64,000 bases of DNA from Tubulanus polymorphus (taxonomy: Eukaryota; Animalia; Nemertea), in assembly GCF_964204645.1 (NCBI RefSeq), contig NC_134028.1, positions 7,936,001-8,000,000 on the forward strand. Direction: 5' to 3'. The notes beneath the pieces are model-generated. The model was not told where the DNA came from, searched no databases, and saw only the letters and a list, made by a program, of their open reading frames with translations. Positions 1-64,000 of this stretch are shown in pieces (within the stretch, counting starts at the first letter, position 1; the number at the start of each line of letters is the position of its first letter). The translations under genes were made by a program, and so were the position numbers.

Positions 1-303
1 ACGAACCCAAGCACTTAGTTCTTCAATTTCACATTTCGAATTATTTCATTCGAAAAATTGCATAGAGTGGATCCTTACACAGACAAAGGATCTGAACATT
101 TAGTAACTTATTCTATTTTCGAAATACTTCTTTCTATATTTTGTGAAACAGTCAGTAATTTCAATATCTGGAACAATGTAGAACGAATGTGGAGCATCAT
201 ATAGTTCAACTGAACTTAAAAATCTTCATAAACGCAAATAGGTTTGACATTCTTGATGGGCTTAAATGTGGCAGAGTTTTATCATGTAGTTAGTTACACT
301 CAC

Positions 304-3300
304 CAGATGAATGTAAGCTTGAATGTTGAATTCTGACTTCAGTTTCTCATATATCAGAGTCGCGTTCATGCAAGCAGTCATTTGTATTTTAGTCAGCGGT
401 TTCTGCGATTTGCCGGCAGGAATGATAAGTATTGAATTCCAGTCGACTGCACAAGGATTCGGATTCGTCATCAATATGCTCAGCTGAGAAAAGTCAGGGT
501 AAAAACATAGTCATCGAATCGAGCAAACCAGTTTAAATTTTGTCTCGTTAAACTCGGAACTGGGCGAAGTGATTAAGCCAAATACAGAAATGTTGAATAC
601 TAAAAATCTAAACCGATGCAGCGCTTTACCAACTAAGTCTAGGTATAGTTGCAAGTGGAAGTAGAAATTCTGAACAGAAAAACTTGACTTTCTGTAAGAT
701 TTCTACTAATTGATATTAATGAGTAAGTATATTTCCTTTTGCAGATTCACCCTACCTTGCCGACATCAACATTCATACTAAATACAGCATCTAACTCGGC
801 TGGACTCATCAGAATATTTCCTTGTATGAAGCGCTTGATTTCCGTTATATTTCGTACCAACATGTCGAGTGTGACCTTCGTTTGAAATGGAGTCAGTTGT
901 TTGATCAGCATTTTGACGATTCCTTGATACAACTGACCATATTTATAGATCATTTCGAGCAAAGGTCTAGTTCCTGGGACGTTTTGAAGTCCATACAATG
1001 CGACCCGTATTCCTTCGCTCACCCTGCAACGTTTGAAAAGGGATATTTTGATAACAAGTCCAACTATCCAATGACGGTGGAATACGTACAAAGTACTATA
1101 CATACAAAAGCGGAATGTCTTCTACTCGGACAGGTATCATTTTAAGCGCATTCAACACGTTGTTCGTCCATTTAGCGTCAGTCGTTCCTGTCTGTTTGAA
1201 AAACTCGGACATCGTTGGCAGACGGATAGCTCGCAGTAGTTGACTATACGACGTATACAACCTCTGGACACTTTCAATAGCTCGCGTCCAGTTTAACGGT
1301 TTCATCGATGGCTGGTTCAGTGCTTTAATCTATGATATGAGACAATTTGTTAAGAATCAAGCATCAATGGTATGCAAGCCTCTTATACTTTTTTGCAAAC
1401 TGAGAGATTTTTATACGTCTATCATTCATGAGGTTTTTACTGGTAACAGTAGTCATTGGAACTTTCTAGTTCCATAGTTGTGTAAGTTGAGTTTGATTCA
1501 AGTTTTAAAACTGGCAGTTCGTTTTCAACAGTGAAACACTTGAGTCAAAATTAAACTCCCAGTTAGCTTACTGGATTCTGGTGGTTACAAATACAGCTGG
1601 ACCAAGATAATTGAAGAAGTCCTACAATTCAAATTTTATCTGATAGAATCTATCATTATGAAACCACAACGTTTGGGCTGTTGACTAACAGCTAACATCA
1701 GGTGGAGGAATGACCAAAACACACATAACAAAGTATATCAGCTCGCAGGATGAAAACAGAAACTATGAACAGAAAAAATCTGAATTGTGAGACTTCTTCA
1801 ATTATCTACAGTGTGCACGGATTAGAGAGTTTATTCGACTACTGAGCCAAGATGTGTTTAGTCCAAACAAACCTGTTTAAGAATGACATCAAACTTGATT
1901 AGCTTCCGTAATTCCAAAGACAATGAAGTGAAATTCGTTGTACACAACAATCTTCTGATTTCATTCTCGTTCGCAGACTTCGGCAACATTATTTCGTTGC
2001 CGCAAATCAATTGTACGAAATTTCCATTGTTCACAGCAAGTTTCAACGTCTAGAAGAAATAGAAATGCACGTTACAGGGTCCCTATTGATCATTCATTCC
2101 AGAATTCAAGGATTTTTTTCCAGGAGTTTTTCATGGAAAAGATTCCAAATTTCAAGGAGTGTATGCAATCTTATCTTTATATCCCAATTACAGTACTCCT
2201 CCTAAATCGGTACTTTTTATCTCAGTAAACCATTAAATTCGTTGGAATCTGAATGTGAAAGGCCTACGACTACTGACTAGGCCTAAAACCTAAAAATTTT
2301 CTAATCGCCAATTTCTCAAAATTCAAGGCGTTTCCAAGCACTTTTGGGCATTTAGCTAAAATTCAAGATTATGCGAGTTTTCAAGGAAACGAGGAGTTGT
2401 AGAGACCCTGGAAGATTCAACTCACTGTCGCTGGTTGCATTGACGCGGACATTACGATCTTCACCATATCTGGAGTCAGACGATACGTTTCGGCCAAAAA
2501 CTTGTTGACAATCGGACTGTTTCCGAATACCGAGCCAAGTGACAAACCGGAACCTGCGAAAGATATCGTTCCCAAGTGAAAAGAATTGCCAACGCGATAA
2601 AATTGTTAAGGAATTCGAAGCCGAATGTGTCTTACTGTGTATAGCGTTTGTTCGGTTATACAGAACATCAGCGATCATTACAACGAGGTTCAGCGATTGA
2701 CGGATTTGTGCCCAAAATTGAACGCGTAGAAAAGCTGCATCAAGTTGTTGCAAATAATTACCAAACCTGAAAATGTAGGTTGATAATGCTTTAATACTGA
2801 ATGTCGTGAAATATACCGCTAGAGCCTGTTTCTAGAAAAGAAATCATGCATTCTAATGACGTTTTCATTTCAATGAACTCAAAATTAATTTAAGGAGCAT
2901 GCTATATGACAGCCAATTGAAATCACGCATTCAGATACCGGCAGCGATGTATCAAAACTTACACAACAGCTTCAGCTTTAGGCAACTGCTGAATGAAGGG
3001 AATCATTGGTACATTGACTACGACCGACATGTTGAAATATTTCACGACGTCTTTGCCCATGAGTTTTACTCCTTTCAAACCCATAAGACTGAGTATATTC
3101 GCCTGCAACTTCTGCACCGACTGAAGAAATCGTCCAAAGTCAACCTGAGATGTACCGAGAGCCAGTTGAACCTGTAAAACGAAGGTGCAGTCAATTTCAC
3201 AGGAATCTGGAGGTTTTCAACCTAATTCCCGCCTATAGTGGCCGAATCGGGCCATAATTCAAAATTGCTGATACGCAATGAAGGGGTCAGAACACGAAAA

Positions 3301-6300
3301 TGAAAAAAGAAAATACGTCAAATTTTCAGATCAGTAATTTTATGTTATGGCCCGAATGAGCCACCATACATAACCAAAACTTTTATAAAATCTAAACCAG
3401 GACGAGGTAAATAAACCTCTCTTTAGATTTGGGTCAAAATTGTTCCATAAAACTACCCATTACTTAAGATATACTGGGCAGTTTAGGTTGAATGCTAGGG
3501 GAACTGAACCCTGATTTTTCATGATGAAAGCACTGTCGTAGCCTACCTGCTGCGTGATTCTAGCGATATCGAATTGTTGTTGTAACTGCGCTAAAATCTC
3601 TGTATTGTTCCACGTACAAAACGCATCTTTCATCAATTTAGTATCGAAACCCGGTGAGAAATGTATCACGTTGGCCATGAGCGTCTCGTTGCAGAAAATT
3701 CTTTCTATCAACTGTGTATTGGTTTGAAGCATTGATTGCGTACTGATGAACGGGATAACCTGAAAGGACAAAAAGGCGTTTCGTTTGACTGAAAAAATAG
3801 CGAGTTCGGTCAAGAGTCGATTCAAATATCCGTTTCAAAATTTACCATGTTCAACTTCCACTGCGTAGCTAAGAATCCGTTGACGAAATCCGGTCCGAGA
3901 TTCATCGTTAGTCGCAGAATTTGTTGGATTTTCGTCACGTTTTTAACGATGCTGCTCAACTCGACCGTTTTATCCACCAAGTTCACCGTTAACTTCGACG
4001 TCATCTCGTTCACGTAATCGACCGTCGTTTTCACGACCGCCAAAGCCGTGAACAAAGGTTTCGCTTCGGGGACGTTTTGCAGCGCGACGATAGGCGCTCC
4101 GAATGCTTGCAGCATCGTTGTAAAACTGTTCGGATCATTAGGATTCAGGTTGAAGTATTTCGTCAACGTTTGTTGAATCGTATTCAGCACCGGAAGGATT
4201 GTTTTGTTGACGTCGAACGCGTTCGTGATCGTCGGATCGATTTTCGGAGGATTCAAAACGATCGATTGCACGATCGCGGTTAATCGCGCGTACTGAATCA
4301 AAGACTGATTCCAATCGATTCTGACTGGATCTAATTGCGCGGCAATTGCCTTTTCCCACTGAAAACAAGCAAGAAGGAATATTTTTTCTTTACGCGTTAT
4401 CTTCTGAAAGAAGTTAAGAAATATCTAGGAACAGGATTGAGGACACTTGTTGAGAAGTTTCCTCTGAAATCTTTACCTATGCGATTGTTTTTATCGTAAT
4501 CTTACACGTACCTTCTTAGAAAAACATTTGAAGTGTGATTATCCTTTTATGTTTACTTAATTTCTCAATGTTTTATTGTATCTCAATGAATCTTATGTTT
4601 TCATATTTTGTAAAGAGCCGCGATTAAATTCAATAAGCACGGCGCTATGTTGGTAAAAAAATGTATAATCATATCATGATAGTCTCTAAAGAATATAAGC
4701 TGGAAGGCTACAACGAATTGATAACTTAATTCAAAAACTGTTTTCTTTTAAATCCACCTTACACTTTGTTTGGCTTGTTGGCTTGTTTTCTGTTAACGAA
4801 GGCTCGGTCATACTTCATATTTTACTTACATGAATTTTGATCGCCTCAACATTATATGATTTCGCAAGTTCATCAACGAGTAGTGTGCTGTTCAGGTTAC
4901 ACAGTTTTTTCTGAAACTTGGGTAGATCGACGCTGACGCCAGACGGCCGAATTAACGCTGCTATGTTCACAGTACAAAACGCAGCGACAGGATCGGGAAC
5001 CCTCAGCAGTGACATCAACTGCAAGTCAAACCCAATAGGGAACACTTTTTGGAGTAGGCATTTCTTAACCACAACAGAGCAAGACTGTTGTGTACTAAGA
5101 TGAACTGATCAAAACTACAACTCAGGATCGGTATTATAGACCAGTTCTAATCTAAATATCAGGGCCCAGTATTATATAGACTTGTATCAATATCAACCCG
5201 CGGGCTAACTCAATTCATTTTCAAGTTAGTTAGCTTATGCGGGCTAACTCAATTCAAATGAATTGAGTTAGCAATTCTTAGTCAACTGAATTGACCCCCA
5301 ATTTGAAGTTAAATCATTCATAAGATGATTGTATTCTCGGTCAGATGTATGAAGTGTAAGTCGGGTGTTTATCTGTGCATGGTGGACTATGTACCTTAAT
5401 AAAATCAATTTTCGCAGTAAGCAGACTTTGTATTTGAGGCACGCTCAATCCAAAAACTGTCTTCATAATGTCCTTGAGTTGAGTAGTGTTCTTGAACAGG
5501 TCATCTAGCGTAATCGGGTTTGCTGAAATTTCGAAGAAGAATGACGGAGATGAAGAATTCTGGCCGAAATGAACTACCGGGTAACCCGAAGAAAACAGCG
5601 CTCATACGTACCCGATGTGATGGATTTTAATTTATCTTTGATTAGCGAAGTCGTAAACTGAACCGATTTGAGAACGGCTAACGCAGTACGACCCCAGGTA
5701 GTGTTGTGATTCAAATACGGTGTAAAATGATCCAGAGAACTAACCAGCCTATAAATGGTATATAGCATGTATGTCTAAGTGATGCAATCTCTACATAATC
5801 AACAGATCGAGAATATATAGATTTATTCGCAGGAAAGTGATTTTGATTCCCCTAAGTCCCAGAATGGAAACTATTGATAAGTGTGATCATTTCGGTAACC
5901 AAATTAAAACTTTCTCAACTCAGTCTGCCTTTCGATTTGTAACTCATTCCGGCATGACTGAACAAACTCTGTAGTGCGGTCAATTCAAAATGGCTGATTA
6001 AAATATTAGAGAACAAATGTAAGATCTTATGTACATGATCTAATGTTCAGTAGCAAAGGCGATCAAGTTAGAAGTTTTGAACAAATAACTCAGTGAAACG
6101 AACGCCCTAATATCAATTCTTACAGTTGAATAATCTGATCGGCCGATAGTTGCGGCATCAGTCCAGCTTTCTGTAAGCGCTCCAACCACGCGCTGATATT
6201 TCCAGAGTAGGCAAAGAAATCGACAAGATTCGGAGTTCGAATTCTTGCCGCGAGATTGAAACTGTTCTTTTCGAGTTCTTGAACGTTCAGGAGATACTCG

Positions 6301-9300
6301 GTCCAATTGAACTGTTTCGTGTACGTTGCATTGGAGGTTATTGCAGCAATCTAGGGAAAAAATACGATATCAGAACATAAAACAAGCCATGGGTGACAAC
6401 GGTTCTTGGGCTTAGGTTTGAACTCCCAAATCACCATGCGTTAGTTCTCATTGCATTTTGGATATGTTGTATCTACGGCAGTAAGCTAAATCTTATCAAG
6501 ACAACTTTTTGAATTTTGACCCCGTTCCTCAGTTGTGTGGTCATCTCCAAGGTCATGTCAGTGAAATATAGTTTTTAGCGCCTAGATCTGCAGCTAGGCG
6601 GCGCACTGGGCCCATTCTTTGCACAACTAGACCCCCATACAAGCATCCTACATTGTTCCCAGTTATATGAATTCAAGTTTTTCCCAAGTATTTCATGGGT
6701 GATTTTTCAATTTTCCCAAAAGGAAATGAACACATACCGTCATTCAACAGTCAACATTTCAGTGGTGACTGCTTGATAAAGGTGATTTTCAAGGGAAATT
6801 GCTGAAGAAAGTTACCCTTAGCAAATGCAATATGTGAAATGTAATGAATTTCCCAAGTATTTCCCTGATTTGAGGAAAATTTTTTAAATTCTCAAATATT
6901 TCCAAACCGGGAATTATCATATAAAAATTCCCAAGTTTTTCCCAATTTCCCTGTTCTGTGGGAACCATGATCCTACCCAAGTTTCATCAAGATCAAACCA
7001 CCATTAAGGAAGCTAAGCAGCTGAAACTTACGCATGCACTCACACTCTCAGACAGACAGTGCGAAAATGAGGGTCACATGGAAGCCTGAGAACCAAAATT
7101 ATTCATGATCGAACAATAGAGTGGTCCATATATATTACATCCAATCTTACATGAAACCTTTTCTCTTTTCCTCCATCTGGGTCCAGCCCCAGAGACTCAC
7201 TAACATATCATAGAAATCCTAGGGATGAATCCTCCGAAAGCTACTTGAAAACTAATTACACGATTTTCTGTTTCTCACCTGTTGAAGCATTTTATCAACG
7301 CTGAATGCTCTAGTGAGCTCAACCATCATCATCATACCGTTAACTGAACACAGAGTTGATTTCACCGTTGTCTGGTCGGCAGTCGACAAGATCGAATTTT
7401 TCGGGTCGCAGAACATCGCCTTCAACGTTTCAGGCCACGGACGCGACGGATTGGAAACTGCTTCACGTAATGCCTGAGAGGAAATACAATCATATCAGTC
7501 AAAGCTATTTTTGAACAATATCATTTGAATACCGGTAATATGATTTTTGAATAAATTCTGGAGATGGGTAGAAACGTTCTACCCAAAGCATCAGCAAAAA
7601 AGCATTATAGTTTTATGGAATCGCCATTGTGGGTTTTTCGTAAATTGAATAGAATAGTAGTAGTTGTTTCGATGTTCGAGGCTTCTTCACCTTTTCATCA
7701 AAGTATTCACCGAGTAATCATTTCATCTTGTCATCTTGGAAATTCATGAACAAAATTTGCAAGGTCAGATTTTTACTACTTTTCTGCTTGCATGTCATAA
7801 ATCTATCATACGTGATAATTTTGCAAGGCGCACAAAAAGTTGGTTAAAGGTTCAGAATTTTACAAAAACAGCTGCATCGACGACGTACCTTAGTCGGGTC
7901 AACTGAAACTGTGAACAACATATTAACGATATCCGGACTCATTTTAAATGCGTTTTGAATTGTCATCTTCGTATAGCCAGCGCTTTTCAGAATCGAGCCC
8001 AGGGTGATGTTTTGAGCTAAAAATGACAGAAAATAATAGACATACAGATTTATTTGCCTGAATACCAGTAATCGGCGATTAAACGATTAGAAAATGTGGA
8101 AAAAACTTACGGTTTATATCGGTCATTTTTTGATTGATAATCTTGACCACAACATTAACCAGTTCAAGATGGGGCCGGACGACTCGCCAGAATTCTGTGT
8201 TCTCTATTACGGGCATGAATTCTTCCATTATAGCCGCGAATCTGAATAGAAACGCGTGGACATTTGAAATTGCTAGGTTCTTATTCAACATTTTTCAACC
8301 ATTTAAAACTCGATCTTACAAAGAACAACTAAGCATTGTCGACGCATGAATTTGATACAGAAAATGTACATAAAGTTTTTCTAGCTTGGTATTTCACAGG
8401 CCTGGTATGGGCTTGTTGAAATATTTCGGATAGGACCAGCAAGCTTTGATATTGTGGTATGAAGCTAGGCCTTTTATCCATGATGACCTAGTTTGGTCAT
8501 ATGATAAACCATTCCATTTCACTATGATTTGAAAATTGAAAGCTCTACATGGAATGTTATGTTATATTAAACTTGTCTGATATTTTATGGTCGTACACAA
8601 TATAGTCAATCAGTCATTTCTTTGGTCATTGCTAAACCTCTTTCTGGGAAACAACAGCAAAACATTTTAAGTGCCAACATTTTTTTCTTACACTGAATTC
8701 AGAGAGATAGATTATTATTCATATCTTACGTGGGTATAGACAGTCGAGGCAAATTTTGGATGTACATCGTCAGCGTAATCGGCAATGAACTGTTGAATTT
8801 GAATTCTAATGGTTTTCCGTTAAATGCTACGCCCGTTATGGTGGCCAATGCTTGTATATTCGTGTACAGTTTCCATTCGGCTTCGACGAACTTCAACAAG
8901 TCGAACTTTGTCAGACCTTGACTTGCTGCTTTGACCTGAATGATAATTCGAAAAAGGTGTAAATAGCATGGACGAACAATTTTTCGTCGGAAAAATTATG
9001 TTAACAAGCTTTTTTAATTTCGACTGTTCCTCAGTTATGAGGCAATGTTTGAAGTCATACCGCCGAAAAACAGAGTTTTTAATGCCCAATTCTGACGCTA
9101 GATGGAGCATTGGGCCCATTATTTGTAGTAAACAAATGAATTCCCATAGTAACATTGTACCAAAGTTTCATTAAGATCGATCCACTTTTAATGAAGCTAG
9201 GTAGCAGAGAGACAGACAAACACAAAGAACGACAGACAGTACGACAATGCGGGGTCTACTACTGGCTACCAGTAGATCGACAATCAGTAGGAGTTTTGGA

Positions 9301-12300
9301 CATCTTGACACACAAAGCTTTTAGTTATCACGAGTATTCGAAAGAAAGTGGTGAAAGGGTTTTAAGTCCGTGTCAGTGAAAATGTTCTTACCTTTGCAAC
9401 CAAATTCTTTATGTTGAATTGTTTTTCGATCTCGGCACTAAGGGCAGGATCACTGATATTACAGAACGCTGATTTGATATCGGATGCAGTTATAGCCGGC
9501 GGGTAGAACATGTATTCATCTATTAACGATTCGTTGCAAACTACGGATTTCAGAGACACCGTCATCAAAACCAATGGAACCACCTGAAAATAACAACATT
9601 AAAATCAGCTATTGAACTAAATGCGTAGAACAGATTCACCAGATGATCTCTTAAGATAGGTAAGAAGATATGAATATTCAAAAACTCATCCTAGGAATAT
9701 CGTTGAGTATAACTAGACATTATCAATCAGCATAAGCAAAGTGGTGCTGGCAAGTGATTTAGAGTATCCGACTATAGGGCAAGACACTTTGTTGCCTCTG
9801 CCCAGGAGTAATTGCCTTTCTTTGGCATGAAGCTCAGATGTCACTTTTCCCAAAAAGGCAGAGAAGGCCAATACACAGATAGAGGCTAGAGGATAATAAC
9901 ACCACGCAGAAGTTATCAGTTGAGTTCCTAGAATGGATAGATGAACCCCTTGGCCGAGTACTGTAGATGTAGATGTACTATACTTGGGATGTTCCTTCTA
10001 CCAGCTACGAGGAGACATATGCTAGGTTAGATAATGCTCAATATTATAATTAAAATCTGAATGTATTTGAAATCAATTTCTTGGAGGATAAACATGCTGT
10101 CCATAATTGTTATAATTATCATATGATTAAGGAGTGGACAGGAAATGAGTCTAGGCCCATTACTTCAGCTAGCAGAGGACCATTCTGAGTGGAAGCAAGC
10201 CGTGAGGACTTGTGGCATCAAAGGCCTACCAGCTAAGACACATGATGATGAATTTTAGAATATGAATTTCATGATACTCTTAACCCTTTCAGTACGTCTA
10301 ACACCGCATTGCGGTGTATAAATCAGCGATGGACTTTGCTAGTACATTGCACTGTGGTCTAATGATTTAATTCATAAACGTTTTTATCTCTAATGAAAGA
10401 TGGCAGTAACTGTCAAACACAGTTAGTCATAAGTAAGTAACGATACACTGATTACACGCATTATAGGCCTAGCTGATGCCTGTTATTTGATACAATGGGC
10501 TGGAATTTTTTAACATTTTCAAATTATCTCCAGCACTTTACAGTATTAATTAATTAGCATTGAAAGGGTTAATGTATACACGGAAAGGATGTTTGATCGA
10601 TTTAGAACCTCGCGTACCTTATCCAACTTGAAGGAAACAGCCATCAGATTATCCAAAAGCTGCGGATGCATTTTTGCAACCGTTGTCATCATCGCGCGTA
10701 TTTTCTGCATATTAGTGAACAAACCACCGATGTCCAACGTCTGATTCGTGACTTTCGTCATTCCGAGCACGGTATTTGTGAAATCGAGAACGTAAGTCAT
10801 AGCCGCATACATCGGAGCCATGCTCTCGTAAAGCGTTGTATTCTTCAACAATCCATCGAACACTTTAATCAACGGATAAAACGTTTTCAAATCCTGCAAA
10901 TTCACCGTTTTCATAAAGTTATCGATGACGCGCTGATATCTATCGGCCGTTAGATTAGGAGGGATGAACTTCGGCGGATTCGCGATAACCGCCATCAACA
11001 AGTCGAGAAACTTTTTGCTCTTTGCGAGCAATCGCAACCAATCGATTTTTGGTGAAAAGTTAGGCATCAAAATCTGCATAACAGCGGCGAGGACTCGGTC
11101 GAATCCGTACGCGAGCATCAGCTCTTCGGACATTTTAGTTTCGTTGATTTTACAAAATAGTTCTTCGATGCGCGTAGCGTTAACTTCGGGACCAACGTTC
11201 AACGCGGCTACTAATCCTCCGCTACACAAGTCCGCCCGCCAGTTTTTCGACGTCAGTAATTTCATGAGCACGGCCGGATTGCGAAACGGAGCTTTCATCA
11301 ACGCGTCGATTATTGTCGGAGACTCGTTCAAAGCGATGTTGACGATGTTGCGAAGTTGCGGGAGGTTTGCGGTCAGATTTTCCAGCGTGTACGTCGCTCC
11401 CGGCATCAACAGCCCCGACACTTGACCGATAAACGCCGTCAGTAATTTATCGAGTACGAAAGCGGCTGATTTCGCGTGCGTACTGTTGTCCAACAACGGG
11501 ATCAACGCCGAATAAGTTTGAACAATCCTGGAATTAATTAATAAATAATAATACATGTGATAATAGTCATTTGTGTCGTACAGTTTTCCGAAGTTCAAAT
11601 GCGCTCCTCCAGATAAAGGCGAAACGAGCACGGGACAGTTTCGTTTTCATGAAAATTTTGAACTCAGTAAGTGACATGTTTAACACAGTTCGCAGAGAAT
11701 CAATGTAGTTATTCGAAAGTCTAGGAGCAATCCGTGAAAATTACAATTTTTGGAACTAAAATTTGTATTTCCGAGTAGTACTTACCCTTTCCTATGGTTT
11801 TTGCCAATATTTTCTAAATTTGGATTTATCGCCAATGGTTTTTCTATACGACCCGGCCCTGCGGTATTGCATTTAGCCACCGGCGAAATCCGCCATCTTT
11901 TTACGTCATAGCAGACCAAAAAAAAAAACAGCTATGCGGGGCAGGTGGGCGGGATTCCCACCATAGGAAAGGGTAAGTACTACTCGGAAATACAAATTTT
12001 AGTTCCAAAAATTGTAATATTTCCGTCGAGTACTGTACCCTTTCCTATGGTTTTTGCTAGACTAGCCTAGCACAAGGATGGTGGGAAAGGTAGATAGAAA
12101 AACCACCGGTCAAACGCAAGGTAAGAGGGAAAAAGAGAGCACTTACCCAAGCACGGAATGGAGCACTGTAGCACAGGGAAGACCGGTTGGCCACAGTGAG
12201 TCCGTCCAGCTCAGGGCCCCCCCCAGAATTTTGCGAAATTAATACTTGCAGATATGAGCCCAAACTATGTACAAGGATACACCCCCTGTGATCCTGATAA

Positions 12301-15300
12301 TGCAACATAAATATTCTACACTAAAGGGTCCGAATGGAAAGAACGGACACCTTGAGCCATGACAACAGGACCAAGTGAAGCTAATGAGCCTAACTGGCCT
12401 GAAACAAATAAAATGACGTGAATGTCGACGGTGAATTCCAAAAGGCGGCCCGACAGACTTCCTCCAACGGAGCACCCGAAAAGGCTGCGCAGGAAGTAGC
12501 CATAGACCTCACTTGATGAGAAACGACTCCCTCCGAGGAAAGATTCTCCTTCAATAAAATGTCCTTGATCATTGAAGAGACCCATCGGGCTACTGTGTCC
12601 CGCGAAATATCCCCCTTTAGGTGATCCAGCAGCGGAATAAATAACCGCTCCCGTGAACCCCTCCGTGAAGCAGAGCGATCTAAATAGAAACACAACGCTC
12701 GCACAGGACATAAAGTCCTGTCCGGGATGCCCGGCTCCACTCGATGTTTTAGGGCTTCAATTCGCCATTGACGCCCAACCGAGCCTGGTCGTTGGTTCTT
12801 TGCCAAAAATTCCAAAGCAGGCCGCAGCGAAACAAATTCATTCGCTGGCCCAAAGACAATATGACCTTGTCGGACTGAAAGCGCATGAATCTCAGAGCGA
12901 CGGGCCAAGCAAGCCAAGAACAGCAAAAATACAGTCTTTTTTGACAAATTTGCAAATGACGCTGCCGAAAGAGGTTCAAATGGAGCCTCCATTAACTTCT
13001 TCAAAATTACAGACAGATCCCATGGTGGAACTGTCCTTGTTACCCGAGGCCGGGAAATAGAAAACCCTGCAACCAGCTGGGATATCCGATGATCCCCTGC
13101 TACATTTGGCCATCCAGAAGCACGCAATGTATGAGAAATCGCGGAGCGGTAACCTTTAATAGTTATGACCTGTAAACCTTTTACTACAAATAGGTGCAGT
13201 AAAAAATCTGCCAATTGAGCTACAGAGGGTGAGCATGGATCAATTTCCCCTGCAGCACACCAATCCGCAAAATGACTCCATTTGGCATCGTAAATGGTAC
13301 TTGTTGATGGCCGCTTAGATCCTGCGATAAAGGAGGCAGCCTGTTCTGAAAAGCCTGAAGCTGACAAGGATCGCTGGACAATGGCCAGGCGAGCAGATTT
13401 AACCACTGGCTGTTTGGATGATGCCGAAAGATCCCCTGAGACAGAAGCGATGGGAAATTCGGAAGAATCCTGGGGTTGTCGCACAGTAGGTTGAGAAGTG
13501 GTAGGAACCATTTGTGAGCCGGCCAACATGGTGCTACCAGAACTATGTTGCAATTGACTGATCTCTCTATTTGATCCAGTAAGCGCGGCAGGACTGGTGT
13601 GGGTGGGAACGCATACGCATGCATCCCCGACCAGTCCAGAGAGAAGGCATCGACCCCCCACGCTTCCGCGTCTGGAAACGGGGACACAAACAGAGGACAC
13701 CTCCGATTGAACCGGGTGGCAAACAGATCCAGCAGCGGATTGCCAAAAATGCCCCGAATCGATCGGCTACTTCTTGGTGGAGAACCCATTCTGTCGCAAT
13801 AGCCTGACCTCGACGAGACAGAGCATCGGCCATCACGTTCCTTTTCCCTGCTAAATGTGCCACAGTCAGGGACACGCCCTTTGTCTAGCACCAAAGAAGA
13901 ATTTTGGCCGACAGACCTGTGAGGGTTTCTGAGTGAGTGCCCCCTTGGTTCTGAAGGTAAGCCCTCACTGTTGAATTGTCTGTGGCTAACCAAACGTGGT
14001 GGCCCTCCACTCTCCTGTGAAAGAACTTCAGGGCCTTCCACACGGCCAGCATTTCTAGGAAATTTATGTGGTTGGTGGCCTCGTAGCGAGACCATTTCCT
14101 GGCTTTGACTCGGTTCTCCAGATGTGCCCCCCATCCTTGGTGACTGGCATCCGTGAATACACGAACTGGAGCCTCTAACGGGCTAGTGACACCCCGAGCC
14201 GAAGATTCGTAGTGGCCGCCCACCACTGAAGATCCGGACTTAGATCGGTTGGAGGTACGGGAATCAAGGCCTCCCAGTTGCCCTTCGACTGAGACCAGAA
14301 GACCTTCCAATATTGTTGCAAGCGCCTGCTTCTGAGGCGGCCTAAGGGCACCACCAGACCCATGGAGCTGATGGAGCCTAGAAGCCGTCACCAGTAACGA
14401 GCTGTTCTCGGGGTTGTGGACACTCCCGCTACAGCTTCTTGAAGTTTGGCCACTCGAACCATAGACGGAAAGACTTTGCCGATTCGGAGATCGAAGTCCA
14501 TGCCGAGATAAGTGAACTGTTGGGCCGACGTCAACTGAGATTTTTCCCTGTTTACGCGGAACCCTAGCTGATGGACTAAGTCCAAGACTGAGGTCATTGC
14601 CTCCCGACATTCCTGAGCCGAATTCGCGACTATAAACCAGATGTCGAGGTAAACGAACAGTCGAACACCCCTTGACTGAAATACCTTCTGAACTGACTTG
14701 ACCAACTTGGTGAAAAACCCACGGGGCCGTACTGAGGCCAAATGGAAGAGACCTGAATTGGAACTGGCGGCCTTTCCACTTTATCCTGAGAAATCGCCGA
14801 GATTTTGGGTGAATTGGAACCTGAAAGTAAGCATCTTTCAGGTCCAATGAAGCCGCCCATTAACCCGGACGGAGCCCTTGAATCACGTCCTTGTGCTTGG
14901 TCATCCGGAACCTTGGAATGTCTAGGTGCCGATTGAGGGATGACAGATCTATCACTGTCCGTTGACCCCCTGTGGCCTTTGGTACCATGAATATTCGAGA
15001 AAACCAGCCGGGAGAAGTTTCGTTGCAAACTGGTTCTATCGCTCCCTTCTCTGCCAGTTCCTTGAGAGCCGGAGAGATTAAGGCCTCCTGACCTGGTTTT
15101 GGCCGCATGTCGGGAGGTGACCTCATCAGGCGCGGTCGCCTTAGGAAACGGAGACGGTAGCCACGAGAGACGACCCGGGAGGGCCAACCGTCTCCAAAGA
15201 GGTCGGACCAGTGCGTTGCTGCCTGCTGCAGACAACCTCCCACTGGTCCCAAGAATTCATTTCGAGTTTTTCCGAAAGGAAGAGCCCCTTTTTGGAGCCT

Positions 15301-18300
15301 TCCCCTTGCCTCGATACGAACCGGAACTGTTACGACCGGACGAGGCTTGACACGATTGTTGAAGTTGCGCGCTAGTTCTCCAACCGGCATCCGAAGCCGC
15401 CTGAGAAAGCGCTGAAGTTTGAGATAGTCCTGTTTGCGTCCGTGCCGAACCTTGCGCCGCCGGCGTCGGACCAGAACGCTTTTTCCACGGAGTTCGGGGG
15501 TTGGACTTGGCCTGAACCTCCCGAATCTTCCTCAGCTCTGCGGAAACCGGAGCGCACCAACCGGAGAAGAGACGTAAAGACGTCCCCAATGGGGCTCTCA
15601 GCAAAGCATTGGACACCATATCCGGTAGACGAGTTTTGGCACTGGAGTCCATCACTGACTGACGGGAGGCTAACACCAGATTAGCCTGACCCCGAACCGA
15701 CAACGGAATTACATGCGAAACAGACCGAGCCAAAGATTGGATAATCCGGTCCATTCCCTCCAGTTTTAGGGCAACTGACTCTGGGTCGGAGCCCGCATGA
15801 ACGGCGGCGTGAGTCTCGCGAAGCTCACCCGTCAACACCTTAAGTGCCATATCTTGAAACGAACCAACCCTGGTAAGATTGTCCAGGATTGACGTCATGG
15901 CCACCAAACCGGACTTAGGCAAACGAATACCCGACTGTGCTGTAACAGTATCCGGGCTGATCAAAGTATAATCAGCATCCAGGCAGTTATGACTGTGATC
16001 CACAGCACCTGGAGTTGCGTAATACGCCGAGCGAAATGCGCCTATAGGTGGATCGGTTGAACTAAAATATTTCCCAGATTTCATACCCCGTTCTGGAGGG
16101 GGAAATGAAAATGTTCCAGGCCGACATTCACCCCATAATTGCGTATCCAATCGAGCCCATTCTCTCAAAACCGCTGACGATTCCCGTAAAACGTTAAGAT
16201 CGGAGTCCGGAGGGCGATAAGCTTCCATTGACTCACCGACCAGAGGAGCTGCTGTGGGCTTAGCGCGAGTTGCCCCGTGCTTGACAAAGAACTCACTTAT
16301 CATCGCTCTAAATGGCATGTCCCCCGCTGGTTCGGATAAAACTGAACGGGACGGAGATACATTGCGAGCCTGGGAAGCCCCCATCGTCTGGGGCAACCCA
16401 CAATTGCTTGCGACAGGAACGACCCCAGAAGGCATTGCCGCTTCTGGAACCGGATCCTCATTGAAATCAGACCCTACCGCAGCATCCAGGAATTCAGAGT
16501 CAGAATTCCGAAAAACTGAGTGGGCTGGCGAACTTCTAACCGGACAATCAGGAATAGGCTTACCTGTTGTAGAAGTTGCAGCGACTTGTTGCGACGAAGA
16601 TAACAAGTTTAAAATTTTCTCCTCAAATACATGGAAATCCTTCTGAGTCAGGTATTTTCCAGTATCCCGACGATCATGCCGACTTCGGTGACGGTCCCTC
16701 GAACGGGATCGCGACCTACTAGAAGAATCGCTTTCATCGCTAACCCACGTCGATGAACGATGAGAAGACCGACGGCGAAACTTCCGACAATAACGATCGT
16801 AGTCCCTCTCGCGATCAAACCTTGATCTGCGAGAAGGAGATCTTGCTCGTTTATTACGCTCACGGCGTCTAAATCTAGTGGGAGAGCGAGCTCTATCCCC
16901 GGAGCGACGATCAGAATCAGACGATGAACGTACCGGATGTTTTGAACCGGACGACGTCTGGACCGGTGGCCGAACCGGACCGAACCGGACCGATGCCCGA
17001 CCCGGACCGGTACCGACCGAACCGGTGCGGGCCGTTCGCGACTACCGCGGCACGCGCTCGGTTCCGAACATGTAGTCTGAACCGGCCGAACCGGTGAACG
17101 ACCAGAGACCGGTGAATGACCGGAGACCGGTGCCGGTGAACCAGCGTTTCTCCCCGGTGAACGGAGTTGGGAAGCCGATCGTACCTGAACGACCGGCGAC
17201 CGCTCCGCTTTACGATAAGAAACAGGATTAGAAACGTCGGTTGGCACATCGGCCGAAACCGACGAATCCCTGCTAACTCGACGACGATCTCTTAGTTTAA
17301 GAGCCTTATCGGCCCGAAGCCAAAGGTCCTCGGACCACACGACGCAAATATTGCAAGGATTGCTCCTTGCACATATTTGACCGGATTTGCGCCTGCACGA
17401 CGCACATGAATCGTGGTTGTCCCAGGCGCCAAACAAATGCCCGGATCCCTCCCCGCCACGATGCTGACCCTTAGGAGGGGGTGGCATAATTATCCTGTTA
17501 CAAATCAAAACAATTCAATTCAATCAAATTATATTTGTAAATTAAAATTCTTACGGAAAAAAAGAAACCAGGGATAACCCCCAAACCGAACGGACTCACC
17601 GTTATGAGAGTGAAAACTCCCTATTATCCTAATTCCCAGATTTTTACGGCGAAAAAATCCAACGCGTTCTACTGCGAGAACGCCAAGAAAAAAGATGGCG
17701 GATTTCGCCGGTGGCTAAATGCAATACCGCAGGGCCGGGTCGTATAGAAAAACCATTGGCGATAAATCCAAATTTAGAAAATATTGGCAAAAACCATAGG
17801 AAAGGGTACAGTACTCGACGGAAATATGCTCCCCAACCAAAATTGGATAGATGAAATGTTGGTTCAGATACATTTTGTGTGTCGATGATCACAGTTGGAT
17901 CTATCAATGTATGAGCTGTGTAAACCGGGTGTAGAATGATATACAACGAGACGAGTGGTATTATATAGGTCAACTACCGGTATTTCATTTGACGCAAAAG
18001 CTTTCGCTACTAGTGTATAGTAGCTTCATCAGGTGAATAAGGTCCAAGTTCTACTTACTGTTTGAAGATACTCTGAGTATCGTTGCGTTCGTTACCAAAA
18101 CGTGTGAATATATCAATCCATAAACTGCTATTCATCCAGGGATGTGTAACGACTTTCGGCGGCAATTTCGTCCATTTCGTAATCTGAACGTTCGCACGCA
18201 TCAGAACTTGCGCTAATTGAATCCACTGCATAGGAGTGGTAGATACCAACTGAAGCAAAGGAGAGTAGACATATACAACTAATGGTGAATCAGGAGAAAA

Positions 18301-21300
18301 GTAATATTACTACGGAAATGTTTAATATGCTAGCTGGTTGGAAGATTGTTTGGATGATCCAGATACGAATTTCCCAGTAATGCAGTTCGGTTTAAATAAA
18401 AAATTCTGTAAATTCAATAGCTGATCACATGACTATATCTGTATTTTAATTTCCAATTTCAAAATCAAACCCCCGTTTCGCTCCTGAAAGGTGATAAGGG
18501 ACACCAAATGAAAACAAATCTTCCAATCCCTACTTAAAGATTTTGAAAAAATATTTTCTATTCAAGAAATAAGTTACCTCAGCCTGAATTTTTCCGACCT
18601 CAAATTCATTCATCAGCTCAGCTTGTAATTTCATGAAGTCAACAGAACAGAATTCAGTCTTTAACTCGGTCAAGTTTACGCCCTTTGGAGCCACAATATA
18701 ATTGTTGATGTCCAAAAATGGATGACACACTGTGATCAAAGCCTCAGTGGCATTAGTCATATTGCGCAACTTCTCAAACTGAAAGCAAACACAGTATTCT
18801 AAATCACATCTTACTTAAAGGCGATCTACGAATCTGAGAAACCATCACCAGCAAGGCGGCCAATTTTATTTGACTTGCTTTTTCCCTGACTATTCCCTGA
18901 CACACATGTTGTTTTCCCTGACTTGATCTGCTAAGAATCAAATCAATTAACACAGTCAAATACAAAAGACAGAGAAGGAAACTGTTTGATTTTATGCATG
19001 ATCTAGCCGTACCAACAAATTTCCCTGACTTGTAGCTTTTCTTACAGAATTCCCTGACTTTTTAAAGAAAAGGTATTTCCAGGTAAGTGGCAACCCATTA
19101 ACTGACCAAGGGAAGCGAAACACCACTAAGTACCTACCCGTTTAGTATCGGCTGAAAGAAGCAAAGTTTCAAAAACAACTGGAAATCGATTCTGCAGAAA
19201 GCGAATCATCGACTGAGTTTGCGGTGACTTTGCAAAAAATTCGGTCACAGAGATATCGGTTTCTGAAAGCAAGAAAAGAAACCAATTTACCAAAACTCCT
19301 TAAATTGGGCGGCAGAAAGAGTAAATAAATTCCTAATACAGTACTCAGGACCAATAACTCTCAATTCAACGGATTCAAAAATTCAATTTCAATTCAAACT
19401 TCTAATCAAAATAGTGGTTATTTCATACTTACGGTTGACAGATTCAAGCTTTGTAACCAGCATGTCGAGTATGACAGTAATTGCCTTGAATATTCCACTT
19501 GTGGGTGGCTTTATTCCTTGGTTTAACAACGGTGTTATAGCAGAAATTGTTGCCATAATCCTTGAAACAAAAGTAAGTTTGTGAACCTGTTGTCATCTTA
19601 ATTAGACTACGAAAGCATCAGTCGTTTGATAACTTACTTCTGAACCTGTGCCTGCGGATTGGAACCTAAAATCGTGACTTTCTGCATGAAATTGTCGATA
19701 ACCATTTTCCATTTAGCCGGATCTGAGTACGGAAATACTTTCGTGGCATTATCCGAGAAATAGGCCAACTTTTCGGAAACCTTCATTAAATTGGTCACAG
19801 TCGAGGCTATTGTTGTAAGACTTGTCGTACCCGGATTTGCAGCTGGATTCTCCAACTAAAATGACCAATAGATGAACAATATGAAAATTACAGACATCAG
19901 CTTTTGATCAAAAATATTGCTACCTATGTCCTATGTGCAGGTACAGTGCATACAATGTCAATGAAATATGTCTGATGGCCAATCACAGATATTGTATTTG
20001 GAGCAGTTTCACTACAAACAGCAGAAAGTTGACAGTTAACATTACTTATATGTAGCTTACCAAAGTCATAGTTTGAATAATTTCAGGCGCTGCGAATTGT
20101 TCTCCGAGCAACGTGATGTTAAGCGAACAAAGGATTTTCTTCAGTTGTGCTCCATTGATTTTACCGGCAGCCGGAACGGGGAAATACTGTTTCCAGTCAA
20201 TGTTAGAGGCACAAACGGCTGATTTCACATCTGGATTACCGCTTAAAACGTTGAACAGTATCGGAACACTCTGGAAAAAATATCTTCAGATATAAACAAT
20301 ATTTCAATGGGGTCTACAGAGGCAATTGAAGATCTACCAGGTTTGTAGTACTAGTTAATGGGGTCATCCATGCTTCAATTTCATCTACACATCAATAAAA
20401 ATAAACCTTTGATAAAAGTTTCTCTTTAAGTTATCAACGGAAACTACCAATCACCTAGATGAAAATACAATCCATCAATCAAATCTTTTGGTGGCTTGTA
20501 TGACCTATACTTGGATTCAGGAGCCAAAAAATCCTCTTCAAAGTTGATTGGAATTGACTATTTTGACTCACTATTAGTCACCCATGATGTGCTTATTGAA
20601 AACTCACTTGATTGAAAATTGATTGCTCATCTTTCAGTACATAAATCCAACTATTATCATCTGGAAAATGTTCATGAATTCAGGTCCCAAAAATACATAA
20701 TACCTGCACCAAAATACATTGAAATTGTCATTTACCTTTTCTGGATTGATAACAGCATTCAGCAATAATCCAAAAATGTCTGGGGCATTGTACAGCGCCG
20801 ATTGTAATTTCAGTACCTCGCTGTTTGATGCTCCAGCGAGTATTTTCAGACCAGCCGATGGATCTATGTAATTAGAGAACAAATTTCTAATGAAAAATCA
20901 ATTTAAAAAAACAATTCTGGGGTCAGTTTAACATAACAGATTAAAAACTTACCAGTTAGATAAACCACATATTTCTCAAATAGAGACATCATATTCTTCA
21001 GCACAGCCATAACTTTATTATACATTGCCAGGGCGGGCGCCGACTCATTCACAGCGTTTATTATAAGCGGGTTCAGATCGTTTAACAGTTTCAGAACGCT
21101 AGAAATAAATCAATAATTCGCGCATAAAGACATAAGCACAAATAAAGATTTCCAAATGAAGAAATGGCATATATCGTAAATCTTACCCAGCAGTTTCATT
21201 CAAGGCACCAAATTTGTTAATGGCATACTTCGTCACTGAGTCTAAAACCCGCTGCCAATTGGTCACATCAATGAGAGGCATGGATGTCAAGTTAAAGTGA

Positions 21301-24300
21301 AAATAAGACTCCATCAGCATTGATGAATTTTTGGGGAATGCCTGGTAAAGTTTCCAAGCCATCTGAACAACCGCAGTAGTGTTGAATGGCGGCATTGGTT
21401 GACCAGAAACCTGAAATAGAAAACTGTTCATGTGATGCTTATGCTAAGGATCTTTCAAATGAAAACATAGAAGTCCTTACTACGAATTTAACGAACCATG
21501 TTTTGTTTTCTGGTAAAGAAAACTAATCAATATTGCATTTTCTTTGCACTTAAATTTCTTCTATATAATGTATACTGGTATTTATGCATTTATTTGTGCA
21601 GCTGCATATATTAAAAGGTAGATTGTTCCATAAAATTGGATAAAATGGTACACGAGACAGAATAACTTTATTTGGAGATCTATAACATCGACTAGGTCTA
21701 CAAAGAGACAGCATTTCTTTAAGGAACAGAGGGGAATGACCTTTTAATACTTTAAACACCAATAAAACTGTTTTAAACTCTTATGCGTTTCTGGATAGGT
21801 ATTAAATTTGGAATACGAATATGTTTATCTTCCAACTTACGAGACTCTCCAATGAACCCATATGCTGTAGATTCATTTCATTCAAATCCTGCAGTAAAAG
21901 GCTAACATTCATTGTGCATAATGTTTGCTGTAACTGTGTCATGTCGACATTCGACATCGTTGGAATTACGAACACAGTGTTCAGATCTGCAGTTAGACAC
22001 AATTCCTTCCAATTTGTAGATAGCATCCTCAATAGTTTCTCAGCCTATAAAAACAGATACCATATATTTAGACCTAGATGATTATACACAAAGATATTCA
22101 GGAAAAGAGGAAAGGGACATCACAATCAATCCACAGGATTATAGATTCAATCTATCGAGTTTCTTACTTGAACTATCCCCAAATAGGGAAAACAAACCTG
22201 CTAATAATGAGTGGATCTCAGTAGATTCGGCAATTAAAAATGCTATATGTTTTTGCTATTCAACCTCGACAATTTTTAGGATGAACAACAATTACCTTCA
22301 CTGGATCCAGCATAGTCTGCATTAATACTTCACTGTACTGAGGTAACTTCATCAGTATGTCCCACAATGCTCGCAACCTGGGTATGCCTTTGATTATATT
22401 CACAAGTCTCATATTTCCTCCTGAAATTCGTAAAAAAATCATTCTTCAGATGTCTAAGTATTTTTAATCCAACAGTTTTACTTATTTGTGTTCAATATTT
22501 CAAATTTTATAATCTAAAGCTACTGCGGGACTGATTTTTACATCATTAGGCCCACCAGTAAACAAAGCAGCAATTGCATCCTATCAAAATTTAATTCAAT
22601 TAAATCTGCAATTTTTTTTTTAAATTGGATGCATCATTTTTGTAGTACCTGGTTTGGTGTATTCGAGCATTAGTTTCACCAGTGCTTGAATCGATTTAAT
22701 CCCTTCAGTTCCATTCATATAGTTGATAATAGGGTCAATAGACGGCGCGAGTGATTTTCGGATCAAATTCATCACTCTGAAATAAACCAGATTTGTGTTG
22801 GTTATATTTCGAAATCTTCCATGAATCTGAATTGCCATTGCATTTTGGATATGTTGTATCTTGGCCCAATTGCTAAACTTTGGCGAGACAACTTTTTGAA
22901 TTTCGACACCATTCCTCAGTTATGAGGAGGTCATACTCAAGGTCATGTCGCTAAAAAACAGTTTGTAGTGCCTTGTTCTGCCAATAGGTGGCACACAGGG
23001 CCTATTCTTTGCACTCCCCATCCTAACATTGTACCAAAGTTTCATCAAGATCGACCCACTACTAATGAAGCTAAGTAGCTGACAGACCCACAGACAGACA
23101 GACAGACAGTATGGGAATAAGGTTCTCATGGAAGCCCGAGAACCAATATTAATTTGCAGATGGACACATTTAATCAAACCAAATAAGCACTGGGTCTATG
23201 TCATAAGACGGCTAATGGCCAGTTGAAATTGTCTACAAATGAATTTACTGTCTATTCATCTACATCTACATCTACATGTACAATGTATATTATGAATTAT
23301 CTTCGAACTTACCGGTCATAGACTGGTGTATTTGGAGAACCCATGAATTGCAACACCATGTCATTATAAAGATTCACCCATTTAGTCGCATCTAGCCATG
23401 GATTCAGGTTTGGCGGCCAGTTTGTGCCTGTTTTCATCAGTTTCGAAATTGCCTCGCTCAACAATTGCACGTTGTACATCAGCTCTGTTACATTTGCTGT
23501 AGTGTTTGCCTGAGAAAAATGAATTGTACGAAATCTACAATGTTTTTGGTCGGATACCATGGATAAAGTTGGAAAATATTACCAAATTTAAGTAGCTTGA
23601 GGAGGGAAATTGAAGCCTCCCGGTAAAATCAATTTGTTCCATTGCTAAAGGCCTCTCAGTGAATTTTACTTGACTTGAATTAATATACACCAAGAAGCAG
23701 ATGTCATTATGTTGAATTAGTTCCTGCTACAATTTTTGTACATCCACAGTAAAAAAGAACTGACTCATAGACAAATAAACTGAAATATAACTTTTCTACC
23801 TTAAATGCTTGCATAACTTTATCTTGCGAATAAAACTGTTGTAATTCATGCGTCAATTCAGTCACATTCATACTGCACAGTACTGCCTGGACCTGGCTCA
23901 TAAACAACACTGTACCAATATCCTGTGAAATCTCGAGGTACATCCTCGGATTCATACATAACTCTTTAATCGGATCGGTTTTCCCTACCAATACTGAGAT
24001 CTGAAAGTTAAGAAGAAAGTAATATAGCCCTTTTTTCAAGAGAAAAGAATTTCCTAGCATCAAAATACATGCATATTGAGTGCAATTTGCTCATCAGAAA
24101 ACAGTTCCCATGCTTTATAATAAATGAACTACATCTCAATTCACTTAGCTCGGACGAGAGGAAATCTCCAATTGAAATTGTAAATTCGGTTCCAGTGTTA
24201 CATCGTGCATGTACAAACACTCAAGAAATGATAGTGCCATATACGTCATTGTAATAGTAGAGCTTACCATAGAATTTTTATACATCAGCGTATGAAGCGC

Positions 24301-27300
24301 AACTTTAGCCATAGTCTGAAGACGGTTCATTAAACGCATAATCCTACTGGTTTGGGGGAAATCAGCGAAAAACGCGGTCAAAGACAAGTTTCCTTCGAAT
24401 ATAGAAAATCGCAACATACCCTTAAGTTGTAATGAAGCAAAATCTTTAATACGTGAATATGCATATTAGCAGGTGTCATCGATTTTACCTGCTAAAGAGT
24501 CGATTCTCTGTACAGCTGTAGGTATAGCTGCATTCATCGCATTCAAAATCGGTTGCACTTCTTTTGCGTCCGACAAAGCTTGGATCAAAGCTGGGTTATT
24601 CAGCGAGTTCATAATGTTCTTTTGTCTAAGATAGTCAATGAGTAAAAATTTATATAGCGGTATATACATTAACTTCTTGGCTAACAAGGAAAATAACGTC
24701 ATAACACGGTTTCCTCGTTAAGATTTTTGACCTCAATCATTGTCAACTCGCTATTTCAAAATTTCTGGGTGGTGATCCAGGGGGACATTTCATTCGATTT
24801 CACCCTTAGAAAAGTTGTATCAAAGAGGCAATGTGAAAAAATCCCATTAAGGAGGCACTGATAAACTTTATCCAAATACATTTTGACGCCTATGGCATCT
24901 TTTTAAAGTCATACGACAAGACTTTGGATCTGCCACTTATTTCTATGAATTGTTTTGATGAATAGTTTCAAACGATTGCTTACGCGTTGGATGAATATTT
25001 TTCAAGTTCACCCCACATCACGGCAGCTAATGTTTGCATTTGGCGTGGTTCCATCCAGATCGGCATCTTCCATAATGTACCAGCTGCTAACCGCTGATTG
25101 ATAGCTGTTAACAGATTGGTGTATTCAAACACGGTAGCTATCAATTCAGTAACATTTGCCTGATTTGTACTTGTAGCATTGTTATTCAACAATGGCGATA
25201 GCTGGAACATTAAAGTAACTGTGTTGTGAAAAATACGCTATTTCGCCATGAATTTATCAACTAAACCAGTAATCAGTAACTTACCAATGAATTATAGTCA
25301 AAATCGTCGGTTATTTTTGTGAAATTGAGCTGACAGATGATTTTCAAAGCCGGCTTTATGTCGACGTTCATCGGTATCGAGAGAACAGAACTCGGATCAG
25401 GTCCGCACAGCTTCTGTAGGATTGTTTTATCCAAAATGCTTTTCGTTATCTGAAAAGAACGTTCTTACACATTTCACAATAAACGTTATTAGATCTCTGA
25501 CCTGAGAACTTTAGGGCTGTCCATATAGCATGTACAAGCTTAGGTGGAGGGTTAAGCAAATTTACAAAGGAAAGGACAGACAGTGGTAGTGGTACAGAAA
25601 ATGAACTTTTGTCTGGTGGGAGAGGGGTGTCAATATTATATGTAACAGGATAAAATGGAGTGAAATATTCTCTATATTTGATATTTGCATTATGTAACCG
25701 GTATAAACCATGTTTAGACATCCAGAAGTTAAGCAGCTCCCTTTTTTGAGAAGAATTCAAAGGTTTTCAATTAATCCCATGTTCTACAGTTTTTCATTGT
25801 TAATACAATACATTGATCTAACCTATAGACATTCTATACCCCAGGATAATTTCCAACCCTGCCGAATCAATGAAACATTCAAAAAGTTGAGTTACAAGGT
25901 ATTATTTTGAAATGAACACATACCTCTGACGATTTGTATAAAGACGTTCGCAGTACAGTGTGCATAATAACCGGCATGTATTTAATCAGTCCAGCTACTT
26001 TCATCAGTTCAAGTGAATCAGGACTCGGTGAATCTAAAGCTACACGAATAAAATCGAAACCATTCGATGAGTTCGATAAACTTGGATTTCAAATTTCAGA
26101 TTTTTACTCTCAACACTTACTCAGAAGTGATTTTAAGTAGGCGTTAATTCGTTTGAACAAAACTGTTTCCAAATTTACGAATGCGCCGAGGTCGTAGGCT
26201 TTCACCACCCGATCAAAGTACGATGCGTACATCAGCATAATGTGCCTGATGAAGACATCTGTGGCATTCGGACTGAAATATCAAAGTCAGAATGATATCA
26301 GAATATTTTGTACCTGTTACGTGGTTTAAATTCCAAAACTCTCAAAGTGACTCAAGCGCTTCAGATATCTCATTGAAACTCATGATCAAACAGAATTTCA
26401 TGAAAATACTCATTTCTACCTTTGCATTGCCCTCTCATGCATCTGAATCAAGACGATGTCCCAAGATTTCGGGTCGAGCCACATAGGAAGAGAGGATTGC
26501 GGAGGTGACATGGTAATATTCTGAATTATCTGTTGCATACTGATTATATTCTTCATTAGTTTAAATACGTCAACCGGATTTTCACTCTACAATACGAATA
26601 CACAAAAAAGTTACATTACAATAATCTTTGGATAAGATCAACTGTAACTGGAATCTGGATAAGATACGGAATCGACTGTAGAATATTTTAAAAAGAATCA
26701 TGGATAAAACTTCAGTGTCTGTGACAATACCAAGAAACATACTGAGAAATACATTCACCTTACATTTCTGCAGATTGTCCTCAGAGTTGGAATTGGGGCC
26801 ATTACATAGTTTTATTCAAAATTGGCCAATTAGTTATGAGCATGATGCAAAATTTGTCAACACTGCCATTCATTAAGGAACTGCGTCATTCCAATTGTCA
26901 AAATGAAAATATGTAGGAGTGAGCAAGAAGGATCAGCTATGAATTAAATGATAACTTGAAGTGTTGATGGACAGCACCAGACGCACAAGATACCTCATAT
27001 CTCGCAGCAAACACGTTCACGCCTTAACCCATCATTGAATTCAGTACTTACGGTAGGATCGAATTGCAACTTTTGTAGTGAAGGGATTGAAATTTCTACA
27101 TACATTTTCCAACATGCAAAATATTTTCCATTCCGAACAGTTTCATAAGTAATAGATATGAGCAGATATGACTTACTGGCATCAGTTTATATGGATTCAA
27201 GCCAACAGTAGAAGCGAGTTCCATGTACAGTTCGGTAACGTTCAGCGAACACAGCTTCTGCATAAATACGTAGAAATCGGACCTGGCTCTCATTGGCACA

Positions 27301-30300
27301 ACGAGATATTGAGAAATCACGGAGGGATTGCAGATCATAAGGGGGAAATTCGTTGTATTCACTTTTGAAAAAAGAGCATTCATCTGAAAATTAATAAGTT
27401 ATGAGCAACTTATAAACACAAATTTGAAAACCATAGCTTCAGGCAATTATTATTACTTTTACTCAGGCTTTCTTGTGACACTAGTGATTTTAACATCTCA
27501 GTCTTAAAAAACAGACCAAATCATGACTTCCAAACACACTTATTTTGATATATAAAATGTGGCTGAAACAAATGCCTTTGACAATCACATAGAATGAATG
27601 TCTATCAAAGAGGAACACGGTAGATCCGATATGAATAATATCTACTTACCAGATCGGGTCTTTGATCACTTGCAATGATAACAGCAATCGCTGATGGTAG
27701 TTGATCCATACTGCTTACAACTTTGAAAAGCTGAGGATATCGAGCAAACCATCGGTTGAATGGCAAGTTCTTTCCTAAAACAATGAACAAATCAAAAGCA
27801 TTTTTTCAACATTTTATGGTAACTCATCAAGATTCACGGAAGCTAGAATTCAGAGCTACAGATGCAATAGACTCCTATGAAGATTTTTTCATTCCGAAAA
27901 AAGCTTGTGTCCTCAGTCCGGTAGGCCTACACTGTTTGGAAAGCAAATATCTATGGTTTTCTTATTACCGATTATCTGTTTCAACTGATCATTGATGGCG
28001 GGAAGAATTTTGTTCATCTCGTTAAACACAGAGTTCAATTTCAGGTTATTAATCTGCTCTTGTAACATCTGAGTTACTTTAGGTTCCAACAAAATCGACA
28101 TCCAATTCCTAAATTAGATTAAGGAACATCATCAAAAAAAAACTCATTTTAACTGATATAGGTGGACACGCCTAAACATTCACTCTTAACGTTACTTACA
28201 CTGATTGAAGAATATCCAGGATTTTGTCGTAGCTTAGCTTGAGCGTGTTGACGACTTTCAACCATTCTTGCGAATCTTGTAACTGCGCTGGTAAACTCAT
28301 AACGTTCGGAGGATTGTTAATCAAGTTTTCGACCAAGTTCTTTGTGCTCAACGCCTCGGTCACGATATTCGTGAAATTCACCTTGGAAGTCGAAGTCATG
28401 GCCTACAAATGAATCAAATTTCTCATAAATTCGCAAAATTATTTTTTCAATGACTTCTAAATTAATATCCCAATATATCATAATATCCAAATTATTTTTA
28501 AAAGTAACTGCACAAACTCAAATTCATGTCATAATATCATCAGGTAGAATTCTTCGAAGAACTAAATTTCGATAATTGTTCCCATTTAATGTGGTTGAAA
28601 TCGTCAATAGCATTAAAACACCGGGTTTAATACATTACAGACTTAGCGAATATTCGGTTCTTCAAATTATCTGACGTTGATAAGATAAAAACCCACTATA
28701 TACGGATTAAAAGTTTTAAAATTGGGAATTTATTCAATAAAAAATTTAATCAAAAAGACACGATTTGATTTCGTACCAAAGATCATCGTCAAACAGTCAC
28801 ACCTGATGATGATCCCTGGTGTGAGATAGAAACGTTGTGTCTTTTTATAAACTTTTGATTGAATAAATTCTCGATCTTAAAACTTTTAATCTGTTTATAG
28901 TGGATTTTTATCTTATCATCTGTTGTTCTCCCACCACGTTTAAGTGTGATTACTCTATTAATCAGACGTTTTTTCGCAAATGACGAACGTACCTGTTGAA
29001 TTTGTTTCTGAAAACCGCCGTAATCGACCAGTTGCTCGGCGAGCAGTGTTATGTTTACAGTCGCCATCAGTCGACATAATTTCTGTTGTAGATCAACCAG
29101 GTTCACAGGACGATACGGAGAAGCCGTGAAAATTTTCTGGAACAGCGCCGCATCGGTGCATAATGTCAGCGGTTGCTGCAACGACGCTATTTGCACCACC
29201 TGAATAAATGAATGAAAATAACCATTGGTATCGCATAAAAGTCAACTAAATGATCAGATTTTTTTTCTGTTAATTCTACCTTTGCTGGATCCTGTAACCA
29301 AGACAATACAGAGTAACCAGCTACTGATATCACATCTGGCCCCATTGTGGCGACTACGTTCATGATTTTGTTCAGTTCTGAAGAACCCATCAGCTCGTAA
29401 CTATAAACTTGCGCCTCTATGTTAAGAAAGAATGATTCATACGAAGAAAATAGAGGAAACCAGCAAACCTTACACTTAAAAATGTTCCTAATAGGCTACT
29501 GTATATTTCATGGTACATGTAGTTCGAGTTAAGCAATTAAGCAAACCTAAGGTTCTCTAAAAACTGATCAAAATTCTTCGTCTCAGTTGAGCTTATGACA
29601 TCCTTGCTTGCCAGGGGTCCGGTATCATTCCCGAACTCGCTTCCACCAGCCCCCTGGCCTCACGAAGCGTGATTTCATTACTGGCGCTGTTGCGCATGAC
29701 GTCATACATTGATTTGCGAAATACTTCCTTGTTCGGTAAAACGTTCGCTGATTGTTCCATTTAACAGGAATTCCAACAGAAGCCTGAAGTCGTTTGTTAC
29801 AAGCGCTGTGATTGGTACGACCGGATTCTGGTCAGCTAGTAACGACTCCAAGGACTCGTGAGGTCAAGGGGTTCGGGGAACAGCTTTAGCGTAGTGGGTT
29901 CAAATCCCTTGACGGGAGAAGATGAGCTTATGATAAAACACTAACTGTTTAAGACGTTCAGTTGTTTGTTGATGAGCTTATGAACGGTCGATGCCAACGA
30001 AATGATTGAATTAGTTTCGGTGGAAAATAAATTCGGACTGTTGTTCATCGTATCAGCAATTTTCGTTAGATCCGTTTCTAGTCTGAAATAGAGAATAACA
30101 TCAATTTATTGTTTATCGCTTAAAACTGCTGTTAATCCGAAGCCTAAGTTTTTTTTCCTCCATTAAACCTACTTTTTCCAATCATAAGCAGACATCTCTT
30201 TAGCGAAGGCTTGGACGCTTGTCATTATGTGCGTCGTGTTGATTTGACTTTCAGGGAATATTGGTTTATTCATCAAATTCAAATTCATCACTTTTTCCGA

Positions 30301-33300
30301 AATTGCGATGTAGTCATAAAAGTAATCAGTGATGTTCATCTTGGAGTCGATCCAAGATGTGTTCTTTTGGTTTTTTAACTGAAAAAAAATGTATTAAATT
30401 CTGCAGTACTCGCATCAGCTGCACGAACATTCAATTCCAAGCACCAAATTTACGCAAGTGCAAAATAAATCGGAAATGAGCTAAAAAATCTATTGAACTG
30501 AAGCTGAAGTTCAAGTTCAAATTCAAGTAGAATACTGAAGAGAATACGTAACAAAGGGAATTTCGTTAATTATTCGGATCCCCGCAGATCCTGCAAAAAT
30601 CATCAAATTAAGAAAATAATTCTCTTTAATTCTCCTTTGTCTTTTCATCGCAACCTTTTAATTGAAAAACAAAAAGAATTGTTACGCCCATCATTTTCAA
30701 TCTAGTAACTTGTAAGTTATATTCATCATAATTTTCAATCTCATTACTCCCTACTCTCAGTATTTTAACAAAAGGCCTAAATCAACTGATTTCATCCTAG
30801 GATCAAATTCAACCCCAGCTGTAGATTAGAACCGCTAGTTAACTAGTTATGTATCAGATTGATTTCAGACACAATTTAAGTTTCATTTAATCCTAAATCT
30901 TCTGGCTGCAGACATTTTTTTCGGTTTTGCTATCTATCGCTTACCCAATCATCTACCTCCTTCACGATAGGTTCATTCTTCAATTCGCTTACAATCCTTT
31001 GCCAATTATCACAAATCGATTTCTCCAGCATGCCGACAATCATCGGCTCCTTAAACGTCAGAAACGACGTCACACTTATCGTGCCATCGCAAATAGATTT
31101 CGTCGAGTTCAGCTCAATTTTCAGCAAAACTGCTACAAGCTGAAATGCAGAAAACATGAAAATAATCTTACATTTTCTTCGTAAATGTTTCAGAAATAAT
31201 TTCGATTGATCATCAAATTTCTTATTAAATTCTTCATCTTCTCGTGACACCGAATTCAAATTCAAATGCATCAAATTTCAAAGAATTTCAGGAGGTAGGC
31301 TAGGACTAGGATGAAGGCTAGCAAATACAGCAGTTAGCACGCAAAACAGTTCCATGATTTTGTACGAACATAATATTCGTATTTCAAAATATGCCTTACC
31401 TTATGTGGGTGTACAATAGAGTCAAGGAGGATATCGATCAATTCAGGGGTCAAAGAAAGAGCTCGAGTGAGGACTGATCGAACCGCAATGGAATTCGTAA
31501 ACAAATCTTTCAATCGCAATCCATTCACTGGAAAAAAAATTTCCACTGAGTCAATGAAACAAGTTCTCTTAGAAAACAAGCCACAGATGACAACGGTTTC
31601 ACGGGCTCAGGTTCTAATCTTGTCATGATGCAACTCTGAAATTCCCATGCCTTAACTCCCATTGCATTTTGGATATGTTGTATCTAGGGCAAATGCTTAA
31701 ATATTGTCAAGACAACTTTTGGAATTTCGACCCCGTTCCTCTGTTATGAGGTCATCTTCAAGGTCATGTCACTGAAAAACTGAGTTTTTAGTGCCTAGTT
31801 CAGCCGCTAGATGACGCACTGGGTCCATCAAGATTGACCCATTATTAATGAAGCTAAGTAGCTGAAAGTCAGACACACAGACAGATAGACAAGGGGTCTC
31901 GTAACGGAAGCCTGAAAACCAACTATTTTCAGTTCAGTCGTTATGTACTCACCGGAAATTTTGTCAACCACGTTCAAAATATGTTTGTTAATGATATAAT
32001 CGAGAGTCATCCATGATACAACGGCAGCGTACTGCGGGGAACCTTTCATTTGTTGGTCGATCATCACCATGATTTCAGCCATCATCGGACTTAGACTAAG
32101 AGACAACAAGATAAAAAGAAAACTCAGGCCCAGTTTTACAGCCATGACTAAAATGGAGAATAAGCCGAGACTTGTCTTGATTTCTGTTAAAACGATCAAA
32201 GAGCAAATTTTCAAAAAAAACGCGCATTTATAACGATCATTTTTTATTCAAAGTTTAGAAGTTTGAAATGAATTTTCAACTCTAAGCGTCAATATCCACA
32301 GCAATTGTGGAACTAGGCGCAGCAATACACATACGCACCTGCTCAAAGACTGAACATTGAAATTTCCAGCCATCATTTTCATTTGTTGAAATACTACATC
32401 ATAACGTTTCATATCGTCAGGAGTGATCATCATCATATCCGGTAGATTTTTCACGGAGCTATACACCAGTTCAGACATGCGAATCATGTCCGTCCAGTTA
32501 TAGGCCGGGTTCACACCAGCAGGAGTGGTCATGTAGGTAATCATCTAATGAACGAGAAATGACAGGATAAGAATTGAGTTTAAGGTAGTGAATTAGAACT
32601 ATACCTATATCGAATCAGAATGATATTTGAATATCAAACTGAATGCTGTTTGGACCCGGTTTCACAGTTTCGGGTTAAGATACGACCCGATATTCAAATT
32701 TCCAATATTCATAATCATTGAAGAAAACCTTATCATCAAACCAACAACTGATAAATTGGTTCCTGCATTCACAACTGATGAAATTAATGATATACACTGT
32801 GGAAATAAAACCTATTATATGATATCATAATCTACTTTAGGAGCTATATTTTCTCAACATAATTGTAATAATAGAATTATGATACTTGATAATGATAATA
32901 ATTGGAGTCTTTAACTAATTTATCCTTCTGTCAATGTTTTTGGCCTTCCCAGGTCGATTGATGTGAAGGCTTTTTCTTCTTGTAACATTGCTTACAAATA
33001 AAGATACATGTACATACAGTACATATTCCATTCCATAGTTTTCACTGACTGGGAATTAAACATTTCCATCATTTTGATAACATAAACTAATTAACTAATT
33101 ACAATCTCCAACTGTAAAACTGGACTCAGATCTCTCCAATTTGAGAATCATAATATTCAACCTTTTTAGCCCATAGCGTAGAATCTTAATATGCAACTGC
33201 AGAAGTGTACGCAAATTAGGAATTGTTTAAATCAATGCAATATGAAGACATTCAAAATATCTAAAATGAGCTACATACCAATTTCTTAGTGTAGTCCCAA

Positions 33301-35716
33301 TCTACGTAAGCGTTCTGATAGTTATTAACGAAATATGTCTTCAAGAAATCTAAATTCAGTGAACACAACATGTTCTGCATATATGCTACGGGGACATTCT
33401 GTGGTAAAGTGAAGTAAGATCTGAATTCTTTTTCGCTACATAACATCTTCGGCCAGTCCCTAACAGTCATCAGTTTCTTGGTCTGAAATATTCAACAATT
33501 CGGTACGATTGAAAGTTTCGAAATCTCTCGATATTACCCTGAGCAATCATCAATTACCTTTTCCGGGATCATCATCGTTTCTGCAAATGCTTTAAGCACG
33601 TCTGGTCCATATTTAATTGTATATCCCACCATATTCTTCATGTTTGTGACAAGTTTTGCCTCTAAAGAATTTCAACAATATATACATATATGTACCCCTG
33701 CTATATATAAAATAAGCTTCAAAATGAACATATAAAAATCCTAGTTAATTTTTTTCTTCAAAGCTTAATAATCAGATAATAAGATATCATAAGTTGATAA
33801 AGTACATAGAAATAGGAATAAAACATAATAATATATAATATAATTTGAAAAGAATAACTAACCAGTCGTAACATAGGCTTTAGTTAAGTTCATAAAGGCT
33901 GTCACCGACCACACCACTGGACCTATGTCGTTCCAAGCTGTTGAGTTTGATAAAACCGGTCCTAAAGTCTCCAACATGGCAAAGAGGCTGCAACATAAAA
34001 CATAAATACGTCATGAGAGATTTGAAAATTTCAGACACAAAACATTTTCGCTAGATATGATACACTTATCAATTGAGCGGGATCTTTGAACAATATCTGA
34101 GTTTGAACGCATACACTTCATACATAATAGGGTCAAAAAAACATCTCAATTCATATCAGGAATTAGATGGTTAACTGAGTTTGTCAAATCTAATTTCAGC
34201 AACTGATTCCTTTAGATTTTATTTTGAAGTAGCACGCTCCTGCATTGCAGCCGAAAACAAATGTTTTGTAGTTTTTGTCGAAGTAAGATTGATGATAATG
34301 ATTCAAAAAAGACCGACGACGTACATGGATCGACCGAACGAGTCATGGGTATCCGGGAAGTGCATCATATTCTTGAGTTCGGACCATTTCGCCGGGTTGA
34401 TAGCTTTAAAACTTGCCAATACAGACTTCGGGATAAGCTGCGTCGATTCGTAAACCATTCCGCACCCTCGCCATACACGCTCAAACTTCTTATAGACCAG
34501 GTACGGATTCACGTCAACCAACAAACTGATATCAGTAGAACGCATCATCTCAATATACTTGGCGAACTAGATATTTAAAAGATGAAAACATATTGATTTG
34601 TAGTACCGGTATTTGCATTAAGGTTCATATTCTCAGGTTCACTCCGACTCCGTCATACATTATTCCAATTTCACCAAACAATGCTCCGATTTCACAATAG
34701 TTATAACAGGTTCCCTACAGATCAATCATTCCTGGATATATGGAATTTTCAAGGAAAAAAATTCAGTAATTCCCAATTCAGTAAACTTTTATTTGGTAAA
34801 AAAAAAATTGTCCAATTGAACTGATTTCTAAGCGTAGTCTACGGTACTAATTGCCTTTTTCTCAAAGTTGAAAGAGTTTTAAAGAAGTTTCAGGTATTTT
34901 TTTCAAATTCTTCAAGCACCGTTAAAAGCATTTTCCATTTAGAAGTAGTTTTAAAGGAATCGAGGAGTCGCATTAATTTAATTATTAATACTCAGATAAT
35001 CCGAAGTTTTGCCGGCTAGAATGATTTTAGATATCAGTTTACCTCTAACTGCAGTCCGGGTATGTCGGCTTTAGTTACGACTTTTCGCTGCACAGCGTTC
35101 CAATCGATACTACACACCACTTGTTTGATAGCATACGACATCAACTCATTCGCGTCGCACATCACCGTTTTCCATTGAACGTTATCCAAAAGAGCCTGAA
35201 ACGATGAAGAAAGCAAGAAAATCTGAAATCCTTCCAATACGGGAACCACCGTTTTCATCAGTTGAGACGGTGAACTACAGAATATAGATGAAACTACAGA
35301 ATAAAATTTTCGCACTCAATAAATTGTATCGGTATACAAGCATTTCAAACGTTATAAAAGTAGGAAAGTAAGATGTTCTTGTAGAATATCTATACGTAGG
35401 CTTATATTTCAAAAGAGCCGCTGGTATTCAATTCAGACGAATATAAATCATCAATCGCTACCTGCAAGAGCCTCATCGGAACAGCCGGTTGAGAGAATCT
35501 ATGCACAATACTAGCGATGTCACCAGCGCTTAATGCCGATAACTGTATCATAGCGGTACGAAACTGATTCTGCAAAAACAGATCATTCAGGGTGGTTTCG
35601 GTTTCTGAAAAGTAAAAGTAAAAGTAAAAGTAAATATCATTGATAAACTAAGAGATATAAAGTAAATCTTTACACAGGTACGTATGTATGTACGTATGTA
35701 CGTATGTACGTATATA

Positions 35717-35766
<50 letters not shown>

Positions 35767-38700
35767 CGCGATTTATAGCTTCGAATCAGCTGCAACTGAC
35801 GGATATCCTTGCGAAGAGATCAGTTACTGATGTGAATTCAAAGATTCTCAGTCAGGATGTCTCGTGAATGGAGGAAAAAATTCACTCGGCCCGATCAAAA
35901 AATGTAATCAAAGGTAACGATCGGCTATGCATAAATTTGCTAGTCAGTTGTCTTACGGAGATGCAGGAGACATCTATGCTCTTGTGTCTCAAGCATATAC
36001 CGTAAGAAAATTCAGGATACAATTAACGAACAACTATAGAGCAGAATAACCACACTCAAACGTAGAGAATAAGTGAGAGAGATCATCGTACGAAACAATG
36101 TATTTTTGTTGGTAGAATTATGAGATTTTTCACTTGATTCCCTGAAAATAGCACTTTTTCTATGTACGGTATCACTCGAATTGTCTTTGTATTAAGACCA
36201 AATAAAGTAAAGTCGTAAACCCATGCAGTTAATTAACTACCGGCAATGACATTTTGAATTTTTCATTGAATGAATTCTCGGTTTTAAAACTGTACGTAGT
36301 GGGTTTTTACTTTATCCTTTTTCATGTATAGGTTTTTCTTGGATCGGATCATCAGTCGCACAGAGTCTTAGTAGCAGACGTTTTTTGTTTTTTTTCTTTA
36401 CTTACGCAGTATCCTATCAGTTAAATTCAACAGTAGATCACCGGTCGAATAGATTTTATACAAATTCAATTCATAAGATCCATCGCGGAGAGACGCCTGC
36501 ATTATGTTATGAACGGAAGCGAGCGCTACTTCTATCGTCCTGCGAAAAAATATCAGAAATGTTAATGATACGTACGTTATATTTTGGCTTATAAATTCGT
36601 AACAATTTTTTCTCCAAAAAAGAAGAAAAACCGATGACTCTTAACAAATGCATCATTGATAATTATCTTATCAAATAACAGTTTTAGATTCGACCCTTGA
36701 CATTAAAGAATTGCAAAGTAATCGAATATAACTATGACTCAATCATATCAAACTCTTTTGTCCTTCAAAACACAATCAGACAATTTAAAAAAAATCAAGA
36801 ATTAACCAACTCCTGTCACTCCAATAATTTATACAACTAAGGCTAAAAAAATGACACCTTGTTTCTCAAAGTCAACTGGGCCATTTTGTAAACTACAATC
36901 AACAGTAGAAATGCCCAAAGTAGAAAAGGGCACCTTTTTACAATACGAGGTAGATAATTCAAAACAAAAAGCACAAATTCTTCAAGATTTTGTCTTTATT
37001 GCCCGGAAACTACATCTCAATGCAGTTAAAATCCTAGAAAGCACTTCGCGTCAGGACTTTAATTGCTTCGAATTTGCTGCAAAAAGCAGATTTTCAAAAT
37101 TTCAGAATGCCCTTTTTATTTTCAAAATACCCTTTTATAAGTTGTGCTACCTTCAACAGTGGTCACTGGATCCGCCCCTGATCAAATTAGTAATCAGTTC
37201 ATTTCTATAGCTGCCAGGTTCGTTAAGGTTAGCTTGAACATGATTTCAAAATGGTAATGTACAGGGTAGATGGACGGCCGGCCGGGTGAACTTAAAAACT
37301 CAGCAGAAATGAGAAACAAGATATCAATTTATTTCAGCCTAAGTTCTTTAATTGGCAACATTTTTATTACAGCACTTGATAAAAGATCATTGTTTGGACC
37401 CTGTCTAGTATGAGGGAGGATTTCTGCAACGTATTCTTCCTATTTCAATGAATTGATATTTGATACGTTTTCGTATCGCCAATTAAGACCTGTACGTACA
37501 CAAAGGCGGCTGGCATTTTTCCAATCAGTATACATACGTAAATGTCATGAAAGTTTGAATGCAAACCTGATATGTTCATTCGTTTTCGAGAATTCTATTT
37601 CGAGAGAAAAAAACTTTGCCCACAGCCACAAGTATATCAAAAAGCAGGCTTCCACTCGTGGCTTTAGAATTAGAAAGGTAATTCATGAAAAGATATGGTA
37701 TGTCACAATGGATCGAATTCTATGTCAATCCAAACTGATTTGTACTTAGTATTCGTCTCAATTGTGAGAAAAAGGGCATCAATATAAATGGAATATTTCA
37801 AATTAGGTGCCTAGTACAATGAAATTCAATTTCTAGTTATACTCATAGTAAAAAAAAGTGTGGGTATCTTTATCTTAGTGTTATGAACGCAGCTAAACTC
37901 AAGTCTGATCCTGCTCAAAAGTCTGATCCTGTTCGAAAGGAAAACTGCCATTGGGGACCACACCCGTACACAAAGAACAAACTTTTTAAAAATTAGCTCA
38001 ATACAACCTAGACAAAAGCGAAATTCAGAAAGCATTAATGCGTCATATGATTCCACAGTCCACACAGACGCACAGTTGCCAATATTTGAAGTCTTTTAAA
38101 GCACTTATAGTGAATACAGCGACGAAGCAGTTGACATTGAATAAATACTGAGTACTACATGACAGTTTTCATAACATGCTTATAACTTGTCTGAAAATCA
38201 ATATGCCGAACTCTAAAAATATATGTTTAGCTAAAGGGGTGTATGTTTCATTTTAGACCGTCTGAAGAGATTCTAGTATTATAATTACAATATCATGTGT
38301 CCTTTCGTTTACAGCGGTATGTCCAATCAGGGAAGTGTAATGAGTCTCATAACACTTCCCTGACATTCATGTCCAGAAATTACACAGAACACAAAGTCAG
38401 TAACTTCCGGAAAATTTTTCTCCGGAATCGTGCCAGAAATTTCTGGAGGATATCTGGCCGGGGATGGGTTAGATGGATAGAGGTTAGGGTTACGATGGTA
38501 AGGGTTTAGATGTGTTAGGGTTTAGGGGGTTAGGGTTTGATGCGTTAGGGTTTAGAGGGTTAGGGTTTCGTTGGTAAAGGTTTAGGGGGTTAGGGTTTAG
38601 ATGTGTCAGGGTTTAGGGGGTTAGGGTTTCGATGGTAAGGGTTTAGAGGGTTATGGGTTTCAATGGTTAGGGTTTAGACCAAAGACACTTTCCAGAATAT

Positions 38701-41700
38701 TCCGGAAAATTCTGTTATGTGTAATTTCTGGACTTAACTTCACTTCCCTGGTCCAATATAACCTTCACAGCCCAGCGCTTATTGCCAAGAGGACTATAAT
38801 GTCCTATAAGCATGCTAAGGTGTATCTTAAGCTACGCTCTGATCGGGTTGGGTCATTAAGTCGACCTGAGCTTAGCCTAAAGCATCCAATTTTAAAATTC
38901 CATAAGAATGCCACAGAAGATTGAAATTAGTGAACATTGATTCGGGGAATGATAACTACCGGTATGTAAGATGAATGCCTTCTAAATGTATATAGTACAT
39001 GACTGAACTGCAACCTCTCAGATGATGGAACAAGACGGAGAAATATCAATCAGAAAGCTGGCCAAAGTACTCAAGGATTGACACGGCAAAAAATAGTTGC
39101 ACTTATGTGTTCAATATTCCCATCACTATTTTTTTACCATTGCACCTATTAACTGTTAAACAATTCTAAGTGATACGTTGCTTGGCAACTAGTCATGCAA
39201 GCTAAATGGATTGTTCCACTCGTATTAAGCACTCTCATAGCCTAATAATAACGTGCTTAATAATGACGGCCAAAACTTATCAGTAAAAAATAATCATTGC
39301 CGATTAAGTAAATTCCTTCATCTCGCAACGGGAACTGAGTCCGAGGCATTATTAGCATGTATCTTTTTTCCAATGGGATACCGGCAATGCCACTGAGGGA
39401 AGCGAAGCTTCAATTTCTTCTACATTTCAATTGAATTCGAGTCAACTTATCCGATTAGTAAATCAATTTTCAGTGAAACCAATACCATACAATGAGTGAG
39501 AAAGGCAATCTTATGTCTATCCGATGACTCGTTTGATAATTTTCGAATTCGGAAGCCTAAAATTCAAGTTCAAATTTCATTGAAAATGAACTGATTTTCA
39601 CTACGAATAACCCAGTGTTTTGTTGTGTTGGTGAGTGTTTCTGGTGATTGCCAGTATCCCATTGATGGGAAGGACAGGATATTTTGATTAAGGATTTATA
39701 TTCACGATTTTCACAAACCTGTTCATGTCCGAGGTGCCATTATTGAAAATTAGTTTCTCAAATTGACTCCAGAGATTTTCCAGCGAAATCTTCGACAACG
39801 GTTCGAATAGCGGTTTGAACAGATCGGCAGAAGCGATCAATTTCTCGATGAATGTTTTCGCGGTGAATACAACGTCGGTCCAGTTCATCGACCCCTGGAA
39901 GGGCTTCGATTGGTAGGACGCAACCTGAAAGAAATTATAAATCAGATTCTTTTGTAATTCTAAGGAAATCTGTCTTACGCAAAAGAAAAATCGATAATTG
40001 CGGTTTAACACTGATTGCATGCTTGTTTTCATATACACCAGACTACAGGGTCTGGAGACATGCACAGAGTTAATCATCTGCATCCAGACACTAACTTCTC
40101 ATGTCCGGGCCATCCAGAAAACCAGAAAACTAACTTGAAAGTTTATTGACGCCTTAAGAAATAACACATGTATTGCGTGATATTGTCGACAAACAACAAA
40201 TGATGTAATATAAATCATATCGTATCAAGGAACTTATGGATTTGAATATACATGTATCGATAATTGAATCTAATTGACCAGCAACCAGTCTAGCCTTGAT
40301 ATATTGAAGATGTAGCGCATGTATGCGATAAAACCTCCGCATCTCTCCGCGATAAAATGAATATCAAAATTTATCAAAAATAAAAGAGTTATGAAATATT
40401 ATTAATTACAAAATAAACGCCTAAATTTACGGTTGTAATTGTTATTTAGAAACGCCAATATTGATGACGTAGTGCATGCACATCAACTCACACAAAACCC
40501 CTTAAATAACACTAACTAGGTATCAATGTATATAAACATTATTGAGTAATAATTTTTTTACGGCCTCAAAAAACATTAACAAGACAGCCCATAAAACGAA
40601 TGTATCCAAAACATACAGACCATGACAAAGAACAACCACAGCAGACATACCTGTTGCATAATAGCATCAACGTCGAGTTCAGTGGAGAATTCTTTGACCA
40701 GCTCCGTTATATTCATTCGACAAATCATCGCCTGATACCGACGCAGTTGCTGTACGTCCGTACCCGGAGTAAACGTCCACATCGACACGAAACCGGGATC
40801 GACGCAGAACGCACGATGGAGAGCTACGGGCTTGTCCGGCGAGTTATCGATTACATCCAAGACCGCTTTAAACTGCAAAAACACAAATCATTCGAACTGG
40901 ACTAAGGAAAAGAATCTTGGCAAGAAAAAAGCTTTGGATATTTCATACTTCTTGAATAGTTCTTGAATAGTTTCATCCATACTGATAATGAAAACCAAGG
41001 GCTCGGGTATATAACAGGTAAAATTACTGACAGTAATCAGCTGTCTACACTCATCCCCTATATCAACTATATATGAATCGACTTAAAACACCCCAGACGT
41101 AAGACTTTCATCACCACATTTGCAAAAGATTACACCGAGTAAATGCAGGGGTATATCTAGAAAATAGAAGGGACCCTCGCGGCATCCATTTTTTTCGAAA
41201 GATTTATTCGTTTAGATTGCATTTCCTGCGTTTGAATTCATTATTCTCAAATGAATTTTGGTATGATTCCTTACATTTTCTCAATTTTTTTATTCAATAT
41301 TCTGTACTCGGATAAAAAAAAGGAGGAATGCACCCTAAATCCTCCCCCTGGAATGTCGGAAGGGAAGCGGATCCAGGCTTTAGATTGGTACTTGCATTGC
41401 CAAAGACAAGACAAATGTCAATTGGGTGTTTCTTCTCAAATGTAGTCAATGGAAGGCTACAATACCAAACATCAAAGTCCAGGAGTTTGAAACGAAGTAG
41501 CTAATAATGATTTGTCATATTGAATAATGTTAAAATTCTTAGAGCACGGAGAGGCATGGCTGAGTTTATGAAAAATTGTACAGTAGATAAATACAAACCT
41601 TTTGAAGGTTTAGCGTTGCAGTTCCCATAGCAACAATTGAGTCAGTAGTCATTTGAAGAGTCTTTTTCAGGAATTCCTGTAATTTTATGGATTTGCCAAA

Positions 41701-44700
41701 CATATTTCCAAACGTCAATTGCATGGCTGTAAAAACAATGAGATATTTGGTTTTTAGACATTAAATATTAATCACATTTTATGAAGTGCAATAAATATCT
41801 GCAGGCGGAAAGAGAAAGCTGTGAAAAACAGTATTTAAAATTACGTAAGCCTCAAAATTCTATACCGGTAAATTTCATCTATGAATTTCATGATACAGTT
41901 CATTGAAATGACCTGTAATCGTAGGAAACCATGACTAAAAGCAAAACCTTATAATACAAGCATAAACAGATGCGGAGCCCAATCACGATTCAAGTCAAAA
42001 AGTAGCCAAAATCATAAAATATTTTATCCAATACTTTTTCCAAGAAAAAAGGGTTTTAACTAGCACCATGCTAATCAACAAGAGTAGAAATGCATGGTGA
42101 ATTATAGTAATATCAACCCCGGTGCTCGCGTTCTAAGATCAAGAACCCTCCCTTAAATTGGAGTACAAATTAATTTTATCAAACAAGTCAATAGTATATA
42201 CAAAATAAATACATGCTAAGGTCCAGAGGACATTACCAGCAATTACAATTATTATAGAAATGACAGCCCTCCCTTGAATGAAACTAACAAATCATAAACG
42301 AAAATTTAAGTCAACGCTGTTTACAAAGCCGAATAATGAAGCTATGAGCAACCATAAATCTAAATGATTTCAAGAATTCAATTTAGTTTTGTGTATCTAT
42401 AATTTCTTTTGGTGAGAAAATGGCTGACGACATTTTAACGCTCGATTTACGTACTGGGCACTCGGACCGATTCTTGAGAATACCATTTCATTAGTTTGTT
42501 GGCGAGCGACATGATTTTACGAGTTTCATTCCAGGTAGGTGAATCCGGACTGAATTTCTGGATGATCGGATCCAAGGTTTGCAGAATGAATCCCAAACTG
42601 GAAAATTGAAGAAAAATAAGATGATTAAGTGGTTTTCCATGATTTTTCAGCTACAGAGGGATATTATAATTATGCTATACCCCACACACCAGCAGATATA
42701 TTGGTGACTCATCCTCCTTCGGCAGGGATTCGAACCTGATGGCATCGCTAGATTCGGCCACATCACGAAACCCTGCTACACTAGCCCGAGTGCAAAGGAA
42801 CGTGCACAGTTTTGCCACAAGGAAACTTGCTACCCCAATCAGATTGCCCTCGTATGATCGCTGAAGCAAATTTCACAGATAAATTATAACCGCCAAAAAA
42901 CCTGCGCTAAAATAAAACAGGATTTCTGATTGGCTGATAATTACATCATCTTAGCTGCGCACATGGGCTAGTGTAACAGAGTTTTGTACCGTGACAGTCT
43001 CGATGTCATCAGGTTCGAATCCCTGCCGGGGAAGGATGTGATGGACTAGTTCGGAGGAGTCTCTTACCCGGCGAAATCCGTTTTCGAAACGTTGACCGAT
43101 CGCTCGACAAACTGTCCAACGTCTTTGATCCATTTCGCCAAGTGATTCAGATTCGGCATGTTCGCATCGGACACTTGGTTTCCTAACGCAATTATATCGG
43201 CGAGATCGTTGAAACCTTTACTGATCGTGTAGTTTCCCCCTAGTTCGGCCATATGCGCGATCTAAAATATCATCATACAATTTTTGAAATAACAGGGAGG
43301 CCTATTTAATTCGACTTGCTTTTTCCCTAACCGTTCCCAAACATGCGCGTTGCTCTGCTAAGAATCGAAGTAAAGGATTTGACTACTGATAGAACCGATG
43401 AAAGAGAATGGTCATCATTCTGTAAAGTTGCCTCAAAACAGACGTCTGGTACACCGAGTCAACTTAGATTCAGAGTTAGATTGGAATAGGGGGATTTCAG
43501 AAATGTGGCCATGAGAATTAGGGGACGAATTGAATATTTGTAAAATTCTGATACCATTAAAAAAAATTTGTGGGTAATATTGTATCACGAAGATCAAACA
43601 ACAATAAACTTTTCCAGAGATATAGAGAGAGCACCGATGACAGTGTTGTCTCCAATAGCAACAGTTGAATCGTTAAAACGTGCTTATGTGGCGTTAAAAG
43701 TATTTTTAACTATTCGTAAAATTCTGATAACGTAACAAATAATATCTGGGTAATTGTGTCATACATTTTTCCAGAGATACGACGAGAGTGTGCAGATGAC
43801 AATCGTCTCCAATAGCAACGATCGAATCGTTACAACGCCCTTACACGGTAGTAAAAAGTACGCTGCTTTATACTCACGATTTTCATGATTTTCGCGACGT
43901 CAATTTGTTTCTGCACGTAGTCGACGATTTCCGGTATTTTCGACGAATTCAGTCGACAAAGCTGATCGGCGATCGACGCCTGCGTCGATTCGTCCTTAAA
44001 CAGCAGATATTTACCGAATCGCGTCGAATTGCAGACGATTCCTTTGAAATCAATGTTACCCGTTAGATTCAGAAGCTGCAAGAGAACAGAATCGAAATGA
44101 GTTTCATGGATGTGGGGGGGGGGCGTGTAATGATCATTGGGAAAATTTTGAAATTTGTCTGGAAAGGCTTTAAAAAATTGATACCGTGTTTCTCATTTCT
44201 TTTCAGCTTAAAAATTTAACAGGCCAGCCACCTATTTACCCTGAAGTTAGTTTTTTCAAAAACCATGATCAAGCTAATCATTACAGACCTAATAGCTATT
44301 GAAATGTACTGATAACAAATTCTATTGCGATATATAAAATAACCCTGGGCCCCATTTCAGAGACAGGTATCAACTTTAACCCAGGGACTAACTCAATTGA
44401 AATTGAATTGAGTTAGGCCCCAAGTTAAAGTTAATACCAGTCTGTAAAACTGGCCCCGACTGATTAGGAGAAACAAGGTATCATTTTAGCCTTATTACCA
44501 TGGTTTCTCGTTGCTAATACGGCGGTGGTTGTCACCCAGGTTAAGGATTTACCCCTGGCGCTAACGTTCAATCCGGTACCCAGTCTAGGAAACCGGGCCC
44601 ATGGAAATTTTTTGGGGCAGCACTAGAACATCTATTACAAGGTCATGTGCATATTACTGTAGCAGTGTGTATAATATGTTTTTTAAACAGGGCTATTTCC

Positions 44701-47700
44701 TTCTGGCCCCAGAAAAGGATTAAGTGTGACTTTTTTCTATATCCGTTTTAAAATGACCGTGTTTAGAAGTGAAAGCAAAATTTCATTCTAATTTCTGGCA
44801 TTTCTCGCGTAATACATAAAGATATTAGCAATACAGCAGATTAATTCTTTCTTTCTATTCATACATAAGACTCCCTTTCTTGCCTGACCAAACGCATTAC
44901 AATTGACTAATCTAATTCAATGTTGTAGGGTGCCATCGCCCATGAATACCTTGAACGCCACACAGAAATCTGTCTGGCAAAAGATATACACATTCATGAA
45001 TAGATAAAAGCTTTATACCCGCAAGCAGTAATTTGTGTTCGCGAAGATTCCCTATATAGACGCATAGATGTTTTTCAGGCCCTGATGGCGCGGCGGGACA
45101 AAAATTCGCAATTCATGAAACGAGTTTCATCTATCTTAAAAGAGTTAAAGCATCTTTTATCATGGTTATCTTATACATCAAATTACAAATATACATTTAA
45201 AAATGAATTACAGGTATAACATTATGTCAAAAGAAACCCTTAAAACATGGAAGTGATTTCGTTCTGCTTTCAGAGATTTCTGGAAAAGTATAAAAGAGAG
45301 ATTGAATCGCATTGAATCGATCGAAAAAAAGGAACGTTCGCGCATTTTATTTCGATGTGCATTGATTTCAGTTCTTGACCCTGGTTTATTTTGGTCGTTC
45401 TGCGTCGACAATGCGCGGAATTCACGAACAATAACTACGAATGCTCGGTGCGAAAACAAGTTCCCATTCAACACCGATTCCGTACGGTCATGAAAGTTAA
45501 GTCATACGAATTGTTATGTAAAATGGAAAAAATTATGCAAAGCATTCGCGTCCAGTCGGCGGCTTACTTATCGTTCTTTTATTCCATGCGAATCTCTAGA
45601 AAGCAGTGTTTTCAATAAGAGCCAGGTCCCAGGTCCCAGACCCGTCTGTTGTTTATAAAGGCTCCGCCTGTTTTTTCAAACCAGCTTTTGTTTCAGGGAC
45701 TGTGACATAGGGGGGACCCTCCTGTTTTTCAAAGGGACCTGGCTTGTTAATTTCTTATTGAAAACACTGGGAAGCTAAATGGGGTAATAATCCTTTCATC
45801 GAATCAAGTGGGAATTCAAGCATTTCCACGCGCATCTGCTGTTAAACATGTACTTCTCTTATTTGAAACAGAGGCAACCATCGAATGGGACCTGAGTGGG
45901 ATTTTATTGCCCGACCCTTCGTTTTGCAACAGCTTTTTAAAATGATAACCACTAATATTTACAGGCCATTCTGATTACGATTTTCTAATGCAACTTAAAT
46001 CTTCATTCAGCCTGGAAATTTTAAAACAGTTTCATAGTCCAAAGTTATCAGATAGCTATTGCAATCAGATTTCAATGCTCAAGCGTGCATGGTGGGCGAG
46101 TGGTTGGCGAGTTCGACTCTGGAAAGCCAGGTCGTGGGCTCGAACCCCGTACATAACCGTAGTGCCTTCAGGCAAGACACTTTCCCTCATTGCGTCTCTC
46201 CACCCAGGAGTAATCGGGTACCTGGTCCGATAGATGACTCCGAGCTGCTCGGATGTGACTTCTCCCCAGGGAGAGATGACTGATACATGAATAGAGTAAT
46301 AGGCCGGGGTAATAATACCAAAATTTGGAGCGCACTCGAACCGACTCTGGCTGTGATACCTGCGCTATACAAATGAGACACTATCACTACTATCATCATC
46401 GAACGAATGATTTTTTTTTTCAATCAAAAAGTAAAAGAGCGAATGTAACTTTACCCCTTCCATGTTGATGGTAGCGTCGAGCAAGGCTTTGGCCATCAGA
46501 TCACTCATGACACGTTCGGTCTCCACCAAATACTTGCGAATTACTTCGGGATCTTTGACCAGACTGCTCACCGTGAAACTGTCGTCTGAAATTTTAGAGT
46601 AGCAAGCAAGATTAAACGCTGGAATATTTGAGTCTCGACGATATCGTTTTCTCCGTCTTGATATAACAACATGAAGAAGGTTGGAGAGATGGATAGCCTA
46701 CCGGTATATGGTATCAAGTGGTCTCCATATGCTGGAATTCTAAAGGGCTGTACCTAGCTGGGGGGGGGGGGGGCAGGGGGCAGTTGCCAGCCCAGAATTT
46801 TTGGATAAGTGTCCTTTTTGTAAATACGATTGTTATATTCAACAAAACTGCCCTTCTTCATGTTTGTCTGCCCCCTAAAATTCAAATACTCTGTACGGCC
46901 CTGAAAGATCGTTTAATGATAGGGGAATATAGACTTACTGAGAAACTGTTGCACTTCTTTTTTCTGTAACATTTCTCCCAAATCATCCAACAATTTGATA
47001 CTTGTATCCATGTTGTTCAGAACGTTGCCGACTTTTGAATCTTTTTGCGTCAGCGGTTTTAGATTTTTCACCAGTTTTGCGATTCTGTCATATGAAGAAA
47101 AAAAAACACGAGTCACACGGGTCCAATGCAATTACATAATTTAGTGGTAAGGTATTGAATAAAAGTTTGGTATTTTTTGCATATCTTATGAAGTGCACTG
47201 ATTATATCTTATAGAAATGCGTTAGAAGTAGATTGCTACACAAGAGGGTTGATCGTATTGCTACAGAGCATTGGACACTTGACGAGGATATAGGCTTCTA
47301 GAAGCCAAGGTGATGCGAGTAAACGGGATTTCCTATTGAGCAATCCGACCAATTTTAACGCATTTACTAGACAGTTTGAAAAAAAACATTTAGGCAAAAA
47401 AAATTGATACCCTATTCCTCATTTCTGCTGGTCATTTTTTATAGAAATGTTTTATTGCAGTTTACTAAATGACGCAACCAGGAGAAACAAGGTTTTATCT
47501 TAGCCTTAGGCCTGCCGGTGGTTTTCCAAATCTGAGAAACTATAGGTATCTGCCTTACGCACACCTAGCTACCTTTTGCTCGCACTCGCGGCTTTTGATG
47601 TTTGCGGTTCTACATTTTGACACTTGTTATTCACGTTACAGACGTATGACTGCATATACGACAAAGCACCAGCGCTGGGAAGTGACCGCGGATTGTAAGA

Positions 47701-48372
47701 ACCTGAAAATAAGCCAAAGAAAAAGGTTAGAAAAGAACCCGCGATATTCTATTGTCGAAGTAAACTTTTGTGACGCGGTAAAACTGCATTTTTGGGCTGG
47801 TTATAAATAGGTCATCATAGGTAAATATCATCCTTATCATTAAAACAAGAAAAACTACCATGAAACATCAGTGCCTCGAAAGAATAACATGCATAATTAT
47901 TCAATATTGATGACAATAAATAATATACTTCCGACGCCAATGTTTACTGAACTTCACTATAATTGCATTATAATCAATCGCTGATTTGGGACAATTTCTT
48001 GAAATTATTATCTTTATTTAGGACAGGATCTGAGTGTTTCCTTATTGTTTTGTCTTATCTTGGAGTGAATCAGCGACTGAACATTTGGCATGCACGCAAA
48101 GAAACCCATGACGTAACGCAACCAGACCAAGCCATTTTGAAGGCAAACAACTATTTGTTCAAACTTAGAACATCAAGTCATAGACTATCAATCGAAAAAG
48201 ACAGGCATTTAAATATTGATAGAAATAGCCGACACCTACTCTACCAATTTACTTAAGTTAACGAAATATCTATCCGCATGTATATGATCTCTTGTTCTGT
48301 ATGATTACTAGTTAGTGTTCTGTCAGCTCATCTCAATTCAGAGTAAATTTCAGGAGCAGTTTCATCATCAAT

Positions 48373-48404
<32 letters not shown>

Positions 48405-51400
48405 CAAAACATTCTAGGCCTAGTTGTATGTACACACACGAAAAGCAAGAGGGGTTGGAGGCCCTTCTCCCAAATAATTTGAAAAAAATGACCATCCTCC
48501 GAGCATTAGGGTGATTCTTCAACAAACATCGTACCATGCGATAATGTTATCTTGGCAAAAAATAGAAGGGCAGCCCCCCCTAGATTTTTAACAATAGCAC
48601 CTTCAGGATGCTAGGATTCTGAAAAGATGCTCTTGCAAAACTACTAATCATTTCATTTCACCGCAAAAATGAAATTCTTTCAATTTCTTGAACGATGATA
48701 ATAGTTCATCTGTCAGATCAGAGAAATGATGTAGAGATCGGTAAATGTTTTGAAATTTCGAATATCCTTCTACGCATTGCGCATTATTTGATCAGATTAA
48801 TCGACCTATTTCATGATATCTAACTAAGTACGCCGGCACTGAAATCCAGTTTGCAGCGATCTATTGAAATAGACTTTTAATGCATAATCGTAACCCGTGA
48901 CTGGTTTTCTTCACGGAGTATATAAGAACGCTATTATACATATACCGGGTACAATTCTTAAAGACTGGGCCCTTCTAAGAAAATACCATAAAAAATTCCT
49001 ATAACTCTATAAACCGGCTAATAAGTGTTTTTCTTTTAACAGAATTTATAGAACAGAATGTGCTCGATTTGAAAAGAGTGATTCAGAAAGACTCACAATA
49101 TTCAATGAAATCTCCAGCCAACTTATTTTGAACAGTTTCTTACTGACATAGGCCTATTATCATGTCAGTAATGTCAGTAAGAAAATAAATTGTCCTCAAT
49201 AATGACAGAAAGTTTTGTCCTAAACCCCATGATTATTGTGGTAAAGGTCACATTTTCGAACTATAGGGGGCAAAATGGAAGCACAAATTGTGCAAAAAAA
49301 AAGTTCAGTTCTTGAAAAAAAAACTTTGTTTCGCTAATCAAGATTACATGTTTGTTGAGAATCAGGTTCAAATTCAGGGGCGCTTTTTCTTTTAACACTG
49401 CTATTCCTTCCCACGTCAATAAATGTTCAATCGTCAATAAATTTCGCTGGTTAAATGCATCAACATGCATCTGGAGGTTCTATTTTTCAGACCCCCGCAA
49501 AAGAATTTGCCTCGCGTGCTCACAACTCATTCGACCCCATGCCCAATCCTGGATCTGCCCCTTGAAATTAGGACCAGTTTCGGGGTAGTCGTGATGTTGA
49601 AATGATGGATTTAAGGGAAACCTGGCTGTCGAGATTAATGAAATTAAGCTGAGAATTAGGGGCCAGATCTGAAATTTGATTATTTTTTAGCTGATCTTCA
49701 AGTCATCTAACAAATTAAAACCAGCCAATTATTGAAATCGGAATAACAGGCTTCACGTAGTCTCCACAACCAATCTGTCTTTCAAGGACTTTTTCAACTT
49801 CGATTCAAGGACTTAATCCTCGTGCTTAAGTCAGGAATCCTAAAATCGACATTTTCCTGGCATTCTTAAAATCAGTAGATTTTAAGAGCTATAATAGTGC
49901 ATTTGTATCTTGGATCTGCAGACGATAACTTATGTCTGAGGCCATTCAAGGACAATGATAATAAGGACAACGATAATGATTTCAAAATTTTAAAGCGCAT
50001 TCCAAGATACTCAAGGCCTTGTGAATTGACCTTCCCATTTCAAAAACTTGTAAGGACCTTCAAGGAGTGTTATGAACCATGCGATAGGAAATCTTCATTT
50101 AAGATAATAATTAAAGTGCTTGTTATAGCTCATTTTGATTTGTATCGAATGAGTCTTATATTAAGCCTATTTGGACATCATAACACTATAAAAGTCATTC
50201 ATTCTGCTGATATAAAAAAGCAGTAATTATAGTCAAACGCAAAGCCTGATTGAATATTTCTTCAAAGCGAGAATAAGAACCATAAATAGAACTGTTCTAT
50301 CGCTCGATGCGGTTCTCTATTATTGATGCCATTATATAATGACTATTCATCAATACTGTTGACTATTAGGTATATGAAATACCTGTATATGTTGCACGCG
50401 TATATAAACACATCGATCCTCTCAGTCAAAGAACATTAGAAACCACAAACCCGCAATAATGAAAGCTATCAATTTTATAGCCCGAAACCAACCAACTCCC
50501 AAAAATCTATGATTTGTCCACGATGAAGTTTAGACGATCATAGCTCGTCAGTAATGCGGTAATGGAAGATCTGGTTTTTGTGATAATTTCTCCCAGATGA
50601 GGTCCCAAACGTCTAGACGATGAAATTGGAAGAACGGCGACAGTGCTAATGTCTGAGGGGTGAATGCATGATGTAGATGCCTGCATGAAATTTGAAATCA
50701 ACAATACAGGGGCGGATCCAAGGGGAGGGTGCAGGGGTGCGCAACCCCCTAAAGTGTAAAGTAACCCAGAAATTTTACGGCAAAATGAAATATATTAAAC
50801 TGATACCTATAAGAGTTCAAAATTCATAGCTTGTTCTTCTCAAGCATTCTCAATTCATAGCTTGTTCTCTTGTTCTATATTTCCAAAAACGAGTTAATTT
50901 TTGCCTTTTTAATCATATGATGCGCCCTATTTAGGGAGTGACTCCTCCAAAAAAGGCCCTAGATCTACCCCTGAGAATGCAGTCTGAATGTAGGCCTAGG
51001 ATTGTTCGTTTCAAATTCCGAGGTCTATCGGACCAGGGAAGTGTCTCATTACACATCCCTGATCGGACTCACTTCATCACAGCCCCTGTCATGGTTAGTG
51101 GCTTATCCACGGTTAGCGCTGACAGTTCCTGCGCCCGCCCCAGAACGTTAAGCGTAATGCGCTTAAGTCTCGTAAAACTGCATCAAAGAGTTCCTTAGAA
51201 AAATTCTCTTCATTATGATGCAATAGATAGAACCAAAAAAGACTAGTCTTTATGAATTTTTGATAGAACGCATTCCATTTTATTCACCAATGACTCTTTT
51301 TCATTCATAAGAAAAAAGTCTTTATCTCAGAATACATCATTTCTATTTTTGGAAAATGGGAATGTCTTCAGGAAAATTACCTAGGCCTATCATATCAATT

Positions 51401-52955
51401 TTGTTTTCAAATACTTATCAATGTTCAACGTCATGAGAAAATATGTAATCATCAATTCAAATGAGTAATATTTGATTGATAAAGAAAATAGCGTAGGCAT
51501 ATCAGCACAATTATTCTTATAAATCAAAAAATGCAATCAAAACAAACATTGGCCAAATTTCAAAGCCATAGCAACAAAAAGGGTGTTGTTGAAGGCTATT
51601 TGTTTTCAGAGGAAAATCTATACGGTACTGGTCACAGTTTTACTGTTATCCGGCTTTTAAGTCCACTTTCAAGTTCGAAATTAATTAAATGAAAGCTCCG
51701 TTACATTTTACTTGACAACATTCAAATGTCAGCCCATTTCAAACATTTTGTATCAACTCAATAGAAATCAGTTGCATAAAAGATTGCACCAACCCCATAG
51801 AAACAACTTAATCAAATCATGATTCCCCTGAATTTCTATTTAACAAGAAAAATCAAATTAGGCTAGTTAATTCTAAAAAGTTTACCCGAGTTGAATAATT
51901 GGAAATTACAGCCAAAGCTAAAATTACTAAAATTCACAACTGTGGATTTTCCTCTAGTTTGTATCATTCTTGATTAATTAAGTCCCTTTGTTCTAGATTT
52001 ATTTCATAATTTCCATTCGCAATTCAGTACTCCCAAAGATGACTATTATACTATAATATAGTTGAAACGTCGAATAAACTACTAGTTCAAGGGAACATTT
52101 TCAGACTACATGTTTTCGTCATTATTGTGGGATCCTATATACGGTAGATTACAACAGTAGAAATGGTTCCTAAATGGATCCTAGAAAAATGGCCAGAGTT
52201 CATTGAGCGAACACAAATACAACTGAAAAATGCTATCGAATCAGTCAGAGTATAACAGACCTACGAATGGTGCTGGATAATGATTTTTTAAACAAGTGCA
52301 CTTATGCATAATATATTTCGAAAAATTTCAAAACTTACATGTTGGCTGTGAAACTGGTGGCACAGCCTGTCGTATCACAGCTAGAAGCACGAATAAACCA
52401 ATAGGCAATAATACATTCACACAGAGAATCACCTAAAAATTTGAGCGAAAAAAATGATACACAAAAAATCAACCATGCACATTTCACCGAATACCCAGTC
52501 AGTTCAATAATTCTTCTACATATAGCTTTGGTATGAAAAGTGCATTAAAGAGCAATTCTGTTTGATTTAGAGGCTGTCCTTATGACGTCCACACAAAATT
52601 GCCCAAAATTCTGACCCTACGGTCCACAAGAGTGTCCACAGTTTGTTATTCAATGTATTATCTTGAAAACATGTGAACTATTTCTCCTGTAATTCGAAGT
52701 TAAGTAATGCACTGAATGATTTGTTTTGGATTAGGCCTAGGAATTACGCTGAAGAAGGATATCTACATCCAAACAACCCCTTCCCCATTGTCCACAAAAG
52801 TCCAAAGTTCATAAACCCGCCCTACCCTAAATTGGAAACATTATTCATAATACCAGAACAATTTTTTTCAAAAATCTGACTTAGCTTACCGGTTGCCTAG
52901 CTTGCAAGGTAAAGTTCTTCCACAGATTTGATCCTAATTGACTAAATATTCCCAT
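304..52955 (-). CDS. Giant ABCA-subfamily ABC transporter (ABCA1/12/13-like), 5' part only; multi-exon, continues beyond the left edge of the window
   Basis: Spliced N-terminus reads MGIFSQLGSNLWKNFTLQARQP / VILCVNVLLPIGLFVLLAVIRQAVPPVSQPT / CSYNPRSLPSAGALSYMQSYVCNVNNKC. This matches the ABCA N-terminal LWKN motif, TM1 and the PSAG..Q..CN.N.C ECD1 motif. Dozens of downstream minus-strand GT-AG exons (many in the ORF track) encode repeated helical modules. No Walker A/B or further TM helices were seen in the window. Confidence 0.9.
3846..4358 (-). CDS. ABCA internal exon (513 nt), fused sub-modules of one repeat
   Basis: TTTTCAG acceptor and GTAAA donor; WEKAIAAQLDPVRIDWNQSLIQYARL...LNPPKID...LGPDFVNGFLATQWKLNM. 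Confidence 0.82.
6381..7096. mobile_element. Non-autonomous Helentron/HINE-like repeat, interrupted by a nested MITE
   Basis: Shares CATTGCATTTTGGATATGTTGTATCT...GACAACTTTTTGAATTT...AAGGTCATGTC...AAGTTTCATCAAGATC...(CAGA)n...GGAAGCCYGAGAACCAA with copies at 22834 and 31575. AACAAG 5' end and subterminal inverted repeat GGTTCTTGGGCTT / AAGCCYGAGAACC. Confidence 0.65.
6651..6969. mobile_element. MITE nested inside the Helentron-like copy
   Basis: Termini CATTGTTCCCA / TGGGAACCATG, flanked by duplicated ATCCTA; internal TTTCCC motifs; absent from the other copies of the host repeat. Confidence 0.6.
9085..9245. repeat. Partial copy of the Helentron-like family
   Basis: GCTAGATGGAGCATTGGGCCCATT...TACCAAAGTTTCATTAAGATCGATCCAC...ATGAAGCTAGGTAGC...GACAGACAGT matches the other copies. 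Confidence 0.6.
10125..10251 (+). mobile_element. 3' fragment of a non-LTR retrotransposon (RTE/L2-like)
   Basis: Degenerate IKEWTG...AEDHSEWKQAV coding remnant ending in a (TGA)n tail. Confidence 0.4.
10284..10568. mobile_element. piggyBac-type MITE
   Basis: TTAA-CCCTTTCA ... TGAAAGGG-TTAA: TTAA duplication and CCC/GGG termini. Confidence 0.75.
10618..11527 (-). CDS. ABCA large internal exon (910 nt) containing more than one full repeat module without introns
   Basis: Part of ORF 10546..11631. TTCCAG acceptor and GTAC donor; phase 2 start matches the upstream exon ending at ~18058. Contains LCSGG...LFCKINET and two L..LF.N/L..L..N-type segments. Confidence 0.85.
11783..11902. repeat. DIRS inverted terminal repeat (3' end of the element)
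   Basis: Exact reverse complement of 17689-17808 (120 bp). Confidence 0.95.
11961..12057. repeat. DIRS internal complementary region (ICR)
   Basis: 11961-12018 is the reverse complement of 11740-11797; 12017-12057 is the reverse complement of 17787-17827. Confidence 0.95.
12390..13700 (-). CDS. DIRS tyrosine recombinase (overlaps the pol 3' end)
   Basis: 436-aa ORF with SAM-like N-terminal part (YDAKWSHFADWC, IKGYRSAI) and catalytic R (ARRSE), HxxR (HQVR), W (FWNS) and Y (TFTSFY). The usual SLGPVVMAQ tail lies in another frame, implying a frameshift just after the catalytic Tyr. Confidence 0.9.
   Translation of the reverse strand: MSSVCVPVSRRGSVGGRCLLSGLVGDACVCVPTHTSPAALTGSNREISQLQHSSGSTMLAGSQMVPTTSQPTVRQPQDSSEFPIASVSGDLSASSKQPVVKSARLAIVQRSLSASGFSEQAASFIAGSKRPSTSTIYDAKWSHFADWCAAGEIDPCSPSVAQLADFLLHLFVVKGLQVITIKGYRSAISHTLRASGWPNVAGDHRISQLVAGFSISRPRVTRTVPPWDLSVILKKLMEAPFEPLSAASFANLSKKTVFLLFLACLARRSEIHALSVRQGHIVFGPANEFVSLRPALEFLAKNQRPGSVGRQWRIEALKHRVEPGIPDRTLCPVRALCFYLDRSASRRGSRERLFIPLLDHLKGDISRDTVARWVSSMIKDILLKENLSSEGVVSHQVRSMATSCAAFSGAPLEEVCRAAFWNSPSTFTSFYLFQAS
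13220..15390 (-). pseudogene. DIRS pol: reverse transcriptase - RNase H - N6-adenine methyltransferase-like domain, disrupted
   Basis: Motifs SRIFMVPKATGGQRTVIDLSSLN, LDLKDAYFQVPI, LPFGLSTAP, VYLDIW (YxDD altered), VFTDASHQGWGAH, HINFLEMLAV, TDNST, NVMADALSR, DLFATRFN and DWSGMHAYAFPP. Premature stops at 14860, 14388 and 13885; frameshifts near ~14715, ~14185 and ~13760. Confidence 0.92.
15257..17487 (-). pseudogene. DIRS gag-like ORF1 (one frameshift near ~16950)
   Basis: N-terminal Cys/His knuckle DNHDSCASCRRKSGQICARSNPCNICVVW typical of DIRS1 ORF1, then an RS-rich tract. The frame of ORF 15257..16606 extends upstream as SSSRSRSRSRDRHRSRHDRRD, a different frame from ORF 16648..17508. Confidence 0.75.
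17689..17808. repeat. DIRS inverted terminal repeat (5' end of the element)
   Basis: Exact reverse complement of 11783-11902. Confidence 0.95.
21550..21800 (-). mobile_element. L2/CR1-clade LINE ORF2 C-terminal fragment
   Basis: VFKVLKGHSPLFLKEML...YRS...LWNNLPFNI resembles the conserved (F/Y)K.L.G.AP.YL...LRS...LWN.LP tail of L2/CR1 ORF2. Confidence 0.6.
22834..23146. mobile_element. Helentron/HINE-like repeat copy (5' truncated)
   Basis: Same core, (GACA)n microsatellite and GGAAGCCCGAGAACCAA end as the copies at 6381 and 31575. Confidence 0.65.
28677..28920. repeat. Foldback: ~110-bp imperfect inverted repeat with a short spacer
   Basis: GATAAGATAAAAACCCACTATA...GATCATCGTCA mirrored by TGATGATGATC...TATAGTGGATTTTTATCTTATC. 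Confidence 0.75.
31575..31922. mobile_element. Helentron/HINE-like repeat copy
   Basis: Starts AACAAGCCACAGATGACAACGGTTTCACGGGCTCAGG, ends GGAAGCCTGAAAACCAA; same core. Confidence 0.65.
35677..35762. repeat. Compound microsatellite (TACG/TATG)n-(TA)n
   Basis: Directly visible. Confidence 0.95.
38328..38750. mobile_element. MITE with CAGGGAAGTG termini carrying a telomere-like minisatellite
   Basis: TIR CAGGGAAGTG/CACTTCCCTG, 7-bp direct repeat GTCCAAT on both flanks, subterminal 21-bp inverted repeat (38371 / 38713), internal ~13-bp GGTTAGGGTTTAG-like array at ~38465-38678. Confidence 0.8.
42696..43040. repeat. Two inverted copies of a tRNA-like (B-box) short repeat
   Basis: GGCTAGTGTAACAGAGTTTTGT...GTCATCAGGTTCGAATCCCTGCCG at ~42965-43030 and its diverged reverse complement at ~42705-42787; a related B-box at ~29892. 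Confidence 0.55.
43877..46584 (-). CDS. ABCA ECD1 exons for the first (canonical) copy of the module later repeated (approx. 46455-46584 and 43877-44075)
   Basis: DSFTVSSLVKDPEVIRKYLVETERVMSDLMAKALLDATINMEG and ...GIVCNSTRFGKYLLFKDESTQASIADQLCRLNSSKIPEIVDYVQKQID resemble ABCA1 ECD1 segments [24 protein letters not shown] and [25 protein letters not shown] (recalled, not aligned). Confidence 0.75.
44345..44458. mobile_element. Short palindromic MITE (related copy at ~5161-5272)
   Basis: GGTATCAACTTTAAC...CTAACTCAATT-GAAATTG-AATTGAGTTAG...GTTAAAGTTAATACC hairpin; CTAACTCAATTC core shared with the 5161 region. Confidence 0.6.
45604..45769. mobile_element. hAT-like MITE
   Basis: TIR CAGTGTTTTCAATAAGA / TCTTATTGAAAACACTG with internal AGCCAGGTCCC / GGGACCTGGCT; no clear TSD. 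Confidence 0.65.
46083..46400 (+). mobile_element. tRNA-derived CORE-SINE
   Basis: A-box TGGGCGAGTGG, B-box GGCTCGAACCC, CORE-like CCTTCAGGCAAGACACTTT...CTCTCCACCCAGGAGTAA, L2-like tail GCGCTATACAAAT and (ATC/ACT)n end. A CORE fragment also lies at ~9776-9815. Confidence 0.75.
47573..47702 (-). CDS. ABCA third coding exon, start of ECD1 (CSYNPRSLPSAGALSYMQSYVCNVNNKC)
   Basis: TTTTCAG acceptor, frame-compatible with the previous exon; contains the conserved ABCA PSAG...CN.N.C motif. Confidence 0.9.
48145..48235 (+). mobile_element. LINE ORF2 C-terminal remnant
   Basis: LFKLRTSSHRLSIEKDRHLNIDRNSR resembles the K.R.S.H.L.IE.GR motif of CR1-group ORF2. Confidence 0.5.
50707..50973. mobile_element. 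hAT-like MITE (CAGGGGCGGATC / GATCTACCCCTG); related ends at ~37167, ~49375-49562 and ~58028-58373
   Basis: Terminal inverted repeats visible; the family recurs in the window. Confidence 0.6.
52339..52432 (-). CDS. ABCA second coding exon (94 nt), transmembrane helix 1
   Basis: TTTTTAG acceptor and GTAAG donor. Encodes hydrophobic VILCVNVLLPIGLFVLLAVIRQAVPP; phase-1 end splits the Cys codon as in ABCA genes. Confidence 0.92.
52890..52955 (-). CDS. ABCA first coding exon (66 nt, 22 aa, MGIFSQLGSNLWKNFTLQARQP)
   Basis: ATG at 52955-52953 and GTAAG donor after 52890. Length and motif match the first coding exon of vertebrate ABCA1 ([22 protein letters not shown]). Confidence 0.93.
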
Positions 52956-53605
52956 TGTTCGTTTGAAAACTGATTATATCAACAATCCAAGAACGGTATC
53001 ATATTTTCTTTAAAATCCGTAGTTGAAAAGAATATTCTATGAAATAATTGATGTCCTGTTGTTTGTTGGTGCTGTAAATGAAAAAATGATTTTTACAAAT
53101 GATATTCGACAATTGCCTGCTGGACCGAAAACATACTTTTATCAATATCTATCATTTCCGGTAGCAGTATAATTATGTCAAAATGGATTGAAAATTTGGT
53201 TTCGATATTCATTTCATGTGTGACAACTAACTAGCAGCGATGTGGAATGCCCATATGAAAATTTCCAGAACGATATTAAACTTTGTCCAAGACAGGCTAA
53301 TACTACTTTTACAATTTGTAAAACTTTCTGATTTGTTACAAATTAGTTAATCAATCGAAGGCACCAAGAGTACAACTTCGGAGAATAGCGGCAACTTTCT
53401 TTTTAACTGTCAGTCAAAATGCCCTGACAAACATCGATCCTGCATTCATTCTTGTACTGTACTGTAGAGATGGTGAGAACCGAGCGATGATGAGTTAGTA
53501 GAGTACAGTAACCACAGACTTCCAGCATCCAGAAGTCAGCAAAATGTTGCTTTTCATTTTCAGCAAATAATGTCACTCTATGAAACTTATTCACAACGTA
53601 CTCAC

Positions 53606-53703
53606 CGATATCCTTTACGTTTTTGTAGAATCTATATCGCACGCGCGTCAGTGTTACGACGTTCTGTTTGACAGTCGCAGTACTATTTACTGCCCTTTAT
53701 AAA
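53606..53703 (-). promoter_or_regulatory. Probable non-coding first exon and TATA-like box of the ABCA gene
   Basis: GTGAGT donor at ~53605, TTTACAG acceptor at ~53072 upstream of the ATG exon, and TTTATAAA at 53696-53703 in a CpG-richer patch. Confidence 0.45.
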
Positions 53704-54526
53704 CTTGAACTACCGGGTAGCGCAATGCGACTCCGTACAGTGGCGCCATCTGACAGTCGTTTTACTAACTAGCAACTAGGCTATCACCGCATCTCATCGT
53801 TCAATCATTATAAACAGATAAAAACTAATCAATTTCACCATTTGTTATATCAGTACCTTTTATCAGGTTTATTCGTTGTTTTATAGCTGCTATTGTACCA
53901 AAGTAGTAGTAACCGTTGACGTTGTCTTGTCGCAACATATTCTTTGCCCTTGTTAGAGAACCACGGGCAATTAGCTTAACGAAAATTGGTCAAAAATAAA
54001 TTGATACGAAATTAGTAACTCGTTGCTGAATGAACGAGTGTGTAACCTACAAGTACCATTTTCCTGATTCTAATAAATTTTTGATATGAATTTGAATCTT
54101 GGTGTGGCGAGTGCGGACTGTTTCACACGGCGTCGAGTCGTCGCGCGCTTGCGGGATTAACTTTGACGGATAGACTGAAATAGTTAGTGTTTCTAAGCTC
54201 ATCCTTGGGCTTAATGATATTTAAATTGAAAACGTATAACGTAAGAGTCATTAAGCAGATAGAGCCTGAAGTATACTACAAAAACCTGGACTGAAAACTC
54301 CCTCGAAAGCCTAACGTAAAGCTAAAAGTTACCAATTCAAATCCAATTCAATTTTTTATTTGACGCTAAATTAATTTTCACATAAAGTAAAGGTTTTGTT
54401 CAACAAACTGACTCCGGTTACGGGGGAGTCTGCACTATCTACGTATGCGCATGCGTGAAAGAATAGGGTTAGGTGAGGTTATGAATTAACTTGTCAACAA
54501 GCTTCTACCAGTCGTGTGCTGCACAG

Positions 54527-54948
54527 CGGTCATCCTTATTACCGAGATAACGTATTTTACCGAGATGACATGAAATATAACATATTTATTTATTCCTTAT
54601 CGATTTTAACACTTGAAATCATATTATATCAGTAATAAATGCCTGTTGGAGTCATATTTTACATATTTTGTCGGATATTTTTGTAAAAAAATAACTTTTA
54701 ACTTTATCGAGATGAGATCGTCGATCAATCAAATTCAATGAAATTTAATTGCTAACCGAGTTTACGTATTTGAAGTCAAAATTTTTTTAAATAAAAAAAT
54801 ATGTAAAATAGGACTCTAGAAGGTATTTATTACTGATATAACATGATTTCAAGTGTTAAAATCGATAAGGAATAAATAAATATGTTATATTTAATTTCAT
54901 CTCGGTTGATCTCAGTAAAATACATCATCTCGGTAATAAGGATGACCC
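54527..54948. mobile_element. Long-TIR MITE between the ABCA and annexin 5' ends
   Basis: ~140-bp inverted arms (GGTCATCCTTATTACCGAGAT... / ...ATCTCGGTAATAAGGATGACC) flanked by an 8-bp direct repeat CTGCACAG (54519-54526, 54949-54956). Confidence 0.82.
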
Positions 54949-55246
54949 CTGCACAGGGGCTTGTCACAATTTATGGAGGATGGATGACACCAGTTATCCC
55001 TGTGGTGTGCTGTGGCTCAGTGGTTGAAGCACCCAAGCACTAATTAGCCACTATACTATTTTTTCGTTTGGTTTCGAATCCCAATATTGCAAGTCAGAAT
55101 TCTACTGTATTGCGCATGCCCCAACAAACCATAGGCCTACTCCATAACCGGAGCCACATCGTTTGTTCGGTGTTTGGTTCGTTGACAAAAAATATGTTTG
55201 ATTAATTTCAGTTTTTCTGATCGACGAGTAACTGATACTAGAAAAG

Positions 55247-58200
55247 ATGAGTTACCCTTATGGAGGAGGCGGAGGTTATCCACCTCAAGGAGGTTATGGA
55301 GGAGGTTATGGACAGCCTCCTCCCCCGGGTCCCGGATATCCAACACAACCCGGTTATCCTGCTGTAAGCGTCTTATCTAATGAATAAACGGCCTCGTGAT
55401 CTATTTTACCGCGACATCATGGGCCGGTTCCATAGTCAGGGCTTAGACTTAAAACCGGTCTAAGGCCGTCTTAGTTGCATATAGCCAATCTAACAACTTA
55501 AGAACACATTCTTAAGATTGGTCTGTGGTCTTGACTAAGGAACCAGCCCCTGACCTGAGCTTTGCTTCATATTCCATGTCCACATATGCTCTAATGATAG
55601 AATTCGGAGGGCCTTCTCATATTGGTTATTTATAATTCTGATTTCCATTGTTAGTTTGGAGTCAATATTAAATTCAAATTTTTAGGGCTAAATTCTCATT
55701 CTTGGGGTCAGTCATGGCTTATAAGACCACAGTTCTATTATCAATAGGCCTATTACCAATGACTTGACGACCACATTTGGACTTGAGTCATGACTGAGCA
55801 GCTTGGCTCAGAGCCACATACGTGTATTCCTATTTATGTCCATAAATTCTCTAATGATAGAATGCGAAGGGCTGTTGATAGCCAATTCTGATTTTGAATT
55901 TTGTTTCTATAAGCGCACAAATCAAATCGATCATTTCAAGTCAAATTTAACAGAACTTCGACCACATTTGGGCTTAAATCATGATGGAGAAAATAATAGG
56001 CCCAGAGCTACATATTCCTTTTTCTATGTATACATATGTTGTGCTCTGCGGCTACTTCATAATCGGCTTTGTTCTCATACTCTATCGTATCCTGAACACT
56101 ATATCTATCTATATGTATAGGGCCCAGGTATGCCTCAGCCAGGGTTTACTGATCCGTACGGGGCTGCGCCACCGCCTGGAGGAATCGGCTTTTCAGTAAG
56201 TAGGAAAGTCATTTTATCAATAAATCTATTTTCGTCAACTTCTTGAAAACTCTGACTCATCTCACAATTTTGAGTCAAATTAGTAGAATTTAAGCTAAGA
56301 TTTCAACTCTAAAAAGTTCAATGATACGTGGTATCTTTCTATAGATTCTTACTGTACTATACATGTATGTAGGCTTTTTGTCAATATTTGGGATTAACTT
56401 TCAGGGAATGCCGACGCCAGAAAGTGCTGGAATAAATCAAGTTCATGTAAGTCCGCTATAAAAACTCGGTCCGGCCACAGAATCTACTTGAACACTACGA
56501 CTTGAACAGAATCTACTCATCTTTAAAATGAATTTTTGTTTCAGGGTGGTGGGTACGGTATGCCTTCTGCTGCTGGCTACGGTCAACCAGCGTACGGACA
56601 GCCTCCCCCGCCGGCGCCAGGTTATGGCCAGCCACCAGTACCTGGTTATCCCCAACCCGGTTACGGTCAACCAGCGCCAGGAGGTTACGGTCAGCCACCG
56701 GCGCAAGGCTATGGCCAGCCACCGAGCGCTGGGTACGCGCCGGGCCCGGCTGCAGGCGGTTATGCACCCGCGCCAAGTGCCGGTGCATATCCAGGTTCGG
56801 GTGGGTATGCACCGGTGCCGAGTGGTGGCGCCGGCGCGTACGCTCCAGGAGGTGGGTACGCACCGCAACCAGGTGGGTATAATACAACCCCTGCCGCGGC
56901 TTCATATCAACCACCAAAAACGACATTGCACGTGGGAGCAGCTTCTGGTATCGTTCCTAAAATGAAAGGCATGAGCATTTCAGGACAAAGGGTACGTGTA
57001 CGATGAATATAACTATAGCCGTGATCACACACAGATGATTTGGCCTGGGCCGAATTGGCACGGATCAGGCCCGAGTCAAATTTAGCCTATAACTAGAGAG
57101 CGCTTTCATTCGCAAAACACTCCGTCGTTACTGAATAATGCTCAAACAAAGCAAAGCGAGTCATTTGTATTTCGTCGGGCCAAATACAGGCCCATTTGGC
57201 ACCCGTGTGAATAGTTGTTTCAGGCAAAATTTGGCCCGGGCCACAGATGCTCGTGTGATCGTGGTTTATGTGGATATATTTTTGCTTTTTTAGCGCTAGT
57301 TTCAGTTTCGTTGAAATGTTTTCAGTATCAAGGGACCCTTACGGATTACAAGGGTTTTAACCCGGAACAAGACGCTGGAGTTCTTAGAAAAGCTATGAAA
57401 GGAATCGGTAAATATAGAGACTAAATTTTCAGATTTGTTCATTCGGGTTGGAATTTTACCGTTGAGAGTCAAAAAGTGAAACAAAACTTCAGGTTCGGTG
57501 CAAGTGTTGAATACTGAAAATTAAGTCATACCTCAGATCGAAAATGAATGATCTAGAAAAGTATGAATAGGACTTTTTTTAAATTTTACCAGTTGCCTGA
57601 ATCGTCATTTTTCTGTTCTTTATCCGCTTCTATTCGTTAACATTGTGACATTATTTTTCGTAGGAACTGATGAGAAAGCTATCATCGACGTTCTCGGCCA
57701 CCGAACTAACGCCCAAAGATTGCGTATTCTCGTAACGTTCAAAACCATGTACGGCAAGGTAAGTAAGCCATATATATCGTAGAAGCGGATATTAGAATTT
57801 ATTGGTTAAAATAAAACTTAAATTCCAACCCTTTTGGTTATTTTATACTGGATATAAATGAACCTCAGAGGGAACTCATAATGATCACAAACTCGAATTG
57901 ACAAACCTTGCGTTTCGTCCCAAATGAGAAAATTTTACTAATTTCATACTGAAAAGAGAAAGAACTCGGATCAGTTATTACGGATATTTTCACTAGTCCC
58001 CTGATTTACATTGTAATGAGATTCTACTATATCTGCCGCTTTCGCAACAGGGGCGACCCAGCCTACTGCTGCTGCCGCTTGAGCGGTACTCGCGTTTGTA
58101 GAAGTGCCCTTCTATTTTGCAAGTTCTGGTAGAAGTAATTTGGAATGGTCAATTTGAATAATCGAAAATTGGTAAACTTCTTATCATTTGACGAATAGTC

Positions 58201-60973
58201 TTTCTTTAACAGGTTTAAATTTCATATTTTCTGGATGCAGAGAAGGATTTGATTCCCCAAATCAACTCATCTCAGATCGCATCTCAGAGCCCTGAAAATT
58301 CAAAATTTTCGAGGATATAGGTGCCCTTCCATAGCTGAGCAGTACTCAAAAACCTAGGCTAGATCCACCCCTGAACGAGTATTCAATTCATTAGTTCTTG
58401 GTTATGAGCGATAGAATTTCTGGTCCATTGTAGCAAGGATACGTTGTGTTTAATTTTAAAATTTCAAGACTTATTCATACTTAATCGAACGGTTCGATTG
58501 ACCAAGATTTGATGATTTTGTTCATTTCACGCAGGATTTGATTAAAGAGTTAAAAAGTGAACTTCGCGGTGATTTCGAGGACGCGATTATTGCACTGTTG
58601 AAACCGTTCGATACGTACGACGCTACTGAATTACGTAAAGCGATGAAGGTAGAAAATTGCGAAAAGTTCAGCATTTCTTGAGCATATTCGAACTCATGCT
58701 TGAGCTGTGGTCAATGATTTCGAAATTTTCAGGGAGCCGGAACTGACGAGGAAGCTTTGATAGAAATTATGTGTACGAGAACAAACCAAGAAATAGAGAA
58801 TATTAAGAAAGCCTATAAAGTCGGTATGTCTAAGGTGGTTGACAAAAAATAAAGTGGCTATCACTTCTAGCAGCGTGTGAGCGCATTTTATTGATGATTA
58901 GAATGGTCTTTCATCCCTAGTAGGCTGGGCTAGTCAATGACTGGAACGTCATAATCGCGTGAATAGACATCAAAAGAAAACGTTTTATAATTATGTTTGT
59001 AATTATGGCCTATGTTTGATTTTAGAGTTGAGGAGAGATTTAGAGAAGGATCTCGTCAGCGAAACCTCCGGTCATTTCAAGCGTTTAATGGTATCGATGG
59101 CAGCTGTAAGTGATGAAGATATTGATATTACGTTTGAAATTTCGTTTCGAGGTTTTCTAATCGCAGAATGATGGATTCAATCTTCTAATTACAGGGCGGG
59201 AGACTTGAGGATCAACCGGTAGATGTGAATAAAGCTAGAGCTGATGCGAAGGTAAGCCATAGAGTAAATTTTACAGAGCTTATTTCCACAGATGAGGGTT
59301 TTTGAGTTGATGTCTGGATTTAAGATTAGTTCCTATTCAAAGGATACACTTCAAAGCCTTTATTCTATGATTCGTATTACAGTGGATCCTCTTTAATACG
59401 TATCTTGTGGGCGTCAGTGAAATCATCGTGTTATTAAATTCTGGATTGATATAATCTTCTCAGCTGGATATCTAAATCATTGTAACAAAGGGGTTTCATA
59501 TTAAACAGAATCGTATTAACTGGGTCTGATCGTATTACTATGCACGCCTTGACGCTCGTTGTGGGCCCAGTAGGTTATTTTCAGGAGCCCACGGTAGATT
59601 TGTTTCGGTTTGCATTACAGGCTTTATACGATGCCGGAGAGAAGAAGTGGGGCACGGACGAGTCGAAGTTCAATTCGATCCTCGCGAGTCAAAGCGAACA
59701 GCAATTGAAACTCGTATTCGATGAATATCAGAAACTAACCGGACGGTCGCTAGAGCAGGCGATCCGCAGCGAAATGTCTGGTGATTTACTGAACGGCATG
59801 TTAGCTCTAGGTAAATATTATCGCCGCAGATATAGAGAATTTCATACTAATATAAGGAAAGCTGAAGTCTGATTAGTCAACTAGTGGTCGGAAATAATAA
59901 TCGAACGCACTTTCGTTCGGTCGTAATGCATTTCACTGTGTCGGCCATCTTGGAACTAGGTCCGAACTATATCGTCCGTGCTCAATTATTTCTTGACCAT
60001 AGTTTCGACTAACTGACATTCGGTTTCACTTAGTTCGCAAATCGTCGACTAACTCCACTAACCGATGTACACCATAAGTAGTATCTGGGAAGTACTGGGA
60101 ATTATAGCCATGACAGCAAACATGTTAAGCTTAAAATTTTGCGTTATAGGGAATACCTTGTGTAACATGGCACTAAAAGAGAATTGCTCGATTTAAAGTG
60201 AACCGAAATATTAAAAATATTTTAAAAAGTTTAAAAATATTTAAAAAAGTTAAATTGCATTCGAATAGTGTTAATAGGCAGGACTTGAGATTGACTTGAT
60301 TGTTGAAATTAGAAGTTCATTTCATGTTTAAACCTGCGAGTTTATTTTTAGCCAAGAACTGTGAAACTTTAGTCCAGGCGTGCTAAACTTCGCGAAGAAA
60401 AAGGCCGTTATCAATTCTACTCATTTTGCTGTGCTTGCATTGGAACAGATTTTGTCAAATCTGTCTCTTAACTCATCTGTCCAGAAGAGTGATTTGTAAT
60501 GTCCTACTCTTAGTAATGGATGGTTCACCGCATATTTCTTGTTTTTCAGCTAAAGTCGCTCAAAATCGTCCAGCCTTCTTCGCTGAACGTCTGTATAGAT
60601 CTATGAAGGTATGATGCAAATACATAATATAATACTAACTGGACTGTATTTTCGAATGAGCTGTCAATATGCCTTTTGTTATCGTCGAATAATTCAGGGA
60701 TTAGGAACGAACGACACGACGCTGATCCGAATTATCGTCACTCGGTGTGAAAAAGACATGGTCCAAATTAAACAAGAATTTCAGAAAATGTACGGAAAAT
60801 CGCTGGAATCATTCATTAAGGTTTGTGCTATGATTCGATTTCTCCTCATATGGATCGGTATCTTTTTCCGTCCTCAAGATATTTTTTCTCAAGCGAATGT
60901 TCCATTTTTTCAGGATGATTGTTCCGGTGATTATAAGCGAATATTGCTTTCTCTTGTCGGAGTCAATTATTAA
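55247..60973 (+). CDS. ANXA7: Annexin A7/A11-like protein (~543 aa): Gly/Tyr/Pro-rich N-terminus plus four annexin repeats
   Basis: Exons 55247-55363, 56121-56195, 56405-56446, 56545-56991, 57326-57407, 57664-57758, 58535-58648, 58733-58823, 59026-59105, 59195-59251, 59621-59810, 60550-60608, 60698-60820 and 60914-60973 join in frame (1632 nt). Starts [14 protein letters not shown]; repeats [25 protein letters not shown] and MKGLGTND. Orthology to A7 versus A11 is not resolved. Confidence 0.93.
57018..57266. mobile_element. MITE (PIF/Harbinger-like) in an annexin intron
   Basis: GCCGTGATCACAC...TTTGGCCTGGGCCGAATT mirrored by AAATTTGGCCCGGGCCA...GTGTGATCGTGG. Confidence 0.55.
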
Positions 60974-61186
60974 ACTCGGTAATGAACGTCTGAACGCTCG
61001 ATAGCTTCCATATTAAACCCTTCTGTATGTTAATGATATATAATGGTATATGCATATTGCTTTACGAATATTTTGTAATTTATCAAGGTTATTGATATTA
61101 ATCCATGTTTGATTCTATGCCTTAGTTAGATTCTGTTAATAGATTTTATACACGAGTTGACTGGGGAAAGAAAGATTCAGTTGAAG

Positions 61187-61192
61187 AATAAA
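61187..61192 (+). terminator. Candidate polyadenylation signal of the annexin gene
   Basis: AATAAA ~215 nt after the stop codon. Confidence 0.4.
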
Positions 61193-62684
61193 TCCAAACG
61201 CTCTACTATCTCATCTTTATTTGGTCATTCCTATCCATATCGAGTATGTAAGTAAGTGTTAAATTGAATCTCAGCCATGTTAATGTGTCTGTGATGTTCC
61301 TTCAACTGCTGAAGGATCACAGGGCCGATCCAAGGAAACTTATACAAGTGCCCTTTTTCATTTTGCCTACAGAGATAATTATTAATGCATTTCAGAATGA
61401 GTCGGGCTATTATTGCCCTTTTTAAACATCGAAGTGCCCTGTTGGGATATGACAAGTTCTTCAAAATTAGCCCCTCTGTGCCAGAGTACACCTAATATTG
61501 CCTTTTTGGCATTGGACTTTTCAGTTGCCCTTTTGGTATTTCAAGTCCTTCAAAATTAACCAGTTGATCGTGTCTGTGATGTTCTCCATATACTGGTAGT
61601 GGCATTTCTACTAAGACTTGGTGCCTGGTATAGAATGTTCTGCTTTCATTTAACATTATACCCGTCCTTATTTCTTCTCCAGACAAGTAATTCGCAGGAT
61701 TTCTCTATAGTGCAGTCAGTCGCGATAGGTTGAAAACTATGTTTTATATCTTGTTAATGTTCAATCGTGTACTAATTTTTAGGTGTGTATATAAACGTGT
61801 CCATAAAAATCTTGTATCTCGCTCCAGTTGTTTGTCATGTGTAGTCGAGTCGCGTTCTACTGTAAAATCATGCGTTTGAACTACAGAAATGTAAAATACT
61901 TTTAAAAAAATGGTGCTTGATTCGAGTAATAAGGTTTTTTAGGGGGCTAATTAATAAGGCCCTTTGAATTCATGAGCGATTCATGATCAATGCAACTTGC
62001 ATTCTAATTTTCTTCGACAAACTTTGGTTTACTACTTGTTTCACTTTGGTTTTCTGCCAGAGAAAAGTTCGATAGCTGATCCTATATTACGTGAATTCAT
62101 ATTGTTCTATGGAAGGGTTTTTTTTTCGATAAAAATTTCATTCGACGATTTTCCTTTTGATCATGTTTGTTATATATAATAAACTCATCGTCTTTCCAGT
62201 AGGTATACGGTTTAACGTGCATGAGTGTAGAATTTTTACATGTTTTATTTAACAATTAGATTTTGAAAATACTCTAGTTCCAACTTGTTAATGGTCTTAA
62301 TAATACATAACGCTGTAATGTCAAAGAGTGATGTGCCATCTACATTAATTTTTGTAACTGTCCATTATCAATGTTACTATCAATATTATTGTATGTTGTT
62401 TATTCATGAATATTAATAAATTCATCTATATTTAACGAGTATTAAATATCTAGTTATTTACTTCACCAAGTGGACTTACAACTAGTGGTTCTACAGTCGA
62501 AACTCTACTTAAGTCACGTTTTATTAGACAGAAATGACCTCAACCTCCTTGAAAAAATCCATGTATTTCCTTACTAACGAAAACTGAAAGCTTTGCATTT
62601 AATTTTCATTTCTTAGTTTTCTTTTCATAATCTTATATAATACAAGTAGGTACATTATAATACAGATATTAAATGCATACATTC

Positions 62685-64000
62685 TCAACGACGACGACTG
62701 CCTCCCCGACCTCTCGTCCCACCTCCCCGACCTCTTGTACCACCTCGACCTCTCATCCCACCCCCTCGACCTCTCATTCCATCACCACGACCTCCTCTCA
62801 TCCCGCCTCCACGACCTCCTCTCGTCCCAGTTCCAGGTCCTTTCGTTCTTACTCCAGCTTGAACTCTGGTTCCTCTGTTGCTCGATTTACCTCTCATTTC
62901 ACCTCTTTGTCCGCCTCTGCCGTTCAGTGATTTACCTCGCCGAGGAACACCTTTATTCGACATCTCCATCTTCAGTTTTTTATTGCGGTGAAGCGACGGC
63001 TTGCGAGGTGTCTGTTTTCGTTTCAAGCCACGCACGATATCTAAAAGATATAAACATTTCATTAACATTCAAAAGAAAAGTACAGTAGAACTCGCTTAAT
63101 TTTGATTTTCACTTAATTCGGATGAAATGTTTGGTCCATTTAACCTGGAACCATAGATTTTATTTAATTCAAAGAAATCTGGGCAGTCCCAAGTCATCTG
63201 AATTAAGAGTATTTTAAGTGAGTTCTATTGTAGAAACAATGCATCTTCGCACAGTCAGTGGCACTTGATGTAAAAGACAGATGCCAATCATTTTGACCTT
63301 GAATTTATTTTCGCTAACATTTCATCTAAAATCTCTGAATGCTACCATAGCAACAATTATGGTTTTTAATGAGCCATAGTCCCTGGGGTAGATAGGAAAA
63401 TTGGCACCAAAAGAATAGCTAGGGCAAGCCTCGCTAAGTTGCAACCTAAGAAGTTTTGATAAAATTCAACCTAGAAGATTAAATTAGCAGATTGATGATC
63501 ACTGTCTTGATATAAACCTCAATGGAAAGGTGGTGTTCCGGGTCACCGAGAACGCCCTAGATATGCTTGTATGATCATTATCTTTTTGAGGAGTACCTTG
63601 CATACAAACACTGGATCCTGCTATGTCTACATATTCATGCATAGGTAATGAGAATACACAATATCCAAGTCGGATGAATAAGTAGAAAAGGCAAGGTATT
63701 AGATGATAGCCAAAACGCTGCAGGATAAGATATTCTCACCCAACAAAACATTTCATCTTATATTAGGATTTATCGTGGGATTATCTACTTATGTTCATGC
63801 ATGCTTCACAGTTTTTATGAGCAGACGCACACATCTCAAACAGATCCACAGTATACAACATTTACCTTCATCGGGCTCTTCGCCAACTTCTTGTCTGTAA
63901 TATTCTACATCATCATCATCTTCCTCTTCAGCATTATTTTCATCATCAGCATCATCATCATCAGCATCATCATCATCAGCAATTTTGGTGTTATTTCCAG
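62685..64000 (-). CDS. PPAN: Peter pan / suppressor of SWI4 1 homolog (Brix-family ribosome biogenesis factor), last two exons (63866->64000 and 62685-63040)
   Basis: Acidic tract followed by EEEDDDVEYYRQEVGEEPDE|D resembles the PPAN C-terminal motif EDDDIEYFCQAVGEAPSEDLF (recalled); basic RGG-rich tail ending RGRGGSRRR*. Phases join across a GT-AG intron. Confidence 0.8.
63083..63230. mobile_element. Tc1/mariner-type MITE in a PPAN intron
   Basis: TA-CAGTAGAACTCGCTTAA ... TTAAGTGAGTTCTATTG-TA. Confidence 0.7.

Follow-up and report, generated by a model that had tools for sequence, protein, structure and literature searches.

In ABCA4, one of the closest described systems, C75 is disulfide-bonded to C324 (PMC8501128), and residues 138-271 form an unmodelled lid whose hollow interior is continuous with a tunnel that holds lipid-like density (PMC7932691, PMC8501128). 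The lid Cys pair does not appear among the resolved disulfides listed in the available text of that report (PMC8501128). Within the same family, vertebrate ABCA12, a glucosylceramide transporter, and ABCA13, which has been placed in the ABCA12 clade (PMC3724490), possess an enlarged first extracellular domain (ECD1), as does the gene described here. ABCA13, at 5,058 aa, has been called the largest ABC protein (PMC7948424), and the extracellular domains of this clade are described, in the accessible parts of earlier work, as being without known domains. The insect protein Lipid droplet defective (ldd), of ~4,000 aa, is reported to export lipid from photoreceptors to glia, with no mention of repeats in the available text of that report (PMC11900885). 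Repeats in an ABCA ECD1 are likewise undescribed in the titles and abstracts that were searched, most subscription papers and supplements lying outside this search and possibly containing such a mention.

The window, a 64,000-nucleotide stretch of Tubulanus polymorphus DNA, almost certainly contains the first 4,261 codons of one spliced ABCA gene in whose ECD1 the tunnel/lid segment occurs in 19 or more tandem copies, as judged from architecture and homology. Like ABCA1, ABCA4 and ABCA7, this gene has the LWKN/TM1 start, C54/C75/C81, their exon structure, and the module as distal tunnel/lid; it differs from them in very probably belonging to a separate clade and in having at least 19 modules rather than one.

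Gene model and splicing

On the minus strand, which holds every feature given below, 70 exons were chained with no stop codon from the ATG at 52955, yielding 4,261 aa in a frame that continues beyond the window, and all 69 introns are GT-AG; the model is our own, with splice matrices trained on 48 hand-picked exons from the same gene. The N-terminus is of the ABCA type. Coding exon 1 (52890..52955, 66 nt) encodes the start codon and LWKN elbow helix, has the length of ABCA4 exon 1, and is covered by a contig piece of one run (52889-53072). Exon 2 (52339..52432, 94 nt), with the length of ABCA4 exon 2 (c.67-160), encodes TM1. After an intron of 4.6 kb, exon 3 (47573..47702) begins the ECD1 base with its PSAG motif, C75 and C81, and resembles ABCA7/4/1, weakly when taken alone (E 0.016-0.05). 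The C54 codon is formed across the exon 2/3 joint, and the LWKN and TM1 exons both lie outside the range given by an earlier sequence-only reading of this DNA. The N-terminal 320 aa score highest against the complete protein of the nemertean Lineus (656, versus 221-311 for ABCA1-like rows). TM1 alone reaches transmembrane-level hydropathy in the frame (2.88; next-highest peak 1.59), and no TM2 was detected by hydropathy in the more than 4,200 aa that follow it. The 43 Cys of the frame comprise 38 in 19 pairs, four in the TM1/N-terminal region and one that is unpaired. The sequence-only reading had proposed one ABCA gene of ~4000 aa or more with TM2 still not reached, and this holds, with the stop-free chain, the ABCA4-like exon structure and single-ORF relatives all pointing to one gene.

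All splicing evidence comes from contigs of a single run of unrecorded kind, which cover nothing left of 17,900; another run gave no matching piece. Fourteen of the 15 joints listed from this run, which has 10 further ones, coincide with predicted introns, including two at the borders between modules, and one additional joint from a run contig brings the spliced introns to 15. No joint between exons 1-3 and module 1 was seen among these contigs, and that link rests on phases and relatives. In the independent RefSeq model XP_074647739.1 (LOC141903514, Tubulanus polymorphus), 24 of 46 compared exons are identical to the window. This model of 1,353 aa, annotated as uncharacterized and matching no Pfam family, lacks TM1, starts inside module 1, skips modules 3-4, and stops in module 9; a C-terminal Tubulanus model was not found among the 120 matches listed of 4,055. 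From colinearity with Lineus, the rest of the gene, left of the window, would comprise about four to five more modules, TM2-6, NBD1, TMD2 and NBD2, for a predicted total of ~7,000-7,500 aa; these transmembrane and nucleotide-binding parts are found in relatives.

The repeated module and the ABCA1-type lid

The 19 Cys-pair segments picked out in the sequence-only reading all lie on the minus strand, at most four bases from the ends it quoted. Eighteen are separate exons, 153-222 nt long and of phase 0/0; the remaining segment lies within the 910-nt exon 11527-10618. The motif proposed for them, C-x(~13-27)-..C-x-x-N-x-(T/S), is correct in its Cys pair, which every segment contains, and is looser elsewhere, with C-x-x-N in 13 of 19, a complete N-x-S/T sequon at this site in 11, and a Cys spacing of 14-27. 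A repeating unit is also present, with a length of 211-235 aa (~220), narrower than the 200-260 aa first suggested, and with one Cys pair that putatively forms one disulfide per module.

From the TM1 side, module 1 (43068..47084; exons 47084-46939, 46585-46455, 44075-43878 and 43261-43068) is defined by the exon chain, profile, RefSeq model and Lineus comparison, and module 2 (39719..42597) by the exon chain, profile and RefSeq model, with its Cys-exon/W-exon joint spanned by a run contig. The two modules missing from the RefSeq model are module 3 (34325..36539), the most divergent, with a Cys spacing of 14, identified by profile and a run piece (35043-35194), and module 4 (32339..33987), identified by profile, Lineus comparison and a run piece (33298-33482). 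Modules 5 (30173..32095), 6 (28200..30082) and 7 (26420..28108) are each supported by the exon chain, spliced contigs, profile and RefSeq model, module 8 (24984..26272) by the exon chain, profile and RefSeq model, and modules 9 (23313..24625), 10 (21187..22776) and 11 (19638..21098) by the exon chain, spliced contigs and profile. A single 767-nt contig spans from module 11 through module 12 (18059..19560), which is further supported by the exon chain and profile. The fused 910-nt exon (10618..11527), identified by profile and with 0.89 of its words present in one run, encodes all of module 13 and the first half of module 14. The exon chain and profile define the remainder, namely the second half of module 14 (8730..9583; Cys exon 9583-9392, W exon 8935-8730), module 15 (6124..8241), module 16 with the first half of module 17 (3846..5748, including a fused 513-nt exon, 4358-3846), the second half of module 17 (2963..3759), module 18 (1106..2766), and module 19 as far as the Cys exon (304..1023; Cys exon 483-304), after which the gene runs on past the window. 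Between modules 12 and 13, a 6.5-kb intron houses a DIRS-like retrotransposon that is not part of the protein (11737..17827), with RT, RNase H, inverted terminal repeats and an internal complementary region; its 458-aa ORF (13766-12393), which by its motifs we take to resemble a tyrosine recombinase, has no Pfam match.

Mean identity among the modules is 15%. Self-similarity is significant, with 18 of 19 modules scoring 30-90 bits and module 3 scoring 11.6 bits against leave-one-out profiles, compared to maxima of 4.9-10.8 bits for shuffles and up to 8.3 bits for reversed sequences. Recent duplication or an assembly artefact is ruled out because the module exons have no DNA-level similarity at E 1e-5; the array may have grown as a symmetric unit of four exons, flanked by phase-2 introns, was duplicated. 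The modules match no Pfam family, and the array lacks low-complexity linkers. As had been anticipated, it is amphipathic (14% of 18-mers above 0.4, versus 4% in shuffles) and rich in sequons, with 78 observed against 39 +/- 6 expected by chance.

The sequence-only reading viewed the array as a serial amplification of the ABCA1-type tunnel/lid, and several comparisons bear this out. A profile built without ABCA1/7 finds one match in each of 12 out of 12 vertebrate ABCA1/ABCA7 proteins, at residues ~100-330 and with 12-48 bits (controls at most 4.7). A hemichordate module aligns with residues 149-244 of human ABCA4, the two Cys of each lining up. In addition, the first six exons measure 66/94/130/146/131/198 nt in phases 0-1-2-1-0-0, and ABCA4 exon boundaries are given as c.66/160/302/442/570/768 (PMC7544654); three of the four module exons share intron positions and phases with exons 4-6 of human ABCA4, while the fourth (W) exon, which terminates in phase 2, lacks a like boundary at ABCA4 c.858. 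In direct tests, internal modules resemble ABCA1 weakly: HHalign against owl ABCA1 gave a probability of 0.7% and E 0.08, and PDB sequence searches with Cys-exon and two-module alignments returned chance matches (HIV protease, designed helices) and no ABCA1/4/7. The array shows the ABCA lid to be an independently duplicable domain and defines where it starts and stops.

Relatives in the ABCA12/ldd clade

Relatives with 8-27 modules occur across bilaterian invertebrates and reach 7,432 aa, compared to the 5,058 aa of ABCA13, and they point to ABC proteins of more than 7,000 aa that exist split or unnamed in databases. A profile built from the window alone detects 27, 18, 14 and 11 copies in relatives P0001, P0003, P0004 and P0151, respectively. 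The complete Lineus protein, the one of 7,432 aa, has 23 modules, and the modules are colinear between the two nemerteans. P0151 and P0215 contain TM1, modules and both NBDs in one ORF that fills contigs of 16.8-16.9 kb, and near-identical recent module copies are found in sea urchin and acorn worm relatives. A word-based homologue search with the 303-aa exon retrieved none of 2,682 candidates, which were of 532-2,000 aa only, and an alignment of whole giant proteins was discarded because the query scattered over several modules.

In a tree of complete relatives, which leaves out ABCA13, ABCA2, ABCA4 and the Tubulanus gene (its core lies outside the window), the giants and vertebrate ABCA12 are split from ABCA1/7-like and ABCA3-like rows by a branch with 100% SH-aLRT support. 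Insect ldd, which we take to be CG34120, falls inside the invertebrate giant clade; it has 2-6 detectable modules and further Cys pairs, its modules being fewer and more decayed than those of Tubulanus. N-terminal and module orthology with Lineus makes the Tubulanus gene very probably the ribbon-worm member of this ABCA12/ldd clade. The array is a feature of the whole invertebrate subfamily in that clade, not an oddity of one genome. In ABCA12, the position of the first module and that of the last each retain a Cys pair, and at the last one 11 of 14 long non-mammalian ABCA12 rows score 10-31 bits. A regular array of ~220-aa units could not be detected in vertebrate ABCA12, whose internal segments have no module match.

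Shape of the array and candidate functions

A two-module relative is predicted to fold with confidence, at a pLDDT of 86.6 and a pTM of 0.59, and AlphaFold on the 303-aa exon as a single sequence reached a pLDDT of 39. The pTM suggests that the angle between modules is poorly fixed. Fold searches with the two-module model gave a best Foldseek E of 0.11 and best VIA-align Z scores of 5.7 (84 residues, 3.1 A) and 4.5, matching no solved chain. The ABCA4 lid is unmodelled and ABCA chains are absent from the matches listed; these results are evidence neither for a novel fold nor for divergence from ABCA. Many fold-search rows, for which ranges only are given, place model residues ~232-403 on small helix bundles, which fits a module that closes on itself. 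Hundreds of diverse lid copies make predictable (pLDDT ~87) a lid that is unmodelled in ABCA4 maps, and the very large extracellular domains of the ABCA12/13 clade receive an initial structural interpretation.

Complete relatives possess three Cys after the array with ABCA1-like spacing, and in them the array lies entirely between C81 and the Cys equivalent to the ABCA4 partner of C75. Because that Cys bonds back to C75 in ABCA4, the chain has to come back to the base, and since both array ends are likely tied to the ECD base, the array is likely a closed loop of lid domains rather than a straight rod.

Our best explanation as a whole, which comes close to an even chance, is an ABCA12/ldd-clade gene in which a closed loop of lids takes up and holds exported lipid. 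Its central element, the array as a putative attached lipid reservoir, is proposed somewhat tentatively. The ATP-driven TMDs would drive lipid into the hydrophobic tunnel, a step already proposed for ABCA1. Rather than a single lid passing its lipid on to an apolipoprotein, the many amphipathic lid domains would serve as a covalently attached, high-capacity acceptor. This acceptor would sit either inside a secretory or lamellar organelle, in its lumen, or on the surface of the cell. A broader and more doubtful extension is that the ancestral bilaterian ABCA12/13 was a lipid pump joined to an acceptor of its own, 10-27 lids closed into a ring, each a lipid pocket of unsolved fold, with capacity set by adding or splicing out modules. 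The 'domain-less' ECD1 of vertebrate ABCA12/13 would then be a decayed or cut-down remnant, and internal modules could stand in for the unresolved ABCA1/4 lid.

It is rather unlikely, but worth weighing, that the modules form a glycosylated scaffold or spacer that governs the shape of an organelle, spacing within its lumen, sorting or the binding of partners, with only the first and last modules handling lipid. Sequons at twice chance would suit such a role, as would the reported need of mouse ABCA13 for its lengthy N-terminal stretch in localising to vesicles (PMC7948424), the suggestion that ECD size confines ABCA4 to disc rims (PMC7932691), and a copy number free to vary from 8 to 27 in marine invertebrates, sea urchin and acorn worm both showing copies of recent origin. 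However, every internal copy retains the lid Cys pair and amphipathic helices at just 15% identity, which would be needless in a pure spacer.

The long rod or continuous lipid conduit envisaged in the sequence-only reading, with modules stacked head to tail for long-distance transfer, now appears improbable. Units of uniform length without low-complexity linkers, colinearity between two nemerteans, and a hollow ABCA4 lid reported as continuous with its tunnel (PMC7932691, PMC8501128) are in its favor, but the likely anchoring of both array ends at the base excludes a straight rod unless it doubles back, the angle between modules seems poorly fixed, with a pTM of 0.59 despite the high pLDDT, and the helix-bundle matches fit a self-closing module.

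Cleavage of the array, which would leave the cell as a lipid-loaded particle and so act as an apolipoprotein encoded in cis, is very improbable. The all-helical amphipathic make-up, the loading of an amphipathic-helix acceptor by ABCA1, as described in the accessible literature, and several database models that have modules without TMDs are compatible with it, but the simplest view of these models is that annotation has split a very long gene, as in the RefSeq model here, and full-size ABCA13 is reported as the main form in mouse (PMC7948424). Finally, that the module exons are separate genes outside any ABCA transporter can be practically dismissed, for although the RefSeq model begins in module 1 without TM1 and no listed joint crosses the 4.6-kb intron between TM1 and exon 3, the phase-compatible chain matches the ABCA4 exon structure, the N-terminal region best matches the complete Lineus protein, and relatives encode TM1, modules and NBDs as a single ORF.

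The array in the window gene

A splice-aware chain resolves the ABCA gene on the minus strand of the window (39% GC, eukaryotic) into 70 coding exons, from the ATG at 52955 to 304. All 69/69 introns have GT-AG ends, and the stop-free frame of 4,261 aa agrees with the ~4000 aa or more anticipated by the sequence-only reading. Because the splice and codon scores were self-trained on 48 exons of this gene chosen by eye, and 12,050-17,750 was left out of chaining as transposon, the chain required outside checks. All splice joints come from one sequencing run, X2, of unrecorded kind (none of the four runs is on record as RNA). Runs X1 and X3 cover the introns, whereas X2 pieces end at exon edges; unspliced pieces also occur in X2. 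Within 17,900-34,650, 14 of the 15 X2 joints listed (of 25) are predicted introns with CT..AC ends, two of them spanning module boundaries, and the remaining one is a repeat joint. A further joint lies within module 2, and a single 767-nt X2 contig extends from module 11 through module 12. The proposal of one spliced gene is upheld for the part of the array that these joints cover; no joint from exons 1-3 to module 1 is among the X2 joints listed. The independent model XP_074647739.1 (Tubulanus polymorphus) is identical to the window in 24/46 compared exons, begins in module 1, omits modules 3-4 in frame and finishes in module 9. The Cys exons of modules 3 and 4 are present as exon-bounded pieces in X2 and are therefore transcribed. 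Whether as an isoform or through a prediction error, the RefSeq model leaves out exactly these two modules (32339-36539). The most decayed copy is module 3, whose W exon carries the unpaired third Cys.

Exons 1 to 3 (minus strand) encode LWKN, TM1, and a PSAG motif with two Cys, respectively; exon 3 gave weak PDB matches to ABCA7/4/1 (E 0.016-0.05), amid chance antibody matches. Residue 96 is followed by 19 units, each 211-235 aa long apart from the last, which the window edge truncates; this confirms the expected number and narrows the expected size of 200-260 aa. Each module contains two Cys, with one additional Cys in module 3, and comprises four exons with intron phases 2-1-0-0, apart from three exons (910, 513 and 268 nt) that are intron-loss fusions. 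Self-similarity was recovered by a leave-one-out profile, which scored 30-90 bits in 18/19 modules and 11.6 in module 3, above the maxima of 4.9-10.8 from 200 shuffles per module. Identity between modules is 8-24% (mean 15%) and no DNA-level match was found between the window module exons, which rules out an assembly artefact and indicates that the repeats are old. Amphipathic helical segments (14% vs 4%) and sequons (78 vs 39 +/- 6) are over-represented in the modules.

Kinship with the ABCA1-type lid

ABCA1/4/7 carry the lid, a distal tunnel segment, once. The module profile, fixed before vertebrate ABCA1/ABCA7 sequences were fetched, gave exactly one match in 12/12 of them (residues ~100-330, 12-48 bits; reversed and shuffled controls <=4.7 bits). 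Amphioxus and chiton ABCA1-like proteins have one match each, and a hemichordate ABCA1-like protein has two. Two modules are seen in P0312 (Glandiceps) and P0287/P0034 (Saccoglossus), apparently an independent lid duplication within the ABCA1/7 clade. Human ABCA4 149-244 aligns with a hemichordate module, both Cys being in register. In addition, window exons 1-6 measure 66, 94, 130, 146, 131 and 198 nt (phases 0-1-2-1-0-0), and ABCA4 boundaries reported at c.66, 160, 302, 442, 570 and 768 (PMC7544654) give exons of 66, 94, 142, 140, 128 and 198 with equal phases; on these reported boundaries, three exons per module therefore correspond to ABCA4 exons 4-6. ABCA4 residues 138-271 are described as an unmodelled hollow lid within a distal region, 101-300 (PMC7932691, PMC8501128). 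The Cys pairs proposed earlier are present in the modules, and their disulfide is presumed: the disulfides that the same sources list as resolved in ABCA4 do not include the lid Cys pair. The predicted similarity to ABCA1 ECD1 holds by profile, but direct PDB searches with internal-module alignments did not recover ABCA1/4/7, and HHalign of internal modules assigned owl ABCA1 a probability of 0.7%.

Of the module positions in vertebrate ABCA12, the last alone scores (10-31 bits in 11/14 long non-mammalian rows); a second test gave 11-13 bits in 2/7 ABCA12-type rows and 19 bits in an alligator row, and internal segments did not match the module. Non-mammalian ABCA12 (bird, turtle, newt, sturgeon; P0220, P0231, P0250, P0254, P0216, P0234) is 3,400-5,500 aa long. 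Bird and turtle proteins contain a ~600-aa internal duplication of near-identical Cys-rich copies with no detectable kinship to the invertebrate module.

Multi-module relatives

The suggested search of other proteomes was productive: the Cys exons of all 19 modules, combined into a profile, retrieved 144 of 1.84 billion proteins at E 0.001, and a window-only module profile counted 27 copies in Ptychodera P0001, 18 in P0003 (6,516 aa), 14 in Owenia P0004 and 11 in horseshoe-crab P0151. A transporter-core search added long ABCA proteins (120 listed of 166). With an iterated profile, made from the same invertebrate proteins and hence partly circular for them, counts were 23 in Lineus (7,432 aa), 22 in Liolophura, 19 in Lymnaea and Biomphalaria, 17 in Octopus, 15 in Priapulus, 14-15 in oysters, 12-14 in sea urchin and 10 in Macrostomum; insects and ticks had 0-5 with filters on, and two moths 5-6 without. 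P0151 and P0215 run from TM1 to both NBDs in one ORF filling a 16.8-16.9-kb contig, which we read as spliced transcripts. Many invertebrates share the multi-module architecture. Sinanodonta, a freshwater mussel, has two neighbouring giant paralogues (P0011, P0179), and in the Bulinus snail model P0163 modules flank an NBD on both sides, probably through fusion of two genes.

The first 320 aa of the window protein score best with Lineus (656), followed by the other giants (338-483), ABCA1/7-like rows (221-311) and vertebrate ABCA12 (151-175). Window and Lineus modules are largely colinear (1-1, 2-2, 4-4, 5-5, 10-9 to 14-13), and in both genes modules 13-15 and 16-18 act as a duplicated three-module block, consistent with an intron loss common to modules 14 and 17. 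Window module 19 pairs weakly with Lineus module 18 of 23, from which ~4-5 modules and the transporter core likely follow past the window edge.

Core trees (FastTree, 45 rows; IQ-TREE, 39 rows after removal of six near-duplicate or long rows) were built without ABCA13, ABCA2, ABCA4 or the window gene's own core. A 100% SH-aLRT branch separates multi-module proteins and vertebrate ABCA12 from ABCA1/7-like, ABCA3-like and Trichinella rows. The ldd protein of insects (CG34120 in Drosophila) nests within the arthropod giants, and the trees do not fix where the ambulacrarian giants branch with respect to ABCA12. A mite study places Drosophila CG34120 as sister to human ABCA12 + ABCA13 (PMC3724490). 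The transporter class and clade are already known; Pfam has no family for the repeat architecture, and no description of it was found in the literature listings and passages searched.

Shape, function and genomic setting

Eleven long invertebrate proteins have Cys between the last module and TM2, spaced in most like the ABCA1 Cys equivalent to ABCA4 C324, C370 and C519, as judged by eye, with additional Cys blurring the pattern in a few rows. Given the C75-C324 bond reported in ABCA4 (PMC7932691, PMC8501128), this puts the array after C81 and before the Cys that bonds to C75. This position opposes the long one-way rod proposed earlier, and the array is likely a loop, ring or hairpin whose chain returns to the ECD base. 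The proposed structure prediction of adjacent modules was run on Lineus modules 11-12 with the beginning of 13, orthologues of window modules 12-13, using 30 alignment rows (three from the window). AlphaFold2 returned an all-helical model with one pattern appearing twice (mean pLDDT 86.6), but pTM was 0.59 and fold searches found nothing above background.

ABCA1 is thought to hand lipid to apolipoproteins via its ECD tunnel, and lamellar granules receive glucosylceramide through ABCA12 (PMC13161189). In the ABCA2 tunnel cholesterol queues, with exit by the lid proposed (bioRxiv 10.64898/2026.08.25.746927), and Ldd exports lipid from photoreceptors to glia (PMC11900885). We tentatively favor an attached array whose many lid pockets would serve as a lipid reservoir, a reading we hold at somewhat under even odds. 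A glycosylated scaffold or sorting device is less likely; the long N-terminal region of ABCA13, said to be without conserved domains, is required for vesicle localisation and cholesterol uptake (PMC7948424). A continuous conduit is improbable, and a shed lipoprotein very improbable.

Symmetric phase-2 boundaries allow modules to be gained or left out without breaking the frame. In sea urchin, RefSeq isoforms are distinguished by deletions of two modules (~391 aa) within a set of copies that are 81-91% identical, and copies in Ptychodera reach 95% identity. This indicates an array that continues to change in some lineages and is old in the Tubulanus gene.

A minus-strand DIRS-like retrotransposon (11737-17827; GC 50-54%) lies in the intron that separates module 12 from module 13, with RT and RNase H spread over several frames, a recombinase-like ORF, internal complementary arms and 120-nt inverted terminal repeats, which are perfect and so suggest recent insertion. 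Short interspersed or high-copy intron repeats lie at 6379-6624, 8970-9241, 22827-23151 and 31573-31891, and further ones at ~29640-29900, 34740-34941, 37185-37340, 42710-43038, 44165-44490 and 45660-46320. Exons of another gene (62688-63998, minus strand) encode a protein that has an acidic stretch and is rich in RGG towards its C-terminus; the RGG ORF had no Pfam match. The ABCA gene has a head-to-head neighbour, a plus-strand annexin gene (56492-60970; Pfam Annexin at 59486-59869 and 60599-60970), whose Gly/Tyr/Pro-rich N-terminal exon near 56527 presumably resembles that of annexin A7/A11.
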